From positions 1 to 64,000 of IMG/VR virus record IMGVR_UViG_3300023184_000027: a DNA stretch of 64,000 bases; one strand, 5' to 3'. Within the stretch, counting starts at the first letter, position 1. Each line of letters begins with the position of its first letter. A model generated the notes under the pieces. That model worked only from the letters and a program-made list of their open reading frames with translations. It made no database searches and was not told the origin of the DNA. Positions 1 to 64,000 of the stretch are shown here, in pieces. Made by a program: the position numbers and the translations under genes.

Positions 1-344
1 ATAAGATTATGGAAAATATGTGTAGTAATTGCGGTTTTTATAAAACCCCTCCTTTATTTTGGGGTGGAAGTACAGAACCATCATTGTGTGATTGTCCAAA
101 AGAAAGAAGTTATAGTGAGGAAGAAGTTAACAAGATGTTTGATACGTTAAAAATAAATTCAGTTGATAACGTAGCAACAATCCATAACGTAGACTTGTTT
201 ATTAGTAGTTGGAAACAAGAATTTAAAAATAAATAAGATATGGATAAAACAGGTAAGTTAATTATTTGGGCAATGCTAATTAGTTTTTTACTTGGCATAC
301 TAATGGGAGTTGCAATAATGCAGTAATTAAAAAAAAATAAGATT

Positions 345-686
345 ATGAAATCACACTTTAGAAAAACGGAGTATTACACCTCCCACAACGCAAACGCTCC
401 GGTAGAGTTAGACAGCGAAAAATTCCCCGACTTTAAGGGAGAAACAGAAGAAGAGTTTTTACAATACATCTTTGATAATTTAGATGGATGGGTTGAGGGA
501 GATGATGAATTACCATTTGATGAAGAAACTCAAAACGCATTAGGTGAATTACAATATGGGTCAATGACAGAATATTGGGGTTCTTATCAAAATTATTTTG
601 AAGGAGACCTTCAGATAGGTAAATCAACACCTGATGAGAATTATAAACAAGGTAATTTTGAAATTAACCATTCATTATCCATTTAA
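345..686 (+). CDS. Acidic hypothetical protein (PVEL..FP..G.T family, paralogue of 5198-5419 and 7114-7407)
   Basis: ORF; shared motif PVELDSEKFPDFKGETEEEFLQYI. Confidence 0.7.
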   Translation: MKSHFRKTEYYTSHNANAPVELDSEKFPDFKGETEEEFLQYIFDNLDGWVEGDDELPFDEETQNALGELQYGSMTEYWGSYQNYFEGDLQIGKSTPDENYKQGNFEINHSLSI

Positions 687-694
687 TAACAAAT

Positions 695-726
695 AAAAAC
701 CCTCACTTAACGGTGGGGGTTTCTTT
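695..726. terminator. Bidirectional intrinsic terminator between convergent genes
   Basis: AAAAACCCTCAC-TTAACG-GTGGGGGTTTCTTTT hairpin flanked by A/T runs. Confidence 0.7.
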
Positions 727-1038
727 TTAAAATAAATTGAGGGATGTAATTCGTTTATCCGTAATTTTTTCAACAACTTCAGTCATCAAAGATTTTAATC
801 TTTTATAATCAATACCTAATTGATTTGTGATATCACTAATGGTTTTAATACTAAACGCCATATCATCACCTATTTCATCATAAATAATGATAATATCACC
901 ATTTCTTAACGAAACCCATTGTTCTTCTTCACCATAGGTATCGTTTCGTCTCATTTTAGATACCACTTTTTTCTCTAATGGACCAATAAATTTGATGATA
1001 ACATCAATTAATTTATTTTCAGTAATCAATACTTTCAT
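727..1038 (-). CDS. Hypothetical protein with MKxxITE leader
   Basis: N-terminus MKVLITENKL; GTATTTAAT upstream. Confidence 0.7.
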   Translation of the reverse strand: MKVLITENKLIDVIIKFIGPLEKKVVSKMRRNDTYGEEEQWVSLRNGDIIIIYDEIGDDMAFSIKTISDITNQLGIDYKRLKSLMTEVVEKITDKRITSLNLF

Positions 1039-1134
1039 ACTATTAAATACTATTATTTTCCATTATAATGTAATATAACCCAATATTAAGACATTTTTTT
1101 CCACTAAAAGTGGTATTTTGGCAAATATTTTCCA

Positions 1135-1527
1135 CTATTCTATTGTTTTAACAGGAATATTAAAGTTATCCCAAAACCAATCAATAAATGGTTTGTGCCA
1201 TCTATGACCAAATAAACCATTTAATTGGTCTAGTTTATCAGTGTCTTCAAACTCTAATATTGGAGATTTTTCAATCATTTCTTTTAAAAAAACAGGACTT
1301 AAAGTTTCGGTTTCTTCACTACGCCAATAATCCTCACCATACCATCTGAATAGAGTGTTATCGCCACCATCTTCATAATCATCTGTATAGAATTCTATTG
1401 CATAATCAACTTCATTACCCCAATCATCTATGCCTGGTGTCCATCCAATATTATCAACATCAAACATACTATTAATATATTTGAGTATTAAATCATACAC
1501 TTTATCTTCAGTTATTATAATTTTCAT
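1135..1527 (-). CDS. Hypothetical protein, ITE leader + WF..N..PVK C-terminal family
   Basis: MKIIITEDKV; C-terminal WFWDNFNIPVKTIE. Confidence 0.75.
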   Translation of the reverse strand: MKIIITEDKVYDLILKYINSMFDVDNIGWTPGIDDWGNEVDYAIEFYTDDYEDGGDNTLFRWYGEDYWRSEETETLSPVFLKEMIEKSPILEFEDTDKLDQLNGLFGHRWHKPFIDWFWDNFNIPVKTIE

Positions 1528-1538
1528 ATTTATAAATA

Positions 1539-2384
1539 TTAAATTAAATCGGATAAGGGTAAAATATCAATAGAATTATCACCATAATTGGTAACAATAA
1601 CATTAGTATCATTTGACGCTATCCCATGAGGAAAACTAAATCCGGGGATTGTTTTAATAAAACTTAACTTATCGTCGATTAGTTTAAAATGTAATAATGA
1701 ATCTTGAGCTTGTAAGGTTATAAAACCATCCTCACCACTCAAACAAACCGCGTCAGTCTGACCATAAAAAGTTAATTCATCTATTTGTTTTAAACTAGGA
1801 TATTCAAATAAATATAAAATAGAATCGGTCACAGTAACTTTATTTGTCGCCGATGGTCGGCTACTTGAAGATGAGATTAATATTCTATCGTTGATGATTA
1901 AAATATCTTTAGGGTAATGCTTGAAATTATTAAATTGACGAACATAACCACTGTTAATATTCACATAGAAACATCCCCTATATGTATTATTACTTGTATT
2001 AGTAACAATCACATTATCATTATCAATGATTCTACACCCGTGTATTTGGTCTATTTGTTTTTTAACAATATCTTTAACAAAAACAATTTTATTATCAATT
2101 AAATTAAAAATAGAAATAACACCATATCCATTACCGGTTGATATTATTAACCCATCTTTATAATCAATTAAATCAGGACAATAATTTGTGGTAATTTCAT
2201 CTATGATGGTAAAATCGCCATTCTCAATGGTAATTAAATATATTTTTTTATTTAAAAATGATGCCACCAAAATTAAATTATCAGTCACAAATGAAACCGA
2301 TGTTGCCGTCGCATGTCTTTTATTTTGTCCAGCAAAAACTGTTGGGTATTTTTCTAAATTAAAATCCGGTAATTTAAATTTCAT
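1539..2384 (-). CDS. Beta-propeller-like protein (YncE/NHL-like)
   Basis: Repeated beta blades, PHGI/IHG motifs, VTNYGDNSI. Confidence 0.55.
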   Translation of the reverse strand: MKFKLPDFNLEKYPTVFAGQNKRHATATSVSFVTDNLILVASFLNKKIYLITIENGDFTIIDEITTNYCPDLIDYKDGLIISTGNGYGVISIFNLIDNKIVFVKDIVKKQIDQIHGCRIIDNDNVIVTNTSNNTYRGCFYVNINSGYVRQFNNFKHYPKDILIINDRILISSSSSRPSATNKVTVTDSILYLFEYPSLKQIDELTFYGQTDAVCLSGEDGFITLQAQDSLLHFKLIDDKLSFIKTIPGFSFPHGIASNDTNVIVTNYGDNSIDILPLSDLI

Positions 2385-2385
2385 A

Positions 2386-3093
2386 TTAATTAATTTTATA
2401 GTATTCTTTTATTTCTTTAATGGGGTTTGTCCATTTCCTTAAATATTTTTTTTTAGCAAATGCTTTCACATATACCGACCTTAATTTAGATGATAGATTT
2501 GTCTCTTTATCCACAGTTAGATTAACAGTGTGGATTCTTCTGTGAAATTGAGGTTCTTTAATTAACACAGATTTAATTTTATTATGTTTTAATCTATAGG
2601 AAAATTCAACATCTGCATGACATATCCAATTTTCAAAACCGATTAAATTATTAAATAATGTTTTCTTAATCCCTAAGATTGCAAAAGCGGTTTCCTCACC
2701 CTTAATTGTTTTAATATCATCAACTATTTTAAAATTTAAAAATTTAAAATTAACAACATCAAATGATTCAATATTCTCATAAAAATTATTTAACATCCCA
2801 TCAATCATTAAATCATCAGAGTCAAAAAATAAAACATACTCAAACATTGATTCATTAATTAAATTATTTTTAATAATGTAAGGACCAACATTCTCATTGA
2901 AATGGAAAACTTTTATGTCCCGATAAAACTCCTCGTTTTCTTGTATATGTTTTAATGTTTCTTCACAATTATCTATCCCCACAATTATCTCAACATCAAA
3001 ATTAACATTTTGAGATTGGATGGATTGAATACATTCTTTTAAATATTCAGGGACTTTATGTGTTGGTATTATTATTGAAATTCCGTTAGTCAT
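2386..3093 (-). CDS. Glycosyltransferase family 2
   Basis: ISIIIPTH...ECIQSI..Q, N.GPY..KN, FFDSDD (DxD). Confidence 0.85.
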   Translation of the reverse strand: MTNGISIIIPTHKVPEYLKECIQSIQSQNVNFDVEIIVGIDNCEETLKHIQENEEFYRDIKVFHFNENVGPYIIKNNLINESMFEYVLFFDSDDLMIDGMLNNFYENIESFDVVNFKFLNFKIVDDIKTIKGEETAFAILGIKKTLFNNLIGFENWICHADVEFSYRLKHNKIKSVLIKEPQFHRRIHTVNLTVDKETNLSSKLRSVYVKAFAKKKYLRKWTNPIKEIKEYYKIN

Positions 3094-3116
3094 ACTATTA
3101 AATAATGTTTATATTA

Positions 3117-3142
3117 AAAATCCCCTCTAATTGAGGGGATTA
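3117..3142. terminator. Intrinsic terminator
   Basis: AATCCCCTC-TAATT-GAGGGGATT hairpin. Confidence 0.7.
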
Positions 3143-3144
3143 AA

Positions 3145-3597
3145 TTATATTTCTTCACCAAATAAATCATCTGTCCATCGTTCAGGGACAAGAACCACAA
3201 TATAACCTTTTGTTACATTAACAGCGGATGTTGGTAATAAGTTATTGATTTCTTCTAATAGTTCCTCATTTTCCTTAAAAACGATTCGTAATTTACCATC
3301 TTCAGCGGTATCAACAACTTTATGCTTATTATTTTCCATAATGGACTTGAAGTTTTCAATATCACCAAATTTATCTTCGGTTTCAATATCCAAATCACCA
3401 GTTAAAAATCTTTCAGGGACACTACTTTCACCTCCAGTTTTTAAATATTTAATTTCTTCGTCTGTCATTCCTTCAAGACCAACCTCATTATATAAATCCA
3501 AGATACTATCGTAATAATCGGTATCAAATTGTTCCGTCATAATTAATTTAATAATATCTTTTAATTCAGATTCTGTTAATTTTATAATCTTTGCCAT
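3145..3597 (-). CDS. Acidic hypothetical protein with KLTESEL leader
   Basis: MAKIIKLTESELKDIIKLIMTEQ; ATATTTATA upstream. Confidence 0.7.
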   Translation of the reverse strand: MAKIIKLTESELKDIIKLIMTEQFDTDYYDSILDLYNEVGLEGMTDEEIKYLKTGGESSVPERFLTGDLDIETEDKFGDIENFKSIMENNKHKVVDTAEDGKLRIVFKENEELLEEINNLLPTSAVNVTKGYIVVLVPERWTDDLFGEEI

Positions 3598-3796
3598 AAT
3601 TAGTTTTATCTATAAATATCTAATGAAATCGTTTATCCATTTTATAACACTTTTTTTAATGTTATATAAATTAGATGTGTTAAAAATATTACCGATATTA
3701 AGATAATAAATCCCAATAATATAAGACCTCCGGTTATTAAAAATTTTAAAAAAGTTTCCATATATTAAATTTAATAAAAGTTAAATAACAAATCAA

Positions 3797-3828
3797 TTTG
3801 ATTGTCTCAAAATTAATAATTATATTTG
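3797..3828 (+). promoter_or_regulatory. Bacteroidetes-type sigma-A promoter (-33 TTTG / -7 TAnnTTTG)
   Basis: TTTG-N20-TATATTTG just upstream of ATG 3833. Confidence 0.7.
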
Positions 3829-3832
3829 GGTT

Positions 3833-5056
3833 ATGGAAGAAATAATTAACAAACTAATAAAATATCATATAAAGGGTGTGGATACTTACACTTACAATGA
3901 CTCCACTTGGTTAATCTTTACGAAGACCAAACAATGGGTGATAGAATTAACCGATGGAAAAACTCTATGGTATAATTATAGTTTTTTTAATACCGTATTT
4001 TCTTTTGTATCGTTGGAGGTTGTTCAAAACCAACACCTCATTACAAAATGGGTGGAAGATAATGTGATAAATAAAGTAGAAGACATTTATTTTAGAGATG
4101 CCCGAGATAAAAAACAACAATTTGAAGACACCCTTGAATATGGGGTGAAACGAACCTTAAACGCTGTTGGAGACCCTAAACTTTTAATTGAAGACACTAT
4201 TGAAAATGGGGTGAAAAACATTAGAAATGTAAGGGTTAAACGGTTAGATTCTGTTGAAGACACAATTCAAAATGGGGTTAAGACTACCTACGCTTATCCT
4301 GACACATCCAAAGTTGGTGTTAATGACACCATACAAAATGGTGTGAAGAGTACCAAACCTTATGATTATGAACAAATCCCCGATGTTAATTATGTTATTG
4401 AAAATGGTGTTAAAGAAACACAATTTAACACTTACGAAAATAAAAGTTGGATTGAAGGCATTATTAAAGAAGGTGTAAAACAAACCTTACCTGAAGTGGG
4501 AAAATATATTAACGATGTTGAAGAGGTAATTCAAGAGGGGATAAATCATACTCAACCTCATCTTATAAAAAATAGATATATCGTTGAAGAGGTAATTGAA
4601 GATGGTGTTAAAAGTTCTCACCCACTCCAATATATCTCAAAAGAGATAATTGATGGGGTGGTTAATGATGGTATAATAGAAACCCACGATGATACATACC
4701 ACCACAAAGGAAGAATAGATGGCGTAATTAAGAATGGAGTTAAAGAAACTAAAACAACCGGTAATGATGACCTTACAGCAACTTTTCAATGGATGGATGA
4801 AAATAAAACCGATGATGTTCCCAAAATGATTGATGATATAATTGAGAATGGTATTAAAAAAACAAAACCCGCTAATGGTGACCTTGTATCCGCTATTGAA
4901 TGGATGGATGAAAATAAAACTTTGAATGTCCCCAAAATGATTGATGATATAATTGAGAATGGGGAAAAGATAAATGGAACTTATGCTGGTGGTCAACGTC
5001 AAAGTGAAAAATGTAAATCCGTTGTTGAATATGGAATAAAAAACCCCACCGATTAG
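3833..5056 (+). CDS. Tandem-repeat protein (about 22-aa I.NGVK repeats)
   Basis: About 13 repeats ending IENGVK/IQNGVK; near-exact DNA duplication 4789-4850 vs 4900-4961. Confidence 0.75.
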   Translation: MEEIINKLIKYHIKGVDTYTYNDSTWLIFTKTKQWVIELTDGKTLWYNYSFFNTVFSFVSLEVVQNQHLITKWVEDNVINKVEDIYFRDARDKKQQFEDTLEYGVKRTLNAVGDPKLLIEDTIENGVKNIRNVRVKRLDSVEDTIQNGVKTTYAYPDTSKVGVNDTIQNGVKSTKPYDYEQIPDVNYVIENGVKETQFNTYENKSWIEGIIKEGVKQTLPEVGKYINDVEEVIQEGINHTQPHLIKNRYIVEEVIEDGVKSSHPLQYISKEIIDGVVNDGIIETHDDTYHHKGRIDGVIKNGVKETKTTGNDDLTATFQWMDENKTDDVPKMIDDIIENGIKKTKPANGDLVSAIEWMDENKTLNVPKMIDDIIENGEKINGTYAGGQRQSEKCKSVVEYGIKNPTD

Positions 5057-5071
5057 GATGGGATTTTTTTT
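5039..5071. terminator. Bidirectional terminator
   Basis: AAAAACCCCACC...GGATGGGATTTTTTTT. Confidence 0.6.
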
Positions 5072-5186
5072 ACATCTCAGATTTTAATCTTCTGATAATT
5101 TCGTTGTTTTTATTAATTATTTTTAATTTCTTAACAACATTTACTCTGTTTTTTTTAGGTTTCCCTAGTTTTTTTGATTTAGACAT
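5070..5186 (-). CDS. Small lysine-rich protein (38 aa, not in ORF track)
   Basis: Translated by eye: MSKSKKLGKPKKNRVNVVKKLKIINKNNEIIRRLKSEM. Confidence 0.5.
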   Translation of the reverse strand: MSKSKKLGKPKKNRVNVVKKLKIINKNNEIIRRLKSEM

Positions 5187-5197
5187 AATAATAAAAT

Positions 5198-5419
5198 TTA
5201 AATAAGTGTGGCGGCAATATTATCGTCCCACATCCCAAACCCTTCAGCTGAGTTTTCATTAATATAATCCAACACTTCGTGATAACTTTTTCCTTCTAAT
5301 TGAGGAAACTCACTTAAATAAAATGAGATATTAGATGTTAAAGTGATAAGAGACAAACCATCCTCTTCCATTCTTTCAAATTGATTGGGTGTTTGTACAA
5401 TAGTTAATTCTTCTTCCAT
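5198..5419 (-). CDS. Small acidic protein (FPQLEG family)
   Basis: SEFPQLEGKSYHEVLDYINEN resembles 345-686 and 7114-7407. Confidence 0.6.
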   Translation of the reverse strand: MEEELTIVQTPNQFERMEEDGLSLITLTSNISFYLSEFPQLEGKSYHEVLDYINENSAEGFGMWDDNIAATLI

Positions 5420-5479
5420 AATATAGTTTTTTATTATAAATATCTAGATTATTAAAAAAATTGGATTATATGATTTTTA

Positions 5480-5851
5480 TTACCAAGTTCTACACGCCCA
5501 ATATCTCGCTTTCCATCTTGGACCAGGAGTATCACAATTCATTCTTGCTCTAAAAGATTTTCTTCTTGCTGGATTATTCTTTTTGATTACCATTCTTTTA
5601 CCTTTGGCGGATTTTCCTCCAAATCCAAAATTTACCTTAACAACATTTCCTTTGTCGTTCTTAACATACACTTTAAACTTTTTTATATCGCCTTGCATAA
5701 TTTTACCAAGTTGGACTTTTCGTCCCTGATATTCAGCTTCCGTTAGTAAATCACCAACAACAAAGTTGGTTTCCTCAACGGAGCCATAAAAACTATCGTC
5801 TATATTGTTAAATAGTTTTTCGTACTGTGATTCTGTAATTATTAATTTCAT
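5480..5851 (-). CDS. Basic phage protein with ITE leader
   Basis: MKLIITESQY...LLTE then EAEYQGRKV...KVNFG...RKSFRARMNC...ARYWAC, a motif set I recognise from large-phage hypothetical proteins. Confidence 0.75.
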   Translation of the reverse strand: MKLIITESQYEKLFNNIDDSFYGSVEETNFVVGDLLTEAEYQGRKVQLGKIMQGDIKKFKVYVKNDKGNVVKVNFGFGGKSAKGKRMVIKKNNPARRKSFRARMNCDTPGPRWKARYWACRTW

Positions 5852-5946
5852 TTCTTTTCGTAATGAGTCATCGTTGGTTTATTCTCACCTTCGGCTAAAT
5901 AACCCTCCAATATCGTTTCTTGTCTTTCAGTAATTATAAGTTTCAT
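5848..5946 (-). CDS. Leader-only mini-ORF (32 aa, not in ORF track)
   Basis: MKLIITERQETILEGYLAEGENKPTMTHYEKK; stop overlaps next start (ATGA); ATATTTAT upstream. Confidence 0.55.
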   Translation of the reverse strand: MKLIITERQETILEGYLAEGENKPTMTHYEKK

Positions 5947-5966
5947 ATAAATAAATATCCCCCAAT

Positions 5967-6218
5967 TCAAAAAGAGAAGGGGATTACATATAATTTATAT
6001 TTCTCGGAGAACCATTTTCCCACCACTTTATGATAATTTCCTGACCCAAACCAATTTACTAAATCTAAATGAACCTTACCTACTACACCAATTTGATTAA
6101 GACTTTTATGATATATCAAAACACCATTAATACCAATAGATTTTTCACTTTCATACACTTCTCTATTACCATAGGTAAGTTCCAAATATTTTAGTATAAC
6201 TTTTTCTTTCTTATCCAT
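5967..6218 (-). CDS. Small protein of WF.EKY.L family
   Basis: C-terminal WFSEKYKLYV. Confidence 0.7.
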   Translation of the reverse strand: MDKKEKVILKYLELTYGNREVYESEKSIGINGVLIYHKSLNQIGVVGKVHLDLVNWFGSGNYHKVVGKWFSEKYKLYVIPFSF

Positions 6219-6475
6219 TACAAAACCATTAATACCGGTAAATTATACTTCTCTTTAAACCACTCACCCAAATAATCCTGAAATTCTTTTCTTTCAATAC
6301 CAAACATTGCCGAAACCTCGTCAAGTAAATTACCACCATAAAACACAATTTCAGTCTCAGGCGAATATCCAAATCCTTTTTTATTATTGGGTTTTAACCA
6401 ACCAGGGTCGTTAACATCCGGAATTAGTTCCCCATAATAAAACACATCAAAATATTTGAATATTGACTTTTTCAT
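6218..6475 (-). CDS. Small protein of WF.EKY.LPV family
   Basis: C-terminal WFKEKYNLPV; TATCTTTG promoter at 6480-6487 (minus). Confidence 0.7.
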   Translation of the reverse strand: MKKSIFKYFDVFYYGELIPDVNDPGWLKPNNKKGFGYSPETEIVFYGGNLLDEVSAMFGIERKEFQDYLGEWFKEKYNLPVLMVL

Positions 6476-6499
6476 TTGGCAAAGATAATAAAAAAATAT

Positions 6500-6895
6500 T
6501 TACCGACCAAACAATTCAAAAAATTTGTCCTGATTAGTTTTTTCTGGTGGGATAATTAATGATTCAACCTTAAATGTTACAAAGTCCATACCAGTATAGG
6601 TCATCTTAAAATAATCATTTAACATTAATTCATAACTTGTCTTATCACCCAAAACCAAAATATTCTCGTGACAAAATATATTAACACCAACAAGAAATTT
6701 TTTAATAGGTTCAAAATTATGGGGGTCATACATAGTTGTTATCCTAAATCCAGCCGACACAATGTCTCTAATCTCAGGACGAGTCTTTAAGATAACCGAT
6801 TTAAAATTATCAGGTATTTCAATTTCCCTATTTTGTAGAGAGTTCTCGTATAATACCCGAATCTCATCCATACTTAAATTATATTCATTTTCCAT
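6500..6895 (-). CDS. Hypothetical protein
   Basis: ORF co-oriented with neighbours. Confidence 0.6.
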   Translation of the reverse strand: MENEYNLSMDEIRVLYENSLQNREIEIPDNFKSVILKTRPEIRDIVSAGFRITTMYDPHNFEPIKKFLVGVNIFCHENILVLGDKTSYELMLNDYFKMTYTGMDFVTFKVESLIIPPEKTNQDKFFELFGR

Positions 6896-7113
6896 AACCT
6901 ATTTCTTTTTAACAAATTCAATAACTAATCTTATTATAAGTCCGGCAATAATACCAAACAAAGCAAATATAGTTTCTCTCATAACTTTTATTTTTATACA
7001 AGTATAATAAATAAAAAACCCCCAATCAAGGGGGTTAAATTTTATTCTTCTTCTTCGTCGTCATCGGGATTCTAATAATCCAAAACTGAGTTTTTTTGGT
7101 GCTTCTGACATAA

Positions 7114-7407
7114 TTAAAACATTTTAGCTACAGCGTTAATTTCTTGGGTCTCATTCGTAATTTTATCTCTACGAATATCCATATCGTTAAGTTGTTCCTC
7201 AAGTGAATCATAACCAAATTCATCATTGGTTGGTTTCATTTCCGAAGCGTTGGATTCAACATAATCAATAGCTTGTTCTTTAGTCATACCTTCCAATTCA
7301 GGATAATCTTCAAGGTTTAATTCCACCGGTTCTTTTGTAATTGATGTTTCATAATATTCTCTAGCGAATACTGCAATTGTTTTTGGGTTTTCTGTTTGTT
7401 CTGACAT
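7114..7407 (-). CDS. Acidic protein (PVEL..YPELEG family)
   Basis: PVELNLEDYPELEGMTKEQAIDYV. Confidence 0.7.
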   Translation of the reverse strand: MSEQTENPKTIAVFAREYYETSITKEPVELNLEDYPELEGMTKEQAIDYVESNASEMKPTNDEFGYDSLEEQLNDMDIRRDKITNETQEINAVAKMF

Positions 7408-7471
7408 AATGTTTAAGTTTTTTTATAAAGATACAAATAAAAAACCCCACTGTCAAGGTGGGGAGTTAAAT

Positions 7472-7777
7472 TTAATGTTTTATTTGTGTTTGTAAAAAAT
7501 AATTTTCTATTCTTTTCATATCTTCTTCCAATCTTTTAATTCTGGTGGATTGTTCCACATCCATAGGCCAAGCGTTATGTCCGTTAGCACTTTCTTCTAT
7601 CGCCACATTGGTTCTGTCTGATTTATCTTTTAACATTTCATAACTATGTTCCAAGTTAGTTAATCTACCACTAACCTCCGAATACGCCCACACAGCCATA
7701 GAAACAGCTATAACAATTTGAATTAACCACTTAATATTTAAGTTTATTTCCGTTGAATCATTTAATTTATTTTCCAT
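7472..7777 (-). CDS. Membrane-anchored coiled-coil protein
   Basis: N-terminal hydrophobic segment WLIQIVIAVSMAVWAY followed by heptad-like region. Confidence 0.55.
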   Translation of the reverse strand: MENKLNDSTEINLNIKWLIQIVIAVSMAVWAYSEVSGRLTNLEHSYEMLKDKSDRTNVAIEESANGHNAWPMDVEQSTRIKRLEEDMKRIENYFLQTQIKH

Positions 7778-7821
7778 ATATATAAATATTTGAAAAGTAA
7801 ATAGAATTCACTAAATTTAAA

Positions 7822-8100
7822 TTATTCTGAAATATCTTCAATACCGGCATCAGGAAAATTATCTTGAAGGTATCTCAACATTAAATCATTTGAGTTTCCC
7901 CCAAAGAAATCCTCCAACTCATCTTCCATATCATAACTTGCAAATATAAAACTACTTTTATTTTTCCATCCAAAAACATCCCCGTAACTCTTTAAATTTT
8001 GAAACTCCTTATGTTCGGGGTCATAAATTAAATTTGTTCGGTGATTAATATATTTAACGAACGCATCGTACATTCTACTTTCGGTGATTAGTATTTTCAT
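7822..8100 (-). CDS. Hypothetical protein with ITE leader
   Basis: MKILITESRM. Confidence 0.7.
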   Translation of the reverse strand: MKILITESRMYDAFVKYINHRTNLIYDPEHKEFQNLKSYGDVFGWKNKSSFIFASYDMEDELEDFFGGNSNDLMLRYLQDNFPDAGIEDISE

Positions 8101-8101
8101 A

Positions 8102-8425
8102 TTAATAATTTAAATCTGATATATAAAATCGTGAGTTAGTTAATTTGGGTTGGTCAAATTTATCGGCAACATATTCTTTACAAATACTCACCAATTCAGG
8201 GATGGATATACTAAACATATTTTTGACGATACCAAAGTCATCACCATTAAAGTTAATAATTTCAGTTTCTGTATCATAATCAAATGCAACACGACCATCA
8301 CCATTCATATATTCTAATAGAACATGGGGAGCCCTCATACTCATCCTTCGTCTCCCGTGTTTTTCATAACCTTTGAGAACCATATCAAAATATCTAAACA
8401 CAAGTTGTTTTATATTATTCATCAA
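8102..8425 (-). CDS. Hypothetical protein (WF-family-like)
   Basis: VFRYFD...MFSI...YVADKF pattern shared with 6218-6475. Confidence 0.6.
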   Translation of the reverse strand: MMNNIKQLVFRYFDMVLKGYEKHGRRRMSMRAPHVLLEYMNGDGRVAFDYDTETEIINFNGDDFGIVKNMFSISIPELVSICKEYVADKFDQPKLTNSRFYISDLNY

Positions 8426-8775
8426 GCAAAGTTATTTATGATATAATTTAGCCCAATACCCAAATGTTTAATACCAAGAATATTTAAAAAATCGGATTCC
8501 TCTATTTTACGATTTTGTTTTTCACTTAAAACCAATACACCATATTCTTTTTGAGGTTGGGCATAATAATTATTACCATCAATATGAAACAAATACATTG
8601 GACCAAAATTGTTAAGTAACCATCTAAACTCCTCTCTACCATCAGAGAACAAGTATTGACCTTTAGGTCCTAACTCAATCCAATTTGTAATCACTTCAAT
8701 ATGGTCAGACAAATCATATCCCACCTCCTTGGTAATTAAATCTTTTATTTTATTCTCCGTAATTATAAATTTCAT
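8422..8775 (-). CDS. Hypothetical protein with ITE leader
   Basis: MKFIITENKI. Confidence 0.7.
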   Translation of the reverse strand: MKFIITENKIKDLITKEVGYDLSDHIEVITNWIELGPKGQYLFSDGREEFRWLLNNFGPMYLFHIDGNNYYAQPQKEYGVLVLSEKQNRKIEESDFLNILGIKHLGIGLNYIINNFA

Positions 8776-8792
8776 ATTAATAAAAGGGGGGT

Positions 8793-9314
8793 TTAAAATT
8801 TTACTTTTGTTTTGATTGACTCTAAACCTTTACCAATAGCCTCAACCCATTTGTTTTGTCCTTTTAAACTATAGTAGTATTTTCCATTCTCTAACTTATA
8901 ATCATATGACTTATCATTGGTTGTATTTATCTTACTTGTCTGTAATTTACCACTATCTTGTTCCATTACCGATTTAAAACGACCAAGGTCTTTAGTTGTG
9001 ATTTCACCGGCGGAATCATCATGACAATAACCATCCCCTTTCTTACAAACCCAAATTGGAATGTTTTTTTCCTTAAGGTATCTTCCCATAGTATTATTAA
9101 AATCAACATTTGTCCAATTACCATCCAAAGGTAAATTAAGTTTGTAATATTTGTTAAAAAAAGCAGCTAGTTCTTTTGTCTCTTGAGATTTCGGTGAAGA
9201 CAATGCTTGAGGACTTAAAGTTTGCTGTTTTAATGCTTGTTCAGATAACATTTGTTTCTCCAATCTCATATTAGCTTCTTGGATATGTCTGATTTTACTA
9301 AAACTTCTATTCAT
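8793..9314 (-). CDS. Leader-bearing protein, possible peptidoglycan-binding-like domain
   Basis: MNRSFSKIRHIQEAN...LSEQ; L..DG.W motif (LPLDGNW). Confidence 0.5.
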   Translation of the reverse strand: MNRSFSKIRHIQEANMRLEKQMLSEQALKQQTLSPQALSSPKSQETKELAAFFNKYYKLNLPLDGNWTNVDFNNTMGRYLKEKNIPIWVCKKGDGYCHDDSAGEITTKDLGRFKSVMEQDSGKLQTSKINTTNDKSYDYKLENGKYYYSLKGQNKWVEAIGKGLESIKTKVKF

Positions 9315-9347
9315 AATATTATTTTAATATAAATATATCAACATTCC

Positions 9348-9405
9348 AAAAAAAGGGGGCGGGGGGATTTGAATACGACCGGAGGGAGTTCGGGTTATGT
9401 AATAG
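9348..9405 (+). repeat. Intergenic G-rich hairpin repeat, copy 1
   Basis: AAAAAGGGGGCGGGGGGATTTGAATACGACCGGAGGGAGTTCGGGTTATGTAATAG. Confidence 0.85.
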
Positions 9406-9441
9406 GCATAAAAAAACCCACTCGTTAAAGTGGGGTTTAAA

Positions 9442-10572
9442 TTATTTTATTTTTTTACTAATAGTGAGGATTTTATCTGTTGGTGAATAAACTGGTGGTT
9501 CAGGACTTTCCCAAGATTCACGACCTTGTATTATTTTATAATTACGGTATATCGGACCATTTGATATTAAAATAAAATCTGACTTATATGATAATTTAGG
9601 TGGTTTAACCCTTTTTGAAAATGGAATATAATACTTATCATCTAATTTATATATTCCCTCATTTTTGGCGTTAACCGGTTGGAAAATAATCCGTTTACCC
9701 TCATCTTCAACAACAACTACTTCAGAATAATCTGTTTTTGTTGAGGGACAAAAATTTTGAACAACTTTTGAATTAGGTAAGAATTTTTTAATATGAGGTT
9801 CATAATTACTTTTTGACATAAAAGTTGGTTTATAACTAATATTTTTGAGTAATGTATTTAAAAATTCACCTTTAAATAATTTATCTTTACTATCGTATAC
9901 CCATTGAACAAAATCATTATGTTCAAAAGTTTTCATTTGTTTAATATATGATTTAATAATTAAACTTATTGGGTCATTTTCAAATATAATGTAATTAAGT
10001 TTTGACCAACTAACACCTTTTTCATTAATAGAATTTGGTAGGGAATAAATATTTAAAAACCCTTCAGTTTTATCACAATACTTTGAATTGTAAACTCCGT
10101 AATTATCACTATAAATTTCTTTCAATGATTTTTCAATAATATTACGAAGGTCTTTACATTGATTGTTATCACAATAACCTTTGTTAGACCTATAAGCTTT
10201 AGAGCGTTCAAAAAATAATCGTTCCGTTTCTTTCTCAGATAACTTACCAATATGTCGTTCAAACTTTTCATCAAAATTAATATTATATTTTCTTCTAATA
10301 TCAGACAAATTCATATAAAAATTTGAATTACCTGATTTTTGAACCAAATCAGCATCAAATATATATTCTTTTCCTGTAGTTATATCAGTGAATATAAACA
10401 CTTCAGTTTCCGGTTTTTTTTCAAATCGTCCGGTTGATTTAAATTGTACCATATGAATACCAAATTGAGGTAATAGATGAGGTTCACTAAATCCATTAAA
10501 ATCAATATCCTGTGTTTGTTCCTCAGTTTCCTTTAATATTCTATACTGTTGTTCTGTTATAATAAATTTCAT
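9442..10572 (-). CDS. Large hypothetical protein with ITE leader
   Basis: MKFIITEQQYRILKE; ATATTTATT upstream. Confidence 0.75.
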   Translation of the reverse strand: MKFIITEQQYRILKETEEQTQDIDFNGFSEPHLLPQFGIHMVQFKSTGRFEKKPETEVFIFTDITTGKEYIFDADLVQKSGNSNFYMNLSDIRRKYNINFDEKFERHIGKLSEKETERLFFERSKAYRSNKGYCDNNQCKDLRNIIEKSLKEIYSDNYGVYNSKYCDKTEGFLNIYSLPNSINEKGVSWSKLNYIIFENDPISLIIKSYIKQMKTFEHNDFVQWVYDSKDKLFKGEFLNTLLKNISYKPTFMSKSNYEPHIKKFLPNSKVVQNFCPSTKTDYSEVVVVEDEGKRIIFQPVNAKNEGIYKLDDKYYIPFSKRVKPPKLSYKSDFILISNGPIYRNYKIIQGRESWESPEPPVYSPTDKILTISKKIK

Positions 10573-10590
10573 ATTAATAAATATACCATC

Positions 10591-10626
10591 ATTCCAAAAA
10601 AGGGGGAGTTCGGTTTATGTGATGAG
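10591..10626 (+). repeat. Intergenic repeat, internally deleted copy 2
   Basis: ATTCCAAAAAAGGGGGAGTTCGGTTTATGT joins both ends of copy 1 and lacks the hairpin. Confidence 0.7.
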
Positions 10627-11382
10627 TTAAAACTGAAGGGGTAATCCACTACGATTTCGTGGGTACATTATTTGTTTATATTGGGGTAAATTTAATAATA
10701 ACACATCATTTAAACCATTTATTAACACTTCTTTCATAAATCTATCCCTAAATTCTTCAGTCCTTCCACATAAATGAACAAACACCCCATTCTGAATAGG
10801 ATAAAATTGTTCGGTGCAATTAAGAATATACGGGTCGTGTATAACTATTCTATCTAAATTTTCCGGTATAATTTTCTCAACCATCACTTTTTGTTCATAT
10901 GGGAATTTCTTCCATATCTCATCATCCCGTAATTCCCAAATATCCGACTCAATTTTAATTGCCTCACGACTTACAAATTTTACACCGGTATTCACTTTAT
11001 TTTCGGTTTCTATATCATACTTAAAATCCCATACTCTATGATTGACCTCATTAGGTTTTTCATAAAATAAATGGTATAGTATATTTGTGTCCGATAAGTC
11101 AATAACCGATTCTAACCTAACCTCCATACGATTTACAAAAACATCGGTATCCAACCAAACATACCAGGACGCATTCGGAAATCTTAAAGAGGCTCGTTTT
11201 AAGATTTCACATCTTCTATAATGTAGATGATGAACATCTTTATCAATGGGTTCAACCTCATCATAATAAAAATCATAATTATGTAGGGAACAATAATACT
11301 CAATGGTTTTTTTGGTATTTACCGCAAACTTAACATCCAACGGCCAATGACCGCTAACCAACACAATATCCGATTCTTTCAT
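10627..11382 (-). CDS. Glycosyltransferase (GT34/MNN10-like); probable start MKESDIV at 11382
   Basis: YC..HNYDF, WYVWLDTDVF (DxD), NTGV, YEQ, VHLCG. Confidence 0.7.
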   Translation of the reverse strand: MKESDIVLVSGHWPLDVKFAVNTKKTIEYYCSLHNYDFYYDEVEPIDKDVHHLHYRRCEILKRASLRFPNASWYVWLDTDVFVNRMEVRLESVIDLSDTNILYHLFYEKPNEVNHRVWDFKYDIETENKVNTGVKFVSREAIKIESDIWELRDDEIWKKFPYEQKVMVEKIIPENLDRIVIHDPYILNCTEQFYPIQNGVFVHLCGRTEEFRDRFMKEVLINGLNDVLLLNLPQYKQIMYPRNRSGLPLQF

Positions 11383-11451
11383 GTAAATAAATATACATTG
11401 CCAATAAAAAAGGGTCGGTGTGGTATAACACAAATAAAAATTCCCCAGAGT

Positions 11452-11483
11452 ATTGACTGGGAAAATTAAGTTTACTATCTTTG
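11452..11483 (+). promoter_or_regulatory. Bacteroidetes-type promoter
   Basis: ATTG-N20-TATCTTTG upstream of 11503. Confidence 0.6.
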
Positions 11484-11502
11484 TAGTATAAAACAATTAA
11501 AT

Positions 11503-11934
11503 ATGGAAAAGATTAAAAAATTATTAAACGAACATTACGATGAATTCATGGATTTGGTAGATTTATTTTACGATGAAAAATATCCATCAAAGAAACCAAA
11601 GACCATATGTTTTTTGACCGTATTGGGAAAAAAATATGACAGCAAAGTATTTGCAAACAACTACAGGGAGTTTTTACACGACCTATCAACAATGGTGGGA
11701 GGGAAAGTATTTAAACATGTATTAGGAAATTATGTGAAATTTATTCCAAATGAATTCTCTAAATCAATACTTAAAAAAAATCAATACGACAACATTAACA
11801 ATGTGTTCTATGTGTCAACCTATACAGACACCGAAAGAAAAATAAATCATGTAAAAGATTTATGTGAATTCTTAGATATTAAAATAGAATTGGAATATCC
11901 AAAACCTCATCATACAGAGATGGAAGTTGTATAA
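11503..11934 (+). CDS. Hypothetical protein, possible SeqA-C-like DNA-binding domain
   Basis: FYVSTYTDTERKINHVKDL resembles SeqA C-terminal WVITNTNTGRK. Confidence 0.4.
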   Translation: MEKIKKLLNEHYDEFMDLVDLFYDEKYPSKKPKTICFLTVLGKKYDSKVFANNYREFLHDLSTMVGGKVFKHVLGNYVKFIPNEFSKSILKKNQYDNINNVFYVSTYTDTERKINHVKDLCEFLDIKIELEYPKPHHTEMEVV

Positions 11935-11972
11935 TAATAAACCCCCTTAATTGGGGGTTTTATTTTATACTT

Positions 11973-12018
11973 AAAAAGGGGGCGGGGGGATTTGAACACG
12001 ACCGAAGGGAGTTCGGGT
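11973..12018 (+). repeat. Intergenic G-rich hairpin repeat, copy 3
   Basis: AAAAAGGGGGCGGGGGGATTTGAACACGACCGAAGGGAGTTCGGGT. Confidence 0.85.
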
Positions 12019-12033
12019 CCGGAGAGATTCGAA

Positions 12034-13548
12034 TTATTTTGGAAAAAACTCATCAATATACCCTAATCTTATTGCACTACCATGACCACCCGGATATTTT
12101 TTAGCAAACTCTGTTCTATTCCTACATTCGGCCGCCTTTTCTTTTATTAATTCATATGACCAAGATATTCTTGGGGTAAAAAATTCATTCATAACACCAT
12201 TTTTATTTAACCAATGAAAAGCTCCAAAATACTTTTTTTGTAATTCTGATTTACCTTTACATTCTAACAATTTTTCTTTAACTAACTCAAATGTCCATTC
12301 ATTATACATTATTCTTGATTTCGTCATATCCGAAATTAATTCTTCCCACCATCCATTTTGAATAGCAATAGTTTTAGCGGATTTTGAAATTTTTTCAATG
12401 TATTCTTCTCTAGTTTTACATCCTTCCTTCATTTTTATAAAATACCTGTAAGGATATTTTGGTTTACGAGTACCACCTAACGAACCTGCACCATTTTTAT
12501 TTAATAACACATAACCCATATCACGATATTTTTCCATCCACATTGCCTCACTAATTATAGAATCTTCTTCTTTGAGAATAGGTGTTAAAATTTTAAATTC
12601 CGGAAACATATTCACCTCATTAATTTTTCGGAAAACCGGTGATTTACCACGAGAACCATAGAAATGTGATTTCTTTCTCTGTTCAATCTTACAAGTTAAC
12701 CCAACATAGGCAAATTTTGGGGTTGTATTATTAAATTCACAAACATAAATAACTCTTTCTTTAAGAGTCAATTGTCTTTCCATACGGTCAAGTAAATTAT
12801 TCCATTTATTTTTACGAATTATACCAGCAAGGGTTTTATAATCGTTCTCAAAATCCATAAGAACCGAATAGTTTTTAGTTATTTCTTCACATTTTTCATA
12901 AGTCCAATAACCTTTTGGTTTGGATAAATATTCCATATGTTCTATACAATGTAACCGAAATTCTTTATCCTCAACACTCTCGGATAAGTGACTAAAACTA
13001 TTAAATACCGAAGGTTCGTTTAGTCTCCAATCTCTTTGATTTTCATATTTTAATGCTGATTCAAATATTTCTTCTTTTGTATGTCGTTTTTTTCGTTTTT
13101 TTCGCTCAATATGTGAACAAACTTCATCAAGAATACCTTTTCTTATTGCAGAATTGTAATGACCTGAACTATTTTTGGAAAATTCGGTTCTATTATTATA
13201 TTTTAACGCTTCAGTTCTGATTTCATCATCCTCAATTATTTTTGATTTATTTCTGACTAAATGAAGAGTTAATTCATCATACCAACCATTCTTACATATA
13301 GTACTTAATAAAGTAGTACCTTGTAATTCAGATATATTAGTTAATTTAGAAATTTCTTCTTTACATTTCTCGTATGTCCATTTTGGATTTGTTATTGAGT
13401 AAGGCATTTCCCAATGAGATAATAAATCAAACCATTTATTTTTTCTTATAGTTTCAATGGCTGACCGGTCAGTTTGAATAAATTCACTATAACTATTGTA
13501 TTTAGAAACTTCTTCTTTACATTTTTCATACGTTAATTTTCTTCTCAC
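12034..13548 (-). CDS. GIY-YIG endonuclease with multiple W-T-Y-E helical repeats (homing-endonuclease-like)
   Basis: IYVCEF...AYVGLT...R...H...E...LLN; repeated WTYEKC.E...Y..R.EF units; promoter TATCTTTG at 13569-13576 (minus). Confidence 0.75.
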   Translation of the reverse strand: MRRKLTYEKCKEEVSKYNSYSEFIQTDRSAIETIRKNKWFDLLSHWEMPYSITNPKWTYEKCKEEISKLTNISELQGTTLLSTICKNGWYDELTLHLVRNKSKIIEDDEIRTEALKYNNRTEFSKNSSGHYNSAIRKGILDEVCSHIERKKRKKRHTKEEIFESALKYENQRDWRLNEPSVFNSFSHLSESVEDKEFRLHCIEHMEYLSKPKGYWTYEKCEEITKNYSVLMDFENDYKTLAGIIRKNKWNNLLDRMERQLTLKERVIYVCEFNNTTPKFAYVGLTCKIEQRKKSHFYGSRGKSPVFRKINEVNMFPEFKILTPILKEEDSIISEAMWMEKYRDMGYVLLNKNGAGSLGGTRKPKYPYRYFIKMKEGCKTREEYIEKISKSAKTIAIQNGWWEELISDMTKSRIMYNEWTFELVKEKLLECKGKSELQKKYFGAFHWLNKNGVMNEFFTPRISWSYELIKEKAAECRNRTEFAKKYPGGHGSAIRLGYIDEFFPK

Positions 13549-13617
13549 ACTTATTTCTTTAATAATGACAAAGATAATACAATTTATTTAATTACCAAAT
13601 TTATTTTATTTTTTTTC

Positions 13618-13676
13618 AAAAAAAAGGGGGCGGGGGGATTGAAACACGACCGGAGGGAGTTCGGGTTATGTAATAG
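13618..13676 (+). repeat. Intergenic G-rich hairpin repeat, copy 4
   Basis: AAAAAGGGGGCGGGGGGATTGAAACACGACCGGAGGGAGTTCGGGTTATGTAATAG. Confidence 0.85.
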
Positions 13677-13717
13677 ACACATTTGATTCCCCCAATCTTA
13701 TTCACTATATTTAACCC

Positions 13718-14203
13718 ATGAACTTATACGAACAATACTTACAAGCGTCAAAAACAAAAGATTTAGATGAACAAGAAAAAGTCATCATTAACCTTATGAA
13801 AGAATACCGAAAAATTATACCCTCTTTTTTTAATAGAGCAGCAACTCGTTTTGGACCTCATAAAGTATATGTGGTACATATGACAGTGGATGGGGTGGAT
13901 ATGGTTAAAGTTGGTTATACCAAAAATTCCATTAAAGATAGATACAAAGAAAAAAGATGGAAGGATTACGGCAAAATAGAAATCATCAAAATATATAGAC
14001 AAGAAATTCTTCAAGGATTAGGTGCGTTTAATTTTGAAAATGAACTTAAATCACAATGCTTGGAATATTTAATAAATTCAAATTTGGAACAACCGGGTAA
14101 AGGAGAGTTTATGGATTTCAAACATTTAGATATGGTTCTAAACCTATATGATAGTTTAATACCACAATATGAAAATGTAATAGGTCTTAAACGAACAAAT
14201 TAA
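13718..14203 (+). CDS. GIY-YIG-like (T5orf172/MUG113-type) nuclease
   Basis: VYVVHM...KVGYT...R...FE..LK...GEF. Confidence 0.6.
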   Translation: MNLYEQYLQASKTKDLDEQEKVIINLMKEYRKIIPSFFNRAATRFGPHKVYVVHMTVDGVDMVKVGYTKNSIKDRYKEKRWKDYGKIEIIKIYRQEILQGLGAFNFENELKSQCLEYLINSNLEQPGKGEFMDFKHLDMVLNLYDSLIPQYENVIGLKRTN

Positions 14204-14212
14204 AAAACCCCA

Positions 14213-15211
14213 CTAATTGAAGTGGGGGATTGGTTTAACTTTTATATCAACATTATTTTCAGAATCAATAGATACTTCAAAATAAGGAAACTTTTCTTTA
14301 AGATAACCTTCTGGTGTCATTTGATTACCCTTCTTCAAATTATCATCAGCCCATAATGGTTGAAAATTAGTATAATGACATAACCTCTTAACATCTTCAA
14401 GTGTCTTAGCCAACGATATTGGAATAATGTGGTCAATATGCCAACCATATATCCCATAATTATCCCAACTCATTCCTTTTAAAAATCTATTTTCTAAATA
14501 TTTCCTAAACTCATCCGGAGTACAACCAATTATCTTAAACATTGAACTATCCTTTTTAACACCTATCTGTTTTAAATAAGATGATGTCCTTGTACGAAGA
14601 TTACATATTGCACGATAAAAAGGGTCTCTCTGTCTTCTTAATTTGACATGTTTCTTCTTAGATTTTTTATATGTTTCCTGATTATTATCTTTCCATTTCT
14701 TTTTAGTGGTCTTAACCTTTGTCGGATGCTCAAGTCGATAAATCCTCATTCTCTCTTTCTCACATTCCCCACACTTTGTGATTGTACCTTCGTAAAATTC
14801 AGAAATAGGTTTAGTTAACCCACATTTACCACAAGTACTCTCCGTTAAGGTTTCCCTAAGTAATTTTATTTTTTTATTATATATTATTCTTTTTTCCTTA
14901 ACACTGAGTTTAACCTTAACTATATTTTCAAAACTAAATGTCTCCGTAGGATAATACCATATAACATTAGAGTATTTATTCTTCTTAACCTTACCCCGAT
15001 TATTATATTCTATAATCTTATCAGGGTTATTCTCACGATATTTTTTTTTGGATTCCCTAACCTTATCCGGATTATTCTCACGATATATTTTTTTATCAAT
15101 ATTACAACATTCCCGACAACAATAATTTAGACCATCCGATGAACTCTTAAGATTATTAAATTCCGATAATTCCTTATCAATACCACATTTTGAACATTTC
15201 TTTAATCCCAT
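14213..15211 (-). CDS. HNH endonuclease with Zn-finger repeats (probable start MGLKKC)
   Basis: KKCSKC...CREC, CGKC...CGEC, WHIDHIIP...HYTNFQPLW..DNLKK. Confidence 0.8.
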   Translation of the reverse strand: MGLKKCSKCGIDKELSEFNNLKSSSDGLNYCCRECCNIDKKIYRENNPDKVRESKKKYRENNPDKIIEYNNRGKVKKNKYSNVIWYYPTETFSFENIVKVKLSVKEKRIIYNKKIKLLRETLTESTCGKCGLTKPISEFYEGTITKCGECEKERMRIYRLEHPTKVKTTKKKWKDNNQETYKKSKKKHVKLRRQRDPFYRAICNLRTRTSSYLKQIGVKKDSSMFKIIGCTPDEFRKYLENRFLKGMSWDNYGIYGWHIDHIIPISLAKTLEDVKRLCHYTNFQPLWADDNLKKGNQMTPEGYLKEKFPYFEVSIDSENNVDIKVKPIPHFN

Positions 15212-15299
15212 AAAGATAATAATAACAAACTTTTTTTCTTTGTCAAGTTTTTTCACTATCCGGAAATTTTCCGGATTATCAACCATTATTTCCGGATAC

Positions 15300-15605
15300 C
15301 CCAAAATGGGGGGATTTTTTCCCAAAAATTTTTCCAGAATTTTTTAGAAAAATTTTCTATAAAAGTTTTTTTTACCCATACACAATGTAGAGAGGATTAT
15401 CCCCCCTTTTTGGATATAGATATGGGGGGGAGCCAAGGGAGGATACGCCCCCGGTAGGGGGTATGGGGGGTATATAGGGGGGGATGGGAGGGTGTATGGA
15501 CAAAAAACCCCCCTGTAAATAGATAAGGGGGGAGGGGGTATATTTGATTTATCCTAATGAATGGGGGAAAAGTTATCAACATGACATGGTGTCAGTTGTT
15601 AATAA
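15300..15605. other. Non-coding G-run-rich tract with palindromic DnaA-box-like site
   Basis: Many G4-G7 runs on + strand (15424-15538); TTATCAACA-TGACATGGTGTCA-GT-TGTTAATAA at 15573-15605. Confidence 0.6.
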
Positions 15606-15607
15606 GT

Positions 15608-16057
15608 TTATTCATTGTAGACAATAAAGTTATGAACACTTGGTTGAGCGGGATATAGTTTATCGGGATTACCATACTCTGACTCATAGGTATAAAATCT
15701 TTTGAGTTCATCGGGGATGTATGAGTAGGCTGTCTTATAGTGGCTGTCTATCTTAGTTCTGAAGTTGTACATCTCTTTATCTTGGTTTGCGTATAGTTCT
15801 TGGAAGAATCCCCCAATTGAGTAAGTGGAGTTATATTCATTGTTTGGGTCCTTAAGTCTTATGGCCCAATAGTCCTCGAGGGGAATGTTGAGGTAATCGG
15901 ATAACATATAGAAATCAATGTATAGGTCAATGACAGTAATACCACCATACTTCTTATAGTCTTCCCCATATTTCCATCCTTTAATGAATGGGTATTTCTT
16001 TGATACAGCTTTGGTTGTTATATCAAACCCTTTAGTTATTAATTTATTTTCTTCCAT
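15608..16057 (-). CDS. Hypothetical protein
   Basis: 149-aa ORF with ATATTTATA upstream. Confidence 0.7.
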   Translation of the reverse strand: MEENKLITKGFDITTKAVSKKYPFIKGWKYGEDYKKYGGITVIDLYIDFYMLSDYLNIPLEDYWAIRLKDPNNEYNSTYSIGGFFQELYANQDKEMYNFRTKIDSHYKTAYSYIPDELKRFYTYESEYGNPDKLYPAQPSVHNFIVYNE

Positions 16058-16082
16058 ATGATATAAATATATTGAAATAATG

Positions 16083-16114
16083 TTTGTGTATGTAATATAT
16101 TATTTGTATCTTTG
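16083..16114 (+). promoter_or_regulatory. Bacteroidetes-type promoter with no downstream ORF
   Basis: TTTG-N20-TATCTTTG. Confidence 0.6.
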
Positions 16115-16119
16115 TACCA

Positions 16120-16195
16120 CAGAATCGGTAATCACTCCGGATGGGGGCGCGACGATAGGGTTGGAAGAGTAGACTCCAACCTGCTTTATATTTTT
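16120..16195 (+). ncRNA. Candidate small RNA (about 70 nt)
   Basis: GC-rich island between the promoter and a GGTTGGA/TCCAACC hairpin followed by a T-tract. Confidence 0.4.
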
Positions 16196-16277
16196 TTATA
16201 TAAATCCCCCCGTTTACTGAGAATATGATAATCGAGTATATATGGTTTTGAAAATTATTCTTAGTGAATCCCCCGTT

Positions 16278-16562
16278 TTACTGAGAATCCCTAATATATT
16301 CCTCTACACACCCTAATGAATGGTTGCGTATCTCCATATTCAGGTTCTTATAATCCCCCTCGTTTAGTGGGGTCTCTAAATTAATACTCTCTATTACCTT
16401 CCACATATCACAATTGACAAGTAGAAGTACATTCTGTTTGATTCTTCTACCCACCTGTTTATAGGTATATACACATTCCCCAATCCCATAATCCACTATA
16501 TATAATTCATCTGACACTATGACAGTGGGGGTAAACCCGGTTAAGTAAGTTCTTGGTACCAT
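16278..16562 (-). CDS. Hypothetical protein
   Basis: 94-aa ORF in gene-poor region. Confidence 0.45.
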   Translation of the reverse strand: MVPRTYLTGFTPTVIVSDELYIVDYGIGECVYTYKQVGRRIKQNVLLLVNCDMWKVIESINLETPLNEGDYKNLNMEIRNHSLGCVEEYIRDSQ

Positions 16563-17455
16563 AATTGTTAATAAGTTTTTCTAAATATAGTTATTAACAA
16601 TTGAGTTGTACACACTCTCAGAGGGGATTGTTAATAACTTTTTATGTTAAATTTCTTGTTTTTGACAAAATGTCAGTCTCTCTTTACGATGGGGATAATC
16701 CTTTCCCCCCACTTTTAACCCCACACACTTACCATCTTCTACCACATATTCCCACCGAATATGGTTCTGTGGATAGTTAAACATCACTTTTTCCCCTCTG
16801 AGAGTAGTGTGAGGGACAATTAATTCACTATATACATTCCCCAGTGATTTATGTCAGTTATGGTACATAACGCGTGAGAACACGTAGTGTGTTAGGATGA
16901 TTACTTCAACGACCCGTCAGGGGGTATTTAATTGACTACTAATGGACGAACTTAATGGTTATGGAATGGGACACTACAGAGACAGATAATACCATTAAAA
17001 CTTACCTTTCGTATCAGTCCTGTGAGTTTTAAACTGACTACAGTGATACAAAACATAAGTTATTATATATCCCCTCATTGTTCATTTCATTTGATGGTTC
17101 ATGCACAATGAACTGAAACTAATAATGAACACCATACCGGATAACTAATCCTGTCTGTAGTTTGTCCCCCCTTAAAAGGGGATTAGTTAAATGGGGGGTA
17201 AAATGTATATATGATGAGTAAAACAATTATAGTGTATAATGTTTGGGGTAAAATGATTATATGTATAAATTATTGAGTTTTTTATACATATGGAAGTTGA
17301 TGTGTATAAATAAATGGATTTCTTATACATATACGTATTTATCCGTATATATACGATTGGTTATACGAATGAAAAATAGTAAAGGATGGAACTATGAGTG
17401 AAATTCCGGAACGGTAGTGTAGGAATGATAACGAATGGTTTTATCGTTTAGTATT
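16563..17455. other. Long non-coding region; putative replication origin or genome-end region
   Basis: TGTTAATAA/TTATTAACA at 16566, 16591, 16629; TGACAAAATGTCA at 16663; hairpins at 16879-16893, 16909-16925, 17403-17426; TGTATA/TATACA repeats at 17200-17370. Confidence 0.5.
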
Positions 17456-17812
17456 TTATTCACACTCTTTAATAAATTTTGGGAATATATCTACCGGATG
17501 TCCTGTGAAATCATATATTATATTCCACACCTCATCTATTAAATTATCGTATCTAATCTGTACCGCTTGGGTTTGAGGCCAAAACTTGGTTCCTATTCCC
17601 CCGATAAATGTTATATCCACCCTGTAGTGTTCGTGTTCATAAATATTCTCCGGTAGTTTCGTCCTATTACTTGGATGTTTAACTTTTACACCACAGATGA
17701 TATCTTGGTTATCCTTAACCAACATCTTATTTAATAACTTCTCTAATATTGGGGACAAATCCTTATTTACTTCCTCCATTATTATTCTTCTTATGGTTGT
17801 TTGTAAGTTCAT
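17456..17812 (-). CDS. Hypothetical protein with MNLQ..IRRII.EE leader
   Basis: MNLQTTIRRIIMEE. Confidence 0.7.
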   Translation of the reverse strand: MNLQTTIRRIIMEEVNKDLSPILEKLLNKMLVKDNQDIICGVKVKHPSNRTKLPENIYEHEHYRVDITFIGGIGTKFWPQTQAVQIRYDNLIDEVWNIIYDFTGHPVDIFPKFIKECE

Positions 17813-17818
17813 AGTATC

Positions 17819-18382
17819 TTAATAGAATGTTTTTAGTTTCATATAGGGTTCTAAACCATATTTGTCTATTATTTGTTTGAAGATTTGTTGTCTGTGTCTT
17901 AAACCTAATGTATTTTTTTGAGTAATAAAACCATAACCAAATCCTGAATCCCCACTTAACCCCACAACTTTATAATAGGGTTGGTTATGAAGTTTTATTG
18001 GGTATAATCTTGCGGTGAACTTATACATCATATGGTCTTTGGCTCCGAATCTAAAATCCCCCAATTCTTTTTCACCACGATGTTGTAGTCGTGTATTATT
18101 ATTTAACCCAAGTTTTTCAACCAACGCGTCATGTAAATATAAAGACTTTTTGTCTACCGACATATATGCAAGTGGTGTATGAGTATCTTCACTGAACTTC
18201 ATAATATCACCATCATAAAGAACACTTATTAAATAATCAATCCCACCGATTAATTTAGATGTTACATCTATCCCTAATTTTTTTAACATTGATTTCATAG
18301 AATCTTTTTTTGATTCAGATTCTTCGGATATAACCCCACCCATCATTTGTTTTATCCTGTTTGTTTGTTCTTGTAAGTTCAT
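17819..18382 (-). CDS. Hypothetical protein with MNLQE leader (start corrected to 18382)
   Basis: MNLQEQTNRIKQMMGGVISEE; ATATTTAT directly upstream. Confidence 0.75.
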   Translation of the reverse strand: MNLQEQTNRIKQMMGGVISEESESKKDSMKSMLKKLGIDVTSKLIGGIDYLISVLYDGDIMKFSEDTHTPLAYMSVDKKSLYLHDALVEKLGLNNNTRLQHRGEKELGDFRFGAKDHMMYKFTARLYPIKLHNQPYYKVVGLSGDSGFGYGFITQKNTLGLRHRQQIFKQIIDKYGLEPYMKLKTFY

Positions 18383-18432
18383 ACATATAAATATAAAAAA
18401 AAGGGAAAATATTACTTTTCCCTCTTTTAATT

Positions 18433-18714
18433 TTATCTCCCCTCGTATTGCCATAGAACCGCATTACAATAAGCATGTACCGCTCCTTCAGTCATATTTG
18501 TCTTATGACAATGTTGTAGATGAATTGGGTAATTTAAAAATCCCTCCGGAAACAATCGCCAATTGATTGGATTCTTTGTTATTCTTTCAGGTGCAACCTC
18601 ATCTAATGTCTCCCCACAATACATACATAGATTATCCTGTTCCTTAATATATTGTATTCTAACCTCTCTTCGTTGTTGAGGTTTTAATTTTGTATAATCT
18701 GTTGGTAATTTCAT
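18433..18714 (-). CDS. Small endonuclease VII/HNH-like protein
   Basis: Q...CMYC...HLQHCH.T....G..H..CN. Confidence 0.6.
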   Translation of the reverse strand: MKLPTDYTKLKPQQRREVRIQYIKEQDNLCMYCGETLDEVAPERITKNPINWRLFPEGFLNYPIHLQHCHKTNMTEGAVHAYCNAVLWQYEGR

Positions 18715-18715
18715 A

Positions 18716-19282
18716 TTATTGAAGTCTTACAGGTATCTTATGTTTTGTTCCATCGGTTCTTGAATATACAGCATATTGTGGTGTCATTATCATTTCATTA
18801 TGCTCATCACCCAACATATTAATATAATCATTACCTTTGCCAGGTTTAAGATATGCAATAGTCATATGTGGATGATAGTCAGGGTAATCACTTGTGAATG
18901 GAAATTGTTTTAATTCCTCGTTTGTATCATTTAGATTATCCCCCATTATATCATACTTTAATACATCATACTTTGGGCTGTTGAAACAAGATAGGTTATG
19001 AGCTTTACAATTTGTATAACTATACTTATTTAACACATTTATTATGTCGTCAATACTCACCTCGTTATCGTGTAATCCGTATAATAATGTACAATGTGAA
19101 TCCGGTTCTAAACCAAACCCCTCTTCTTCGGTGTATAAGTCATCAGGGTTTATCTTATTGTGTAATTCCGTAATAGAATCAGGGTTAAAATATAACATCG
19201 CACAAGAATATGGATATGTTTGTTTGTTCTCATTTATCCCCATCATTGTTTTGATTTTTGTTAGCTGTTCGTTTAATTCCAT
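18716..19282 (-). CDS. 2H phosphoesterase, Acb1/T4 57B-like, with leader
   Basis: Two HxT motifs (HCTLLYG, YHPHMTIAY); leader MELNEQLTKIKTMMGINE. Confidence 0.75.
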   Translation of the reverse strand: MELNEQLTKIKTMMGINENKQTYPYSCAMLYFNPDSITELHNKINPDDLYTEEEGFGLEPDSHCTLLYGLHDNEVSIDDIINVLNKYSYTNCKAHNLSCFNSPKYDVLKYDIMGDNLNDTNEELKQFPFTSDYPDYHPHMTIAYLKPGKGNDYINMLGDEHNEMIMTPQYAVYSRTDGTKHKIPVRLQ

Positions 19283-19411
19283 AGTATATCTGTTTGGTAA
19301 TGAATAGGTGATTCCCCCCGATTAATCAAGCGTTTGTTTTTTGTCTATTAATAGTAAATAGTCAAAACATAACCATAATAAGCTATAGATGTATTCTATA
19401 ACTTATTATGG

Positions 19412-19546
19412 CTATAAGGTTTGGGACTTATATTGTGGGTTTATAAGGTTTGGAACTTATATTACACATTTTGGTAATATGTGGTGAATTATACTTATCT
19501 TTGGTGAATTGTGGTTATATTAATCACCCGATGGTGAAATATACTT
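19412..19546. repeat. Short degenerate direct repeats in intergenic DNA
   Basis: TATAAGGTTTGGRACTTATATT x2; TGGTGAAWT x3. Confidence 0.6.
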
Positions 19547-20009
19547 ATTTGTAATAGTTTAATGTGTCAAGCATAAATAGGAAAACATCATTTAATGTGT
19601 GATTATCAAAATTTTTGTATTTCTCCTCAAAATCTGATTTATGATAACCCTCGTAGTAAACATCTATTACAGCAGATTCCGGGCCAAAATACTCTATCTG
19701 TCGTACCTCATCGCCTGATATACTATATGGGACAGGACTTAAACCTAATTCATATATAGAAATTCCGATTGTATTATAAGGTTTTGCTAAATGTTGGACT
19801 GAATCTTTAATGAAATCAATCTTATCTTCTTTTGTTAAATTAAAACTATCACCATACATATTCTTAATAGTGTCATAACCACCGAAAAGTTTAATGGTGT
19901 AATATAACCCCATTTTATCAATGATTTTTTGTATCTTTGCGGACTTATCGTCCTCATTGATAACCCCCATCATTTGGTGGATTCTATGTATATTCTCTTG
20001 TAAGTTCAT
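19545..20009 (-). CDS. Hypothetical protein with MNLQE leader (start corrected to 20009)
   Basis: MNLQENIHRIHQMMGVINE; N-terminal domain resembles 17819-18382. Confidence 0.75.
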   Translation of the reverse strand: MNLQENIHRIHQMMGVINEDDKSAKIQKIIDKMGLYYTIKLFGGYDTIKNMYGDSFNLTKEDKIDFIKDSVQHLAKPYNTIGISIYELGLSPVPYSISGDEVRQIEYFGPESAVIDVYYEGYHKSDFEEKYKNFDNHTLNDVFLFMLDTLNYYK

Positions 20010-20010
20010 A

Positions 20011-20784
20011 TTATTTTTCTTCCGGTAATTTTGTATCTTTGATAAACTTCTTATGTGAATCCTTATATGATTTTTGTGTCTCATCATTCACATTTTTTGT
20101 ATATTGCCAGTTCCAATACAAGTCATCGTTTGGTTTGAATCCGTAGAACTCATGAACTTCTTTTTGTGTTTCACTTACAACCTCACCATTCCAATTCTGA
20201 CCAACACAGATGAATCCTGTCTCAATATCCTCAACAAGGTTTGATTCCCCCAATGTTGCATGTCTATTCTCAATCCAAGTCAATCTCTCAATTAAGTTTT
20301 GGTAGAACATATTGGTTTGTCCCCATCTTACCGAACTAAAGAATATAACTGCGTCTGACTCAAATAACTCTTTGGATATCTTCCATAGTTCGTCTTTAGG
20401 ATTATTAATACTTGCCCAACATCTATGGTCTCCGGATGGATTCTTTTTCTTATCTTTGAGCATTGACTTTAATATCCCACAACTGTTTCCGTCTTTTCTT
20501 GAAACATTCCCCTCACAAGGAACAATATTAAGTTCGGAAACATCAATTAGGACCGATGTATCTTTTAACTCATCGTTAAGATACATTGCAATCATCTTTG
20601 ATTTTGGTATGTCAAGGTTTTTTTCATCCCAATTATATCTATTGGAACAACTCAATAACAATACCTTTTTCTTTTTCTTTAGAATGTCTAATGTTTTCTT
20701 TATTGATTTCCATGCGTCCGATTGAACCATCTCCTCAGCAATCATCATTTCCCTTATTCTAATTATATTTTCCTGTAAGTTCAT
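20011..20784 (-). CDS. Flavodoxin-fold protein (NADPH-FMN reductase / iron-sulfur flavoprotein-like) with leader
   Basis: LLLSCSNR, LNIVPCEG..S..C...C, SDAVIFFSSVRWG, LIERL; leader MNLQENIIRIREMMIAEE. Confidence 0.75.
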   Translation of the reverse strand: MNLQENIIRIREMMIAEEMVQSDAWKSIKKTLDILKKKKKVLLLSCSNRYNWDEKNLDIPKSKMIAMYLNDELKDTSVLIDVSELNIVPCEGNVSRKDGNSCGILKSMLKDKKKNPSGDHRCWASINNPKDELWKISKELFESDAVIFFSSVRWGQTNMFYQNLIERLTWIENRHATLGESNLVEDIETGFICVGQNWNGEVVSETQKEVHEFYGFKPNDDLYWNWQYTKNVNDETQKSYKDSHKKFIKDTKLPEEK

Positions 20785-20800
20785 AATAATAAATATATTG

Positions 20801-20832
20801 TTTGGTAGAATAGTTTTTATTTCTTATCTTTG
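20801..20832 (+). promoter_or_regulatory. Bacteroidetes-type promoter
   Basis: TTTG-N20-TATCTTTG upstream of 20854. Confidence 0.7.
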
Positions 20833-20853
20833 CGTTCTAAATAAATTAGTCTT

Positions 20854-21633
20854 ATGAAAAACATACACTTATTACCAACAAAATCAAAAACAAGATTATT
20901 TTTATCTAACTATGGTAAAATACTTAATTTAGCAAGTTATCCTACAACATTTTATACTACAGGTCAAAACATCTACATCACTTCTAATGAAGATATTAAT
21001 GAAAATGATTATATAATAATTTTAAACAAAAAAGTTATTCAAGTATCTTATATTTTATTAGAAGAGGTTGCGAATGGTAAAAAAATAATCCTAACCACAG
21101 ACCAACAACTTATTAAAGATGGTGTACAAGCTATTGATGATGAGTTTTTAAAATGGTTTGTTAAGAATCCAAGTTGTGAGGAGGTTGATTTTGAGGTTGT
21201 TGATGATAATATACAATGGTATAAAATAATCAATCCAAGAAAGAATTTCTATTGTGGTGATGAAGTTGATTATGGTGATAAATGTTCAGAGCAATGTGCC
21301 CAATGTGTAAACGCCACCGGTGTTGATTACGGATATCTTCCGAAAGAACATGTTGAATTTATTAATGATAATATTGATGAATTTGATGAAAAGATTAAGG
21401 AGTTCAAACACGAATGTAAAGTGTTAACCACAGAAGAAGTTATGGAAGGACGAAGTAGTGCATATAACTTTATTGATTTTGATAAACAAGAAACACTTGA
21501 AGATATTAAACTTGAAGAAGTGGTTGGGAGTAGTCATTGTCGATATTCCGTCATCGAAAATAAGTTATCAGCACTCTATAGAAATCAAGAACAAATTTTA
21601 AAAGCCATTAAAATGTTAAACAACGGAAAATGA
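20854..21633 (+). CDS. Hypothetical early protein
   Basis: 259-aa ORF after host-type promoter; small Cys cluster. Confidence 0.7.
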   Translation: MKNIHLLPTKSKTRLFLSNYGKILNLASYPTTFYTTGQNIYITSNEDINENDYIIILNKKVIQVSYILLEEVANGKKIILTTDQQLIKDGVQAIDDEFLKWFVKNPSCEEVDFEVVDDNIQWYKIINPRKNFYCGDEVDYGDKCSEQCAQCVNATGVDYGYLPKEHVEFINDNIDEFDEKIKEFKHECKVLTTEEVMEGRSSAYNFIDFDKQETLEDIKLEEVVGSSHCRYSVIENKLSALYRNQEQILKAIKMLNNGK

Positions 21634-22034
21634 GACATAAATTAACTTCGACAAATATGGACGATAATTCTTATGCAATTAAAATAATTCCTTTGATGAG
21701 GAAAATCATTAAAAAACATCCGTGGTCCGGAGAATTAGAAGCCGAGAGGTGGTTTAAATATGATTATAAAATTGTTGGTATGACTTTTAACACCGATTAC
21801 TATGAACCAAAATTATTAATTCACATTGAGATTAGTAATTTTAGAATATGCCGATACGACAGGAAAACTGATACTAAAAAATGGGAGAACCCTAAATTTC
21901 GGTATTGGTCATCAATAAAAAGAAATGAATATGTTAGAACTTGGGGTTTAACGGAAATGAAATTATTTGTTAAATTGTTTTCATTCCCACATAGAATTGA
22001 AATTGGGAAAATTAAATTAGTCGATGATGAATAA
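21630..22034 (+). CDS. Hypothetical protein
   Basis: ATGA overlap with previous gene. Confidence 0.65.
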   Translation: MRHKLTSTNMDDNSYAIKIIPLMRKIIKKHPWSGELEAERWFKYDYKIVGMTFNTDYYEPKLLIHIEISNFRICRYDRKTDTKKWENPKFRYWSSIKRNEYVRTWGLTEMKLFVKLFSFPHRIEIGKIKLVDDE

Positions 22035-22347
22035 TAAAATGTCCTCCTTAATTATTAAATACCTCAATCTTACTTACCCCAATAAACTCACATTTAGTCA
22101 ATCCAACTATCATAATAAATCAATTGTGTTTAGGCATGGTGACACTGAAATTGGAATAACGCGGTCGGATATGGACAATTTTATTAGAATTAATAACCGA
22201 ATACATATGGACATATCAAAATGGTTTGGTGATAATTTTGATAAAGGATTTATCAACGAATGTATAATTAAATGGTTATTGATGAAGTATAACTCTAATA
22301 ATGCTGGAGAAATACTTATGTCGGAATGGTTTGGAGTTAACAATTAA
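22024..22347 (+). CDS. Hypothetical protein (WF-family-like)
   Basis: IIKYLNLTY...IHMDISKWFG matches ILKYLELTY...VHLDLVNWFG of 5967-6218. Confidence 0.65.
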   Translation: MMNNKMSSLIIKYLNLTYPNKLTFSQSNYHNKSIVFRHGDTEIGITRSDMDNFIRINNRIHMDISKWFGDNFDKGFINECIIKWLLMKYNSNNAGEILMSEWFGVNN

Positions 22348-22395
22348 CATTGATTAATGTTTGTGTATCTTAAACTTATATCGTATCTTTACACT

Positions 22396-22686
22396 ATGAA
22401 ACTACTTAAATATTTGATTATCCGGACAACAACAAAGGGTTCTAATGAGGCAATTAGTGTATATAATACATTATACAACACCAATGTGGTTACGACCCCT
22501 ATAAAACCCTTATCCGTTGTTAAACCTAATGTGACCGTTCATAACTCCCCACTGAAACCTACAGATAAGAAACAGGAGATGATAGATTCTTTAGAATACC
22601 TTAAAGGTAAAATTGTGAAGACAAAAAAAGACAAGGAATCAATCTCTATGTTGGAAGCTATCTTGAAGAATATGTTAGATAGATAA
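22396..22686 (+). CDS. Small basic hypothetical protein (probable start MKLLKY)
   Basis: ORF after TATCTTTA promoter-like site. Confidence 0.55.
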   Translation: MKLLKYLIIRTTTKGSNEAISVYNTLYNTNVVTTPIKPLSVVKPNVTVHNSPLKPTDKKQEMIDSLEYLKGKIVKTKKDKESISMLEAILKNMLDR

Positions 22687-23076
22687 ATAATCGTCTGTTA
22701 TTTGTTTAACTTCTAATCCCGTATTTTCTTCAAACCATTGTTTAAATATTGGTTTCCACAAATCCCCAAATAAAGACGTTAGTTTTCTACCAACCACAGG
22801 ATATATGTGTAATAAAGGACAGTCATAGTTGTGTAAACGACCATAACCCGCAAAGTATTCATCTTCCGGACCAGCGTTTGCATTACAACCATAATAAATG
22901 TAAGAATCATCATCATTTATGAAAAAAACAATGTCTCCAAATCTATCAACATCATCTTGGTAAGTGCCAGCTGTCGTCCTCATATTCTCATACCACCCAT
23001 AATCCGGAATAAATTCACTATCCAAATACTTACGAATTATCTTATCAATCTTATTTTCCGTTATTACTATTTTCAT
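22675..23076 (-). CDS. ITE-leader protein of WF family
   Basis: MKIVITENKI...LFGDLWKPIFKQWFEENTGLEVK; paralogue of 1135-1527. Confidence 0.75.
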   Translation of the reverse strand: MKIVITENKIDKIIRKYLDSEFIPDYGWYENMRTTAGTYQDDVDRFGDIVFFINDDDSYIYYGCNANAGPEDEYFAGYGRLHNYDCPLLHIYPVVGRKLTSLFGDLWKPIFKQWFEENTGLEVKQITDDYLSI

Positions 23077-23326
23077 ATAAATAAATATCCCATAAATGAA
23101 AAACCCCCATTAATCTTGGGGGTTATCTTTTTCTTTATTATGTACCACATAAAAATTATGTCCAAAGTGAGGTAAATCAATATTGTCACCAAACCCCAAT
23201 GTCTCAACCATATTTTCAAGGTCTCTATTGGACATCTTATTTAGGACATCCACACCAACCTTTAATAGTATCAGTTCTATAACCTCATCTCTACTAATTT
23301 CTACTGTTGATTTCCACCCCATATTT

Positions 23327-24016
23327 TTAATTTATATATTCGTTAATTAAACATTCTGTCAGATAAGCGTCAATTCCTTTACATTCAAAAATTGATTCCA
23401 ATTTACAATTATGGTTTGACCCAATATAAAATTCAACCAATAATAAATTATGTTTACCTTCATAAAGGTCAGTACCTAATAAAGTTTTATTATATAAATA
23501 TTCATCGTTTAATGTTTTAATATGGTCAGATGTTGTCCACCAATAATTCCCACTAAAATGGGGATGATAACCAACATGTGTATCATATCTAACATTACAT
23601 CCAACAGCATCCGCACCATTATCTAATTTACGGACACACTCTTTAAACCTGTAGATTATATTATAATCCATACTCATTCTCCAAAGAATTGTCCTAATAT
23701 CAAATTCTTTATTACCCACACCTTTTGTATGGAAATACATCACATAACAATCATTATCTTTACAATAATTTGTTAAAAATTTCATTGTATCAAATTCACC
23801 GTCATTTGTTGGGTGAACGATTACTTTAAATTTAGAGTAATTTAATAGTAAAGATTTAAACCAATCAACTTCATCAATATTATGATAGTTTATCCCAACA
23901 TAAATCATTTCACATTCATCATATAAACCTGAAGTAAATAATTTGGTCATTTGGTCTTGAACAATAACCTTATAATCATTTACCAAGTAAGTGTGCCAAA
24001 ATATAACTTTATTCAT
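23327..24016 (-). CDS. Putative glycosyltransferase-like protein
   Basis: YFHTKG, WR..M, HFSGNYWW motifs typical of large-virus GT-like proteins. Confidence 0.55.
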   Translation of the reverse strand: MNKVIFWHTYLVNDYKVIVQDQMTKLFTSGLYDECEMIYVGINYHNIDEVDWFKSLLLNYSKFKVIVHPTNDGEFDTMKFLTNYCKDNDCYVMYFHTKGVGNKEFDIRTILWRMSMDYNIIYRFKECVRKLDNGADAVGCNVRYDTHVGYHPHFSGNYWWTTSDHIKTLNDEYLYNKTLLGTDLYEGKHNLLLVEFYIGSNHNCKLESIFECKGIDAYLTECLINEYIN

Positions 24017-24223
24017 AATTATTTACTTTTAGCTTTACCCACAAATTCTATTAATTCATTCGCCAATCGTATCGCCTCATCATAGGACATATACAATCTT
24101 GCGTCAACACTTTTGTCCTGTCTTTCCACCACTCGTAGTACAATTGAATCTTGTCCTTCACTTTCTTGGATAACAGCTTCTTGATACCCACCATCCATTA
24201 TTATTTTTGTTTCTACCCACATA

Positions 24224-24604
24224 TCACTTAATTGAATTAGTTAATTTATCTCTATACTCCTGAGATTCTTTCTCAATATGGTATTTTGTCATCACACTCA
24301 TTGCTTTACGTAACCTTGAAGATTTTTTATTAAACGGATTGTAATACATCCAAAACGGTATTTCCCAAGCAAATTTACCATCAATATAAGCACTAACAAA
24401 ATCTCTATCAGAAAAAGATAGTGTTCCTTCATTTGTTGTTGGATATTTCGGACTATAATAATCCACAAAACAACCATCCATTCCACACATCTCGTTTCTT
24501 TCCCAAAGTTCTTTGTCATTCTCTAATAACCCAATAACACGATTAACATATCTCTCGTTAATCTCCTTCATAGTCAATTTTTCACTCATAATCATAATTA
24601 TCAA
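24224..24604 (-). CDS. Hypothetical protein
   Basis: Co-oriented ORF in operon. Confidence 0.6.
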   Translation of the reverse strand: MIIMIMSEKLTMKEINERYVNRVIGLLENDKELWERNEMCGMDGCFVDYYSPKYPTTNEGTLSFSDRDFVSAYIDGKFAWEIPFWMYYNPFNKKSSRLRKAMSVMTKYHIEKESQEYRDKLTNSIK

Positions 24605-25094
24605 AATATTTATTCATCGGTATTGGTTTTTCATAACCTCCGATTTTTTTTAATTGCTTTTTCATTTCCGATATATCATCTTTAGTGTAATGTGGTGGAA
24701 AAGTTGGTTTCATTCCATATGGCATGTTATGTCTCTCTTCCCAAATTTTCAACCTGTGTTCAGCAGTTGATATCTCGTTAGCTAATTCCGTCCCTGATAC
24801 CCATTTATCATACTCATCTTTAGATTTAATAAGCATTATATCACCACCATAATTGGTGATTTTAGCATCCGGATTGGTTGTATAAACATTTACAATACCA
24901 TCTTGACCATTGTAATCCTCACATAAATCATTCACCGCAAGTTCATTGGTTAATGTGTTTTTCCATTTACTACCATATGACCTAACCTCACAGATATATA
25001 TAAACCCATCTTCACGAGTTTGTAAATAATTACCTATCTTGTTTTGAAGTTCTCTTAATTCTTCTACCGAGTATTTAATAAAATCTATTTCCAT
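24582..25094 (-). CDS. Hypothetical early protein
   Basis: TTTG-N20-TATATTTG promoter at 25099-25130 (minus). Confidence 0.65.
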   Translation of the reverse strand: MEIDFIKYSVEELRELQNKIGNYLQTREDGFIYICEVRSYGSKWKNTLTNELAVNDLCEDYNGQDGIVNVYTTNPDAKITNYGGDIMLIKSKDEYDKWVSGTELANEISTAEHRLKIWEERHNMPYGMKPTFPPHYTKDDISEMKKQLKKIGGYEKPIPMNKYFDNYDYE

Positions 25095-25147
25095 AAGGCA
25101 AATATAGGCATAAAAAAAGGAACTACCAAATAGTTCCCTTATTTTTT

Positions 25148-25483
25148 TTAACTTAAATCTTCTTTATCTTCCATATAATGAACAATTTTAACCGGTAATT
25201 TAAATTTATCTTCAAACCAATGTTTTACTAACAATTTACTTTCATCCATTGTATAACCGAACCAAACTATAGGTAAGAGAATATCATAACAAATTGATAA
25301 AGTATTTAAATTTGGATTGTACACCATTATAATACCACCACCATTTATATAATTAACCAGAAAAACCTCCTTCCCTTGACCATTTCTAATCTGTTTAGTT
25401 TTATTATACATTTTAGAAAATGTTTTATTCAAGTTTTTTATAGCTAATTCGTCTCTACGACTTTCCTTTATTAATAATTTCAT
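25148..25483 (-). CDS. IKE-leader WF-family protein (tandem paralogue)
   Basis: MKLLIKESRRDELA...WFEDKFKLPVK. Confidence 0.75.
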   Translation of the reverse strand: MKLLIKESRRDELAIKNLNKTFSKMYNKTKQIRNGQGKEVFLVNYINGGGIIMVYNPNLNTLSICYDILLPIVWFGYTMDESKLLVKHWFEDKFKLPVKIVHYMEDKEDLS

Positions 25484-25498
25484 ATGTTATTTTATTTT

Positions 25499-25828
25499 TT
25501 AATTTAAAACACCTTTTTGTGTGTGATGAGTAATTTTAACCGGTAATTCAAACTTATCTTCAAACCAATTTTTTACTAACATTTTACTTTCATGTGGTGT
25601 ATAACTGAAATAAACTATGGGAGCAAGAATATCATCACAAATGTATAAAGTTTTCGCCCTTTCACCGTAAATCATTATAACACCATCACCATTTCTATAA
25701 TCAATTCTCCTATGTGACCCTGTTGAATCTGTAATATAATCAACATCAATATACATATTGGAAAATGCTTTATCCAACTCTTTTTTTGCCAATTCGTCTC
25801 TACGACTTTCTTTTATTACTATTCTCAT
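25499..25828 (-). CDS. IKE-leader WF-family protein (tandem paralogue)
   Basis: MRIVIKESRRDELA...WFEDKFELPVK. Confidence 0.75.
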   Translation of the reverse strand: MRIVIKESRRDELAKKELDKAFSNMYIDVDYITDSTGSHRRIDYRNGDGVIMIYGERAKTLYICDDILAPIVYFSYTPHESKMLVKNWFEDKFELPVKITHHTQKGVLN

Positions 25829-26430
25829 ACGTCATTTGATTTTATGTTATAAACACTTCTGTATCTACTCTTTAAATCATAATCACTTAAATCTTCCAAT
25901 TCACTAATCCTGTACAATGAATTTTTATGAAGATAATTAATCATTTCTCCTCTACTTATATTATCAGTATTAACCATCTGATAACATTTACGCCAATCAT
26001 CCGATTCGTGAGTTTCATCAATCTCTATTTCCGGATGACCAATTTCTTGTCCAAACTTGGTTGTATATTTTTCATCATACCATTCAGTTATCACATTAAA
26101 TATAAAAGATTTTCTAACCTGTAACATTGTTGATAAATAATCAATCTCATCTGTATCAACAAATAAATCACCAGCATAAAACTTTTCATCTCCATCATCC
26201 TCATCCTCATCACCCATAAAATTATACCTCGCCTCAATAATAATTTTATCCCCTTTACACCATTCCTCATTATAGTTTCCATAATTCTCTTCAGTAGGTG
26301 GAGTGACTCTTGTTGTATTAGAGATAATTTTCTCCATATGTTTAATGATAATCGATTTAGCTGCGTCTGTACCTCTAATAAATCGTTTATTAACCTCTTC
26401 TCTTAATATCTTTTTAATTAAATCTTTCAT
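25825..26430 (-). CDS. Hypothetical protein with MKDLIKKILREE leader
   Basis: Leader plus ITEWYDEKY. Confidence 0.7.
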   Translation of the reverse strand: MKDLIKKILREEVNKRFIRGTDAAKSIIIKHMEKIISNTTRVTPPTEENYGNYNEEWCKGDKIIIEARYNFMGDEDEDDGDEKFYAGDLFVDTDEIDYLSTMLQVRKSFIFNVITEWYDEKYTTKFGQEIGHPEIEIDETHESDDWRKCYQMVNTDNISRGEMINYLHKNSLYRISELEDLSDYDLKSRYRSVYNIKSNDV

Positions 26431-26431
26431 A

Positions 26432-27040
26432 TTATTTAATAATTCTGAACCTTAATAATGGTTTACCATTTATTGTTATATCACCTTTTTCATTCTTATC
26501 TATTGTTTTAACAACAACCTTTTTGTTTTTGAATTTCCCACCCATTATGGTATCACCAACTTTAATATCCAATTTAATCATTTCACTTAATGTTAATTCT
26601 CTATTATCATCTTGAGTGTTCCAAATATCTTGTCCGGTTCCCTTGTGAATTAATTTAATTGAGTCTCTTGGTATATCATCAAAGGTAACAATATGTTTAT
26701 ACTTATCATCAAAATGAGCATCTTTATACCATTGAACATTTGATTTTTCTGTATCTATCACCCATATGTCATCGTCATAAGTTGAATCAAACATATCTTT
26801 TTTCTTTAAACTATTGGTAGCAAATACTGCAGGGACACATTCTTCATCATCACTGTATTCACTGGCTGCGTGAGTTAAATAACAATCACCTAACACCGCT
26901 CTAATCCCATAGTCCATAATACTATCTCGGTTAGACTTATTAGAGGAATGAACAACATATTTCCCGGGAGTAATCTCATCTCCCTTAACCCTTTGTTCTT
27001 GCAACAATTTATATTGTAATTCTGTTATAATTATTTTCAT
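26432..27040 (-). CDS. ITE-leader protein with ADP-ribosyltransferase/Tpt1-like domain plus small basic C-terminal domain
   Basis: YVVHSS...SI...GI, AVFAT, IWVID, IP.DSIKL; second LSE site before IKLDIKVGD.. domain. Confidence 0.5.
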   Translation of the reverse strand: MKIIITELQYKLLQEQRVKGDEITPGKYVVHSSNKSNRDSIMDYGIRAVLGDCYLTHAASEYSDDEECVPAVFATNSLKKKDMFDSTYDDDIWVIDTEKSNVQWYKDAHFDDKYKHIVTFDDIPRDSIKLIHKGTGQDIWNTQDDNRELTLSEMIKLDIKVGDTIMGGKFKNKKVVVKTIDKNEKGDITINGKPLLRFRIIK

Positions 27041-27041
27041 G

Positions 27042-27419
27042 TTATTCTAAAGCCCTATCTAAAAATCTAACCTCTTCTATCTCGTTATTACCATAAATAC
27101 TTGGGTATCTACTAGTATATATTTTAAAAATTCTTCTAATCAAATCTTCTCTTATTGTATTATAAATGTTACGGGAACCAAAAATTGGACTAACTAAATC
27201 ATAAAAATAGTCATCAGACACTCTAATAAGAGTGTTGTTATCAAATCCGTAATAATCAGCTATTACATATTTTCTTGTTCCCGGAGTTAAAAATTGAACT
27301 TTATATCCGTTCATTCTTGATTGGAAGGCTCTTATTAAGTTATCCTCATCAATACCAAGACTACTAATAATAATATCTTTTAATTTTTCTATTTTTTCTT
27401 CACTAATCTTAATATCCAT
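27042..27419 (-). CDS. Hypothetical protein with IKISEE leader
   Basis: MDIKISEEKI; ATATTTATA upstream. Confidence 0.65.
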   Translation of the reverse strand: MDIKISEEKIEKLKDIIISSLGIDEDNLIRAFQSRMNGYKVQFLTPGTRKYVIADYYGFDNNTLIRVSDDYFYDLVSPIFGSRNIYNTIREDLIRRIFKIYTSRYPSIYGNNEIEEVRFLDRALE

Positions 27420-27533
27420 ATGTATAAATATAACACGAGAGTAAAAATTACTCCCATCTTTTGAACGAAGGTAATTTTGAGTTTTTTTTACTCTCGTTTA
27501 ATTCTTTTCATTAAATAGTAAATCTTATAAGAA

Positions 27534-28214
27534 TCATAAATCAGACGATTTATTTATAACATGATATTTTAATTTACTTTCTAAATAAGCGGTTTTAGCC
27601 TCAAGTTCTGTGTTAAAAACACCTAAATAAATTGATTCCCCTTTAATTCGTAAACAACCAACCCATTTATTAAGATTTTTTCTATACGAATAACCTTTCG
27701 CACCTCTATTAAATGTGTTTTCTTGATTAGAAACATATCTCAAATTTTCTAATTTATTATTTTTAGGATTTCTATCAATATGGTCAACTAATAAATTTGA
27801 TGGACCAACAAATGATAACATAACTAATCTATGTACCGAAAATAACGTGGGTTTATTATTTTCAGATAAATTTACTTGATAATACCCTCTATTACTAAAA
27901 CGAGGCGATAATATTTTCCCCTTATATTTTTGAATTTGACCCTTTTTATTTTCAATAATTCTATTTAAACTTTTTACTCTTCCCATATTACTTACTTGGT
28001 AAATATTTTCATAATTAGGGATATCTTTCCACTCTTCATCAAGTAAATTATTTTCAAGGTCTTTTTTAATTGAATAGTATTCATCTAAAGCCTCGATTAT
28101 TCTTTCTTGCGTTAATGGTTCTCCGGAGAGTCTTTCATTAAAAAATTCTTTTGATGTCATAATATTATTATATTGGTTTATAATAAAAATACACAATGTG
28201 TAATTAGTTGTCAA
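27534..28214 (-). CDS. NUMOD4-HNH homing endonuclease with AP2-like C-terminus
   Basis: EEWKDIPNYENIYQVSNMGRVKS, VHRLV, DHIDRNPKNNKLENL, IYLGVFNTELEA. Confidence 0.9.
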   Translation of the reverse strand: MTTNYTLCIFIINQYNNIMTSKEFFNERLSGEPLTQERIIEALDEYYSIKKDLENNLLDEEWKDIPNYENIYQVSNMGRVKSLNRIIENKKGQIQKYKGKILSPRFSNRGYYQVNLSENNKPTLFSVHRLVMLSFVGPSNLLVDHIDRNPKNNKLENLRYVSNQENTFNRGAKGYSYRKNLNKWVGCLRIKGESIYLGVFNTELEAKTAYLESKLKYHVINKSSDL

Positions 28215-28310
28215 TTAAATGAAATATATTACCAATCACCGCAAGATGAACCCCAATTTTTAGGGTTTATATTACCACCAAAAGTAATAAACCCCCAACA
28301 ATGTGAGGGT

Positions 28311-28478
28311 TTATTTTTTTTTCATTATTTCTCTTATTTCCATCTGTAATTCATGTAGTTCAGGGTCAGTCATGAGTAAATAACGAGACTTAATATCCCG
28401 ATAATTATTCCGGATATCATTAGTCGTCCACTTTAGGAACAGAATCATCAAATCAATTTTTATTTTCAGTTTTCTCAT
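28311..28478 (-). CDS. Small protein (55 aa, not in ORF track)
   Basis: MRKLKIKIDLMILFLKWTTNDIR...; a paralogous copy exists at 29077-29201. Confidence 0.5.
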   Translation of the reverse strand: MRKLKIKIDLMILFLKWTTNDIRNNYRDIKSRYLLMTDPELHELQMEIREIMKKK

Positions 28479-29076
28479 CTCTAAAGATATCGCAAATTGT
28501 TAAAACACAAAAAATAACCAACAATAAAATAAACCCATACAATGGGAATATTGGTTCAGATATCACGACTTTTATGTTTATAGATTAGGGAAGATTAGTA
28601 TATCTTCATCCGATAAATACTCCTCATCATCAATTTGTTCCATTTTTTGTGATATTATTTTAAGTTTTTTACTATTTTTATGTTTTTTTATCTAATATTA
28701 CCTTTTTTTGATTAAAATATAACAGAAAGAACCCCATATATTACCAAAAACACAACAAAACCGGCAACACAACCTTTATAAAATTCATTACTTGAATTAA
28801 CATCTAAAGGAATTTTACCCTTCCATTTTTGTCCATCACATAAAACATTCCAATAATTTTTAATCATTTCATCAACAACAAAATCATCATTGTTTTTTAC
28901 TTTTTTATCCATAACTTTTATTTTTTAGACTCCCCAATAACTAAAAAAACAATAATACCTAACACGAACCATACATTAACAAAATATGTTAACCCCGAGC
29001 ACAATATTGTTAAAATATCATATTTATTTTTTAATATAAATTGTTTTATTTTATTCATTAACCTTAAATTGTATTG

Positions 29077-29201
29077 TTATTCTTTTATATCCAAACCAAC
29101 CATCAACAACAACAGTTCTAAATTCAATTCTTTCGTATATCATTGATTGTCCATTTTAAAAATAGAGTAATTAAGTCAATTTTTATTTTTAGGTTTCTCA
29201 T
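29077..29201 (-). pseudogene. Frameshifted paralogue of 28311-28478
   Basis: MRNLKIKIDLITLF* then KWTINDIR in a shifted frame (one T missing). Confidence 0.55.
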
Positions 29202-29219
29202 CTCTTAATATATCGTAAT

Positions 29220-29810
29220 TTAATTATGCACAAATAAAACTTTATTTATTTTAACCGGATTAGTTTTTGCTGCAATTTTTTCAACATAATATCCATCTGC
29301 TTCCGGTGCATATATATTATCCCAAGGAGTACTATTTATAATATCCATTCTTGTCATAAAACTTCCCTGGTCGATGTTGCTAACGATAGGATAGGAATCT
29401 AAAACTTGATAATTAAAACCATTATGAATTAGATTGCAATAAACCATCCCGCTATTATTTGATATTGCTGCATTTATCATTTCTTCTAAAAATACTGGCA
29501 TGTGATAATTATCATCATTAGCGTAAACAATCCAGTCCGCTTGTGGTTCTATTATTGCAGTTGCATGTCTATACGGATTTCCCCACCATTGAAGTCTTTC
29601 ACCATCATCAATAACAGTTATTTTATCACTGAGTTTTTCTAATTTATCTTTTAGTCCATCTATTAAAAAAGGCCCATCATGCCGTATAAATATTTCAAAA
29701 TTTTGATAAGTCTGAGCAAGTATAGAATGCACACTACAAAAAAGACTATTTAATCTATCCTCATTTTCATTTATATATGTTGTAAGAACAACTCTTATTT
29801 TATTATCCAT
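29220..29810 (-). CDS. Glycosyltransferase family 2
   Basis: SILAQTYQNFEIFIRHDG, YANDDNY. Confidence 0.8.
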   Translation of the reverse strand: MDNKIRVVLTTYINENEDRLNSLFCSVHSILAQTYQNFEIFIRHDGPFLIDGLKDKLEKLSDKITVIDDGERLQWWGNPYRHATAIIEPQADWIVYANDDNYHMPVFLEEMINAAISNNSGMVYCNLIHNGFNYQVLDSYPIVSNIDQGSFMTRMDIINSTPWDNIYAPEADGYYVEKIAAKTNPVKINKVLFVHN

Positions 29811-30176
29811 TTATTATTATATTGTTTTATTTGTTTCACACACACAGTTTCCGTCACCCCCTTTAGCTGGGTTGCAAACGCATTCTTTTTTTTCTTTAAC
29901 TACTCCGGTAATTAGAGTATATCCCTTGAATATCTCTAATAAAGATTTTATTTCATCAACTCTACCTTCACTATTGTGAATGGTGATAGTTTTATCTTCG
30001 TGATTTATAGTATGTCTCATGTCAAAATTATTATATATAGAATAATAATGAATATAATCTCACCAATCAATATTTTGGAAGCCAATCTACATTGTTTCCC
30101 TAATCTAAAATATTCCGCTCTTGTCATCTTACAATAAATTGAGTACAAAGATATTCATTTATTTTTAATTATCAAA

Positions 30177-30893
30177 TTATTTATGGAACTCTATTATCTT
30201 CCATTTACCTTTACGAGTTTCAACAAGAGCCGTACAATTCTCACACCAATCCCCACTATTCATATAATTACCCTTAAGTTCCGGTTGGTGTATATGCCCA
30301 CACACAGCAACATCACATTTTTTTTTGTAAGCCAATAAGATTGCGTTATGTTCAAAATCATTTATGAAATTAACGGCTTTCTTAACACCATTTTTTATAT
30401 CTTTGGAGATGGAATAATAAGGTAATTTTCTCATCTCTCGATATTTGTTGTATATTCTGTTCATCCATAGAGCAAAGTCATAACCCATTGAACCAATCTT
30501 CGCCAACCATTTTGCTTTGGTAATAAACACATCTAACACATCTCCGTGAAACACATACATTTTACGACCATCAACCGATGTGAATGTATAGTCCTCATCT
30601 ATTGTGATGTTAGATAATTTGAATGGTATAAAATCTTTAATAAAATCATCGTGATTACCTCTGAGCCAAACTACATTCACATCTTTCTCACTCATCTTCA
30701 TTATCTTTCTCAACACTTTGGTATGACTTTCTTTCCATTTCCCCCCTCTATTTAGAGCCCAACCATCAATGATATCACCATTCAATATTAATGTCTCTGT
30801 GGTGTTCTTTTCAAGGAATGCGATAACATCATTGGCTCTACTTGATTTGGAACCCAAGTGTATGTCCGATAGAATTATTGTTTTATATTTCAT
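30177..30893 (-). CDS. Calcineurin-like metallophosphoesterase (PlcP / UDP-2,3-diacylglucosamine diphosphatase-like)
   Basis: SDIHLG, GDIIDGW, GNHDD, HGD, CGHIH, NSGDWCENCTALVE. Confidence 0.85.
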   Translation of the reverse strand: MKYKTIILSDIHLGSKSSRANDVIAFLEKNTTETLILNGDIIDGWALNRGGKWKESHTKVLRKIMKMSEKDVNVVWLRGNHDDFIKDFIPFKLSNITIDEDYTFTSVDGRKMYVFHGDVLDVFITKAKWLAKIGSMGYDFALWMNRIYNKYREMRKLPYYSISKDIKNGVKKAVNFINDFEHNAILLAYKKKCDVAVCGHIHQPELKGNYMNSGDWCENCTALVETRKGKWKIIEFHK

Positions 30894-31603
30894 TATGTCC
30901 AGTAATTATGTTCCTTTGTGAAGAACTCATCATTATTTCTATTAAACCAAGATTTAATCATCATCTTAACCATATAGAATAATCCTTTATTCTTAAATCT
31001 TCTTGATGTGGTATAAACAATTTCGTTATCCACATAAAACTTATTTGGTGTTATTTTTGAACTTAAATGGTAATCCTCGGCGAACTTATCATCCGGATTA
31101 AATCCTCCTAATGAATTAAATGCCTCTAAATTAAATAACATAAATCCCCCTACAGCAAATGGTGTGGTGAATTTGGTTAAGTATTGGATAACATCAAATG
31201 ATTTATATACATAATTGTAATGTCCATCATCTGTTCTCATTTTAGTTGTGGATAAATGATAATCGTTGTTTTCCATTATCTCAATCATATGAGATAATAA
31301 ATTAAAGTCGGTAATGAATATATCAGCATCCAAAAATAAAACATAAGGAGTTTTTATCTTTTTGGTTCCGTTGTTTCTGGCTTCAGCTGGAAATCCACCT
31401 TTAACTATTTTTACATTAATGTTATTATGAAATGAATGAAGAATACAATTCTGTGTGAATCCGTTGTCTGTTGAAGAGTCGGCAACCATTACATTCACAC
31501 CTTTGATATTATTTTGCAGGTTTAACAATCCTAAAGTTTTCTTTATGATTAAACCCTCGTTTTTACAGGGTATTACTATCGTTAAATCCTTACTTAAACT
31601 CAT
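30893..31603 (-). CDS. Glycosyltransferase family 2
   Basis: IVIPCKNE, DSSTD, ARNNG, FLDAD, GGF....AED, TSRRF. Confidence 0.9.
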   Translation of the reverse strand: MSLSKDLTIVIPCKNEGLIIKKTLGLLNLQNNIKGVNVMVADSSTDNGFTQNCILHSFHNNINVKIVKGGFPAEARNNGTKKIKTPYVLFLDADIFITDFNLLSHMIEIMENNDYHLSTTKMRTDDGHYNYVYKSFDVIQYLTKFTTPFAVGGFMLFNLEAFNSLGGFNPDDKFAEDYHLSSKITPNKFYVDNEIVYTTSRRFKNKGLFYMVKMMIKSWFNRNNDEFFTKEHNYWT

Positions 31604-33192
31604 ATACTAATATCATCTAATCTGTAATTAACATTTTCATTTACTACATCATAATCAGGTGATGGATACCATCTATCATCAGGACTATAATCAGGTTTTT
31701 CTATATAATCTTCTGAAATTAATGTATCAAGGACACCTTCTAAATTATAACTCCTATCTCTATTTAGATTATCTTCAAATATTACATCAATATCTTCATC
31801 ATCAACATCAACTAAACTACTTAAATCAATTTGGATTTTGGCTCCATCACTATTAAAGAAAAACACATTACCATAAAACTCTAACGCCGATTTTATTTCA
31901 TCCTGTAAATGATTAACATAATCATCAGCATCAGCATCATTTATTGCACTACCAATAGCATTTTTAATTTCATAATCATTATCAACCTCATTTATCGCAT
32001 CCTCTAAATCTAATTCCTCATCTAATTCTACACCATCTCTTTGAGCCATGTCTCTAACAATCGCCCATATCTTTTCTTCGGTTGGTTTATCCATTACATA
32101 TTGGAAATAAGAACCCAAATCTTCATTATCGTGATTACCCCATAAATTCCAAGCATCACCTTCCATTATCTCTTCAAAAATACTAACCCTTTTTACCACA
32201 CCTGTTGTTCTATTGGTATAACTATTGTAAGTTCCCCCATCAATATACCTGTGAAAATCATCCGGAGTAATATCTAATACTAATGTTGTTGAGAGTGGTT
32301 GGATATCAACAATTCCCATCTTACCTAACAATCGTTGCATGGCTCTTGATGAGAATAACTCCGGTCTATTTTGATATAAATCTTTGATTGTTTGTTCAGG
32401 TAAATCGGATAATTTAAAGTCCTGTTCTGATGCGTATTCCGTTCCAAATCCCTCAATTAAATATCTTGTACCAGGTTCAGGTTCTCCTCTCTCATAAAAT
32501 AAGGGTAAAATATATTGATGATATTCATCTTTTGGTTTAGAGTTCTTAACACCCTTTAATTGATATAAAATACCATCCTCACCGATTGCGGCAGTTAAAA
32601 CCGATTTATTTAATTTATATTTGTTGTTAATTGGAATTACTTGTCTTAATGAATAAAGATATCCGTAAGAACTTCTACCACAGTGTCCCATTCTTTCACA
32701 CTCTTCTTCAGAATTTTTTGTATCTAAATCTGCCCAATAAAATCCATTACCATCTTCATCTGTAAAATCTATTAGTGTTGGATGTGTCTCTTTATAATTA
32801 ATGGAACCCTGACCTACTTCTAAACTATCGTGCCATTCTTTTGATTTTTCGTATAATTCTTTGAATGGTAAATTTTGATATTCTTTTACATTACCATTAA
32901 GACCTACTCTAACCCAATCCATAACAGATTGTATCTTACTACGTTGCCCATCAATAAATCTATTAGTATTCATTTGAGTTATTAATTCCTGCCCTTGTTT
33001 AGCAATATTACCCCAATTTGCACTAAATTGTTGTTGATATTCCATCATTTTTTTACCCATCCAAACAGATAAAGGACCACATAACCTATCCAATAGTTCA
33101 GCATTTTCTTCGTTAAACCCAATCTTATCCAATAAGATTTGTTTCTTGGATGCTTCAGATATAATTTGTTTTATACTTTCTATTAATTTCAT
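31600..33192 (-). CDS. Leader-bearing protein with PcfJ-like segment and acidic C-terminal domain
   Basis: MKLIESIKQIISE; EWH...EECERMGHCG...YSLR...QLKG..N. Confidence 0.6.
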   Translation of the reverse strand: MKLIESIKQIISEASKKQILLDKIGFNEENAELLDRLCGPLSVWMGKKMMEYQQQFSANWGNIAKQGQELITQMNTNRFIDGQRSKIQSVMDWVRVGLNGNVKEYQNLPFKELYEKSKEWHDSLEVGQGSINYKETHPTLIDFTDEDGNGFYWADLDTKNSEEECERMGHCGRSSYGYLYSLRQVIPINNKYKLNKSVLTAAIGEDGILYQLKGVKNSKPKDEYHQYILPLFYERGEPEPGTRYLIEGFGTEYASEQDFKLSDLPEQTIKDLYQNRPELFSSRAMQRLLGKMGIVDIQPLSTTLVLDITPDDFHRYIDGGTYNSYTNRTTGVVKRVSIFEEIMEGDAWNLWGNHDNEDLGSYFQYVMDKPTEEKIWAIVRDMAQRDGVELDEELDLEDAINEVDNDYEIKNAIGSAINDADADDYVNHLQDEIKSALEFYGNVFFFNSDGAKIQIDLSSLVDVDDEDIDVIFEDNLNRDRSYNLEGVLDTLISEDYIEKPDYSPDDRWYPSPDYDVVNENVNYRLDDISI

Positions 33193-33253
33193 ATCACTAT
33201 AAATATATCAAAATTAAATAATAGGTTAATATATTTATTATAAAATAACCTTT

Positions 33254-33844
33254 ATGAAAATCCTTACACTATTATTACTTACTCTAATTACATTCACATC
33301 ATTCTCACAAAAAAAATTAAGAGATAGTGTTGTAATTAAAACTTCAATGTTTGAGATTGTTTATTCTGAGAAATTAGAACAACCTAAATTCATTCGTTAC
33401 ATCGTTCAGTGTTCAAATGGAACCGCCTCAAGAATCGGAATGGACTTCTATGTTTGTGACTCAATCAAAACATCCGACAATGGTGACTACGAGAACAATC
33501 AGTTTGATAAGGGTCATCTCGCTCCCGCCGCAGATTTTAATTGTGATAAAAAAACTTTATTCAAAACTTTTACCTATCTAAATTGTTCTCTACAACAAGA
33601 AAACTTAAACAGAACCACTTGGAGATTACTTGAGGTGAGAGAAAGAGAATTATCTAAAACAAGTAAAGTAGTTCAAGTAGAAATTAGATGTATTTTTGGA
33701 CCACAATCAATTAAATTACCATCCGGAGCAACAATACCAACAGCATATAGGAAAACAATAAAATACGATGGGAAAACAGAAGTATATTACTTCAAAAACG
33801 AAAAACCATTATCAACCGACTTTACCAAATATAAAGTAAAATAA
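33254..33844 (+). CDS. DNA/RNA non-specific endonuclease with signal peptide
   Basis: DKGHLAPAADF, TF.YLN..LQ...LNR..W..LE; hydrophobic N-terminus. Confidence 0.9.
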   Translation: MKILTLLLLTLITFTSFSQKKLRDSVVIKTSMFEIVYSEKLEQPKFIRYIVQCSNGTASRIGMDFYVCDSIKTSDNGDYENNQFDKGHLAPAADFNCDKKTLFKTFTYLNCSLQQENLNRTTWRLLEVRERELSKTSKVVQVEIRCIFGPQSIKLPSGATIPTAYRKTIKYDGKTEVYYFKNEKPLSTDFTKYKVK

Positions 33845-33874
33845 AAAAACCCCCTGAAATGGGGGTTTTGTTTT
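33843..33874. terminator. Bidirectional terminator
   Basis: AAAAAAACCCCC-TGAAAT-GGGGGTTTT. Confidence 0.75.
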
Positions 33875-34673
33875 ATATATTAAAGGAGAAGTGATTAGTC
33901 CCATCAAAATCAAAATACGCAATCACATCATCATGACCCCACACAAGTCGGATATATAAACTAATATCAGGATATAAATTACCGGAGTTCCCCGGAAATG
34001 TAATGGTGAGTTTTGTTTTATAACCTCTCATCCCACCAACATAACCTATCGTAGGAATATCATAATCACACTCAATTAATGTGCTAATAGACACGGAATT
34101 AACATACTTCGGATGGTATCGTTTTAATATCATCATAAAACTTTTGACTCCTGATACCATTATTTTATTTCCTTATCAAAGAAAACACCTTTCATATTTT
34201 TTAAGAACATAAGGATATTACTACGAAATAAAATCACAGGGCTTACCAACCAAAAAGTTAATGTTATAATACCAATACATAATAATCTAACATCGGATTG
34301 ATTTATAAAATATATTGACATATCAATTAATCCAACCCAAACAAGAAGGCAATATAGAACCCCAATAAATTTTAATACATTTTTCATCTTACTTTTCAAT
34401 TAACATATTTGTATTCGCCACCGGAACTCTTAATACCGGAATTACTGAAATCCCCGATTTTTGCATTACTTCGTAATACCCATTCTCAATCCTTACCGTT
34501 GGTACATTATCAAAGTAATATAATTTCTGCCCTTCAAATGCGGTTAAAAGGGTTACTGTTTTTTCTGTGCTATTAAATAGCAATACTTGATTCATCATTT
34601 TAATTTGTTTTTACAAAGATAACATAATTATCCCAATAATAAAACATTTTCACAAAAAAATAGATTAGAAGTT

Positions 34674-35279
34674 TTACCCAATTTTAGGTTGTAGTGGCGG
34701 GTCTAATAAAAATTTATCATTAATCCAATGTCTCAATTCGTTCTCAACAAAATATTCAGGGACTTCCTCGTCTTCTGATTTTTCTGTTGCTAACTCACTA
34801 ATATGTTTAGCGAATTTAATTTTATATTTATCGTCCAACATAGTCATTAATCCGTCAGATATGAAAAATATTTTAGAAAATGGGTCATCTAAATGTATTT
34901 CACCTTCAGCTACTTGGAAAGCCTTTAATATTAATCTACCCCAAAAAGTTTTATAACTTTCTGTTTCAGTTAAACTTGGTCGTAAAAGTTTGTTAACCGC
35001 TCTCATTGTACCGGCAATAATTCCCGGAATCATAAGTTGGGGTAAGAACCACGGCAATAATCTAATAGTTGTTTTTACACCACCTTCACCAACATGCTTA
35101 AACACTCTTCGTTTTGTTGCACTATCAACAATAGCCTTTAATTGTCCAAAAGTTATCTTACCTTGACTACTACAAAATCTCTCACTATCACAAATATTTT
35201 TAATGGTTGTTTTTGACGGATGTACATCTACAGTTTCAAATAATTTAATATATTGGGTTTCATTTACTATAATTCTCAT
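34674..35279 (-). CDS. Leader-bearing protein with hydrophobic segment (start corrected to 35279)
   Basis: MRIIVNETQYIKLFE; GTATTTATA upstream. Confidence 0.7.
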   Translation of the reverse strand: MRIIVNETQYIKLFETVDVHPSKTTIKNICDSERFCSSQGKITFGQLKAIVDSATKRRVFKHVGEGGVKTTIRLLPWFLPQLMIPGIIAGTMRAVNKLLRPSLTETESYKTFWGRLILKAFQVAEGEIHLDDPFSKIFFISDGLMTMLDDKYKIKFAKHISELATEKSEDEEVPEYFVENELRHWINDKFLLDPPLQPKIG

Positions 35280-35310
35280 ATTTATAAATACATTCATACT
35301 TTAAAATAAA

Positions 35311-36138
35311 ATGGAAAAAGATAGATTATTAAAACTTGTTAGTAGAAGCTCTAAATCATTCAAAGAGTTAACACCAACCCAAATTTATAATAAAATACAA
35401 TCAGACTCAATGTTTGAACCTTTGTTGTCTATATTACAACCTAACGATATTGTATTATATTGTTTTTTAGTTAATCAAAACCAATTAAAAAAAGATATTG
35501 ATGAGATGTATGACCGAATAACTAGTGGTCTATACGCTGTTCAAATTGCTGAAATAGATGAACAAAACCCTGAAGTGGATTGCTCATATTGTGACGCAGG
35601 TCTTACTAATTGTAGTAATTGTGATTCATCAGGTGTTATCCCTTGTAGTCAATGTGATGAAACCGGTGAAGTTCCTTGTCATTATTGTGAAGGGACTGGT
35701 TATGAAGATGATGATACCGAATGTGAATATTGTAAAGGTAGTGGTAATGAAACTTGCGATAAGTGTGATGGAGATGGTGAAGATGGTTGTCACTGGTGTG
35801 ATGATGGTTATAATCTTTGTGATGATTGTGGTGGAAGTGGTGAAATACCCGACTATGATTTAACATCAGTTGTCTATTCAGAGTTTGTATCTTGGAGCGA
35901 AGGTTGGAGAAATAATTTTGATACTTATGTTTCAGATGAAATCATTGATGACGATGATTACCACAATTTTATTGAGAATAATCAAACTTTATTACTTCAC
36001 TATGTTACACTCAAGAGCGAACATTATAAAGACTTTGAAGTTGGCGAATTACTTTTTGATGAATTAATATTTCAACCGACAGTCAGTCGAGCAGGAACAA
36101 TAGGAAATAAACTAGTAGTTAAAAACTTTAGACATTAA
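35311..36138 (+). CDS. Protein with DnaJ-type zinc-finger repeats
   Basis: Eight CxxC(xGxG) repeats. Confidence 0.8.
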   Translation: MEKDRLLKLVSRSSKSFKELTPTQIYNKIQSDSMFEPLLSILQPNDIVLYCFLVNQNQLKKDIDEMYDRITSGLYAVQIAEIDEQNPEVDCSYCDAGLTNCSNCDSSGVIPCSQCDETGEVPCHYCEGTGYEDDDTECEYCKGSGNETCDKCDGDGEDGCHWCDDGYNLCDDCGGSGEIPDYDLTSVVYSEFVSWSEGWRNNFDTYVSDEIIDDDDYHNFIENNQTLLLHYVTLKSEHYKDFEVGELLFDELIFQPTVSRAGTIGNKLVVKNFRH

Positions 36139-36139
36139 A

Positions 36140-36787
36140 ATGGAAAAACTTATTGGAATGTATTACAAATCCCTTAAAAAGCCAACAAACATAAATGGTC
36201 TTTTACTTTATCCATTCATGGAAGATGGGAATATAAGGTGGGAATATGATAACCAAAATAATGCATCATTTAATATTGATACAGTAGAAGGATATTTAGA
36301 ACAATTAATTTATGATTTTTTTAAATTAGTGGGTCTTGAACCTGATTTCAGAGAACTAACCCCAAAATATTGTAAAATAGATTCCCCTAAAATTTTATAT
36401 ATTACTAATGAATTAAAATCAAAACTTGAAAAGTCATTATCTAAAATAAATAAGATAAATCTTTTTGATGGTGGTCAATTTTTTAAATGTGATTCACAAA
36501 TGATTAATTGGGAATTAAAAAGACAGGACACCGAATCAGTATCTCTTTATGTTAGTTTTAAAATTTACAACTCATCTATAGATGAAAAACTTGTTAATAA
36601 TATTAATGCAAGTGAGTGGTTACAAGAATTTACTTATTCTGATGAGGCAATGGAAAGTGAAGAAGATGTGATACACGAAGCGACAAGTATCATATACAAT
36701 GAAAAAAATATATATGATAGTGATTATATGTATGTTAATACGGTACTAGATTATTATGATACTGAAGGTAATCCAATGCTTCGTTAA
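36140..36787 (+). CDS. Hypothetical protein
   Basis: 215-aa ORF coupled to the upstream gene. Confidence 0.65.
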   Translation: MEKLIGMYYKSLKKPTNINGLLLYPFMEDGNIRWEYDNQNNASFNIDTVEGYLEQLIYDFFKLVGLEPDFRELTPKYCKIDSPKILYITNELKSKLEKSLSKINKINLFDGGQFFKCDSQMINWELKRQDTESVSLYVSFKIYNSSIDEKLVNNINASEWLQEFTYSDEAMESEEDVIHEATSIIYNEKNIYDSDYMYVNTVLDYYDTEGNPMLR

Positions 36788-37149
36788 GTGAAATCAATAT
36801 CAACACAAACCATTGGTAACCATTTCTCAATTTCATCAAGAATATTATCCTTAATATCGTCTCCAATCCAACTTGGTAAATCTGTAATGTATTTCAAATA
36901 CTCCCAATCATCTTCAAAACCAACCTTAATTTCAATTGGTTCTACATAGATAGTTCCACTATATTTACAATTATTATATTTTTCAGTTTCCCAAATATTA
37001 ACACGGTCAATCTTATAAATCACAGACCAATCAACATAATCGTTACCAGTAGAATATGGCATCATATATTGTCCCTTAATAGTTATAACCTTACCAAATA
37101 ATCTAATGATTAACTTTTTAATTTTTTCTATTTTTTCTTCAGGATTCAT
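36784..37149 (-). CDS. Hypothetical protein
   Basis: ORF in operon. Confidence 0.6.
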   Translation of the reverse strand: MNPEEKIEKIKKLIIRLFGKVITIKGQYMMPYSTGNDYVDWSVIYKIDRVNIWETEKYNNCKYSGTIYVEPIEIKVGFEDDWEYLKYITDLPSWIGDDIKDNILDEIEKWLPMVCVDIDFT

Positions 37150-38183
37150 TATATGTAGTCAGGAAATATTTCATTTATATTTTCATTAATGTTATTATAA
37201 TCCGGATAATCAGGGATTCTAAAATCAAGACGAGGTTCTCCACCATCATCCATTAGTTCATTCATCATAGTTAACCAATTCCCTATATAATCAATATTAT
37301 ACTCATAACTTCCCCACAAATTTCTATCCCCAACATATTTTTTAATTGAGTTCTTAACTTCATTGGGGTTAAATTTGATATAATAATATTCAATAAGTTG
37401 GTCAGGATAATTTCTTTTAGGTTCTGATAACCATTGTGTTGAATTAGTATCAAAAAAAGTCTCTAATTCATTCATAACCATATCGTAAATTTCAGATTCT
37501 AACGCGTTATTATAAGCATTGTTATGAATGTTATATAATTCACTTTCTAAATCCTCTAAATAACCTTCATTCATCAAATAGTTCATTGATTCCTCATCAC
37601 CTATAACATCACCAACATTATCAGATTCTAAATAAAAAACACCCTCATCATCTACATAATTTTTAAATAAATCCGGACTATCGTCATCAACCTCAACCTT
37701 CCAATTGGTTAATATATCTAAAATATATGTTTTTAATAAGTTAACATTACTAGGATTTAATTCACTAATAACATCACGATAAACATCATCTGTTGTATTA
37801 TCATATGGATGCCAACTATCTTCACCCAATACCGATATTACTATCTGAGCTGTAGTTAAATCTCTACCTCTATCATCAAATAATACCGATAAATCTTCTC
37901 GGTCACCCATTTTTAAATAATAACCATCTTCTTTTTGAACAATATTTGATAATTGTTTTATACATTTTTGAAGAACCTCCTCACTACCTAATGTGTTAAT
38001 CATATAGTCAAGTAATTCTAGTTGTTCGTCCTCTAATTCACCAATAAATGGGTCAATTAAATGAATTAAGTTTTTAGTTTTGAAGAATCTTAATACACTA
38101 TTTATATCACCAAATATATCAACAAGATTATTAATTTCTCCTCCATTAAATTCCTCAACATATTTTAATAATTTATCTGCCAT
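37149..38183 (-). CDS. Acidic hypothetical protein, C-terminus similar to 31600-33192
   Basis: PDYNNINENIN vs PDYDVVNENVN. Confidence 0.7.
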   Translation of the reverse strand: MADKLLKYVEEFNGGEINNLVDIFGDINSVLRFFKTKNLIHLIDPFIGELEDEQLELLDYMINTLGSEEVLQKCIKQLSNIVQKEDGYYLKMGDREDLSVLFDDRGRDLTTAQIVISVLGEDSWHPYDNTTDDVYRDVISELNPSNVNLLKTYILDILTNWKVEVDDDSPDLFKNYVDDEGVFYLESDNVGDVIGDEESMNYLMNEGYLEDLESELYNIHNNAYNNALESEIYDMVMNELETFFDTNSTQWLSEPKRNYPDQLIEYYYIKFNPNEVKNSIKKYVGDRNLWGSYEYNIDYIGNWLTMMNELMDDGGEPRLDFRIPDYPDYNNINENINEIFPDYI

Positions 38184-38712
38184 AATATCTTTTCCTTTTA
38201 CTCGTATATTCCGGTGTTCCGTAGATAACTTTTATTCCAGTGTTTGTTGTTATGTTATCTTTAAAATAATCATTTATACCCCAATCTACCTCATCTCTTA
38301 TTTCCCACCCAAAAATATCATCATTTAATGCGTCCTCTAATGTCCTTTCTCCACCACCCAAATTAACACTACCCGACATATCATCTACCTTTATTCTAAC
38401 AACAACAAATGGTTCATCATCGTCTAAACCCCAATTATCAATATCCACAACCTCAAAAAAGAAATCATAATTACCATAATCATCTATATGATGGGGATTT
38501 TGAAGTAATAAAGATTTTGCTAACTCTTTTGCTTGGTCATTACCTCTAAACTCAACTAAATATTTATATGCTTGGTCATAAGTAACCATTGGGTTACCAC
38601 TATCCAACCCGAACAAACTAATAAAAGTCTTATCTACCTTCCATTTTCCGGTCTTATCCCAATATTTGAAAAAGATGTTCTTTAATTTGGATTCTGTCAG
38701 TATAAATTTCAT
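38173..38712 (-). CDS. Hypothetical protein with LTE leader
   Basis: MKFILTESKL. Confidence 0.7.
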   Translation of the reverse strand: MKFILTESKLKNIFFKYWDKTGKWKVDKTFISLFGLDSGNPMVTYDQAYKYLVEFRGNDQAKELAKSLLLQNPHHIDDYGNYDFFFEVVDIDNWGLDDDEPFVVVRIKVDDMSGSVNLGGGERTLEDALNDDIFGWEIRDEVDWGINDYFKDNITTNTGIKVIYGTPEYTSKRKRYYGR

Positions 38713-38768
38713 TGATTAATTGTCTCGTTAAATTATAATTATAATGATAAATAGTTAAAACTACAGAA

Positions 38769-39119
38769 ATGGCACATCCAATATTACATTCTAAATCATC
38801 CGCCAAAAAGTTTGGTGGTATATGGGAAGATTATATTCACCTACATAATTGGTTAGATGAGACCAAGGCGTGGTACGGACACTCATTACATAGAATTTTC
38901 AGACATCATTCAGAAGGTATTTTTGAGATGGAGCAGAAGTTTGGAGCATCCTTTACAAATAGTGATGGGAAAATTGTTTATACCCGATATGTGGGGGAAC
39001 AACATATTAAAGAAGATTGTTATAATTATATTCCCACAGCCCGTGAGTGGTTACAAGCGTTAGAAAATAAAGAAAAACCCATGTGGATGATAAGAACTTT
39101 AGATATTAATGTAGATTAA
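38769..39119 (+). CDS. DUF6915-like His-rich protein
   Basis: MAHPILHSKSSAKKFGG..EDY..LH.WLDETK...HR..RHH.EG...EQHIKED. Confidence 0.75.
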   Translation: MAHPILHSKSSAKKFGGIWEDYIHLHNWLDETKAWYGHSLHRIFRHHSEGIFEMEQKFGASFTNSDGKIVYTRYVGEQHIKEDCYNYIPTAREWLQALENKEKPMWMIRTLDINVD

Positions 39120-39143
39120 CATATTTATAATAAAAAACAGATT

Positions 39144-39842
39144 ATGCAACCAGAAATAACAGAAGACCAATTAAAATCCCTTAAATTATTCGCAATCTAT
39201 TGTAGAGGTTATGGAGCCGATGAAGTTAATTACACCATATACACAATGAATTGTGAGGAAGATTGGAGAGACGATAGATTTTATCCAACTAACGGGGTTA
39301 GTAGTATAGAAGGATATGATAGAATTAATGAAGTTCTTGACCAAATTATTGACCAAAACGAGTTATTTGAAAATAGTGTTACTGATTGTGAAAATAGAGG
39401 ACAATTAGTGTTTAACATTGATTGTAAAGAAAGAACATTAACTATAAACGCTTGGGAATGGCTATATGGTTATAACGAATCTTCAGCATCTTGGACATTA
39501 GAAGAACTTAAAAAGGATGATGAAAACTATTATAACGAAGTTGTACAAGTATTTGAAATGTTGGGTGATGATAGAACCGCAAGTGTTAGTTTTGAAGGAA
39601 GTGGTGATTCAGGTTCTTTAGATAATTATATGGATATTGAGGGTCAAAGTGAAGATATTTCAGCCGGTCTTGAAGATTTATTGTATAGATTATTAGAAAA
39701 TCATTATGGTGGTTGGGAAAATAACGAAGGTGGTAGAGGAGATTTTATATTTAATCCCTCCGATGGTGAGATACAATTAGAATTCCTTGAAAATACCGAA
39801 GAAGAAGTTTCAGTCCCACTAAATTTCACAATAAAGTTTTAA
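39144..39842 (+). CDS. Protein with DUF6878-like C-terminal domain
   Basis: FEGSGDSG...GWENNEGGRG. Confidence 0.7.
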   Translation: MQPEITEDQLKSLKLFAIYCRGYGADEVNYTIYTMNCEEDWRDDRFYPTNGVSSIEGYDRINEVLDQIIDQNELFENSVTDCENRGQLVFNIDCKERTLTINAWEWLYGYNESSASWTLEELKKDDENYYNEVVQVFEMLGDDRTASVSFEGSGDSGSLDNYMDIEGQSEDISAGLEDLLYRLLENHYGGWENNEGGRGDFIFNPSDGEIQLEFLENTEEEVSVPLNFTIKF

Positions 39843-39843
39843 T

Positions 39844-39872
39844 AAAAAACCCCACCGAAAGATGGGGTTTTT
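39844..39872. terminator. Bidirectional terminator
   Basis: AAAAAACCCCA-CCGAAAGA-TGGGGTTTTT. Confidence 0.7.
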
Positions 39873-39881
39873 ATTTATGAT

Positions 39882-40634
39882 TTAAATCATTTTAAGGATG
39901 ATTTCGGTTTTACCTTCCCACTTTATGATTTTAGATTTTGGTATCCAAAATTCCATCTCACCAATCTCATCAACCTTTTTTAGATACTCCTCTCTAAATC
40001 TTTCAGTCTGACTTCTGTCAGTGATGTAAGGAATACCCATATGTTTAGAACATAACTTACCAACTCCGGTTAACATAGAGAACTCATCGGTCAATGTTTT
40101 AGCACAACATCTACAAATATTACCTCGTTTAATTGTCATTTTACCCTCAAATTTAACCGCTTTTGGTGAAACACCCAATACTTTAGTAATATCAATTAAA
40201 ATTGGGTTAAACTTTAATCCGTATTTTTCTTTCAAATCCTGACCGATTGTTCTACCAATTTTAAGAGTCTCACCAGGAGTAGGAATTTTTAATTGGATGG
40301 TTCGTTTCTTATCAGATTCTTTTTGAATTTGATTTAGTGCCGCTCTAACTTGACTATCGGTTAAAGTACCATATGACATCAATTTATTTTTAATGTCAGT
40401 CATAAATACATTAGTACCTTCGTATTTAGCGATTTTTTGTAAGTCTTCAGACATATTCTCAATTTTAACTGACTGAATACCTTTAAGAGCCTTTTCCGCT
40501 GACTCAAGTTGTTTTGGGGTTAGATTACCCCATTTTTTTAATGAAGCTTTAAGATTTAAAAGAAATGGAGTAGTACCTTCGTAGTTTCTTACTCTTGAGA
40601 AAATAGTCGATGTTGATGTAGTTGTAGTTGTCAT
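39882..40634 (-). CDS. Early protein with DUF6011-like zinc finger
   Basis: CRCCAKTLTDEFS..TGVG..C; promoter TATCTTTG at 40657-40664 (minus). Confidence 0.65.
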   Translation of the reverse strand: MTTTTTSTSTIFSRVRNYEGTTPFLLNLKASLKKWGNLTPKQLESAEKALKGIQSVKIENMSEDLQKIAKYEGTNVFMTDIKNKLMSYGTLTDSQVRAALNQIQKESDKKRTIQLKIPTPGETLKIGRTIGQDLKEKYGLKFNPILIDITKVLGVSPKAVKFEGKMTIKRGNICRCCAKTLTDEFSMLTGVGKLCSKHMGIPYITDRSQTERFREEYLKKVDEIGEMEFWIPKSKIIKWEGKTEIILKMI

Positions 40635-40727
40635 AGGATGTTTGTTTTTGTGAGTACAAAGATAAGCCTTTATTTCATATAACCAAACTTTTTATAAAAA
40701 AAAAAAGGAACAAAATGTTCCTTTAAT

Positions 40728-41666
40728 TTAATATATAAATTCAAATGTAGAATTATCCTCTGATAAATACTTTTCATTACTTGAGATTATTTGTCGTTTT
40801 ATCCCATTTTCAACCTCTTCAACAAATCCCGGAATATTTTGGTAGTCATTATCAACAACCATTTTATTATTAACAACTTTACCGGCTTTAATTATTTTAA
40901 CAATAATTTTAATTTTCCCATCTTCTTCTTTAATATCTGTAATAGTAAAACTTACTTTTTTTGCTGTATCACCATAACCTAAAGTCAATAATTTTTTAGA
41001 ACCAATTAATTCAGATTTAATTTTTGTTGTAAAATTTACCACTCTTTTATTATTGATATCCTCTAAAGTATAATCACCGTTCATAATTCCTTTAATTTCG
41101 TCTTGAGTAGCTCTTATAACATTACTCTTTAAATCCGAACTATAACTTATCGGATTAACCTGAGACATTTGTTTTGCAGTCGCCATCGAATATGTATCAG
41201 AGGATTTAAACCATTTATCATTAATAAATAAATAAACCGGGTACCAGCCATATGATGTTATAACATAATACCATTCATTTTTTTTATTAACATCCCACTT
41301 ACCTTCAATATTTGAACCCTTAAAAGGAATTTTAGCTGAACTATATTCTGACGCTTTATTATTTGGAGTCTTACTTTGTTTAAATAATCTATAATCTTTG
41401 AAGTTCTCTTTGGTTAAATTTTCATAGTCCCCATCTTCCCTAAAATTCGCCGTATAAACCTCATAGTAGAATAACGCATCTTTAGATGGTAACCCAAAAA
41501 CATCCATCATCGATTTAATTAAATCAATTAATACTTTTTTAGTTTTTGTTTGATGTTTGTGTTTGTTAAGGTATTTGAAAAGTAATATTTCTTTTTTTGA
41601 TAAAGGATTTTCATTTTCACCACCCTCAAGTTGTTCTTTTAATATTTTCTTAATTAAATCTCTCAT
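40728..41666 (-). CDS. Hypothetical protein with MRDLIKKILKE leader (start corrected to 41666)
   Basis: MRDLIKKILKEQ. Confidence 0.7.
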   Translation of the reverse strand: MRDLIKKILKEQLEGGENENPLSKKEILLFKYLNKHKHQTKTKKVLIDLIKSMMDVFGLPSKDALFYYEVYTANFREDGDYENLTKENFKDYRLFKQSKTPNNKASEYSSAKIPFKGSNIEGKWDVNKKNEWYYVITSYGWYPVYLFINDKWFKSSDTYSMATAKQMSQVNPISYSSDLKSNVIRATQDEIKGIMNGDYTLEDINNKRVVNFTTKIKSELIGSKKLLTLGYGDTAKKVSFTITDIKEEDGKIKIIVKIIKAGKVVNNKMVVDNDYQNIPGFVEEVENGIKRQIISSNEKYLSEDNSTFEFIY

Positions 41667-41667
41667 T

Positions 41668-42267
41668 TTAGAAATAAGTTTGCTCAAAATATAATACTTG
41701 GAATTTATCGTTCTTGTCAATTAAATTACTAGCGTTGATTAAATCATTGTATTCTACAACCGCATTTTTTTGAAATTTTCTAAATTTAGTTAAAACATCA
41801 AAAGTTGTAATATCATCATTAAATAATGATTGTGAGTTTTTATTATACTCATTCATTAAACCTAACTCCATTTTATATGCTCCGTGAACAATATCAATTA
41901 GATTAGAAAAATCGTGTTTAGTTGGAGCTTGGGGTATTTCCGGTTGAACATTAAAGTCTACCATATATTCTTGTAGAGTCTGAGCATGTGTTAATTCATC
42001 TGACGCCTCATTTGTGAAAAATTCTGCCGCTTTCTTATAATTCATATCCTGACACCAATTAGCCGCCGCTCTATAAAAATAATGTGCTGTGTATTCATCT
42101 TTAATTCTATCAGTAAGAATTTTGATTGTTTTTGTATCTAATTTATATAAGGTAACCTTACTAATTTTATTTAATGTGTTATCACTTTCAACAATCACTT
42201 CGTTATTGGATAATTCCATATTCTTAATATTTTGAAACATTTTATCGGTTAATGTATTTTTTTCCAT
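41668..42267 (-). CDS. Ferritin-like protein
   Basis: DEYTAHYFY...WC...FF...ASDELTHA ferroxidase-type residues; probable start 42267. Confidence 0.85.
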   Translation of the reverse strand: MEKNTLTDKMFQNIKNMELSNNEVIVESDNTLNKISKVTLYKLDTKTIKILTDRIKDEYTAHYFYRAAANWCQDMNYKKAAEFFTNEASDELTHAQTLQEYMVDFNVQPEIPQAPTKHDFSNLIDIVHGAYKMELGLMNEYNKNSQSLFNDDITTFDVLTKFRKFQKNAVVEYNDLINASNLIDKNDKFQVLYFEQTYF

Positions 42268-42286
42268 CTTTTTAATCTTAATTATT

Positions 42287-42601
42287 TTATTTACCAATTA
42301 TTATATCACTATAATCTAATTTACTCATACCATCAATTTCTTTCTCGTCAACAACCTCATCATACATAAATGCTTTTACAACAGATGTCACACTTTCTTC
42401 AGATTGAGCAATTTTACTCTCCATCCAATCCTCAAGTTGTTCTCCATCTTCTAAATGTTCCCACATTTTATGAGCTAAAGTCGCTATTATAAATAATTGT
42501 TGTTTAGCCATATAAGAACCTTTACCATCGTTTTCTTTAATGGTTTTCATTTTTGTTACCAATTTTTCAAATTGTTTTTCAGTAAGTATAATGTTTTTCA
42601 T
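42287..42601 (-). CDS. Small phage protein with LTE leader (start corrected to 42601)
   Basis: MKNIILTEKQF...IKE; MAKQQL...LEDWMESKI. Confidence 0.7.
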   Translation of the reverse strand: MKNIILTEKQFEKLVTKMKTIKENDGKGSYMAKQQLFIIATLAHKMWEHLEDGEQLEDWMESKIAQSEESVTSVVKAFMYDEVVDEKEIDGMSKLDYSDIIIGK

Positions 42602-42710
42602 ATTCAGTTTATTTATAAATATATCATAAAACAAAAAACCCCCACTATTGTGAGGGTTAATTTTGGACCGACAGATGTCGGCGACTCCACCATCCTATTT
42701 TTAAAGAGAA

Positions 42711-43214
42711 TCAGGAAAACTCCGCACTTGTTGATACTCTGAGACCATCAACATTTTTATCATAATAACTTGACATATTAAATGAACTAGGTCTGTAATT
42801 AGGTTTCTTGCGTTGTTCTTCCATATAATTATCATCCAACACATAACCATCCGGTTGACCCCACTCTAAAGCCATCTTAATAAACTCTTCGGTGTCTTGT
42901 AATTCACCATATTCATCAATGATTCTACCTGACCGGATGAACTTCAAAAGTTCTTCTTTGTTAGTGTAAAACTTATTATCTTGGAAGTTCCAAAGGAATT
43001 TCCAACCTCCACTTCTCTTTCCAATATGGATTCTCATATCGTCCAAGAACACATCCCAAGGTGATAGGTTATCAAACCCTCTCTGTGTAGTTCTAAAGTC
43101 ATTTCTTATGTTATCCGGACACCATATATCTAAATTAGATATTTCATCAACCAGCTTAAGGTATTTCTCTCTAACCTCAGTTGCTTTTGGTATTTTATAG
43201 TAATTAGTGGACAT
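42711..43214 (-). CDS. Hypothetical phage protein
   Basis: MSTNYY...HIGKRSGGWKF...IIDEYGE. Confidence 0.7.
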   Translation of the reverse strand: MSTNYYKIPKATEVREKYLKLVDEISNLDIWCPDNIRNDFRTTQRGFDNLSPWDVFLDDMRIHIGKRSGGWKFLWNFQDNKFYTNKEELLKFIRSGRIIDEYGELQDTEEFIKMALEWGQPDGYVLDDNYMEEQRKKPNYRPSSFNMSSYYDKNVDGLRVSTSAEFS

Positions 43215-43429
43215 AGTTATCTTTCTTGTTTATAAATGAATAAAGTATCAATTGTTTTTCCGTCAGTTGTTAATCTTTTTTCCGGTTGGATTCTTTTATC
43301 TGTATGAATTTCTATTGAAGTATCTTTGTTAACTATCATAAACAAAACCACCGCTGTCATCATTCCAATAAACCATCCAATAAAAAATGTTCCTACATCA
43401 GGTGTATTATCTGTTGAGCTCATAATAAT

Positions 43430-43819
43430 TTAATTAAAATATTCTATGGAATCTTTAAAACTTTCATTGGTAAATATTCGGAGAGCGGTTTCAAATAGTT
43501 GTAAGTAAACTACATTACCCTTATCTTTATTTATACACTTAACCACTTGGTATTTACTACCATTATTAGTGGCACCTGTCTCAACTTTACCGGAACTGTA
43601 TAATAATACTTTACTTTCACCAAAATACAAACCGATATCTGTGCTGTTACTCTCATTATACACAACAGTGGTTAAACCGTATTGAGCCGCTTCGGGGACA
43701 TCATTCCTTGTAATAATGTATTTTGTGTATTTTCTAACAAAAGTATCATTCTTAATACTTTCTTGACCAAACATTGATAATGATACAACAATCATTAAAC
43801 CTAACAGTAATTTTTTCAT
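43430..43819 (-). CDS. Secreted/periplasmic protein
   Basis: Bacteroidetes-style signal peptide MKKLLLGLMIVVSLSMFG|Q. Confidence 0.65.
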   Translation of the reverse strand: MKKLLLGLMIVVSLSMFGQESIKNDTFVRKYTKYIITRNDVPEAAQYGLTTVVYNESNSTDIGLYFGESKVLLYSSGKVETGATNNGSKYQVVKCINKDKGNVVYLQLFETALRIFTNESFKDSIEYFN

Positions 43820-44028
43820 AATTTTTTTTTGTTTTTATTTATCTTTAATATCCAAGTAACCCACTATTGCTCCCACACCAGTTATACTAGCCACCGTATA
43901 TACAGCCTCAGCTTTACCTATTGGTTCCCAATTACACTGAAGTGCTTTTATAATACACTTAACCTCTCCCACAATCAAAACTACCACAATCAATATCGCT
44001 ATGATTCCTGTTTTCATAATATTCATTT

Positions 44029-44304
44029 TTATTTAGTTACTAACGCCTCTACTTTACTTCTCATATGGTCTGCCAAATCATAATCATTAACTGATGTTAC
44101 GATAATGGAATCTACCAAATATTTGTGGGGGATGTGGATTAGAAAATCCATCCCGTTGAAGAACGACAAATCATTCTTTAATTCAATACATCCTTGAATC
44201 ATCTTCAAAAATAACTTGAATTGTGTGGTATCCACGAATGTTTCGTGTAATAGTTTTCCGAACTTCTCGTTCTCAATTCTGATAGTGTGAGTGTTTGTCG
44301 TCAT
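44029..44304 (-). CDS. Hypothetical early protein
   Basis: TTTG-N19-TATCTTTG promoter at 44325-44355 (minus). Confidence 0.65.
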   Translation of the reverse strand: MTTNTHTIRIENEKFGKLLHETFVDTTQFKLFLKMIQGCIELKNDLSFFNGMDFLIHIPHKYLVDSIIVTSVNDYDLADHMRSKVEALVTK

Positions 44305-44362
44305 ATGTTTTAGTTTCTATGGTACAAAGATAATTCTTTTTTTGATAATACCAAATATATTT

Positions 44363-44617
44363 TTAATATTTTTCAATATTATATGAACCACAGATTCTGT
44401 GCTCTCTATTATACTCATCTTTGAATGTAATACATCCGTTTTTCTCCACATATGTATTAGTGAAAAAATTTGTGTTCTGAGTTCTATTACCCGAAATGGT
44501 AATTTCATAATAGTGACCATTTATTGAGACACGACTTACCATATACATTCTGTGTCCAATAATAACAAATACAAATAAAAAAATAACACCCACCAAAGTC
44601 AATAACTTATTTACCAT
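44363..44617 (-). CDS. Small membrane-anchored early protein
   Basis: N-terminal TM segment; promoter at 44641-44671 (minus). Confidence 0.6.
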   Translation of the reverse strand: MVNKLLTLVGVIFLFVFVIIGHRMYMVSRVSINGHYYEITISGNRTQNTNFFTNTYVEKNGCITFKDEYNREHRICGSYNIEKY

Positions 44618-44778
44618 ATTAATTTAATTTAAATTCCCGACAAAGATAATACTATTATTTATATAAACAAAAAAAACCTCAACAAATTTTACTCTGTTGA
44701 GGTTTTTATTATAACAGCTAAAAAGAAAGGGGGCTGTTGGCTGAATGAATATATAAATATGTTGTAAAATTAGAAAAG

Positions 44779-45204
44779 TTAATCTTTTTTTAACAATCTC
44801 GTAATTAATTTACATAATTGGTCTGATTTATTATCAAATGGTAAGGTATCAAGGTTAAAATATCCACATTCGCTATGTTCATCACCATCAATTGCGTTTT
44901 CTAAATCCGGATTTATTGGTTCGTCTGTTTCCACCATAAAAACATACATCAGTCCTTTAATCTCAGAACCATCACGATTATATCTCTTAACAAATCCAAT
45001 TAATTTTAAATTATTATCTAATGTATAGTTAGTTTCTTCCTTAAATTCTCGTTTCACTCCATCCATAGGGTGTTCCCCCTTTTCCAAATGACCACAAGGA
45101 ATACTCCATTGTCCTGGTAACTCACCTGTCGCATTTCTTTTGCAAAGCAATACCTCATCACCACATTTAACTATTACCCCGGAATATCGTTTAACCTCTT
45201 TCAT
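44779..45204 (-). CDS. Nudix hydrolase
   Basis: Nudix box GHLEKGEHPMDGVKREFKEETN. Confidence 0.9.
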   Translation of the reverse strand: MKEVKRYSGVIVKCGDEVLLCKRNATGELPGQWSIPCGHLEKGEHPMDGVKREFKEETNYTLDNNLKLIGFVKRYNRDGSEIKGLMYVFMVETDEPINPDLENAIDGDEHSECGYFNLDTLPFDNKSDQLCKLITRLLKKD

Positions 45205-45231
45205 TTTATTAAATTTATGATATTTATCTAT

Positions 45232-45573
45232 ATGATTATAAATATAGGTAATTCAGAATTCAAAGTCAAAGTAGTTTTTTCAAAAAAAGATACATCAAAT
45301 GGTATGATGGGTAAAAGATTTGATAAAACTTTTAATGGTATGTTATTTTTAATGTCCGATGGACAACACGGATTTTGGATGAAAGATTGTATAATACCTT
45401 TAGATATAATTTTCATATCCGATAATGTAATTACAAAAATATACCATAACTGCCCACCTTGTAATACCAAAGAATGTAAATCATATATTGGTGAAGGAGA
45501 CACAATTCTTGAAGTTCAAGGGAACACCTGTAAAAAATTAGGTATTAAAATTGGTGATAAAATATCCGCATAA
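45232..45573 (+). CDS. DUF192 family protein
   Basis: GMM...GMLF...FWMKD..IPLDIIFI...PPC...LEV.G. Confidence 0.85.
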   Translation: MIINIGNSEFKVKVVFSKKDTSNGMMGKRFDKTFNGMLFLMSDGQHGFWMKDCIIPLDIIFISDNVITKIYHNCPPCNTKECKSYIGEGDTILEVQGNTCKKLGIKIGDKISA

Positions 45574-45603
45574 AAAATGAATCATTATAGGTCATCTCTT
45601 ATT

Positions 45604-47013
45604 TTATTTTTTTGTTTCAATTTTACTTTGTAATACTTTCACAAACTCATTCTGAATCATTTTAACAAACTTTACATAAGGAGAATCGTCAGAATCCGGA
45701 TTGTATTTATAATCACCTTTTGGTGGACGAGCGCTTCTACCCATAAAATTTAATCCCGATATATTTGTAATACATTTGTGTCCTCCACTATTAGATTGGA
45801 TAAAGTCCCAAGCATTTACTTTAATATCATCCAACATCTTTCTATGTTCTTCAGGTAATTCAGAAAAAGGTTTTTCCATCATCTCACCAATGTGAACTAA
45901 TTTTCCCTTACCATCTTCCATTGTCTTATATTCTTTACCATATAAAGCAACAAAATCTTTAAAAGTAAACCCAACTGATTCTCCACTAAAATCTTTTGAC
46001 GATTCCGATATCCATTTAATCGTTGATAATGGAATTTCTCTTTGTTTTAATTGGTCTTCCCATTTAGATAAAACTTCTTGAGCTATCTCACCTAAATTAA
46101 CACCTTTTAATTCTCTTTCTTTTTTGAATGGATTACAAGATGCTTGAACTAATCCTAATGGCCAAGCAATAACTATAAAGTCAGCATCAGGATTATTTTT
46201 AAATGGAGTATATCTATCGTAAGAACCTGGTTTAAACATTGACCCACCACCATACTGAACAATAATATTACCCAATACTTTAACATTGGGATTGGTTTTC
46301 ATTGACTCAACATAATCTTCTTTATTTTTTTCAAGTTGTTCAGGTTTTGCATATCCTTTCTCAACCATTATTCTTTTGATGTTGTGTAATATGTTTAACA
46401 ATGATGGAGTTGATTTCATAACCAACTCATCTAAAAACCCAGGTTTGTTTTTAAACGCTAACAACAATTTATTAGCAACTAATCCCATCGCCGTTTTATT
46501 TTTAGATAATGATTTTTCTTTATCTAATCTAAATAAATAAGAAATTACTTGGTCAACACTAATATCATTTATTGAGTAATTAGCAGAATCCACAGTAGAA
46601 ATAAGTAATATATCCTCATTTGGAAATATATCTCGTGGAGAGACTATTTGAGATAATGTTTCAACATTTGACCTAGAAGGTCTAAAAGATGTTGATGTTG
46701 TTTCTTCCGCACCAGCTTGTCTATCGTGGTGGTCCGTGTGAATCATAAACATTGGTTTACCGTGAGCAAAATCTACTAATACCGGCATAATCTCACCACT
46801 AGCGTCAGGTTTTTTAACTGCAAATTCTTTATCACCGTATTGGATAATTTCACAATCAACAACTTTAATACCATTACTTTCAAGATATTGTTTCATAGCA
46901 ATTGCTGAAACAACACCATCAAGGTCCATATGATAATATATCTTAGCCTTCTGATATCTTTTAGCGAGAGATTTTATTTCCCTTAAACCACTTTCTTTAA
47001 TTAATTTTTTCAT
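45604..47013 (-). CDS. DHH-family phosphoesterase with IKE leader
   Basis: HMDLDG, VDFAH, TDHH, DSA, GGH (DHHA1); MKKLIKESGLRE. Confidence 0.8.
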   Translation of the reverse strand: MKKLIKESGLREIKSLAKRYQKAKIYYHMDLDGVVSAIAMKQYLESNGIKVVDCEIIQYGDKEFAVKKPDASGEIMPVLVDFAHGKPMFMIHTDHHDRQAGAEETTSTSFRPSRSNVETLSQIVSPRDIFPNEDILLISTVDSANYSINDISVDQVISYLFRLDKEKSLSKNKTAMGLVANKLLLAFKNKPGFLDELVMKSTPSLLNILHNIKRIMVEKGYAKPEQLEKNKEDYVESMKTNPNVKVLGNIIVQYGGGSMFKPGSYDRYTPFKNNPDADFIVIAWPLGLVQASCNPFKKERELKGVNLGEIAQEVLSKWEDQLKQREIPLSTIKWISESSKDFSGESVGFTFKDFVALYGKEYKTMEDGKGKLVHIGEMMEKPFSELPEEHRKMLDDIKVNAWDFIQSNSGGHKCITNISGLNFMGRSARPPKGDYKYNPDSDDSPYVKFVKMIQNEFVKVLQSKIETKK

Positions 47014-47014
47014 A

Positions 47015-47962
47015 TTATATCAAACCCTTCACCGCATTTCCTAACAATGGTGCCAATAATGTTGTTATTGGGTCAGACCCTGTTTTAGGTTGAGTTGGAG
47101 GTGTTGCTTTCATTTCCTGATTTTCACCACCAAATTCACTATTAAATAATTCTTGATTTTTTGAGTCACTATTAAATTTTGCAACTTTTTGTTCTACATC
47201 CGGAACCTTTTGTTCCAATTCATCCGGACCAACAAAATTATGAATACCTAATGTATCTAATAACGCCAAATACCACTTACTTCTTCTCATCAATGACCTT
47301 GTCGCCGCATTACCACCAATTCTTGGGACACCACCAACAAGTCTATTAAGGAAGGATGGTTTTAACGCCTCATAACCTCTGAAAGCCTTGAATTTACCTG
47401 TCGTACCCATTTCTTTACTTGCTTTAGTAAATAATTTCACATATTCTTCCAATAAATTAACAAATCTACTACCTAAATAAGGAACTTTACCAATAGAAGA
47501 CCTTAATGTAGTTATTAATTTCTCACCCCAAGCCGGAGATTTTTCTACCATTTTAGCAATTGGTCCACCAACTGATTTGGCAGCACCAGCAACTTTAACA
47601 GCATCACCAGTAAGTGTCGCCGCTTTAAATGCTTTAGCTCCTTCACCACCTAATTTCATAACACCCACAACCGGTTTAGCTATAATATCACCAAAAATAG
47701 GTAAAGCAGCTATAAAAGATAAAATTGCAAACAATTTATCTCCTTGTCTCCAATAACTAATACCATTAACTAAATCCACAACACCTGTTGGGTCGAATAT
47801 ACCCGCAATATCACCAACGGTATTATACCATTTTGATTCTGAAAGTAATTTTTTCTTTTCAGGGTAAAGAGTTTTCATTACCTCAACAACAAAAATTTTC
47901 TCACCACGAGTTAAACCTTCCCACTTTTCAGTTAACTCATTAATTTGATTTGATTTTTTCAT
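47015..47962 (-). CDS. Leader-bearing protein with pre-toxin TG (PT-TG)-like hydrophobic hairpin
   Basis: INE/LSE sites, then DIAGIFDPTGVVDLVNGISYWRQGDKLFAILSFIAALPIFGD. Confidence 0.55.
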   Translation of the reverse strand: MKKSNQINELTEKWEGLTRGEKIFVVEVMKTLYPEKKKLLSESKWYNTVGDIAGIFDPTGVVDLVNGISYWRQGDKLFAILSFIAALPIFGDIIAKPVVGVMKLGGEGAKAFKAATLTGDAVKVAGAAKSVGGPIAKMVEKSPAWGEKLITTLRSSIGKVPYLGSRFVNLLEEYVKLFTKASKEMGTTGKFKAFRGYEALKPSFLNRLVGGVPRIGGNAATRSLMRRSKWYLALLDTLGIHNFVGPDELEQKVPDVEQKVAKFNSDSKNQELFNSEFGGENQEMKATPPTQPKTGSDPITTLLAPLLGNAVKGLI

Positions 47963-47964
47963 AA

Positions 47965-48324
47965 TTAATCTAACCCCAAGAAATGAATACCTTTATCAAT
48001 AATACTACCTTCTTGAGATACACAACTTTTGAATATTTGAACATCCGAGTCAGGCATTTTACTTTGTGTTGAAGGTCCCCAAATACCGTCCACAGGATAA
48101 ACACCAATTTTAGATTGGTATTTACTCAATGCTTGTTTAACACTATCACCCAAAAGACCATCAACTTTTAGTGGTTGATTCTTATCATCTCTGTGTCCTT
48201 TTTTATTTAAAAAACATTGAATACCCTTCTTTAATTCAGGACTTTCATTTTGTTCAGTAACCAATCCGTATATAGAACGGATGTCACTTTTTTCTTCTTC
48301 GGAAATTATAAATCTTTTTGCCAT
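47965..48324 (-). CDS. Peptidoglycan-binding-domain protein with ISEE leader
   Basis: IQCFLNKKG...VDGLLG...AL..YQ..IG...DGIWGP.T. Confidence 0.8.
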   Translation of the reverse strand: MAKRFIISEEEKSDIRSIYGLVTEQNESPELKKGIQCFLNKKGHRDDKNQPLKVDGLLGDSVKQALSKYQSKIGVYPVDGIWGPSTQSKMPDSDVQIFKSCVSQEGSIIDKGIHFLGLD

Positions 48325-48367
48325 AATAAATCATTTAGTTATAAATATACGGAAAACAAAAAAGAGG

Positions 48368-50275
48368 TTATAACACCTCTTCTTTTAATTCTAATTTTGT
48401 TTGTTTCCTTTCATCAATGAATGCTTGAACTCTTTTCCGAGCAACTTCCGTATAATCCGGAGATAACTCAATTCCAATCCATCGTCTCTCTAACACTTCT
48501 GCCGCCACAGCTGATGTTCCACTTCCCATGAAGGGGTCAAGAACAATATCATCCTTATATGTAAGTATCTTAATCGCCTTCCCTGGTATATCCATACTAA
48601 AGGTCGCCTTGGTTAAGGATTTAGTATCAGCAAAGTATTCCCACCTTCCAAACACCAAGTTCATAAACTCTTTCTTATCCTCATCCTTATAAACCATCTT
48701 ATTTTTGATAGTTCCATCTTCCTGAATTACTTTAGTTGGTTCTCCCGTCCATTGAGATTCACCTTTGAGTAATTTCTTACTTGTCTTCTTATATGCTAAA
48801 ATAATACACTCTTTTGGATTATAGATATAAGGACTTGATGCTGACATCCATGAGTTACCACACCACACTAATTGTCCTGATTTTTCAACTAATAATGTTT
48901 TATTAGGTACTGACACACAATAAACTTTATCATCATAATCAATTGTGGTAACATTTTTTTTCTTTATATAACTTTGTTCTTTGTTGAGGATTTGAATTGT
49001 TGTCATTGGGTAATTAGATTTTATTAATTTACCATTCCAAAGTCTATCTTTTGCAAAATAACTATATAATGAACAAATTCTCCCCGATTCAAATAATAAT
49101 CTAAGAATTTGGTCTTTCATTATTTCACTACATACAGAAATTTTCCACAATTCATTGTCTTTAGTAAAAGACCCATCACCATAAAATATCCATAATAATA
49201 ATATTTCTTTCTGTCTTTTAGACATATTAAAAACATAATCAGGTATTGTTCTTAAATTTTTACTTTTTGTATCAAGTAAAAACGACGCTAATTGTTTTGA
49301 ACAACAAAAATATTCGTTTTTTTGTTTTTTATATTCAAAATTAAATGGTAATCTCTCCAACAATTCTTCAATTTCTTTTAAAAATTTTATTTTTGTTTGA
49401 TAAATAGATATTTTGTATATACCTCGTTTAACATCATATGTTAATGAACCATCTGTTAGAAAAATACCTAAAAATCTCACCCAATCATCCGCATCAACAA
49501 TTACCGAATCTCCATTTCTATATATCTTTTTACTTCTTAACCCATACTCTACAGGAGGTATTACTACAGTTTCTACATCCACAACATTATTTAACCCATT
49601 ATGACTTCTAGGTATTGTGAAAACATCTTGAGTTATCTCATTAAATGGTATAACATCTATTTTAGAGTTGTCTACTCTAACCATATTATGGTTTTCTGTT
49701 ATAGTAAGATTAACCGAACGAGTTTTAATATTTACTAATTTACCTTTAAATGGTTTTTCAATATAATCAAAAGCCTTTTGATACTCAATTTCTTTAGTTG
49801 TAGGATTTAATGTCATAAATAAATCCGTCTTAATATCAACATCTTTAAAAAATTTAAGACCATTATTTGTCATAACTTTAGTTTCATTATCATAACAACC
49901 CCAAGCTGTTTGTCTCACTCTATGTGGAGAATCTTCAGTTAAATCAACCATCCCGTAAAATTTAAAACCAACTTCCTTCATCTTCATCCAAAATTCAGCA
50001 TTGAATAATATTCTTCCACCTCTTTCTTGAACATTCACTTCTATTGGAACATTGATGGCAATTCTTCCGTCATCCTTTAATACTCTATAAGCTTCAGTTA
50101 ACCATTTTGTTGTAAAATCCCAATACTCATCCATTGGAATACTATCGTTATAGACATCGTATTTGATGTTAACCCCGTATGGAGGACTAGTTACAACTAA
50201 ATCAACACAACCTTCAGGAAATGTCTTCATAACCTCAACACACTCACCATTTATAATCTTTCCTGTCTCTATCAT
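48368..50275 (-). CDS. Beta-class N4-C/N6-A DNA methyltransferase containing an intein
   Basis: TSPPY (motif IV) N-terminal, DPFMGSGT (motif I) C-terminal. Confidence 0.9.
   Translation of the reverse strand: MIETGKIINGECVEVMKTFPEGCVDLVVTSPPYGVNIKYDVYNDSIPMDEYWDFTTKWLTEAYRVLKDDGRIAINVPIEVNVQERGGRILFNAEFWMKMKEVGFKFYGMVDLTEDSPHRVRQTAWGCYDNETKVMTNNGLKFFKDVDIKTDLFMTLNPTTKEIEYQKAFDYIEKPFKGKLVNIKTRSVNLTITENHNMVRVDNSKIDVIPFNEITQDVFTIPRSHNGLNNVVDVETVVIPPVEYGLRSKKIYRNGDSVIVDADDWVRFLGIFLTDGSLTYDVKRGIYKISIYQTKIKFLKEIEELLERLPFNFEYKKQKNEYFCCSKQLASFLLDTKSKNLRTIPDYVFNMSKRQKEILLLWIFYGDGSFTKDNELWKISVCSEIMKDQILRLLFESGRICSLYSYFAKDRLWNGKLIKSNYPMTTIQILNKEQSYIKKKNVTTIDYDDKVYCVSVPNKTLLVEKSGQLVWCGNSWMSASSPYIYNPKECIILAYKKTSKKLLKGESQWTGEPTKVIQEDGTIKNKMVYKDEDKKEFMNLVFGRWEYFADTKSLTKATFSMDIPGKAIKILTYKDDIVLDPFMGSGTSAVAAEVLERRWIGIELSPDYTEVARKRVQAFIDERKQTKLELKEEVL
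48854..49897 (-). mobile_element. Intein (348 aa) with LAGLIDADG homing endonuclease
   Basis: WG|CYDNETKV...TENH...FLGIFLTDGS...FYGDGS...VYCVSVPN...WCGN|S. Confidence 0.9.
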
Positions 50276-50276
50276 A

Positions 50277-50576
50277 TTATTTTGCGTGGTATTCCCACTC
50301 GTTTTCTTTATTTTTAATTGGTTCTAAACTTTGGTCTAAAAACACAGCATTTTGTTCTCCAGCATATAAACCTAATATGTTATAGTCATAGAACTCTTCA
50401 GCCTCACCCATAGTCATTAGGTCTCGTTCTTGCAGAATTTCAAGGATTCTCTGTTTTGAGTATAGAACTCTATTACCATTACCAAACTCTTGAACAATTC
50501 CAACAATAGCACTTTCTAACCCGTCTAATAGAACCGCACCTTCCGCGTACTCATCAATATCAACTAACACTTTCAT
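50277..50576 (-). CDS. Hypothetical phage protein
   Basis: LDGLE.AIVG...EAEEFYDYNI.G.YAGE. Confidence 0.7.
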   Translation of the reverse strand: MKVLVDIDEYAEGAVLLDGLESAIVGIVQEFGNGNRVLYSKQRILEILQERDLMTMGEAEEFYDYNILGLYAGEQNAVFLDQSLEPIKNKENEWEYHAK

Positions 50577-50797
50577 TATTTATTTTCTAAATTTTCTATT
50601 CTACGATTAAGATACCAAGCCGCCTTGAGTAAATCTTCCAATTCTTTCTCCGGATATTTCTTACCCGCTCTTGAGATATATTTCACCGTATTACCCAAAT
50701 GAAACCCTAAATCCCAATTTTCTATCACCTTAATAGCCTCATATGGATTATCTACACCCCCATAATGGTCGGGGTTTTTCACCATTTCTTTACTCAT
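50576..50797 (-). CDS. DUF3310 family protein
   Basis: NPDHY...EAIKVIE...GN.VKYI.RAGKK...EDL.KA.WYL. Confidence 0.85.
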   Translation of the reverse strand: MSKEMVKNPDHYGGVDNPYEAIKVIENWDLGFHLGNTVKYISRAGKKYPEKELEDLLKAAWYLNRRIENLENK

Positions 50798-51367
50798 AAT
50801 TTTACCAAATAATATTTACCTAATTTTATACTCTTTCTATAACCCTGTCTAACAGAAAACAATGGTTTTGTTGTTATTTTAAACCCAACCCCACTCTTAC
50901 CTGAAGTAATATAAAACTGACTTTTAGATTTACCTATTAAGAGGGGAAAGTTAAATATTCTAATCACTGTTTGACTACAACCACTACCAATATGATATGT
51001 TTTTTTAGATAACCACATAATAATCTTTCGCTGTTTTACTTTCTACAATAATACCGGATTCTATCAAAAAATCCAGCTCTTTTTTTGTTTCTTCAATATT
51101 CTTTTTAAGAATATACTTTGAAATGTAATTAATGTGGATTGGTTGTCTTAATTTACCAATCAAATTACTAATTTGTTTTTCGTCCATAATTAAGTTTTTC
51201 TTTAATTTTATCTTCAGTCAATCCTTTCATATACCATTTATAAACTTTGGACGATATTTTATCTGATAGAATCAACATATCCGATTTAAACAGCAAAGTT
51301 AATCCTAAATCATTATTAAAACAATTTTTTATTGATTTTTTATCAATTATTTTTTTGTTAAATCCCA

Positions 51368-52138
51368 TTAAGACAATAATCTTTTATTTTGTTTTCCACT
51401 TTGACTTATATACGCTAATATTTTCCTTTTAAAGATTGGTACTAATGTTTCCTCTAACGGAAAAATATCACTACAAAAAACTTCAAATAATGGATGTGAT
51501 TCTTCATTATTCTTTTCATAAGTTTTAGAAAATTTAGATATAATTTGGGGAATTGTCAAATCGTCTTGGATACCTTCGTAAACTAATTTTAACGATGTTT
51601 TAGTTTGATTCTTTGTTTTGTAAATTTTTCTTGTAGTATATTGCCAAATATATAATTTATCCGGTAATTTGTAGTAAAAAAACCCTGACTTGTTTGATAA
51701 ATTATTTTTGTTTTTTTTCATCACAACATCTATGGAATCATAAACAATACTCCAAATAGATTTTGCAAAATTAAAATAGTCGTATAATTGGGGTTGACTA
51801 TTTTTTAAAATTTTTCGGTATTCAATTACTTCTTCGTCCGCTAGCACGGGAATATCTTTAACTTTTAAATCTGAAAAAATTAATTCATCATCTTTTGATG
51901 ATAATTTTTTATCAATATAAAGTATTTTGTTTTGTGTCAATAAGGTTTGCATATTACCCAAATGTAATGAAAGCTCAATAAACATTGGGTAAACCTCCAT
52001 TCTCTCAAGATGTTTATTCATCTTTTGAAAATAGTCTAATAAGACATATTGTTTTTGTTCTGCATCAAGCACACCATCAAATAACCAATCGGTATTCATT
52101 ATAAATGATGTCTTTTTATTTTTTTGTTTCTTTTCCAT
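51368..52138 (-). CDS. Hypothetical protein
   Basis: 256-aa ORF heading the MTase operon. Confidence 0.7.
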   Translation of the reverse strand: MEKKQKNKKTSFIMNTDWLFDGVLDAEQKQYVLLDYFQKMNKHLERMEVYPMFIELSLHLGNMQTLLTQNKILYIDKKLSSKDDELIFSDLKVKDIPVLADEEVIEYRKILKNSQPQLYDYFNFAKSIWSIVYDSIDVVMKKNKNNLSNKSGFFYYKLPDKLYIWQYTTRKIYKTKNQTKTSLKLVYEGIQDDLTIPQIISKFSKTYEKNNEESHPLFEVFCSDIFPLEETLVPIFKRKILAYISQSGKQNKRLLS

Positions 52139-52187
52139 ATATTATTATATTAATTATATGAAAATATATTAAAGAAATGAATAGTTT

Positions 52188-53546
52188 TTAACCAACTCTC
52201 ATAACATAATATCTAGTATTGTTAACAACTACATCATCATATGTACCATCGTATCCATTCATCATACCCCAACCATCATCATCAACTAATCCTTGAGCTA
52301 AAGCATCTTTATCAATATAATCCTCAATACTTAATCCAAAATCACTCATATAAGATGTAATATTATTCTCAACATCTTTTAACATTGAGTCTACCTTATT
52401 ATCAATCATATCTTGGGATGGTTCCATATCAACCTCAATATTATCTAATTCTTCTTGAAGATAGTCTATGTGGTCTTGTGTTTGTTCATATTCTGTTGAG
52501 TCCGAATCATCTATATTTCTTAATCTTTCTTCATATTCTTCAATTTCAGATTCAAGTTGTTCTTTCCTTTCTTCTTGTTCTGAGGTTAACTCAAAATCAT
52601 CATCACTAAAATAGACATCCGGTTCGTTAGATATATCATTTTCATAAAATTCTCTAAAATAATCAAGAACCTCATCTTCGTTAATATAATAATCAATAAA
52701 ACCACTTCTAAACCCCTCAACACCTATTTCATCAATTAAATTTTTTGCGTAATCTAACGCAGAACTTTCCATCTCATCTTCATCACCAACAGAATATTCT
52801 CTACCTTTAAATCCTGGTAGTAAAACCTCAAATTGGGATAAACCATAATAACTGTAATCACCAGGGTACATATCGTAAACATCCGCAACATCTTCTGTTA
52901 ACCCATCAATTTCTTCTTGAACTTCCTCAATAGTATTTAATATTTCAACATTTTCATCGGGGTCACCTTCTCTATCTTCATCTTCATATTGAGCTTCAAG
53001 GTCTTCTTTCTTTTTTATTAATACCGATAATTTTTCTTTATCATCCTCATCTAAAACTTTTACATCACCCTCTTGTTCTAAATATTCTAATAACGCTTGA
53101 GCCTTCATACCTAACTCGTCTTCCTGTTCAAGGTTCCAATCATCACCATCTCTATATTCATTCATTGTTTGTTTCTTATGATTCAATTCCTCCAATTCTC
53201 GTCTTTTTTCTCGAGGTGAACCGTAATCAGTAGTATAACTCTGAACCTTTATATTTGAAATATCAGACACCATAGTATTACTGATATTTAAATAACCATC
53301 AATATAACCAATATTACCTAATGAGGTTGTTGGAGTATTCGCAAGATTTAAGTCATCAGTTATCCATAATGGTTTTCCTCCAAATTTTTTAAGATTCGTT
53401 ATAGCTTTTCCATTATAACTAGTTAAAACCATTAAATCCGTATATTCTTTAGGCGTCATTTTATAATAATCGTCCTCAACTTGTTCAACAATTGTTTTAA
53501 TAAAACGAAATAACCCTTCTTCTGTAAGTCTAATTTTTCTGCTCAT
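52188..53546 (-). CDS. Very acidic coiled-coil protein with RLTEE leader
   Basis: MSRKIRLTEEGL...IVEQ; GTATTTATA upstream. Confidence 0.75.
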   Translation of the reverse strand: MSRKIRLTEEGLFRFIKTIVEQVEDDYYKMTPKEYTDLMVLTSYNGKAITNLKKFGGKPLWITDDLNLANTPTTSLGNIGYIDGYLNISNTMVSDISNIKVQSYTTDYGSPREKRRELEELNHKKQTMNEYRDGDDWNLEQEDELGMKAQALLEYLEQEGDVKVLDEDDKEKLSVLIKKKEDLEAQYEDEDREGDPDENVEILNTIEEVQEEIDGLTEDVADVYDMYPGDYSYYGLSQFEVLLPGFKGREYSVGDEDEMESSALDYAKNLIDEIGVEGFRSGFIDYYINEDEVLDYFREFYENDISNEPDVYFSDDDFELTSEQEERKEQLESEIEEYEERLRNIDDSDSTEYEQTQDHIDYLQEELDNIEVDMEPSQDMIDNKVDSMLKDVENNITSYMSDFGLSIEDYIDKDALAQGLVDDDGWGMMNGYDGTYDDVVVNNTRYYVMRVG

Positions 53547-53635
53547 AATTATAAATACCCAAAATTAAAAAAAAATCTTTACATATTACTATTATAACAG
53601 ATATTTATTGATATAAACATTTAAAAAATTTTATC

Positions 53636-53782
53636 ATGGGATGCGGTTGCAAGGGAAATTCAAATCAAACACAAACAACTCAACAAACGAGCCAGTCTCA
53701 ACCTAAAGCTCCTGAGCCTAAAACTCAGCCTATACAAGAGTCAATTCGTAAAGTTGTTGAGAAATATTATAATAAAAAATAA
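53636..53782 (+). CDS. Small MGCGCK protein (48 aa, not in ORF track)
   Basis: MGCGCKGNSNQ...IRKVVEKYYNKK; ATATTTATT upstream, hairpin terminator downstream. Confidence 0.6.
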   Translation: MGCGCKGNSNQTQTTQQTSQSQPKAPEPKTQPIQESIRKVVEKYYNKK

Positions 53783-53883
53783 TATTTATTGTGTTAAAAA
53801 TCTGAGGGACTTTATGTCCCTTTTTTTATTTTCTATTTAGAATTAATATAATTTTAATTATTAATTGGTATAAGTTTAAAATT

Positions 53884-54708
53884 ATGAAATATATTAACGA
53901 AAAATCAAATAGAGGTATTGTGAATTTATTCTCCGATTACCTATTAAAAGAATTAACTAAAGAAAATAATATTGATGCAGTTATAGAAGTAACCGATTGT
54001 GGTAAATTTTTTATCGTTAACGGATTAACTAATTCAAATAAGATATTAGATATGACTAAATTAAAATCTTCTTTCTTGGAAGAATATAAAGAACTATTAT
54101 CTGAATTTGGTTATACACAAATAAACATTATTGATGTAATTACTTATGGTCAAGAATTAGTTAAAAAATCTGAATATACTTACGATTTTTATGATTCAGT
54201 TAGACCAATATACCCACAATCAATTATTAATTATGTATCGAATGATACTCAAGGATTAAAATACCATTCTATTTCTGATATTAATGGTTTAACCCTTGAA
54301 TTAGATTATTCTGAAGAGAATACTAAAGATTTAACAACTTTTAATTACTCACCTTTGAATATCACATCTGAGTTCCCACACGGGTATAGTTTAGATATGG
54401 GTAGATTAGAATTTTATTATTCAGAATATATCGCTAATCATTTATTTTGTCACTCAATCACCGATAAAATACAATTCAAATATTCTAACATTAAAAATAA
54501 TGATGACGATTATATGATTAACATTAATACAACATCTGTCCATAATAATGAATCTATCGTTTCAATGGTATTAGATGTGTTTGATTTTGATATGTTGAAA
54601 TTTAAGTCTACAATAAAATCATACGATATAATAGAAGACTTGACAAAACCTTTTGATAAAAAACCTTGGTTAGTGAAAGACCGAATAAAAGATTTGGTTA
54701 TTTTTTAA
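53884..54708 (+). CDS. Hypothetical protein, N-terminus weakly MetK (SAM synthetase)-like
   Basis: IVNLFSDYLL...AVIEV...FIVNGLTNS parallels the MetK N-terminal pattern; catalytic GHPDK absent. Confidence 0.4.
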   Translation: MKYINEKSNRGIVNLFSDYLLKELTKENNIDAVIEVTDCGKFFIVNGLTNSNKILDMTKLKSSFLEEYKELLSEFGYTQINIIDVITYGQELVKKSEYTYDFYDSVRPIYPQSIINYVSNDTQGLKYHSISDINGLTLELDYSEENTKDLTTFNYSPLNITSEFPHGYSLDMGRLEFYYSEYIANHLFCHSITDKIQFKYSNIKNNDDDYMININTTSVHNNESIVSMVLDVFDFDMLKFKSTIKSYDIIEDLTKPFDKKPWLVKDRIKDLVIF

Positions 54709-54712
54709 AAAA

Positions 54713-57700
54713 TTAACAACTTGACACTGTTATACCTCCAGCAGTATTAACCCACGAAATTCTCCATCCTTTTGCTTTCATTTGAGTTAAACCACTACAA
54801 GTACCTGAATCCGACGAACTTGGAAATGAGATATAACTATAATTAGACACAGTATTAATATTTGTTGCCCATCCAAGTAAAGTACTGGTAAGATTAGCAG
54901 GTGTTAAATCAAAAGTATTTCTAGGTCTATTAGCATCACCTGTCGATAAAGACCAAAATGATGCTTGCGCTTGGGTTAAGGATGATAAATTCCACGAACT
55001 AAGATTTTGATTAAGAGAAAAACAATTTGAAAACATAGAATCCGCAGTACTAATTTTTGATGTATTCCAATTATTCATTGGTTGATTAAATAAATAACAC
55101 CTTGCAAACATTCCTTGGGAATTTGATAATCTTTGTAGATTCCAAGTATTAACCGAACCATTAAATTTACGACAACTTCCAAACATAAAAAATGTATCGG
55201 TTATCCATTGCATTGTAGAACCAACTCTTTCCCAATTTGAACAATCTTGATTAAATTCATAACAATATTGGAACATGTAGGTAGTTCCCGATACTTTAGT
55301 AAAATTAAAATTGGTTAATGGTTGATTAAATGTAGTTGCGGAATAGAACATACTTGCTACATAAACAACACTAGATGTGTTCCAATTCTTAATTGAGTCA
55401 CTACCACCATTATTAAAATTAGTTGCCTCATAAAACATATATGTCATATCAGTAACACCTGTTACATTCCAATTACCAACATTGTGATTAAGTCTTGACG
55501 ACATATACATTTCATCCATGTATGTAACATTACTTGTATTCCAAGAACTAAGGTCTTGAGGAAGAGGAGCTGGCGTATTTACTGACCCTAAAATAGGTGA
55601 CGTTAAAGCAAACATTCTATACATTCCTATAATATTAGACACATTCCAATATTCTAACCCACCTACTTTACCTAATTTAGTACATCCATCAAAACAATTA
55701 TCAAGACTAGTTACCGTACCTAAATTAGGAGCATTCACACAAGTATCCATCGTTAAATTCACACAACCCATAAATAAAGCATCTGAATTACCAGGACTAA
55801 CATTATTTATAAATTTAATTGCTCCCCAATTATAAATTCTATCTAATAATTTCTTTTGGTCAGTAGATAAAGCCCTATAACTGAAACCATCAACTTGACC
55901 TGTTAATGTTATATCATAAGCCCATAATAAACTACTTGTTGTATATGTATGGAATCTTTGACTATAATTAGTTATTGTACTTGTTGTTCCATCACCCCAA
56001 TTAGCAACAAAATTATAAGTGCCATTACTAACTAAAGGTAATTCAATTGTTTTAGTGTTAACATAGTATGTACTATTACCCGCATTATTATTAACTCGCA
56101 AAGTCGCAACATTTGATACTAAATTTTGAGTTAAACAACTTGGAATTTGAGATGTGTCAACAATAAGTTTTCCAACATTACGACTATAACTAAGAGTATA
56201 CGGATAATTTAAATTAACCACATATGTTTTAGAGACTGGAGACACATCAGTTGTTGTTGACGATACATAAATATTATTGTTATATTGAAATAGACCCCAA
56301 GTATCTAAAGTATCTAAAGGTGGTATAAATAATTGAGTATCTACCTCTAATGTTCCTGTTAAGTAATCCCATTGAGTTAAATAACGATTAGAACCACTTA
56401 TATCCCTTGTAAGTGCTAAAAATTTATTAGTTGTTGTTTTATAAAAATCACCTGTAATCTCCCTATTTAACATTAACGAAAATTTAGTTGTCATAACCGC
56501 CGCTCCCGACACATCAATCTCAACCACTTTGTTAGGTGTGGTATTTGCGTTTACAGCTAAAATAACTGTGTCTGAAATCGATGCTAGTCCATTTGATTGG
56601 TAATAACCTGAAGGCCAAGGTATATCACGACTAAATGTCGTTACAAATGATGTTAACGATATGTTATATTCTTTAAACGAACTAGTATTATCACTTGAAC
56701 CCCAAAGTTTATTGCTCGTATGTGACATACCAGGTCCAATAGGAAAATTAGGAACTGTTAATTGTGTTGATGTATTTGCGGTAACATTATAATAAAAAAC
56801 ATTTCCGTTATTATCATTAAATAAAACACCACAAGTTGGTATAGCCGGATTACTACTTGGTGTTGGCGTTAGAGTTGGAGTTTGAGTATTTGTTTGAGTT
56901 ATTGTTGGTGTTGGCGTTGGTGTTGCTGGTAAATCTTGTATTAAACGAACTGACAGTCCCCAATTATAAGATGCTCCGACACCACCTGCAAATGCGTCAG
57001 TCGAACTAGAATTAATTGTAATGTAATAAGCTGTTGTAAGGTCGTACTCAGAAGAAGTCCACCAATAACCATTGGTACGAATACTACTGAATGTACCGAG
57101 ATTTGAGCGATAACCACCAGGAAGAGCCCTAAAACCACTATACGGTGTTAATATTGGATTAGGAGCGTTCCAATATGTTGTACCAGATAATTTCATCTTA
57201 CCTCCCGCAAATTGATATATTGTTGGAACTCCCGATTGAGTACCTAAAGATTCTATGACTGTAATCCATTCAGATTCTGTTGGTATATGATACCCTGATG
57301 GTGCTAACTTTTTTCTTAATGATGGGTTGGATGCTGACGCAGCATCATAGATACCTGCCACGGCATACCAATTATATAATTTTCCGTATGTGTTTCCAGT
57401 TATTGTGACATTATTATAATAACACCAAGCCCCTGTTGTTAACCCTGACCAAGCATTGACACCAGTTGTACCTGTCACTTGAGGTATTGAAGTACCATCG
57501 CTATAAGTCGTAACATTTAAATTACATACCGTCCAAATTTGAGTTCCAATAGTTACACCCGACTCTGGACAAAGATATGTTCTAGTCGGTGTCGGTGTAG
57601 GAGTTTTAGTTGATGTAGGAGTAGGTGAATTGGGTAATAACACCCCATTTATTTTATCTGTGTTTGCTTTAAGAGTATTGTTAGCACTTTTCATAGACGC

Positions 57701-57736
57701 TAACAATACATTATCAAATCTTTTAAGTAGTGCCAT
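54713..57736 (-). CDS. Large adhesin/fibre-like protein: FISUMP domain, PT linkers, PKD-like domain, DUF285/BspA-type repeats
   Basis: VTIGTQIW...NL...YGKLYNWYA...P.G.HIPT..EW...GF.ALPGG.R; TPTPT linkers; NWGDG; W(N/D)(T/V)S.VT.M..MF repeats. Confidence 0.8.
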   Translation of the reverse strand: MALLKRFDNVLLASMKSANNTLKANTDKINGVLLPNSPTPTSTKTPTPTPTRTYLCPESGVTIGTQIWTVCNLNVTTYSDGTSIPQVTGTTGVNAWSGLTTGAWCYYNNVTITGNTYGKLYNWYAVAGIYDAASASNPSLRKKLAPSGYHIPTESEWITVIESLGTQSGVPTIYQFAGGKMKLSGTTYWNAPNPILTPYSGFRALPGGYRSNLGTFSSIRTNGYWWTSSEYDLTTAYYITINSSSTDAFAGGVGASYNWGLSVRLIQDLPATPTPTPTITQTNTQTPTLTPTPSSNPAIPTCGVLFNDNNGNVFYYNVTANTSTQLTVPNFPIGPGMSHTSNKLWGSSDNTSSFKEYNISLTSFVTTFSRDIPWPSGYYQSNGLASISDTVILAVNANTTPNKVVEIDVSGAAVMTTKFSLMLNREITGDFYKTTTNKFLALTRDISGSNRYLTQWDYLTGTLEVDTQLFIPPLDTLDTWGLFQYNNNIYVSSTTTDVSPVSKTYVVNLNYPYTLSYSRNVGKLIVDTSQIPSCLTQNLVSNVATLRVNNNAGNSTYYVNTKTIELPLVSNGTYNFVANWGDGTTSTITNYSQRFHTYTTSSLLWAYDITLTGQVDGFSYRALSTDQKKLLDRIYNWGAIKFINNVSPGNSDALFMGCVNLTMDTCVNAPNLGTVTSLDNCFDGCTKLGKVGGLEYWNVSNIIGMYRMFALTSPILGSVNTPAPLPQDLSSWNTSNVTYMDEMYMSSRLNHNVGNWNVTGVTDMTYMFYEATNFNNGGSDSIKNWNTSSVVYVASMFYSATTFNQPLTNFNFTKVSGTTYMFQYCYEFNQDCSNWERVGSTMQWITDTFFMFGSCRKFNGSVNTWNLQRLSNSQGMFARCYLFNQPMNNWNTSKISTADSMFSNCFSLNQNLSSWNLSSLTQAQASFWSLSTGDANRPRNTFDLTPANLTSTLLGWATNINTVSNYSYISFPSSSDSGTCSGLTQMKAKGWRISWVNTAGGITVSSC

Positions 57737-57748
57737 TTTTATTTAAAT

Positions 57749-60700
57749 TTATGATATTTCAACCCAACTATTATCCGGACAGAAATATATTATATCATTT
57801 GTTGCGTCGGTACAATAACCAATGATTCTAACATTATTAAGTGATGCCGGTGGAGATGTTGAACTAAACGCTCCCGCAGTTGTTGATACATATAGTATAG
57901 AACCTAAAGTCGCTGAGGTAAATGATGTTGTACTAAATTTAGCATAACCTCTTAATAACATTCCACTACCAATTGTTGGCCCTAACGCCATACCTAATAA
58001 TCCTGTTGACCCAGAAACTGTTGTAGCATTTGCCAATGTCCAAGTACCACCAGTACTATAATAATAAACCGACCCGGCAGTTAATGTTGTACCTGTACCA
58101 AAATAAACAACTTCACCTGCACCTCCATTAACGGTAGGAACTGTATATATTTTATTTTTTTGAATATTAAGATTATTAACAAATGTTGTACAACTTGTTG
58201 TTGCTGTTAGAGAACTACCTATGATATGAACGTGTTGACAACTTACAGGTATTAAATTACATTTACCACCTAATATTGACGAATAAAATGCAGCGGTATC
58301 AATTTTATTACAATAACCACCAGAAATTGTAGATTCACTACCGTAATTCTTATTAAGACAACCACCACCAATATGTGAACAATTACCGCAAATCGTATTA
58401 GAATTACCACCACCGATAGAACCGTATGGTTGAGTGATACAATTACTATTACCACCTCCAATAAACCCTCCAGAAGATTTAATTATATTGAATAGACCAC
58501 CAGCAATTACAGAATTGTAATTAGTTGACTCAAATACACAATTAAAAGCACCCGCACCAATAAATGAATTAGAACCATTATTAGTATTTCGGTATCCACC
58601 ACCGATAACAGAATAACTACCACAAACAGTGTTTGCTAAACCTCCACCAATGAATGAAGAATCACCCCCTGGTAAACTTTTTGTTAAATTCCTAACAAAT
58701 GGAGTATTTCCAACACCGAAGTTTCCAACAGAAGCTGTTGCTCCGGTAACATTTACATATGTATATGAGCCGGTAAAAGTTGTTGCAGTCACCACAACAT
58801 TTCTAGAACAAGTAGAATCAAAAGTTAATAATAAGTCATTATTTGTAAAACAAGCAACACAATTACCAACAAACCTTAAACGACAAGCGGACATAACATA
58901 AGAACTCTCTATTGCTGGAGAATTACCCACCATATTTAAAACACCTCCATTAATATTTCCTTGACTACCACAAACAACATTTACTTGACCACCACCAACA
59001 AAACTAAAATTACTAGATACTTTATTATTATTACCTGAAACCATCCCTGAACCATAACCTATCGCACAATTACCACAACCACCTAAAATAGCCGCTCTAA
59101 CACCCGCAGTTTTATTAGAATTACCACCACCAATAACAGCGTCTTCACCACTATTAACAGCTCCCGCTATTGTATTAAATCTACCACCACCAATAAAACC
59201 TATTGTATTTGATATTGTATTATATCTACCACCACCAATTACCGAAGACTGACCACTCGCATTATTAGTATCACCACCACCAACAAACGAATAACTTCCA
59301 CTTATATTTTTACAACCACCCGCTATTGTTGAGTAAGAATTTAAAACACAATTTAAACGACCTCCGCTAATAGTTGATGAGGCTCCTGTTATACTATTAA
59401 GTACCCCACCACCAATTGTTGAATTACCATTAAGGATGTAATTACCAGAACCACCACCGATGGTTGAGTTACTCGATTTAACTGTATTTCCAAAACCACC
59501 ACTAATAGTTCCAAAAGTAATACTGTTACCAGATATTGCATTATCCTTACCACCACTAATGGTTGAATTACAATGGTCTGAACCATTAATTGTATTAGAA
59601 TATCCACCCCCGATAAATGAATTTTTTACTCGAACACCATAAATTGTATTGGATAACCCACCACTTACAGTATTGTCATATAAATAACGACTACTGGAAC
59701 CAAGACCTACTCTATTTAAATGACCACCACCAATAGTGTTACGTCCACTCGGATAAAGACTATTAGAGTTCATCATATTATTAGAACCACCCCCAATAAA
59801 AGACTCAAAATGCGAATACAACGAATTATCACATCCTCCACCAATAAATGAACAAGAAGAACACTCAACCTGATTGTTTCTACCACCCACGATTGTTCCA
59901 TGAGGAGATGAAGTATACACACAATTACAGTAACCACCTAAAGCCGCTGAATATACCCCATCTGCTTTATTACTAACACCACATCTAATGGATGAATTAG
60001 TACCACCACCTAATATGATAACGGGAGGATTAGGACTTGTTCCACTAGAACCCGCGGTACCCGATGAACCACTTGTTCCTGATGAACCACTAGCACCCGC
60101 AGCTCCTGATGTTCCTGAAGAACCACTAGTACCCGATGTTCCTTTAGTACCCGATGAACCACTAGTACCCGATGAGCCCGATACTCCTGTAACACCTGAC
60201 GTTCCTGATGAGCCCGATGCTCCTGTAACACCTGACGTTCCTGATGAACCACTTGTCCCACTAGACCCCGATGCTCCCGCAACCCCCGAAGTCCCTGATG
60301 AACCACTAGTTCCACTAGAACCTGATGTTCCTGATGTTCCACTAGAACCTGAAGTTCCCGATGTTCCACTAGAACCTGAAGTTCCCGATGTTCCTGAAGA
60401 ACCACTTGTCCCACTAGAACCTGATGTTCCTGAAGAACCACTCGTTCCGCTAGAACCTTTATCACCAGCTCTAGTAAAACTCACTATAACAGTATTTCCT
60501 GATATACTAGCTAATGACCCCGCATATGAAACGGAAGTAACACCAATTTGAGCATAACCAGCAGTTGTTGTAACACTTGTAATTTGATAATCACCATAAA
60601 GATTTACACCACCATAAGTTCTACCAAATCTTAAACTACCTTTTATTGTATTTGTACTTGCACCTAACGCTGTTAACCAAGATGTTGCAGTTCCACCTAT

Positions 60701-63700
60701 TCTATCCGTAAAACTAATTGATATTGTTGTTGTACCACTAAAATCCGGACCATTAAAATACATTTGACCTGAAGGTGGTGAACTTGGTCCAGTACTTAAT
60801 GCCGCTAAAGTCCATTCTAAACTATCACCACCATAATTACCATCTCTACCTGATGTTCCCGGTACGCCACTTGAGCCTGATGTTCCACTTGAACCCGATG
60901 TTCCTGAAGAACCCGACTCACCTGACGAACCACTAGTTCCCGATGAACCGCTAGTACCCGATGAACCACTTGTCCCTGATGTTCCTTTAGTTCCTGAAGA
61001 ACCTGAAGTTCCTGAAGAACCTGAAGACCCAGCAGCACCTGAAGCACCATTAATATTTGTTGTCCAACCCGTATAAGAACCTGAACCAGTTATATCAGTT
61101 ACTTTAACAGTTAAAAGTCCATTAGTAATATTGTAAACTTGAACTGTACCAATAAATGAACCTGAAGTATTCGCAATAATGATACTTTGACCTACAGTAT
61201 AAGACAATCCCAAAGATGTTGTTAATGATTGATTAGTATTAATAGATAAACTCGATAAATCTATAGGAGTTGTTGATTGACCTATAATTGCTAAACTAGT
61301 CCCCGATGAACCATCTCTACCCGCCGTTCCTGAAGAACCACTAGTCCCTGAAGTCCCTGAAGAACCACTTGTTCCACTAGAACCTGAAGTACCCGATGAA
61401 CCACTTGTTCCACTAGTTCCTGAAGAACCACTTGTCCCACTAGTCCCCGATGAACCTGAAGTACCTGAAGTACCTTTAGTTCCCGATGAACCACTTGTTC
61501 CACTAGAACCACTATTCCCACTAGTTCCTGATGTTCCACTAGACCCTGATGTTCCCGATGTACCACTAGAACCTGATGTTCCTGAAGAACCACTCGTTCC
61601 TGAAGTACCACTAGAACCACTTGTACCTGACGTTCCACTAGAACCACTTGTACCTGACGTTCCATTCGCACCTGATGAACCTGAAGTACCTGATGAACCA
61701 CTAGCACCTGAAGTTCCACTAGAACCTGACGTTCCTGATGAACCACTAGTTCCCGAAGAACCTGACGTTCCTGATGAACCCGATGCTCCTGCAACACCTG
61801 AAGTTCCTGATGAACCACTAGTCCCTGATGTTCCCGAAGAACCACTAGTCCCTGATGTTCCCGAAGAACCACTAGTCCCTGAAGAACCACTTGTTCCTGA
61901 TGTACCTTTAGTTCCTGAAGAACCACTTGTTCCACTAGAACCCGAAGACCCCGCAGCTCCTGATGTTCCTGAAGACCCCGCAGCACCTGATGTTCCTGAA
62001 GAACCACTAGTCCCTGATGAACCATTCTCACCTGATGAACCACTTGTCCCACTAGACCCCGATGCTCCCGCAACCCCTGAAGTCCCTGAAGTCCCTGATG
62101 AACCACTAGTTCCATTAGAACCTGAAGTCCCTGATGAACCACTAGTTCCACTAGAACCTGAAGTCCCTGATGTTCCACTAGAACCTGAAGTTCCCGATGT
62201 TCCTGAAGAACCACTTGTTCCACTAGAACCTGATGTTCCTGAAGAACCGCTAGTACCTGACGTACCACTAGAGCCGCTAGTACCTGACGTACCACTAGAG
62301 CCGCTAGTACCTGACGTACCACTAGAACCGCTAGCACCTGATGTTCCCGATGAACCACTTGTACCTGACGTTCCCGATGAACCGCTAGTTCCTGATGTTC
62401 CTTTAGTTCCTGAAGACCCTGACGTACCACTTGAACCTGATGTACCGCTTGAACCCGATGTACCACTAGTCCCTGAAGAACCACTTGTCCCTGATGTTCC
62501 TTTAGTTCCTGAAGAACCTGAAGTTCCTGAAGAACCTGAAGACCCAGCAGCACCTGAAGCACCATTAATATTTGTTGTCCAAGAGTTAAAATTTCCCGTT
62601 CCCGTTACACTAGTCACTAAAACAGTTAAAGTACCATCACCAATATTGTAAGCTTGAACTGTCCCGATAAATGAACCAGAAGGATTTGCAATAATTAAAC
62701 TCTGACCTACAGTATAAGACAATCCCGAATATGTTGTTAATAATTGAGGATTTCCAACCATTGAGGGTGATAAAGTTATAGGTGTTATTGATTGACCTAT
62801 AATAGCTAAACTTGTTCCCGATGAACCGTCCCTACCTGAAGACCCCGATGTCCCACTAGAACCTGTTGCCCCTGACGAACCACTTGTTCCACTAGAACCT
62901 GAAGTACCCGATGAACCACTCGCCCCACTAGAACCTGAAGACCCCGATGTCCCACTAGAACCTGTTGCCCCTGACGAACCACTTGTTCCACTAGAACCTG
63001 AAGTACCCGATGAACCACTCGCCCCACTAGAACCTGAAGTACCACTAGAACCACTAGTCCCTGATGTACCTGATGAACCACTAGTCCCTGATGTTCCACT
63101 TGACCCTGATGTTCCGCTTGACCCTGATGTTCCGCTTGACCCTGATGTTCCACTTGACCCTGATGTTCCACTTGACCCTGACGTTCCACTTGACCCTGAC
63201 GTTCCACTTGACCCTGACGTTCCACTTGACCCTGACGTTCCACTTGACCCTGACGTTCCACTAGTACCACTATTACCTGAAGAACCACTTGTTCCCGAAG
63301 AACCACTTGTTCCCGATGTTCCATTTGCTCCTGATGTCCCACTAGAACCGCTAGTTCCTGAAGAACCGCTAGTTCCTGAAGACCCTGACGTACCACTAGA
63401 ACCACTATTTCCTGAAGAACCACTTGTTCCTGAAGAACCACTTGTTCCTGATGTTCCACTTACCCCAGATGTTCCTGATGACCCTGAAGTTCCTGATGAA
63501 CCACTTGTTCCACTAGTTCCTGATGAACCACTTGTCCCACTAGTTCCTGATGAACCACTTGTCCCACTAGTCCCTGATGAACCACTAGTTCCTGACGTTC
63601 CTTTAGTTCCCGATGAACCACTTGTTCCACTAGAACCACTATTTCCACTTGTTCCTGATGAACCACTAGTCCCCGAAGAACCCGATGTTCCGCTAGACCC

Positions 63701-64000
63701 TGATATTCCTGATGTACCACTAGAACCTGATGTACCACTAGAACCTGACACCCCACTAGAACCTGATGTTCCTGAAGAACCTGATGTTCCACTAGAACCT
63801 TTATCACCAGCTCTAGCAAAACTCACTATTACCGTACCACCGGTTAAGTTTGAAGCACTACCATTAGATGAAACAGAAGTAACACCAATTTGTCCATAAC
63901 CATTTACTGTACTAGCACTAGTGATTTGATAATCACCATATATATTTGTTCCACCATAAGTTCGACTAATTCTTAAACCACCTTTTATTGTATTTGTACT
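57749..64000 (-). CDS. Giant collagen-like (Gly-Ser/Thr-Ser) tail-fibre-like protein, 5' end outside the window
   Basis: Hundreds of GSS/GTS triplets interrupted by repeated globular domains; IGGG..N repeats; frame stays open to base 64000. Confidence 0.8.
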   Translation of the reverse strand, partial: STNTIKGGLRISRTYGGTNIYGDYQITSASTVNGYGQIGVTSVSSNGSASNLTGGTVIVSFARAGDKGSSGTSGSSGTSGSSGVSGSSGTSGSSGTSGISGSSGTSGSSGTSGSSGTSGNSGSSGTSGSSGTKGTSGTSGSSGTSGTSGSSGTSGTSGSSGTSGTSGSSGTSGSSGTSGVSGTSGTSGSSGTSGSSGNSGSSGTSGSSGTSGSSGTSGSSGTSGANGTSGTSGSSGTSGSSGNSGTSGTSGSSGTSGSSGTSGSSGTSGSSGTSGSSGTSGSSGTSGSSGTSGSSGTSGSSGTSGTSGSSGTSGTSGSSGTSGSSGASGSSGTSGSSGTSGSSGATGSSGTSGSSGSSGASGSSGTSGSSGTSGSSGATGSSGTSGSSGRDGSSGTSLAIIGQSITPITLSPSMVGNPQLLTTYSGLSYTVGQSLIIANPSGSFIGTVQAYNIGDGTLTVLVTSVTGTGNFNSWTTNINGASGAAGSSGSSGTSGSSGTKGTSGTSGSSGTSGTSGSSGTSGSSGTSGSSGTKGTSGTSGSSGTSGTSGSSGTSGASGSSGTSGTSGSSGTSGTSGSSGTSGTSGSSGTSGSSGTSGSSGTSGTSGSSGTSGTSGSSGTSGSSGTSGSNGTSGSSGTSGTSGVAGASGSSGTSGSSGENGSSGTSGSSGTSGAAGSSGTSGAAGSSGSSGTSGSSGTKGTSGTSGSSGTSGSSGTSGTSGSSGTSGTSGSSGTSGVAGASGSSGTSGSSGTSGSSGTSGSSGTSGASGSSGTSGSSGANGTSGTSGSSGTSGTSGSSGTSGTSGSSGTSGSSGTSGTSGSSGTSGTSGNSGSSGTSGSSGTKGTSGTSGSSGTSGTSGSSGTSGTSGSSGTSGSSGTSGSSGTSGTSGSSGTAGRDGSSGTSLAIIGQSTTPIDLSSLSINTNQSLTTSLGLSYTVGQSIIIANTSGSFIGTVQVYNITNGLLTVKVTDITGSGSYTGWTTNINGASGAAGSSGSSGTSGSSGTKGTSGTSGSSGTSGSSGTSGSSGESGSSGTSGSSGTSGSSGVPGTSGRDGNYGGDSLEWTLAALSTGPSSPPSGQMYFNGPDFSGTTTISISFTDRIGGTATSWLTALGASTNTIKGSLRFGRTYGGVNLYGDYQITSVTTTAGYAQIGVTSVSYAGSLASISGNTVIVSFTRAGDKGSSGTSGSSGTSGSSGTSGSSGTSGTSGSSGTSGTSGSSGTSGTSGSSGTSGSSGTSGVAGASGSSGTSGSSGTSGVTGASGSSGTSGVTGVSGSSGTSGSSGTKGTSGTSGSSGTSGAAGASGSSGTSGSSGTAGSSGTSPNPPVIILGGGTNSSIRCGVSNKADGVYSAALGGYCNCVYTSSPHGTIVGGRNNQVECSSCSFIGGGCDNSLYSHFESFIGGGSNNMMNSNSLYPSGRNTIGGGHLNRVGLGSSSRYLYDNTVSGGLSNTIYGVRVKNSFIGGGYSNTINGSDHCNSTISGGKDNAISGNSITFGTISGGFGNTVKSSNSTIGGGSGNYILNGNSTIGGGVLNSITGASSTISGGRLNCVLNSYSTIAGGCKNISGSYSFVGGGDTNNASGQSSVIGGGRYNTISNTIGFIGGGRFNTIAGAVNSGEDAVIGGGNSNKTAGVRAAILGGCGNCAIGYGSGMVSGNNNKVSSNFSFVGGGQVNVVCGSQGNINGGVLNMVGNSPAIESSYVMSACRLRFVGNCVACFTNNDLLLTFDSTCSRNVVVTATTFTGSYTYVNVTGATASVGNFGVGNTPFVRNLTKSLPGGDSSFIGGGLANTVCGSYSVIGGGYRNTNNGSNSFIGAGAFNCVFESTNYNSVIAGGLFNIIKSSGGFIGGGNSNCITQPYGSIGGGNSNTICGNCSHIGGGCLNKNYGSESTISGGYCNKIDTAAFYSSILGGKCNLIPVSCQHVHIIGSSLTATTSCTTFVNNLNIQKNKIYTVPTVNGGAGEVVYFGTGTTLTAGSVYYYSTGGTWTLANATTVSGSTGLLGMALGPTIGSGMLLRGYAKFSTTSFTSATLGSILYVSTTAGAFSSTSPPASLNNVRIIGYCTDATNDIIYFCPDNSWVEIS

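Follow-up and report, generated by a model that had tools for sequence, protein, structure and literature searches.

In phage T4, short N-terminal peptides on otherwise unrelated internal proteins end in I-x-E and are cut by the prohead protease gp21. The genes are late and sit in hypervariable loci, and three carriers are present in T4. According to a review (PMC9026906), gp21 cuts after L/I-X-E, propeptides are 7-65 residues long, targeting depends on residues 4 and 7, and processing depends on residues 8 and 10. We read the T4 sequences themselves. IPII and IPIII start MKTYQEFIAE|A, with the spacing Y4-x-x-F7-I8-x-E10, and gp23 is cut at L63-T64-E65|A66. Alt, a packaged and injected ADP-ribosyltransferase, starts MELITE, although this propeptide is a single case and not a family-wide tag, and the review does not establish whether it targets Alt to the head on its own. 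In other T-even phages, CTS-like leaders are placed in front of diverse bodies of variable internal-protein genes, which is thought to serve the arms race with host defences (PMC9026906). In the phiKZ-like giant phages (phiKZ, 201phi2-1, SPN3US), dozens of head-internal ejection or inner-body proteins are cut after Glu by a diverged gp21-type protease and are expelled into the host. However, their motif is S/A/G-x-E and not I/L/V-x-E, their propeptides are long and not a shared short tag, and many of them are paralogous families.

We analysed a window of 64,000 nucleotides (positions 1 to 64,000 of IMG/VR record IMGVR_UViG_3300023184_000027), in which about 30 unrelated proteins had been proposed to share an [ILV]-x-E leader of three types (A, B and C). 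This observation was confirmed, although a few of the listed members were weak. The coordinates in the original prediction were the low (stop) ends of minus-strand ORFs, and the N-termini lay at the high ends. The strict pattern M[KR][ILFV][ILV][ILV][TKSN]E gave 14 hits, all on the minus strand and none on the plus strand. Thirteen were gene starts, at 1038, 1527, 5851, 5946, 8100, 8775, 10572, 23076, 25483, 25828, 27040, 35279 and 38712, and one, at 3488, was out of frame. The chance expectation was 0.003, or 0.012 with an N-terminus-specific null. About 10-14 more genes carried variants. Six genes started at an internal Met directly before the leader, and their starts were corrected: 5848 at 5946, 17819 at 18382, 19545 at 20009, 34674 at 35279, 40728 at 41666 and 42287 at 42601. 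The proteins had been called unrelated, and this held, since after removal of the first 25 residues only 25148 and 25499 matched each other.

Fourteen genes were graded as strong type A, all on the minus strand. The gene at 727-1038 (103 aa, MKVLITENKL) lay directly downstream of 1135-1527 (130 aa, MKIIITEDKV), which had TATTTAT at -11 and an HMM score of 18.7. The gene at 5480-5851 (123 aa, MKLIITESQY) carried a DUF5872/phrog_7595 domain starting near residue 42. The adjacent 32-aa ORF at 5848-5946 (MKLIITERQE; TATTTAT at -11) was a remnant of the first module of a two-module gene that is fused in relatives. These were followed by 7822-8100 (92 aa, MKILITESRM), 8422-8775 (117 aa, MKFIITENKI), 9442-10572 (376 aa, MKFIITEQQY; TATTTAT at -11) and 22675-23076 (133 aa, MKIVITENKI; TATTTAT at -11). 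The paralogues were 25148-25483 (111 aa, MKLLIKESRR) and 25499-25828 (109 aa, MRIVIKESRR). The remaining strong genes were 26432-27040 (202 aa, MKIIITELQY), 34674-35279 (201 aa, MRIIVNETQY; TATTTAT at -11), 38173-38712 (179 aa, MKFILTESKL) and 42287-42601 (104 aa, MKNIILTEKQF; TATTTAT at -20).

Five type A genes were weaker, again on the minus strand. These were 3145-3597 (150 aa, MAKIIKLTESEL; TATTTAT at -21), 27042-27419 (125 aa, MDIKISEEKI; TATTTAT at -11), 45604-47013, 47965-48324 and 52188-53546 (452 aa, MSRKIRLTEEG; TATTTAT at -11). The gene at 27042 was the first of a run of five leader genes. The gene at 47965 placed MAKRFIISEEE on a PG_binding_1 domain, had TATTTAT at -23 and headed the run 47965, 47015, 45604. 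The gene at 45604 placed the short leader MKKLIKE on a DHH-like phosphoesterase, and it was supported by its orthologues.

All five type B genes were real, and all were on the minus strand. They were 17456-17812 (118 aa, MNLQTTIRRIIMEE), 17819-18382 (187 aa, MNLQEQTNRIKQMM; TATTTAT at -11), 18716-19282 (MELNEQLTKIKTMMGINE), 19545-20009 (154 aa, MNLQENIHRIHQMM) and 20011-20784 (257 aa; TATTTAT at -11). The body of 18716 was an Acb1-like 2H phosphodiesterase domain (Pfam Acb1 E = 6e-7; phrog_755). For type C, also on the minus strand, 25825-26430 (201 aa, MKDLIKKILREE) and 40728-41666 (312 aa, MRDLIKKILKEQ) were clear, and 31600-33192 (530 aa, MKLIESIKQIISE; TATTTAT at -13) was plausible. However, 8793-9314 carried a different but conserved N-terminus (MNRSFSKIRHIQEANMRLEK; TATTTAT at -21), similar to one next to gp23 in L232, a leader-bearing locus of a relative, and 47015-47962 (315 aa, MKKSNQINELTEK) was doubtful. 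One leader-like gene on the plus strand, 39144-39842, had been missed; it started MQPEITEDQLKSLK (beginning MQPEITEDQL) and had TATTTAT at -22. In the case of the cargo domains that had been named, only the Acb1/2H and PG-binding folds, and weakly DHH, were confirmed. The flavodoxin, ART-like and PT-TG-like folds were not confirmed.

To examine whether the leader was conserved beyond the window, 132 independent IMG/VR examples were fetched with a 7-residue pattern. Positions that were not searched were also conserved: S/N/E at 8, Q at 9 (104 of 131), Y/L/F at 10 and L/I at 13 (113 of 131). The tag was widespread in uncultured viral contigs of about 30% GC, up to about 320 kb. Of 163 extended matches, 142 were at residue 3 or earlier, and most of the rest followed a mis-called start. 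All synonymous codons of K, I, T and E were used, which meant that the tag was selected at the protein level. The leaders were also modular. Homologous bodies carried types A, B or C interchangeably in the 26432, 25825, 17819 and 5480 families: homologues of 26432 carried type B and type C leaders on the same body, those of 25825 carried type A, and those of 17819 carried type C. The DHH orthologues had at least six different leaders, each ending in (I/L)-x-E just before the conserved body, which begins SG(I/L)R(D/N)I. The PHROG and Pfam profiles started only after residues 20-42. In the AlphaFold model of 5480-5851, the leader was coil plus a short helix at pLDDT about 55, followed by a disordered stretch at residues 17-34 and then a confident body. 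This evidence was of moderate to low confidence, but it placed the tag on a disordered tether.

Compared with T4, type A leaders read M-K-(I/L)-(I/L)-I-T-E, with the same length class (7 residues) and the same P3-P1 residues as the Alt start and the gp23 site. The second half of type A has the same h-x-x-h-h-x-E spacing as the IPIII targeting sequence, and this spacing recurs in types B and C. However, there were about 25-30 carriers in 54 kb here, against three in T4, with several interchangeable leader types, and type A has an extra M-K-h-h-h-T-E piece in front. The cargo was mostly acidic and included enzyme folds. In comparison with the CTS-like leaders of other T-even phages the principle is the same, but the scale, the leader sequence, and the host and phage lineage differ, since these are uncultured freshwater phages with genomes of about 300 kb.

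A gp21-like prohead protease had been set as a condition for the capsid-loading reading, and it was found in the clade. Relatives carried a terminase, a portal, a gp21-type protease and gp23: homologues of gp17, gp20, gp21 and gp23 occurred in leader-bearing loci. The gp20, gp21 and gp23 of this clade were T4-type, not phiKZ-type. The alignment with T4 gp21 kept invariant His and Ser columns, which we took to be the catalytic residues, and Pfam recorded Peptidase_S77, Portal_T4 and Gp23. The loci L232 and L368 carried these next to homologues of window genes 20011 and 5480 at 75-85% identity; those of 20011 next to gp23 were 84% identical. However, gp21 was not found in the 129 kb of the phage's own contig that was read, and this contig was not among the best 80 gp21 loci. 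The presence of gp21 was inferred from relatives and from the T4-like gene content, which includes a gp25-type baseplate on the same contig. Leader genes lay between gp21 and the scaffold or gp23 in two further loci, L116 and L210, and a run of four lay beside gp23 in L232 and L368. In the loci fetched by the leader pattern, however, the neighbourhood of leader genes and head genes was no more than chance would give, about 4 of 120. The same sites had also been expected in structural proteins, and scaffold-position proteins had 2-2.5 times the background density of [IL]-x-E.

It is possible, though unlikely, that the leader is instead a docking or oligomerisation peptide for a partner unrelated to the capsid, such as a phage or host chaperone, an adaptor or a protease, and marks late proteins for common handling in the cytoplasm. 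The strand-plus-helix shape on a flexible tether and the conservation past the first Glu would fit this, and a DnaJ gene lies at about 73 kb of the same contig. However, this does not explain why every variant ends in (I/L/V)-x-E directly before the body, the match to the T4 Alt, gp23 and IPIII processing sites, or the leader genes inside head modules.

The timing of the leader genes was then examined from the upstream motifs. TATTTAT lay within 30 nt upstream of 79 of 81 gp21 genes, 22 of 45 gp17 genes and 20 of 57 gp20 genes, against 24% of other genes. On the window's own contig it preceded gp25, an 1845-aa baseplate protein and the fibre genes, whereas TAnnTTTG preceded the primase-like and RuvC-like genes. 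We therefore read TATTTAT as the late promoter. In the window it preceded 14 of 29 leader genes against 6 of 72 others (p = 2e-5), and the other leader genes lay downstream in the same tight runs. An equal frequency of the leader behind host-type promoters would have counted against the hypothesis, and this was not observed. The original claim that no leader gene lay behind such promoters held apart from 31600 and 52188, which had both motifs, and in 4,390 genes of related loci 2% of leader genes had TAnnTTTG upstream against 7% of other genes (p = 0.003). In addition, there was only 1 leader gene among 78 replication, nucleotide-metabolism and baseplate genes at 57-129 kb of the same contig.

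Since the late promoter abuts the ATG, the transcripts would be nearly leaderless, and the shared codons might be an mRNA adaptation in which an A/U-rich, unstructured start is selected for efficient initiation. The motif sat at -11 or -12 for 55 of the 81 occurrences upstream of leader genes, there was no Shine-Dalgarno sequence, and the leader codons shifted moderately towards A-ending forms. However, this reading was considered very unlikely. About half of the leader genes had no promoter of their own and overlapped the previous gene, and gp25, gp21 and other genes with the same promoter at the same distance lacked the leader. I/L/V/F substituted for one another, and types B and C differed in nucleotides from type A but shared its hydrophobic spacing and final Glu. 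The motif also occurred internally at the junctions of fused modules.

Based on the above results, the best reading was a portable, T4-style prohead-loading propeptide, which we held with moderate confidence. The original interpretation, that a portable tag packages dozens of cargo proteins in the head for co-injection with the DNA, was partly supported: every prediction that could be checked by computation came out as expected, but the core claim is still inference. In this view, genes behind the TATTTAT promoters would be transcribed late together with the head and baseplate genes. Their products would start with a short extended piece (M-K-h-h-h-T/K-E), often followed by an amphipathic helix (S-Q-Y/F-x-x-L-L/I-x-E), with types B and C having the helix alone. 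This piece would dock the protein onto the scaffolding core during prohead assembly, and the gp21-family serine protease would cut after the Glu of (I/L/V)-x-E, freeing the mature protein inside the shell. The protein would later be expelled with the DNA into the next host, while some cargo may be degraded or lost. The likely cargo includes an Acb1-like 2H phosphodiesterase, a DHH-like phosphoesterase and a peptidoglycan-binding protein, which would make the set a pre-loaded counter-defence and entry kit. The analysis itself demonstrated the motif, its selection at the protein level, its modularity, its link to the late-promoter motif and the T4-like nature of the clade including the protease, whereas docking, cleavage, retention in the head and injection were inferred. 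Nothing showed packaging, cleavage or injection, and packaging is untested. There was no virion proteome, cleavage data or cultured relative, and all hits came from metagenomes. Because Q9, Y10 and L13 were conserved after the first Glu, cutting at Glu7 would leave a conserved helix on the mature protein, and the data did not indicate which Glu is used, if any.

It also counts against the loading reading that the leader proteins were mostly acidic (median pI 5.5), whereas the T4 internal proteins are basic and DNA-bound. An unlikely alternative is that the leader proteins enter the prohead core and are cut, but act only in assembly as auxiliary scaffold or size-determining parts and are degraded or expelled before DNA packaging, as with T4 gp22, gp67 and gp68, and are not injected cargo. 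The acidic character resembles scaffold fragments, leader genes sat at the gp67/gp68/gp22 positions in L116 and L210, and core fragments are reported to leave the T4 head (PMC9026906). However, the bodies include enzyme and binding folds (Acb1-like, DHH-like, PG-binding, Pterin_4a) with no obvious role in assembly, and they were hypervariable between relatives and clustered in an accessory region, like the T4 internal-protein loci.

The leader marked the boundaries of hypervariable genes, the same body was found behind different leaders, and fused or split forms existed. These might suggest a DNA-level junction that promotes shuffling of gene cassettes by recombination, like the promoter-stem-loop cassettes of T4-type phages, with a peptide that has no function of its own. 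This was considered the least likely reading. The nucleotide sequence was not conserved beyond what the amino acids require, and conservation followed amino-acid classes and helical spacing.

The 208-kb IMG/VR contig 3300023184_000027, of which positions 1-64000 form the window, was examined first. The DNA was about 30% G+C, and almost all genes were on the minus strand. Near-identical or related contigs reached 308-322 kb, including the 322-kb near-twin 3300042482_000702. A megablast search with 20 kb against cultured phages found no match at the DNA level, and no tRNA genes were found. The coordinates listed in the original prediction were the stop ends of minus-strand ORFs, and the N-termini at the other ends read as it had described. 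The strict pattern M[KR][ILFV][ILV][ILV][TKSN]E occurred 14 times, all on the minus strand. Thirteen of these were gene starts and one was out of frame, whereas 0.003-0.012 would be expected by chance. Six ORFs started at an internal Met just before the leader. After trimming 25 residues, an all-against-all BLAST found only one paralogous pair among the leader genes, 25148 and 25499. Thus, the observation that otherwise unrelated proteins share a leader was correct. However, a few of the listed members were weak, since 47015 was doubtful and 8793 carried a different conserved N-terminus.

We next asked whether the leader was conserved as protein or as DNA. The Thr, Ile, Lys and Glu codons of the leader (K2, I4, I5, T6 and E7) used all synonymous forms, with only a moderate shift towards A-ending codons. 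Nucleotides conserved independently of coding, as in a regulatory or shuffling cassette, were therefore not observed. A recombination junction was considered a remote possibility, and an mRNA or translation feature was considered very unlikely. A degenerate DNA pattern for M-K-x-I-I-T-E gave at least 120 stretches in IMG/VR, and about 140 of the 154 matches started real ORFs on contigs of about 30% G+C. In these independent sequences, the positions that were not searched were also conserved, with S/N/E at 8, Q at 9 (104 of 131), Y/L/F at 10 and L/I at 13 (113 of 131). The full type A leader was therefore about 16 residues, M-K-I-I-I-T-E-S-Q-Y-K-K-L-(I/L)-x-E. Of 163 matches to this extended motif in 4,495 distinct proteins, 142 were at residue 3 or earlier, and most of the rest followed a mis-called start. 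This was the location expected of a T4-type propeptide of 7-20 residues. A word search of 5.8 billion proteins with the first 40 residues found only metagenomic sequences and no cultured source. The leader did not fit a Sec, Tat or lipoprotein signal peptide, which has a positive n-region followed by a hydrophobic core of about 10 or more residues. It had only 3-4 hydrophobic residues, followed by T/K-E and a charged helix. This was judged by inspection without a predictor, and true signal peptides in the window, for example at 33254 and 43430, looked different.

The three leader types behaved as interchangeable modules on homologous bodies. The 26432 family carried type A (MKIIITELQY, MKFIITEEQF), type B (MNLQETIRRILREE) and type C (MKLINTIIRIVNEE) in front of the same body, and the 25825, 17819 and 5480 families behaved likewise. 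Orthologues of the DHH-like protein at 45604-47013 showed at least six N-termini, including MKKLIKE, MRQIITE, MKIIITESQFRMMIKE and MKNLIRKFLKEHTLILE. In the 635-kb uncultured phage LR745206 the N-terminus was MISKYNQFINE. Each ended in (I/L)-x-E directly before the conserved body, which begins (S/G)G(I/L)R(D/N)I. In a stretch of this phage (LR745206.1, 85871-127595), a different recurrent N-terminus, (Y/F)-x-x-F-(I/L)-x-E, for example MISKYNQFINE and MIKKYLDFIKE, occurred on roughly 10 of about 55 genes, and it had the spacing of the T4 IPIII targeting sequence MKTYQEFIAE. In 250-aa DUF5872 proteins of relatives, a leader-like I-I-Q-I-(S/T)-E-(E/D)-Q-F-x-R-L-F-E lay internally between two modules. 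In the window (5480-5946, minus strand), the two halves were separate ORFs of 32 aa (5848-5946) and 123 aa (5480-5851), each starting with the leader, whereas the gene was fused and next to gp23 in relatives (compared with 5567-6316 of the relative locus L291). Two other internal cases also sat at fusion junctions.

Searches of about 35 window proteins against Pfam and PHROGs left most leader proteins as orphans. Where family profiles matched, they matched the bodies only from residues 20-42 onward. The leader plus a linker is therefore an add-on. An Acb1-like (anti-CBASS) 2H phosphodiesterase domain was found behind a type B leader at 18716-19282 (minus strand), in a run headed by a late-type promoter. 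The flavodoxin, ART-like and PT-TG-like folds named in the original prediction could not be confirmed. A phmmer search of three large leader proteins against the PDB gave only chance-level hits. The AlphaFold model of 5480-5851, built from 23 sequences, had a mean pLDDT of 69. Residues 1-6 were coil, residues 7-14 formed a helix at pLDDT about 55, residues 17-34 were disordered, and the body (residues 38-123) was at pLDDT 70-90. A Foldseek search with this model gave nothing with E <= 0.001. In the 250-aa fused form, the internal leader lay in a disordered stretch at residues 101-163, but that model was poor. Only single chains were modelled. The models fit a tethered, accessible tag rather than part of a fold. 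A docking peptide for a cytoplasmic partner was considered unlikely, although it was one of the main rival readings.

A gp21-type prohead protease had been named beforehand as a point on which the capsid-loading interpretation would be judged, and it was sought in relatives and on the contig itself. T4 proteins read from the T4 record found homologues of gp17, gp18, gp19, gp20, gp21 and gp23 in leader-bearing loci. The gp21 alignment with T4 kept invariant His and Ser columns, which we take to be the catalytic residues. Pfam hits recorded in the relative locus L368 and similar loci were Terminase_6N, Portal_T4, Peptidase_S77 and Gp23, and the gp21-family protease was present in the relatives L116, L149, L210, L232 and L368. 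L232, which was fetched by gp21 and not by the leader, held the order gp17, gp20, gp21, scaffold, gp23. Beside gp23 was a run of four leader genes, namely a DUF5872 protein, a Pterin_4a protein starting MRIIITE, an 84%-identical homologue of window gene 20011-20784, and a protein starting MKKIIISE. In contrast, the co-occurrence of head genes with leaders in loci fetched by the leader pattern was not used as evidence, because about 4 of 120 is what chance gives. In relatives, a ribosomal protein S21 gene sat inside the head module between the portal and gp21 (L368, 9243-9434, and equivalents).

On the contig of the window, no gp21 gene was found in positions 1-129 kb. A walk from 64 to 129 kb found collagen-like and Fib_succ fibre genes, glutaredoxin, thioredoxin, Dam and DnaJ, a sigma-70 (regions 2 and 4) factor, a lysin (Amidase_2), SbcC/SbcD-like and primase-like genes, a baseplate block with GPW_gp25, NrdA and NrdB (ribonucleotide reductase), a DnaB-family helicase, an RNase H-like exonuclease and a RecA-like protein, but no head module. 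Two gp21 searches of IMG/VR returned 518 to more than 599 loci, and this contig was not among the best 80. Exact-protein look-ups did not link the gp21 contig from the same sample to this genome. These results left the presence of the protease in this phage undecided. However, the gene content fits a T4-type phage, and gp21 is regarded as a core gene in T4-type phages, a point of general knowledge that was not tested here. We rate the presence of gp21 in this genome as very likely but unproven.

The leader was then compared with known T4 substrates, read from T4 itself. Alt begins MELITE, gp23 has L63-T64-E65 followed by A66, and IPIII and IPII begin MKTYQEFIAE followed by A. According to a review (PMC9026906), gp21 cuts after L/I-X-E, and propeptides range from 7 residues (Alt) to 65 (gp23). 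The first 10 residues of IPIII suffice for head targeting, with residues 4 and 7 serving targeting and residues 8 and 10 serving processing, and the targeting sequence may be a general way for T4-like phages to load diverse proteins. The first half of type A (M-K-h-h-I-T-E) was close to the start of Alt and to the gp23 site. All 29 listed genes had [ILV]-x-E ending by residue 13, consistent with the gp21 motif at the level of sequence only, since cleavage itself was not tested. The h-x-x-h-h-x-E spacing of the IPIII targeting sequence was present at positions 10, 13, 14 and 16 of type A (Y10-x-x-L13-L/I14-x-E16) and in type C, and type B also shared the hydrophobic spacing. The residues differed and their role was not examined, so this comparison did not settle whether they serve targeting. 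The phiKZ-type motif S/A/G-x-E did not apply, because the P3 residue was I, L or V in every leader. Cleavage sites in scaffold proteins had also been proposed as a check. Proteins at the scaffold and gp67/gp68 positions in relatives started with K-S-I-L-E or N-S-I-I-E-E, and they had 2-2.5 times the background density of [IL]-x-E. Loading for assembly only, without delivery, was also considered unlikely.

Two promoter-like classes were present across the window (for example at 1528-1545, 10573-10590 and 23077-23094) and in the loci L210, L232 and L418. (A/G)TATTTAT(A/T) abutted the ATG of structural and leader genes, mostly at -11, and lay at -11 or -12 from many leader ATGs. TAnnTTTG lay 12-31 nt upstream of other genes. 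TAnnTTTG is the -7 box typical of Bacteroidota, and together with the lack of Shine-Dalgarno sites it hints at a Bacteroidota host. In 80 loci selected by gp21, TATTTAT lay within 30 nt upstream of 79 of 81 gp21 genes, 22 of 45 gp17 and 20 of 57 gp20, against 24% of other genes. The T4 late motif TATAAATA was not used. On the contig of the window, TATTTAT preceded gp25, the 1845-aa baseplate protein and the fibre genes, whereas TAnnTTTG preceded the primase-like and RuvC-like genes. In the window, 14 of the 20 genes with TATTTAT within 25 nt were leader genes (Fisher p = 2e-5), and the other leader genes lay immediately downstream in the same runs. An equal frequency of the leader motif on early or host-promoter genes had been set out in advance as a result that would count against the interpretation. 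Across 4,390 genes of related loci, leader genes were enriched for TATTTAT (odds ratio 2.1, p = 2e-6) and depleted for TAnnTTTG (odds ratio 0.28, p = 0.003). The late timing shared with the head genes was inferred from the promoter class and was not measured. A candidate reader of the TATTTAT promoters is the sigma-70 family factor with regions 2 and 4, which is encoded at about 82 kb of the same contig (3608-4408 of the stretch L377), and a full-length DnaJ is encoded at about 73 kb (3353-4276 of the stretch L207). Leader genes were not simply late genes. Only 1 of the 78 genes at 57-129 kb carried the leader, and it was the first gene of the fibre operon.

Based on the above results, the most likely reading is a T4-style, portable prohead-loading propeptide processed by a gp21-type protease, which we hold with moderate confidence. 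The original prediction of a modular capsid-loading system was partly supported. The shared leader, its position, its codon use, its exchange between homologous bodies and its association with the TATTTAT motif were observed directly in sequence, whereas late expression, the protease in this genome, and loading and processing in the head were inferred. No cultured member exists, and neither the presence of processed proteins in virions nor the packaging of a foreign protein by the leader was measured here. The principle itself is known from T4. The scale (about 25-30 carriers in 54 kb), the interchangeable leader types, the enzyme cargo including an Acb1-like domain, and the phage lineage are new. 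Full-text searches for the motif, or for the capsid targeting sequence in metagenomic giant phages, found nothing. A further reading is possible but was rated as somewhat less likely than not. In this view, a widespread clade of uncultured T4-like phages, on viral contigs of up to about 320 kb, has turned the T4 head-targeting propeptide into a combinatorial loading system, with interchangeable leader types grafted onto dozens of rapidly exchanged late genes, including an Acb1-like anti-CBASS phosphodiesterase and a DHH phosphoesterase. Each virion would then arrive with a ready-made, strain-specific set of counter-defence and entry enzymes that act before any phage gene is expressed, and fused two-module genes with an internal leader would be small polyproteins cut apart inside the head. 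If the tag works as proposed, it would be the largest known set of head-packaged cargo defined by one simple portable signal. Anti-defence enzymes such as Acb1 could be delivered as protein rather than expressed after entry, which changes how the timing of phage-host conflicts is understood. It would also give a sequence rule for predicting injected proteins in thousands of uncultured phage genomes, and it would add short tags for loading foreign proteins into phage heads, as the T4 targeting sequence already allows. In addition, the analysis gives a promoter classification for this clade, with TATTTAT for late genes and TAnnTTTG for host-type promoters.

A possible C-terminal tag, NEFRG, was seen upstream of many leaders. 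It turned out to be the end of one conserved 170-aa gene next to the tail sheath gene and is not a tag. In L095, L106, L150, L192 and other loci, this gene, which lay upstream of the tail sheath gene and ended in NEFRG(L/I), was regularly followed, with a TAATG overlap, by one or more leader genes and then by the gp18 sheath gene. This looks like a hypervariable slot for leader genes inside the tail/neck module. From about 129 kb of the contig onward (1-9955 of the stretch L421 and 1-29 of the stretch L419), two giant ORFs (2105-2108 aa, and more than 1663 aa) without any Pfam hit lay next to the RecA-like and helicase genes. A 2459-aa collagen-repeat protein at 57749-64000 (minus strand), continuing to contig position 65128, lay in a region of 46% G+C, against 30% elsewhere. 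It was followed by a 1007-aa Fib_succ_major + DUF285 protein (54713-57736), and a 600-aa Fib_succ_major protein lay at 65470-67272 on the other side of the collagen gene. These are probably fibres. Homing-endonuclease-like genes were found at 12034-13548 and 14213-15325 (both minus strand), namely a 504-aa protein related to GIY-YIG-associated proteins of Vibrio and Rhizobium phages, and an endonuclease VII/HNH-like protein. At 48368-50275 (minus strand), an N6/N4 DNA methyltransferase was interrupted by an intein with a LAGLIDADG homing-endonuclease domain.

What the first reader, a model, noticed from the sequence alone, without database searches (positions are those of the whole stretch)
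727..26430. Expanded, diversified family of small W-F-x-(E/D)-K-x-x-L-P-V proteins
Seen: a shared pattern (I.KY(L/F) near the N-terminus, FG, then W(F/Y/V)..(K/N)...(L/I)(P/E)V near the C-terminus). It is clear in 1135, 5967, 6218, 22675, 25148 and 25499, and weaker in 727, 3833 (N-domain), 7822, 8102, 22024 and 25825. Some members have the ITE leader and late motif; others lack it and follow host-type promoters. 25148/25499 are a tandem duplication. Inference: one small scaffold diversified in an arms race and deployed both early and as virion cargo, showing that the leader is gained and lost modularly.
Basis: partly seen in the sequence, partly recalled or inferred. Interest (0 to 1): 0.6.

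Follow-up and report, generated by a model that had tools for sequence, protein, structure and literature searches.

The report
Novel-fold small-protein family in jumbo phage
A marine T4-like jumbo phage carries at least eleven copies of a small, uncharacterised, virus-only protein whose predicted fold matches no solved structure, and most copies begin with a seven-residue tag (MK-x-I-I-T-E) that also heads unrelated proteins and may direct them into the virus head, though that is untested.

Summary
The family is real. Nine window genes are homologous by leader-stripped profiles (E <= 6e-9): 1135, 5967, 6218, 7822, 8102, 22024, 22675, 25148 and 25499. Two more lie at 151 kb of the same 208-kb virus record. 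The other three claimed members are not established. 727 shares only the leader and first helix. The 3833 N-domain and 25825 show weak C-terminal resemblance only.

AlphaFold models of a leader-bearing long member and a leaderless short member have pLDDT about 94. They share one topology and hit the same uncharacterised phage proteins. Neither Foldseek nor VIA-align finds a PDB match.

The family is large (596 clusters at 50% identity), virus-only, and has no Pfam or PHROG match.

The 'ITE leader' is the majority state in the family (82% of representatives). It occurs only at the N-terminus, is unstructured in the model, and is missing from inner domains of fusions. It also sits on unrelated bodies, including a PF25735 domain. 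A complete relative encodes T4-type portal, gp21 protease and gp23, so a T4-like capsid-targeting propeptide cut after Glu7 is plausible but untested.

An arms race is not supported: orthologue dN/dS is 0.20-0.28, like the neighbours. Copy number does vary among relatives. The promoter-leader correlation is suggestive only (p about 0.08).

The parts
1135..1527 (-). Family member, long acidic form (130 aa, pI 4.1) with the MKIIITE leader and the strict C-terminal motif.
   Evidence: body-only E 8e-25. AF2 model pLDDT 94, pTM 0.85.
5967..6218 (-). Family member, short leaderless form (83 aa). Its start overlaps the stop of 6218.
   Evidence: body-only E 2e-11; hhalign 96.7%.
6218..6475 (-). Family member, short leaderless form (85 aa) with the strict C-terminal motif.
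   Evidence: E 3e-15. AF2 model pLDDT 94.7. BFVD hits shared with the 1135 model.
7822..8100 (-). Family member with the MKILITE leader (92 aa). The C-terminal motif is degenerate (Y-L-Q-D-N-F-P-D-A-G-I).
   Evidence: body-only E 6e-9; hhalign 98.1%, 83 columns.
8102..8425 (-). Family member, leaderless (107 aa from TTG at 8425, or ATG one codon later). Closest paralogue of 6218.
   Evidence: E 8.5e-6 to 6218; E 9e-10.
22024..22347 (+). Family member, leaderless (107 aa). Closest paralogue of 5967. The only member on the + strand.
   Evidence: E 7.8e-7 to 5967; E 4e-11.
22675..23076 (-). Family member, long acidic form (133 aa) with the MKIVITE leader. Apparently monocistronic, between a terminator-like hairpin and an ATATTTATT motif.
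   Evidence: (E 5e-22). Orthologues 84-89% identical in G004 and G005.
25148..25483 (-). Family member (111 aa) with leader variant MKLLIKE. Downstream copy of the tandem pair.
   Evidence: The G004 orthologue is 95.5% identical.
25499..25828 (-). Family member (109 aa) with leader variant MRIVIKE. Upstream copy of the tandem pair. A relative in another sample (P0123) has the canonical MKIVITE.
   Evidence: 56% identity to 25148; E 1.5e-35.
727..1038 (-). Leader plus first helix only. Membership of the family body is not established.
   Evidence: hhalign aligns residues 1-19 only, also profile against profile. Body-only HMMER E 0.036.
3833..4132 (+). N-domain of the 407-aa repeat protein. Only a weak resemblance to the C-terminal helix module. 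Not established.
   Evidence: hhalign P 0.02, probability 2.3%, columns 57-98. No HMMER hit at E <= 1.
25825..26430 (-). Highly conserved 201-aa protein. Weak resemblance (E-W-Y-D-E-K-Y helix). Not established as a member.
   Evidence: hhalign probability 5-12%. 412 conserved homologues.
5480..5851 (-). Unrelated basic body (pI 10) carrying the same leader (MKLIITE).
   Evidence: With the leader removed, hhalign P is 0.79.
8422..8775 (-). Unrelated body carrying the leader (MKFIITE) and first helix.
   Evidence: N-terminal-only E 5.6e-6; residues 1-19 only.
9442..10572 (-). 376-aa protein carrying the leader (MKFIITE).
26432..27040 (-). 202-aa protein carrying the leader (MKIIITE), in the same apparent operon as 25499 and 25148.
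38173..38712 (-). 179-aa protein carrying leader variant MKFILTE.
   Evidence: N-terminal-only E 6.8e-6.
42287..42601 (-). 104-aa protein carrying a shifted leader (MKNIILTE).
1531..1539 (-). ATATTTATA motif 12 nt before the start codon of 1135. The same motif precedes 22675 (23080-23088) and 27042 (27423-27431, head of the operon that holds 25499 and 25148).
6480..6487 (-). TATCTTTG (TAnnTTTG, the Bacteroidota -7-type motif) 12 nt before the start of leaderless 6218. Similar motifs lie at 8427-8434 before 8102 and at 20825-20832 heading the operon with 22024.

Best explanation
SHOWN.
- The window is the first 64 kb of a 208-kb, about 71% complete record of an uncultured marine myovirus.
- A complete 322-kb relative (G004) encodes T4-type portal, gp21-type prohead protease and gp23 capsid protein.
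- The record holds at least 11 paralogues, 9 of them in the window, of a small (83-134 aa) virus-only protein family.
- The predicted fold is alpha1, a four-stranded beta-meander, alpha2, alpha3 and a short C-terminal strand. The W-F-x-(D/E)-(K/N)-F-x-L-P-V motif is the end of alpha3 plus the turn into that last strand.
- The fold has no match among solved structures, and the family is in neither Pfam nor PHROGs.
- Most family members start with M-K-(Y/I)-I-I-T-E.
- This heptapeptide is conserved at the protein level, because its codons vary synonymously.
- It is found only at the extreme N-terminus and is unstructured in the model.
- It is absent from the inner domains of fused relatives, and present on unrelated bodies in the same genome.

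INFERRED (this is what the confidence refers to).
- The heptapeptide works like the T4 capsid-targeting sequence (T4: MKTYQEFIAE, cut after I-A-E).
- It takes the protein into the prohead core, where the gp21-type protease cuts after I-T-E.
- The mature small protein is then packaged and delivered with the DNA.
- Leaderless paralogues (5967, 6218, 8102, 22024) act only inside the infected cell.
- What the domain binds is unknown.
- The family is old and mostly under purifying selection. Gene gain and loss between relatives, rather than fast sequence evolution, is the visible form of diversification.
For: Family and fold:
- motif against shuffles;
- all-vs-all phmmer;
- leader-stripped external profile;
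- hhalign with controls;
- AF2 pLDDT 94 and 94.7 with matching element order;
- both models hit the same BFVD set, TMq up to 0.76;
- ESM Atlas clusters at TM 0.78-0.82, Viruses 100%;
- no PDB match: Foldseek best E 0.29, VIA-align best Z 3.4;
- no Pfam or PHROG match;
- 596 clusters at E <= 1e-3.

Leader as an N-terminal signal:
- 16 N-terminal occurrences against 0.2 expected, and 9:0 for xxITE;
- the DNA pattern occurs 6 times in G000 and 10 times in G004, and 0 times in the reversed control;
- synonymous codon variation;
- residues 1-6 are coil, and the helix starts at residue 7;
- the leaderless model starts directly with that helix;
- inner domains of P0145, P0153, P0160 and P0189 lack it;
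- in 150567 the PF25735 domain starts at residue 24, behind the leader.

T4-type machinery in the lineage:
- PF03420 E 6.5e-24, PF07068 E 1e-73, PF07230 E 1e-76 in G004;
- the G004 capsid protein has an I-N-E followed by A about 60 residues in.

T4 precedent:
- the CTS is about 10 residues, is cleaved once, and carries foreign proteins into the head (PMC8442874, PMC9958956);
- prohead proteases of this kind cut after Glu (PMC5694885).

Context: four leader-bearing members follow the ATATTTATA motif, which also precedes baseplate-wedge and neck genes.
Against: - No proteomic or cleavage data exist; the whole lineage is uncultured.
- The leader to Glu7 is shorter than T4's 10-20-residue propeptides and is not similar to the T4 CTS beyond MK...I-x-E.
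- The long forms are strongly acidic (pI 4.1-4.5), unlike T4's basic internal proteins.
- The leader is absent from the nearest GenBank relatives, at least one of which (Flavobacterium phage immuto) has an annotated T4-type prohead protease. It is therefore not a general feature of phages with this protease.
- Neither the protease nor the capsid gene is in the 208-kb record itself, so the link rests on a relative.
- Leader versus promoter type is not significant.
- Leader-bearing and leaderless genes share apparent operons (7822 with 8102; 5480 with 6218 and 5967).
- The leader and the following helix are conserved as a unit across 82% of a very wide family. This would also fit a structural or oligomerisation role.
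Confidence: 0.4

Rival explanations
1. The proteins are never packaged. They are cytoplasmic host-takeover or anti-defence factors. The N-terminal heptapeptide serves a cytoplasmic purpose, such as recognition by a phage or host factor, control of stability, or a docking strand for a partner.
For: - Small, acidic, aromatic-rich proteins in regions of small accessory genes.
- Copy number varies between relatives.
- No structural-protein similarity.
- Leader-bearing and leaderless genes share operons.
Against: - It does not explain why the tag must be at the extreme N-terminus and is dropped from the inner domains of fusions.
- It does not explain why the tag ends in the I-x-E that suits a gp21-type protease found in the lineage.
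Confidence: 0.3
2. The heptapeptide is a beta-strand arm for homo- or hetero-oligomerisation. The family members are small assembly or structural accessory proteins, for example of the tail or neck, that work as dimers of neighbouring gene products.
For: - Eight of the eleven members lie as adjacent pairs: 151405/151001, 25499/25148, 6218/5967 and 8102/7822.
- Fused two-domain versions exist elsewhere.
- The pair at 151 kb sits in a conserved block just upstream of the tail sheath in all relatives examined.
- K-I-I-I-T is strand-prone sequence.
Against: - Leaderless members keep the whole fold.
- Inner domains of fusions lack the strand.
- The same leader heads unrelated bodies.
- No similarity to any known virion protein.
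- Dimerisation was not tested here.
Confidence: 0.2
3. The family is being diversified by an ongoing arms race with host defences, and the leader is repeatedly gained and lost.
For: - Paralogues are only 17-40% identical.
- The tandem pair has dN about equal to dS.
- Members are gained and lost between G000, G004 and G005.
Against: - Orthologue dN/dS is 0.20-0.28, as for the neighbours.
- Orthologues are 79-97% identical.
- Each subfamily, leader state included, is stable across many metagenomic relatives.
- The leader is the majority state (82%), so losses are few and old.
Confidence: 0.15
4. The shared pattern is a compositional accident of an AT-rich genome.
For: The genome is about 30% G+C, so Lys, Ile, Asn, Phe and Tyr are common.
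Against: - 0 motif hits in 300 shuffles.
- Profile E-values down to 1e-25 without the leader.
- Ten control proteins from the same genome score P 0.13-0.45.
- Confident concordant models.
Confidence: 0.01

Closest known systems
Bacteriophage T4 internal proteins IPI, IPII, IPIII and Alt, with their capsid-targeting sequence
   Same: - A short conserved N-terminal peptide that starts MK and ends I-x-E.
- It is shared by otherwise dissimilar small proteins of a phage with T4-type portal, gp21 protease and gp23.
- In T4 the peptide directs proteins into the prohead core and is cut off after Glu (PMC8442874, PMC9958956, PMC3012670).
   Different: - No sequence similarity to the T4 CTS (MKTYQEFIAE) or to the T4 internal proteins; there is no PHROG or Pfam hit.
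- The leader is 7 residues, not about 10.
- Here the main carrier is one large homologous family, not unrelated proteins only.
- The long forms are acidic, whereas T4 internal proteins are described as highly basic.
- Packaging and cleavage are untested.
Ejection-protein paralogues of phiKZ-like giant phages (for example SPN3US gp53/gp54)
   Same: Paralogous head proteins of a jumbo phage that share an identical N-terminal stretch with a protease motif ending in Glu (PMC5694885).
   Different: - Those propeptides are mostly over 100 residues and the motif is A/S-x-E.
- The proteins are large.
- The lineage is different and there is no detectable homology.
Uncharacterised proteins of 'uncultured Caudovirales phage' in UniProt/BFVD (A0A6J5L9L5, L9M7, L9Q5, L5U3, L6U7, L9N2, L6E9, L5T5 and others), and three virus-only ESM Atlas clusters
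   Same: - Same predicted fold: Foldseek probability 1.00 with TMq up to 0.76, and Atlas TM 0.78-0.82.
- Many similar entries have neighbouring accession numbers, which suggests multi-copy expansion in another phage as well.
   Different: Nothing is known about any of them, and some are multi-domain (176-329 aa).
Pfam PF25735 (Phage_L5_gp82)
   Same: The leader-bearing neighbour 150567-151001 is a member (E 7.7e-29).
   Different: - It is a different domain from the family under study.
- It matters only because it shows the leader as an add-on in front of an independent domain.

Membership tests
The W-F-x-(D/E)-(K/N)-F-x-L-P-V family itself (unnamed) | Significant match to a family profile with the N-terminal leader removed. 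| tested here: met
   Eleven genome ORFs at E 6e-9 to 8e-25. Ten unrelated control ORFs give hhalign P 0.13-0.45.
The W-F-x-(D/E)-(K/N)-F-x-L-P-V family itself (unnamed) | Shared predicted fold between leader-bearing long and leaderless short members. | tested here: met
   The models of 1135 and 6218 have the same order of elements and the same BFVD hits. No direct superposition was possible.
The W-F-x-(D/E)-(K/N)-F-x-L-P-V family itself (unnamed) | Membership of 727, the 3833 N-domain and 25825. | tested here: inconclusive
   727 matches on the leader and helix only. 3833N gives P 0.02. 25825 gives probability 5-12%. Structure jobs were exhausted.
T4-type CTS-bearing internal head proteins | A short N-terminal peptide conserved among otherwise unrelated proteins of one phage. 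| tested here: met
   16 of 217 ORFs against 0.2 expected; unrelated bodies.
T4-type CTS-bearing internal head proteins | The peptide ends in a (L/I)-x-E site suited to a gp21-type protease. | tested here: met
   I-T-E or I-K-E at residues 5-7. That the rule is (L/I)-x-E rests on the T4 CTS ending I-A-E (PMC8442874), on cleavage after Glu (PMC5694885) and on textbook knowledge.
T4-type CTS-bearing internal head proteins | The phage encodes a gp21-family (Peptidase_S77) prohead protease. | tested here: inconclusive
   Present in the complete relative G004 (E 6.5e-24). Absent from the 71%-complete record that holds the window; the head module probably lies in the missing part.
T4-type CTS-bearing internal head proteins | Sequence homology to T4 IPI, IPII, IPIII or Alt. 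| tested here: not met
   No Pfam or PHROG family at E <= 1 beyond noise.
T4-type CTS-bearing internal head proteins | Cleavage of the peptide and presence of the mature protein in virions. | not testable with these tools
   The lineage is uncultured and no proteome exists. The one protease-substrate co-fold gave no verdict.
Any curated family (Pfam-A, PHROGs) or solved structure | A match over threshold. | tested here: not met
   tblastn of three members against 50,697 GenBank phage records found no match at E <= 0.01.

The most novel reading that the evidence does not exclude
A seven-residue N-terminal 'address' (M-K-x-I-I-T-E) marks about 7% of the proteome of a lineage of marine T4-like jumbo phages for encapsidation and delivery into the host. 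A new-fold family is the main cargo, and leaderless paralogues are the stay-at-home versions. This would be a second, independently evolved capsid-targeting system that can be read directly from sequence. It would allow the injected proteome of uncultured phages to be predicted.
Probability: 0.3. Interest if true: 0.75.

Novelty: new variant of a known kind. Interest (0 to 1): 0.55.

Why it matters
Jumbo phages carry many small genes of unknown function, and which of their products travel inside the virion is usually known only from proteomics of cultured phages.

This case offers three things:
- a large, virus-only family with a confident predicted fold that matches no solved structure, making it a clear target for structure determination;
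- a short N-terminal tag that behaves like a portable signal in a lineage with T4-type head machinery, which yields a simple, falsifiable prediction (cleavage after Glu7 and presence in virions);
- natural paired controls, leader-bearing and leaderless paralogues of the same fold in one genome.

If the tag is a capsid-targeting signal, injected proteins could be listed from metagenomic sequence alone. If it is not, the tag still needs an explanation.

Tried and rejected
- **Nucleotide search.** Megablast of window 20-28 kb against GenBank phages found no match.
- **Curated families.** Pfam and PHROG scans of the ten claimed members gave only noise.
- **Related loci.** It was redone with single proteins.
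- **Head genes in G000.** PF03420 and PF07068 were absent from the 208-kb record. They were then found in the complete relative.
- **Genome annotation.** PHROG and Pfam scans of about 60 larger proteins left most without a family.
- **Structure libraries.** Foldseek against the PDB and VIA-align against 48,161 chains gave nothing convincing.
- **Co-fold.** A co-fold of the G004 prohead protease with the G004 orthologue of 22675 gave no verdict (score 0.00, controls not run). It counts neither for nor against binding.
- **Contigs for P0123.** The look-up of encoding contigs returned only sub-kb contigs.
- **Cultured phages.** tblastn of 1135, P0132 and P0245 against GenBank phages found no match.
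- **Nearest GenBank relatives.** A profile search of Flavobacterium phage immuto, uncultured phage LR756508 and Microcystis phage Mel-JY01 gave one weak hit (E 1.3e-3). On reading, it lacks the motif.
- **ESM Atlas feature search.** Searches with 727 and 25148 gave only unnamed virus clusters at scores of 0.89-0.91, which are leads only.
- **Technical failures.** The first hhalign run printed nothing because of a parsing slip and was rerun. An all-vs-all phmmer with --max timed out and was rerun without it.
- **Rejected: leader conservation is a nucleotide-level signal.** The codons vary synonymously.
- **Rejected: a clean rule of leader = late and leaderless = early.** One search does not support it.

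Full report
**Where the window lies**

The window is bases 1-64000 of a single 207,952-bp IMG/VR virus record. The record is linear, CheckV completeness is 71%, and G+C is about 30%.
- The record encodes a 1266-aa tail sheath, baseplate-wedge subunits, a neck/adaptor protein, a DNA polymerase, a helicase, a primase, ribonucleotide reductase and a UvsX-like recombinase.
- Sigma-70-type promoters are not enriched, whereas intrinsic terminators are.
- A complete relative, G004, is 322,477 bp with CheckV 100%. Its orthologue of 22675 is 84% identical.
- G004 encodes a T4-type portal (PF07230, E 1e-76), a gp21-type prohead protease (PF03420, E 6.5e-24) and a gp23 capsid protein (PF07068, E 1e-73) in one module.
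- That module is not in the 208-kb record, presumably because it falls in the missing part.
- The nearest GenBank capsid proteins are only 41-46% identical. They belong to Microcystis phage Mel-JY01, Flavobacterium phage immuto and an uncultured 484-kb phage.
- TAnnTTTG motifs sit 9-13 nt before start codons. By my own knowledge this is the Bacteroidota -7 promoter element, so a Bacteroidota host is likely but not shown.

Yes for the core.
- The strict C-terminal motif occurs 6 times and a looser form 8 times in 217 ORFs. Residue shuffles gave none in 300 trials.
- All-vs-all phmmer joins ten ORFs by single linkage, plus the pair 6218-8102.
- The shared N-terminal leader could create false links. 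I therefore built a profile from 129 external family sequences and removed the leader columns.
- Eleven ORFs still score E 6e-9 to 8e-25: 1135, 5967, 6218, 7822, 8102, 22024, 22675, 25148, 25499, and genome 151001 and 151405.
- hhalign gives 94-98% probability over about 80 columns for the weakest four. Ten control ORFs of the same genome give P 0.13-0.45.
- Three claimed members fail. 727 aligns only over residues 1-19, even profile to profile. The 3833 N-domain (P 0.02) and 25825 (probability 5-12%) show only a faint likeness in the W-x-x-(D/E)-(K/N) helix.
- 25148 and 25499 are adjacent paralogues (56% identity). Both copies are present in G004, and only one is present in G005.

**Fold**
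- AlphaFold2 with family alignments gave pLDDT 94.0 and pTM 0.85 for 1135, which has the leader and is 130 aa.
- It gave pLDDT 94.7 and pTM 0.85 for 6218, which has no leader and is 85 aa.
- Both models read helix, four strands, two helices and a two-residue terminal strand. 1135 has an extra helical insert between strands 3 and 4.
- The conserved W-F...L-P-V is the end of the last helix and the turn into the last strand.
- In 1135, residues 1-6 are coil and the helix starts at residue 7. In 6218 the helix starts at residue 2.
- Both models hit the same set of uncharacterised 'uncultured Caudovirales phage' proteins in BFVD, at probability 1.00 and TMq up to 0.76.
- The 1135 model matches three virus-only ESM Atlas clusters at TM 0.78-0.82.
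- Against solved structures the best Foldseek E is 0.29, and the best VIA-align Z is 3.4 among 48,161 chains. This is unusually low even for orphan models.

**Size and range of the family**
- A word-indexed search found 367 proteins.
- An exhaustive profile search of 1.84 billion cluster representatives found 596 at E <= 1e-3 and 29 at E <= 1e-10.
- All are 'hypothetical protein' from metagenomes, Tara among them, and several lie on contigs of 70-326 kb.
- Three tblastn queries found nothing in 50,697 GenBank phage records. A profile search of the three nearest GenBank relatives found nothing credible.
- Relatives differ in copy number. G000 has 11 members in 208 kb. G004 has 15-17 profile hits in 322 kb, and G005 has 16-18 in a 115-kb fragment; the lower figure counts hits at E <= 1e-6 and the higher at E <= 1e-3.
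- The pair at 151 kb, with a leader-bearing PF25735 protein, a 345-aa protein and the tail sheath, forms a block that is conserved in all relatives examined.

**The leader**
- Of 148 representatives, 122 (82%) begin M-K-(Y/I)-I-I-T-E-(S/N)-(K/R)-L. Within this family the leader is therefore the rule, and its absence is the exception.
- The four leaderless window members lack exactly the first 7-9 residues and keep the first helix. Their orthologues elsewhere lack them too.
- In the genome, the pattern occurs at the N-terminus of 16 ORFs, against 0.2 expected from its internal frequency. The xxITE form occurs 9 times at N-termini and never internally.
- At the DNA level a degenerate pattern for M-K-x-I-I-T-E occurs 6 times in G000 and 10 times in G004. 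It never occurs in the reversed control, nor in the three nearest GenBank relatives.
- The codons vary synonymously, so selection acts on the peptide.
- Eight leader-bearing ORFs have bodies that do not match the family once the leader is removed. One of them is a PF25735 domain that starts at residue 24.
- In genuine two-domain relatives the inner domain has the first helix but not the leader (P0145, P0153, P0160, P0189). Two others keep an internal M-K-Y-I-I-T-E and may be two genes read as one.
- Together this shows a portable signal that works only at the extreme N-terminus.

**Mechanism**
- In T4, a roughly 10-residue N-terminal capsid-targeting sequence (MKTYQEFIAE) takes the internal proteins, or any fused protein, into the prohead core. 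The gp21 protease then removes it (PMC8442874, PMC9958956, PMC3012670).
- Prohead proteases of T4 and the phiKZ-like giants cut after Glu (PMC5694885).
- The leader here starts M-K and ends I-T-E, and the lineage has a gp21-family protease. The relative's capsid protein has I-N-E followed by Ala at about the position where gp23 is matured in T4 (the T4 position is from my own knowledge).
- I therefore take a T4-like targeting and cleavage signal as the most likely reading. I hold it at about 0.4.
- Against it: there is no direct evidence; the leader is shorter; the long forms are very acidic; the nearest phage with an annotated T4-type prohead protease (Flavobacterium phage immuto) lacks the tag; and the one co-fold gave no verdict.

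**Promoters**
- ATATTTAT(A/T) lies within 60 nt upstream of 31 of 217 genes, against about 2 expected, and in 14 of them at exactly 12-14 nt.
- It precedes a baseplate-wedge gene and the neck gene, but also a nuclease and a DNA methyltransferase.
- TAnnTTTG precedes, among others, the primase.
- By a crude operon walk, leader-bearing genes split 10:4 between the two motifs and other genes split 58:55 (Fisher p 0.26).
- Within the family the split is 4:2 against 0:4, which by my own arithmetic on that table gives p about 0.08.

**Selection**
- Against G004, orthologue dN/dS is 0.20 for 22024, 0.24 for 22675 and 0.28 for 25499. This is inside the range of 18 neighbouring genes, 0.04-0.71.
- 25148 differs by five nonsynonymous and no synonymous changes, too few to test.
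- The tandem pair has dN 0.33 and dS 0.32. This suggests relaxed or diversifying change after duplication, concentrated in the strand region.
- Overall, the paralogues are old and conserved, with turnover in copy number. That is not the signature of a running arms race at the sequence level.

**Limits**
- NG86 estimates on short genes are rough.
- The operon walk is heuristic.
- The ORF set is a simple longest-ATG call.
- Structure jobs were exhausted before the three doubtful members could be folded.

Noticed in passing
window 5848-5946 (-): A 32-codon ORF that starts M-K-L-I-I-T-E lies between family member 5967 and leader-bearing 5480, and overlaps the start of 5480. It is either a mini-protein or the remnant of a leader-bearing gene.
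   Followed up: partly
window 48368-50275 (-): An N6/N4 DNA methyltransferase appears to be interrupted by an intein with a LAGLIDADG endonuclease domain.
   Followed up: no
window 3833-5056 (+): The 407-aa protein has about 14 degenerate repeats ending in N-G-V-K. The last two form a 111-bp tandem repeat at 4725-4962.
   Followed up: partly
window 345-686 (+), 5198-5419 (-), 7114-7407 (-): A second small paralogue family of acidic proteins is linked by phmmer at E < 0.01.
   Followed up: no
window 58000-64000: G+C rises from about 30% to 45-47% inside a giant ORF, 57749-65128 (-), of 2459 aa. That ORF has two large paralogues elsewhere in the genome.
   Followed up: no
whole genome; examples at window 1531-1539, 7781-7789, 10576-10584, 23080-23088 and 27423-27431 (-): ATATTTAT(A/T) sits exactly 12-14 nt before 14 start codons, and TAnnTTTG sits 9-13 nt before 6. 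Such spacing implies very short or absent 5' untranslated regions.
   Followed up: partly
window 25825-26430 (-): This is one of the most conserved genes of the lineage, with 412 homologues at 63-91% identity. One homologue is annotated with PF28074.
   Followed up: no
proteins P0127, P0138, P0166, P0167, P0265 (other phages): Some family members elsewhere end in a C-x-x-C...H...H tail that looks like a small zinc-binding module.
   Followed up: no
genome 150567-151001 (-) = L004:1568-2002: A PF25735 (Phage_L5_gp82) protein with the leader lies in a conserved block: two family members, this gene, a 345-aa gene and the tail sheath.
   Followed up: partly
window 14213-15325 (-): A 370-aa protein combines endonuclease VII and HNH/Lar-like matches. 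It has a paralogue at genome 125670-126329.
   Followed up: no

What the first reader, a model, noticed from the sequence alone, without database searches (positions are those of the whole stretch)
1041..53610. Second promoter class RTATTTAT marks the leader genes (putative late promoter)
Seen: (A/G)TATTTA(T/A) on the coding strand a few to about 35 nt before the start codon at 1041, 1531, 3611, 5435, 5951, 7781, 9328, 10577, 11387, 16062, 18387, 20788, 23081, 27424, 33198, 33231, 35283, 38747, 39121, 42614, 45220, 48340, 53550 and 53601. A separate gene set carries TTTG-N19/20-TAnnTTTG (3797, 11452, 13569, 16083, 20801, 25099, 40657, 44325, 44641). Established: the latter is the Bacteroidetes housekeeping promoter, and the T4 late promoter is TATAAATA, of which TATTTATA is the reverse complement. 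Inference: a phage-specific late promoter that splits the window into early genes and late virion-cargo genes.
Basis: partly seen in the sequence, partly recalled or inferred. Interest (0 to 1): 0.6.

Follow-up and report, generated by a model that had tools for sequence, protein, structure and literature searches.

The report
Phage-specific ATATTTAT promoter, often leaderless
A sharply defined 8-base signal (ATATTTAT) sits at a fixed short distance in front of the first gene of many transcription units in this uncultured jumbo phage of Bacteroidota. It is most likely a phage-specific promoter read with a phage-encoded sigma factor, and it is placed so that many messages would begin exactly at their start codon.

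Summary
The motif sharpens to [A/C/G]TATTTAT on the coding strand. In the 208-kb contig, 31 of 88 ATATTTAT copies lie in the sense -45..-1 windows of genes (2.3% of the search space), against 4 antisense. One-mismatch variants are not enriched.

Spacing to the ATG is bimodal: exactly 4 nt (12 window sites against 0.8 expected) or about 12-18 nt, with a conserved A 5 nt after the motif. That matches the -12..-5 position of the Bacteroidota sigma-A box and implies leaderless mRNAs.

The motif marks transcription-unit leaders, often directly after terminators. It lacks a -33 element, is invariant upstream of orthologues in relatives, and is not enriched in cellular Bacteroidota DNA.

Host-type TTTG/TAnnTTTG promoters are also real, and they drive the phage's RpoD-like sigma gene. 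Complete relatives (308-322 kb) also encode a second, divergent sigma with weak similarity to T4 gp55, and the motif follows that gene directly. No phage RNA polymerase was found.

"Late" is plausible but untested, because the motif also precedes DnaB/RNR and a methylase. "Virion cargo" and the T4 reverse-complement argument are unsupported.

The parts
1532..1539 (-). class B motif ATATTTAT, 4 nt before ATG of 1135-1527
1043..1050 (-). variant GTATTTAA, 4 nt before ATG of 727-1038
3612..3619 (-). class B motif, 14 nt before ATG of 3145-3597
5436..5443 (-). class B motif, 16 nt before ATG of 5198-5419
5951..5958 (-). class B motif, 4 nt before ATG of an uncalled 32-aa ORF (about 5848-5946)
7782..7789 (-). 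class B motif, 4 nt before ATG of 7472-7777
9329..9336 (-). class B motif, 14 nt before ATG of 8793-9314; follows a C-rich, T-run cassette
10577..10584 (-). class B motif, 4 nt before ATG of 9442-10572; conserved at the orthologue in L010
11387..11394 (-). class B motif, 4 nt before ATG of 10627-11382
16063..16070 (-). class B motif, 5 nt before ATG of 15608-16057
18387..18394 (-). class B motif, 4 nt before the re-called ATG at 18382; abuts the terminator hairpin 18397-18428
20789..20796 (-). class B motif, 4 nt before ATG of 20011-20784
23081..23088 (-). class B motif, 4 nt before ATG of 22675-23076; follows a terminator
27424..27431 (-). class B motif, 4 nt before ATG of 27042-27419
33199..33206 (-). 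class B motif, 6 nt before ATG of 31600-33192
33231..33238 (+). class B motif, 15 nt before ATG of 33254-33844 (divergent pair with the previous site)
35284..35291 (-). class B motif GTATTTAT, 4 nt before the re-called ATG at 35279
35278..35285 (+). class B motif, 25 nt before ATG of 35311-36138
38747..38754 (-). class B motif CTATTTAT, 34 nt before ATG of 38173-38712
39121..39128 (+). class B motif, 15 nt before ATG of 39144-39842
42615..42622 (-). class B motif, 13 nt before ATG of 42287-42601; follows a terminator
45220..45227 (+). class B motif, 4 nt before the re-called ATG at 45232
45238..45245 (-). class B motif, 33 nt before ATG of 44779-45204
48341..48348 (-). class B motif, 16 nt before ATG of 47965-48324; follows a terminator
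53551..53558 (-). class B motif GTATTTAT, 4 nt before ATG of 52188-53546
3797..3828 (+). host-type class A promoter (TTTG-N-TATATTTG), 4 nt before ATG of 3833-5056
6480..6511 (-). class A promoter (TTTG ... TATCTTTG), 4 nt before ATG of 6218-6475
11453..11483 (+). class A promoter (TTG-N20-TATCTTTG), 19 nt before ATG of 11503-11934
13569..13599 (-). class A promoter upstream of 12034-13548
16083..16114 (+). class A promoter with no ORF behind it; candidate small RNA with a terminator at about 16160-16200
20801..20832 (+). class A promoter, 21 nt before ATG of 20854-21633
25099..25130 (-). class A promoter, 4 nt before ATG of 24582-25094
40657..40687 (-). class A promoter, 22 nt before ATG of 39882-40634
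44325..44355 (-). class A promoter, 20 nt before ATG of 44029-44304
44641..44671 (-). class A promoter, 23 nt before ATG of 44363-44617

Best explanation
[A/C/G]TATTTAT is the -10-type core, and apparently the only element, of a phage-specific promoter class. It would be read by host core RNA polymerase carrying a phage-encoded sigma-70-family factor.

**Geometry.** The 8-mer occupies about -12 to -5, and transcription starts at the conserved A five nucleotides downstream.
- Where that A is the A of the ATG (spacing exactly 4 nt, about 40% of sites including the 5-6 nt spacings), the mRNA is leaderless.
- Elsewhere a short A-rich leader of about 8-14 nt follows.

**Proposed cascade.**
- Unmodified host sigma-A holoenzyme reads the TTTG/TAnnTTTG promoters. 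These include the promoter of the phage's RpoD-like sigma (sigma1, contig 82431-83231).
- The ATATTTAT class then needs a phage factor.
- The most likely reader is the second, divergent sigma (sigma2, 249 aa, weakly gp55-like). It is present in complete relatives and lies just beyond the end of this contig.
- Sigma1 keeps the host's -7 and -33 recognition helices, so it probably reads the host-type class.

**Shown:** the motif, its geometry, its link to transcription-unit starts, its conservation, its absence from host DNA, and the sigma genes.

**Inferred:** the TSS, which sigma reads the motif, and the timing (post-early, that is middle and/or late).
For: - **Strict motif with position and strand bias.**
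- **Bimodal spacing.** A spike at 4 nt, almost nothing at 7-11 nt, then 12-18 nt. The same pattern holds in the contig and in the complete relative G001.
- **Conserved A at +5.** Present in 28 of 34 non-leaderless sites, against 34% in background copies of the motif.
- **Register matches a mapped host box.** The F. psychrophilum sigma-A box lies at -12..-5 from mapped TSSs (PMC9723704). So N4-ATG places +1 on the ATG. Host-type TAnnTTTG-N4-ATG also occurs in the phage and in cellular Bacteroidota.
- **Linked to transcription-unit leaders, not cistrons.** 42 of 110 leaders against 7 of 104 internal genes, p = 3e-8. This argues against a translation signal.
- **Terminators.** Terminator-like hairpins are enriched and several abut the motif.
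- **No -33 element.** 42 of 50 sites have none.
- **Phylogenetic footprint.** ATATTTAT is invariant in 22 distinct orthologous upstream regions whose flanks vary. In 81 relative loci, 160 of 441 copies are sense-upstream against 21 for the reverse complement.
- **Not used by hosts.**
- **No phage RNA polymerase found.** None in the contig or in 5 complete relatives.
- **Sigma1.** It is RpoD-like, its promoter is a conserved host-type one, and its 2.3/2.4 and 4.2 helices are nearly identical to Bacteroidota sigma-A.
- **Sigma2 is a sigma.** 26 of 69 family members hit Sigma70_r2. Its profile hits SigA at E = 1e-3 and gp55 at E = 0.1. The AF2 model has pLDDT 91 and its fold hits are almost all sigma factors. 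It matches phrog_234 in 4 of 4 complete relatives.
- **Motif position at sigma2.** VTATTTAT lies directly after the sigma2 gene in G001 and in 5 of 6 contigs whose sigma2 is only 30-49% identical.
- **Distribution of host-type promoters.** Strong ones are absent from the 120-240 kb region of large structural and replication genes in G001, while class B occurs throughout.
Against: - **No transcript 5' ends.** The only RNA run holds assembled contigs of 90-95% relatives. The TSS and timing are therefore inferred.
- **Sigma2 is not on this contig.** Its gp55 similarity is weak, no gp45-type clamp was detected, and no gp33 was sought.
- **The sigma assignment is indirect.** Giving class B to sigma2 rather than sigma1 rests on conserved recognition helices and on gene-neighbourhood co-occurrence.
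- **The two motifs are close in sequence.** ATATTTAT is two substitutions from TATCTTTG. At the methylase promoter, orthologues carry TAnnTTTG-type boxes with a conserved -33 where this phage reads TTATATTTAT. So host sigma-A may read at least some sites.
- **Not strictly late genes.** The motif also precedes DnaB/RNR and a methylase.
- **Unexplained leaders.** 51 of 110 leader genes have neither class. Several of them show degenerate variants such as TATTTAA.
Confidence: 0.6

Rival explanations
1. The motif is a -33-independent variant of the ordinary Bacteroidota -7 box (tATATTTAt against TAnnTTTG). Host sigma-A, or the host-like phage sigma1, reads it. Under this view it is not a separate temporal class, only a second flavour of early or constitutive promoter.
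For: - The motif is two substitutions from TATCTTTG.
- At the methylase promoter, orthologues swap between the two forms while keeping the -33.
- The register relative to the ATG is the same.
- Both classes have a T-rich spacer.
- Sigma1 keeps the host recognition helices but has a diverged region 1.2, which could shift preference at -6/-5.
Against: - One-mismatch variants, including other TAnnTTTA forms, are not enriched, unlike the degenerate nn of the host box.
- The motif is not enriched upstream of genes in 1.35 Mb of cellular Bacteroidota DNA, where TAnnTTTG is enriched 6-fold.
- 42 of 50 sites have no -33.
- The six TSS-derived motif classes of F. psychrophilum do not include it.
Confidence: 0.25
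2. The motif acts at the RNA or translation level, as a ribosome-recruitment element, translation enhancer or RNase processing site, rather than as a promoter.
For: - It lies at a fixed 4-nt distance from the ATG at 16 sites.
- Bacteroidota lack Shine-Dalgarno use and rely on AT-rich upstream sequence (PMC6847099, listed).
Against: - It is present at transcription-unit leaders but at only 7 of 104 internal cistrons.
- The second spacing mode is variable, from 12 to more than 30 nt.
- It sits directly after terminators, where a new transcript must begin.
- No comparable signal exists in host genes.
Confidence: 0.05
3. The pattern is an artefact of AT-rich intergenic sequence or of duplicated intergenic cassettes.
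For: - The genome is 30% GC and intergenic DNA is 26% GC.
- Three adjacent paralogous genes share an upstream cassette.
Against: - 0 of 100 dinucleotide shuffles reach the observed N4-ATG count.
- Same-composition 8-mers and one-mismatch variants are not enriched.
- The strand bias is 31 to 4.
- The 50 sites form 49 independent flank clusters.
Confidence: 0.01

Closest known systems
Bacteriophage T4 late promoters (TATAAATA at about -13..-6) read by gp55, with gp33 and the gp45 clamp
   Same: - A nearly invariant AT-rich 8-mer in the -10 region.
- No -35-type element.
- Many copies in front of individual genes across the genome.
- A small, divergent phage sigma with region-2 similarity. Relatives' sigma2 weakly matches the gp55 family.
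   Different: - The sequence is ATATTTAT, not TATAAATA, on the coding strand.
- Sigma2 is longer (249 against 185 aa) and models with a C-terminal helical domain.
- No gp45-type clamp was detected.
- The motif also precedes DnaB/RNR and a methylase.
- Late timing and dependence on replication are untested.
- A large share of the sites imply leaderless mRNAs.
Bacteroidota primary sigma (sigma-AB) promoters: -33 TTTG and -7 TAnnTTTG
   Same: - The same register, with the box at -12..-5 (PMC9723704).
- A TTT core and a T-rich spacer.
- Two substitutions separate the motifs.
- Both are used by this phage, and both can sit 4 nt from the ATG.
   Different: - No -33 element.
- The final G is replaced.
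- The nn positions are fixed.
- It is not enriched in host DNA.
Promoter boxes at a fixed distance from start codons in leaderless-rich prokaryotes (Deinococcus, Actinobacteria, archaea)
   Same: A -10-type box at a fixed short distance from the AUG, implying that the TSS coincides with the start codon (PMC4007540 and PMC3160421, listed).
   Different: - It occurs here in a phage of a phylum where leaderless mRNAs are rare: 5.5% in F. psychrophilum, and 3.7% with a 5' UTR under 10 nt in B. thetaiotaomicron.
- It is tied to a phage-specific motif.
Sigma cascades of large phages (SPO1 gp28, then gp33/34; sigma factors reported in huge phages)
   Same: The phage encodes its own sigma-70-family factors and no RNA polymerase. 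A host-type promoter drives a phage sigma gene.
   Different: The promoter specificities and order of action are not established here. One of the two sigmas looks like a copy of the host primary sigma.

Membership tests
T4-type late promoter / gp55 system | Consensus TATAAATA on the non-template strand in the -10 region | tested here: not met
   The coding-strand consensus is [ACG]TATTTAT. Its reverse complement resembles the T4 box, but on the wrong strand.
T4-type late promoter / gp55 system | -10-only architecture with no -35 element | tested here: met
   42 of 50 sites have no TTG/TTTG at -33, the same as background copies. There is no information content upstream apart from T-richness.
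T4-type late promoter / gp55 system | gp55-family sigma encoded by the phage | tested here: inconclusive
   - Not on this 71%-complete contig.
- In 4 of 4 complete relatives, a 249-aa ORF matches phrog_234 at E = 6e-5 to 5e-3.
- The family is a sigma by Pfam (26 of 69 members), by profile and by fold.
- The specific gp55 link is weak (E = 0.1 to 7d7c_F).
T4-type late promoter / gp55 system | gp33 co-activator and gp45 sliding-clamp dependence | tested here: inconclusive
   PF02916 (gp45 N-terminal domain) was not found in the contig or in two complete relatives. gp33 was not searched. Functional dependence cannot be tested here.
T4-type late promoter / gp55 system | Late, replication-coupled expression | not testable with these tools
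   Only assembled metatranscriptome contigs of relatives were available.
Bacteroidota sigma-A promoter | -7 box TAnnTTTG | tested here: not met
   The final G is absent. ATATTTGT scores 0 of 50 upstream, and other TAnnTTTA forms are not enriched.
Bacteroidota sigma-A promoter | -33 TTTG | tested here: not met
Bacteroidota sigma-A promoter | Used upstream of host genes | tested here: not met
   In 79 cellular Bacteroidota loci, VTATTTAT has 12 of 343 copies upstream (not significant) against TAnnTTTG with 180 of 1183.
Leaderless-mRNA promoter arrangement | -10-type box at a fixed distance so that +1 is the A of the AUG | tested here: met
   16 sites have exactly 4 nt (12 in the window against 0.8 expected). 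This matches the mapped -12..-5 box position in a flavobacterium.
Leaderless-mRNA promoter arrangement | Primary 5' end mapped at the start codon | not testable with these tools
   No raw RNA reads for this phage.
E. coli-type sigma-70 promoter (TTGACA-N17-TATAAT) | Enrichment of bipartite consensus matches | tested here: not met
   112 matches found against 123.5 expected in 1-20 kb. TTGACA is only about 2-fold enriched upstream in G001, partly because it is the tail of TATCTTTGACA.

The most novel reading that the evidence does not exclude
A very abundant, uncultured clade of Bacteroidota jumbo phages (about 320 kb) uses a divergent sigma, only weakly gp55-like, to read a strict -10-only promoter (ATATTTAT). 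The promoter is deliberately placed so that about 40% of its transcripts are perfectly leaderless. This would couple a switch in transcription with a switch in the mode of translation initiation, in a phylum where leaderless mRNAs are otherwise rare. It could, for example, favour phage messages after host takeover.
Probability: 0.25. Interest if true: 0.7.

Novelty: new variant of a known kind. Interest (0 to 1): 0.55.

Why it matters
**A usable regulatory code for an uncultured clade.** These jumbo phages are widespread: more than 360 IMG/VR contigs carry the sigma1 orthologue and more than 7,900 metagenomic proteins match sigma2. There are two promoter classes that can be scanned by sequence alone. 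That allows correct start-codon calling (three starts in the window had to be moved and one small ORF added), definition of operons, and prediction of the early set against the phage-sigma-dependent set.

**Directly testable hypotheses.**
- A sigma cascade with one host-like and one divergent sigma.
- An unusually high use of leaderless mRNAs in Bacteroidota.

**Practical use.** A short, strict promoter orthogonal to the host, paired with its sigma, would be a useful expression part for Bacteroidota, which are hard to engineer.

Tried and rejected
- **EM motif refinement.** Seeded on ATATTTAT, it drifted into the generic A-rich leader. I replaced it with exact and one-mismatch counting.
- **Direct TSS evidence.** The only RNA run is a marine metatranscriptome kept as contigs. 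It holds 90-95% relatives, has no informative 5' ends, and gives no strand or level information.
- **Phage RNA polymerase.** No hit to Rpb2_6, Rpb1_2 or T7-type RNAP in the contig, and no Rpb1_2 hit in five complete relatives. PF00940 rang nowhere, including the control genomes, so it is uninformative.
- **Third promoter class.** After masking both classes, only A-rich leader words remain. AATAAATA has no positional preference. TTGACA is weakly enriched, with only two clean TTGACA-N17-TATACT cases. Inspecting the 45 unexplained leaders by eye showed mostly degenerate class B-like variants.
- **Function of the window genes behind the motif.** Pfam and PHROGs gave nothing useful. The "virion cargo" idea could therefore not be tested.
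- **Sigma2 identification.** The four-sequence profile found nothing in PDB sequences. The JGI label "SprT family metalloprotease" for sigma2 homologues is not supported by Pfam, profile or fold results.
- **Distant sigma2 phages in IMG/VR.** I used the look-up of encoding contigs instead.
- **Other negatives.** A gp45-type clamp was not found. 'relatives' is not available for a virus record. Rfam found nothing in the window. No paper in the searched library describes this motif.

Full report
**Context.** The window is the first 64 kb of a 207,952-bp linear IMG/VR contig with 30% GC, estimated about 71% complete.
- It is a jumbo myovirus. It encodes a tail sheath, two giant collagen-like tail fibres, a family-B DNA polymerase, RNR, a DnaB helicase, a primase and SbcC.
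- DNA similarity to deposited phages is limited to two uncultured phages of about 640 kb.
- Its RNR's closest cellular relatives are all Bacteroidota, and it uses Bacteroidota-type promoters. The host is therefore almost certainly a member of that phylum.
- The only RNA run that held part of the sequence is labelled as a marine metagenome.
- Complete relatives are 308-322 kb, two of them with terminal repeats. One of them, G001, is syntenic at 85-95% nucleotide identity. I fetched it whole as a reference.

- Of the 24 listed positions, 22 carry [A/C/G]TATTTAT on the coding strand shortly before an ORF start. One is the variant GTATTTAA and one (53601) is doubtful.
- The total number of ATATTTAT copies in the window is only modestly above shuffles (36 against 23). 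The signal lies in where the copies are.
- In the whole contig, 31 of 88 copies lie in the sense -45..-1 windows of genes, which make up 2.3% of the two-strand search space. Only 4 lie in the antisense orientation.
- The motif is unusually sharp. None of the 24 one-mismatch variants shows comparable enrichment. Only the first position tolerates A, C or G. Same-composition 8-mers are not enriched.
- VTATTTAT-N4-ATG occurs 12 times in the window against 0.81 expected, with 0 of 100 shuffles reaching that count. Every one is at an ORF start.
- The 50 functional sites of the contig fall into 49 independent flank clusters, so duplication does not explain them.

**Geometry.**
- The distance from the motif to the ATG is bimodal. 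There is a spike at exactly 4 nt: 12 called starts plus 4 starts I had to re-call. A few sites lie at 5-6 nt, none at 7-11 nt, and a broad mode lies at 12-18 nt. G001 shows the same shape.
- The base 5 nt after the motif is A in all N4 sites. It is also A in 28 of 34 other sites, against 34% in non-functional copies.
- In Flavobacterium psychrophilum, where TSSs were mapped, the sigma-A box TAnnTTTG lies at -12 to -5 (PMC9723704).
- An 8-mer followed by four bases and then the ATG therefore puts +1 on the A of the start codon.
- The host-type boxes of this phage show the same N4/N5-ATG arrangement at 3797, 6511, 25130 and 93748. Cellular Bacteroidota loci show it too (a peak of 19 at N4).
- The simplest reading is a promoter whose transcripts are either leaderless or carry a short A-rich leader. 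The empty 7-11 nt range corresponds to leaders of about 3-7 nt. I infer that such leaders may be too short to serve either mode of translation initiation.
- About 40% of class B sites are of the leaderless type. By comparison, leaderless mRNAs are 5.5% in F. psychrophilum, and 3.7% of B. thetaiotaomicron 5' UTRs are shorter than 10 nt.

**Transcription signal or translation signal?**
- The motif marks the first gene of transcription units. In the window, 21 of 49 leader genes carry it against 4 of 45 internal genes (p = 2e-4). In the contig the figures are 42 of 110 against 7 of 104 (p = 3e-8).
- A translation element would be needed at internal cistrons too.
- Terminator-like hairpins are three-fold enriched (31 against 10.5). 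Several are followed immediately by the motif, for example the hairpin at 18397-18428 followed by ATATTTAT.
- E. coli-type -35/-10 matches are not enriched.

**Relation to the host promoter.**
- The TTTG-N19/20-TAnnTTTG class is real, with consensus near TTTGG...TTATCTTTGTA. In the window it drives 10 leader genes, interleaved with class B units on the same strand.
- Class B lacks the -33 element (42 of 50 sites have none) and replaces the final G.
- The two boxes are close in sequence. At the methylase gene (contig 72380-73234), this phage and its nearest relative read TTATATTTAT. Other orthologues read TTATCTTTGT, TTATATTTGT or TTATACTTT, all with a conserved -33 CTTGC.
- As a control I analysed 79 loci (1.35 Mb, 1,184 genes) of cellular Bacteroidota. 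TAnnTTTG is enriched about six-fold upstream of genes (180 of 1183, against 46 antisense). VTATTTAT is not enriched (12 of 343, not significant) and shows no N4 peak.
- Class B is therefore phage-specific.

**Conservation.**
- In 81 loci from relatives (1.48 Mb), 160 of 441 ATATTTAT copies are sense-upstream, against 21 for the reverse complement.
- Upstream of the orthologues of contig gene 76886-78154, the 8-mer is invariant in 22 distinct sequences whose flanks vary.
- In a 308-kb relative, the orthologue of window gene 9442-10572 and its neighbours all carry ATATTTAT-N4-ATG.

**Who reads it?** No RNA polymerase gene was found in the contig or in five complete relatives, so host core enzyme is implied.
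- **Sigma1.** The contig encodes a 266-aa sigma with regions 1.2, 2 and 4, most similar to RpoD/RpoS.
  - Its operon is preceded by a conserved host-type promoter, TAtcTTTGTAACA, often with a -33 TTTGG, in 32 distinct orthologous sequences. It should therefore be made early.
  - Aligned with the primary-type sigmas of five Bacteroidota genomes (42-50% identity), it keeps their characteristic -10 recognition segment (FISYAVWW[I/V][R/K]QSI) and their region 4.2 helix (LT[K/R]ERVRQIKE). It has a diverged region 1.2 and a deletion of about 24 residues in region 3.
  - I infer that it reads the host-type class or something close to it.
- **Sigma2.** Complete relatives carry a second candidate, a 249-aa protein at G001 229117-229866, just beyond the end of this contig.
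  - It gives weak hits to Sigma70_r2 and to PHROG 234, "late sigma transcription factor", the T4 gp55 family.
  - Of 69 diverse family members, 26 match Sigma70_r2 on their own, with best E = 5e-7.
  - The family profile finds SigA chains at E = 1e-3 and gp55 (7d7c_F) at E = 0.1.
  - An AlphaFold model (pLDDT 90.9) retrieves almost only sigma factors, though with weak scores.
  - VTATTTAT lies directly after this gene in G001 and in five of six contigs whose sigma2 is only 30-49% identical. One of those is again in the N4-ATG arrangement.
- A strict 8-mer without an upstream element is what a minimal, gp55-like sigma would be expected to use.

**Timing.**
- Class A promoters with a -33 are absent from the 120-240 kb region of G001, which holds the large structural and replication genes. 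Class B occurs throughout.
- In the contig, class B precedes the tail sheath, two large neighbouring genes, DnaB (followed downstream by the RNR genes) and a methylase. Class A precedes the primase and the sigma1 operon.
- This fits "host-read early" against "phage-sigma-dependent", but not a strict "late = virion" split.
- The window genes behind class B have no recognisable function, so "virion cargo" cannot be supported.

**Verdict.** The finding is a real, sharply defined, conserved and phage-specific promoter-like element.
- The late timing, the cargo label and the reverse-complement argument are not supported by evidence.
- The closest known analogue is the T4 late promoter system in architecture, and the Bacteroidota -7 box in register and sequence neighbourhood.
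- It differs from the T4 system by its sequence and from the Bacteroidota box by its lack of a -33 element.
- It differs from both by the frequent leaderless placement.
- I found no description of it in the searched literature.

Noticed in passing
window 16083-16200 (+), and the ORF-poor stretch 16562-17456: A strong host-type promoter (TTTG-N20-TATCTTTG) with no ORF behind it. About 45 nt downstream lies a GC-rich hairpin (GGTTGGA...TCCAACC) followed by a T-run, which suggests a small RNA of about 75 nt. Rfam has no match. The next 0.9 kb has no ORF of 60 aa or more.
   Followed up: partly
window 48368-50275 (-): A 635-aa N6/N4 DNA methylase interrupted by weak, sub-threshold Pfam matches to an intein splicing domain and to LAGLIDADG homing-endonuclease domains.
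   Followed up: no
window 8793-11394 (-) and 13600-13700; L010: - A paralogous gene family (N-termini MK[F/I]IITE...) is preceded by a repeated cassette: CCGAACTCCCTCCGGTCG..., a run of C, a T-run, and then ATATTTAT.
- Metatranscriptome contigs of relatives join different cassettes (joints 10583>7007 and 9370>7009), which suggests gene shuffling at these cassettes.
   Followed up: partly
L114-L193 (cellular Bacteroidota loci): TAnnTTTG-to-ATG spacing shows a sharp peak at 4 nt (19 of 180 upstream boxes). So leaderless placement of the host box also occurs in cellular genomes. Some of these loci are orthologous, so the count is not independent.
   Followed up: no
contig 82431-83231 (-) = L009:1081-1881: The phage RpoD-like sigma has the small Bacteroidota architecture with no region 1.1. 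It also lacks about 24 residues of region 3 and has a diverged region 1.2, while its regions 2.3/2.4 and 4.2 are almost host-identical. It may be a host-sigma replacement, for example one insensitive to a phage anti-sigma.
   Followed up: partly
G001 229117-229866 (L102:9117-9866) and P0001-P0270: - The divergent sigma2 family is very large: 7,985 proteins at E <= 0.001 among the 8,000 candidates scored, and 1,241 cluster representatives at 50% identity at the same E-value cut-off.
- JGI records often label its members "SprT family Zn-dependent metalloprotease". Pfam, profile and fold results do not support that label.
- Synteny is conserved: glycosyltransferase, sigma2, class B motif, a protein of about 125 aa, then a protein of about 480-640 aa.
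   Followed up: partly
window 54713-57736 (-) and 57749-64000 (-): A 1,007-aa protein with Fib_succ_major and DUF285 repeats sits next to a 2,459-aa collagen-like tail fibre. The fibre's gene region is much more GC-rich (46%) than the rest of the genome (30%).
   Followed up: no
window 19369-19415: A long, nearly perfect inverted repeat (20-bp stem, AT-rich) in the 312-nt divergent intergenic region between 18716-19282(-) and 19595(+).
   Followed up: no
L202 8380-8610: In a distant sigma2-bearing phage contig, a 76-aa gene three genes upstream of sigma2 has a weak Acb2/Tad1-hairpin Pfam hit, a family of anti-defence sponges.
   Followed up: no
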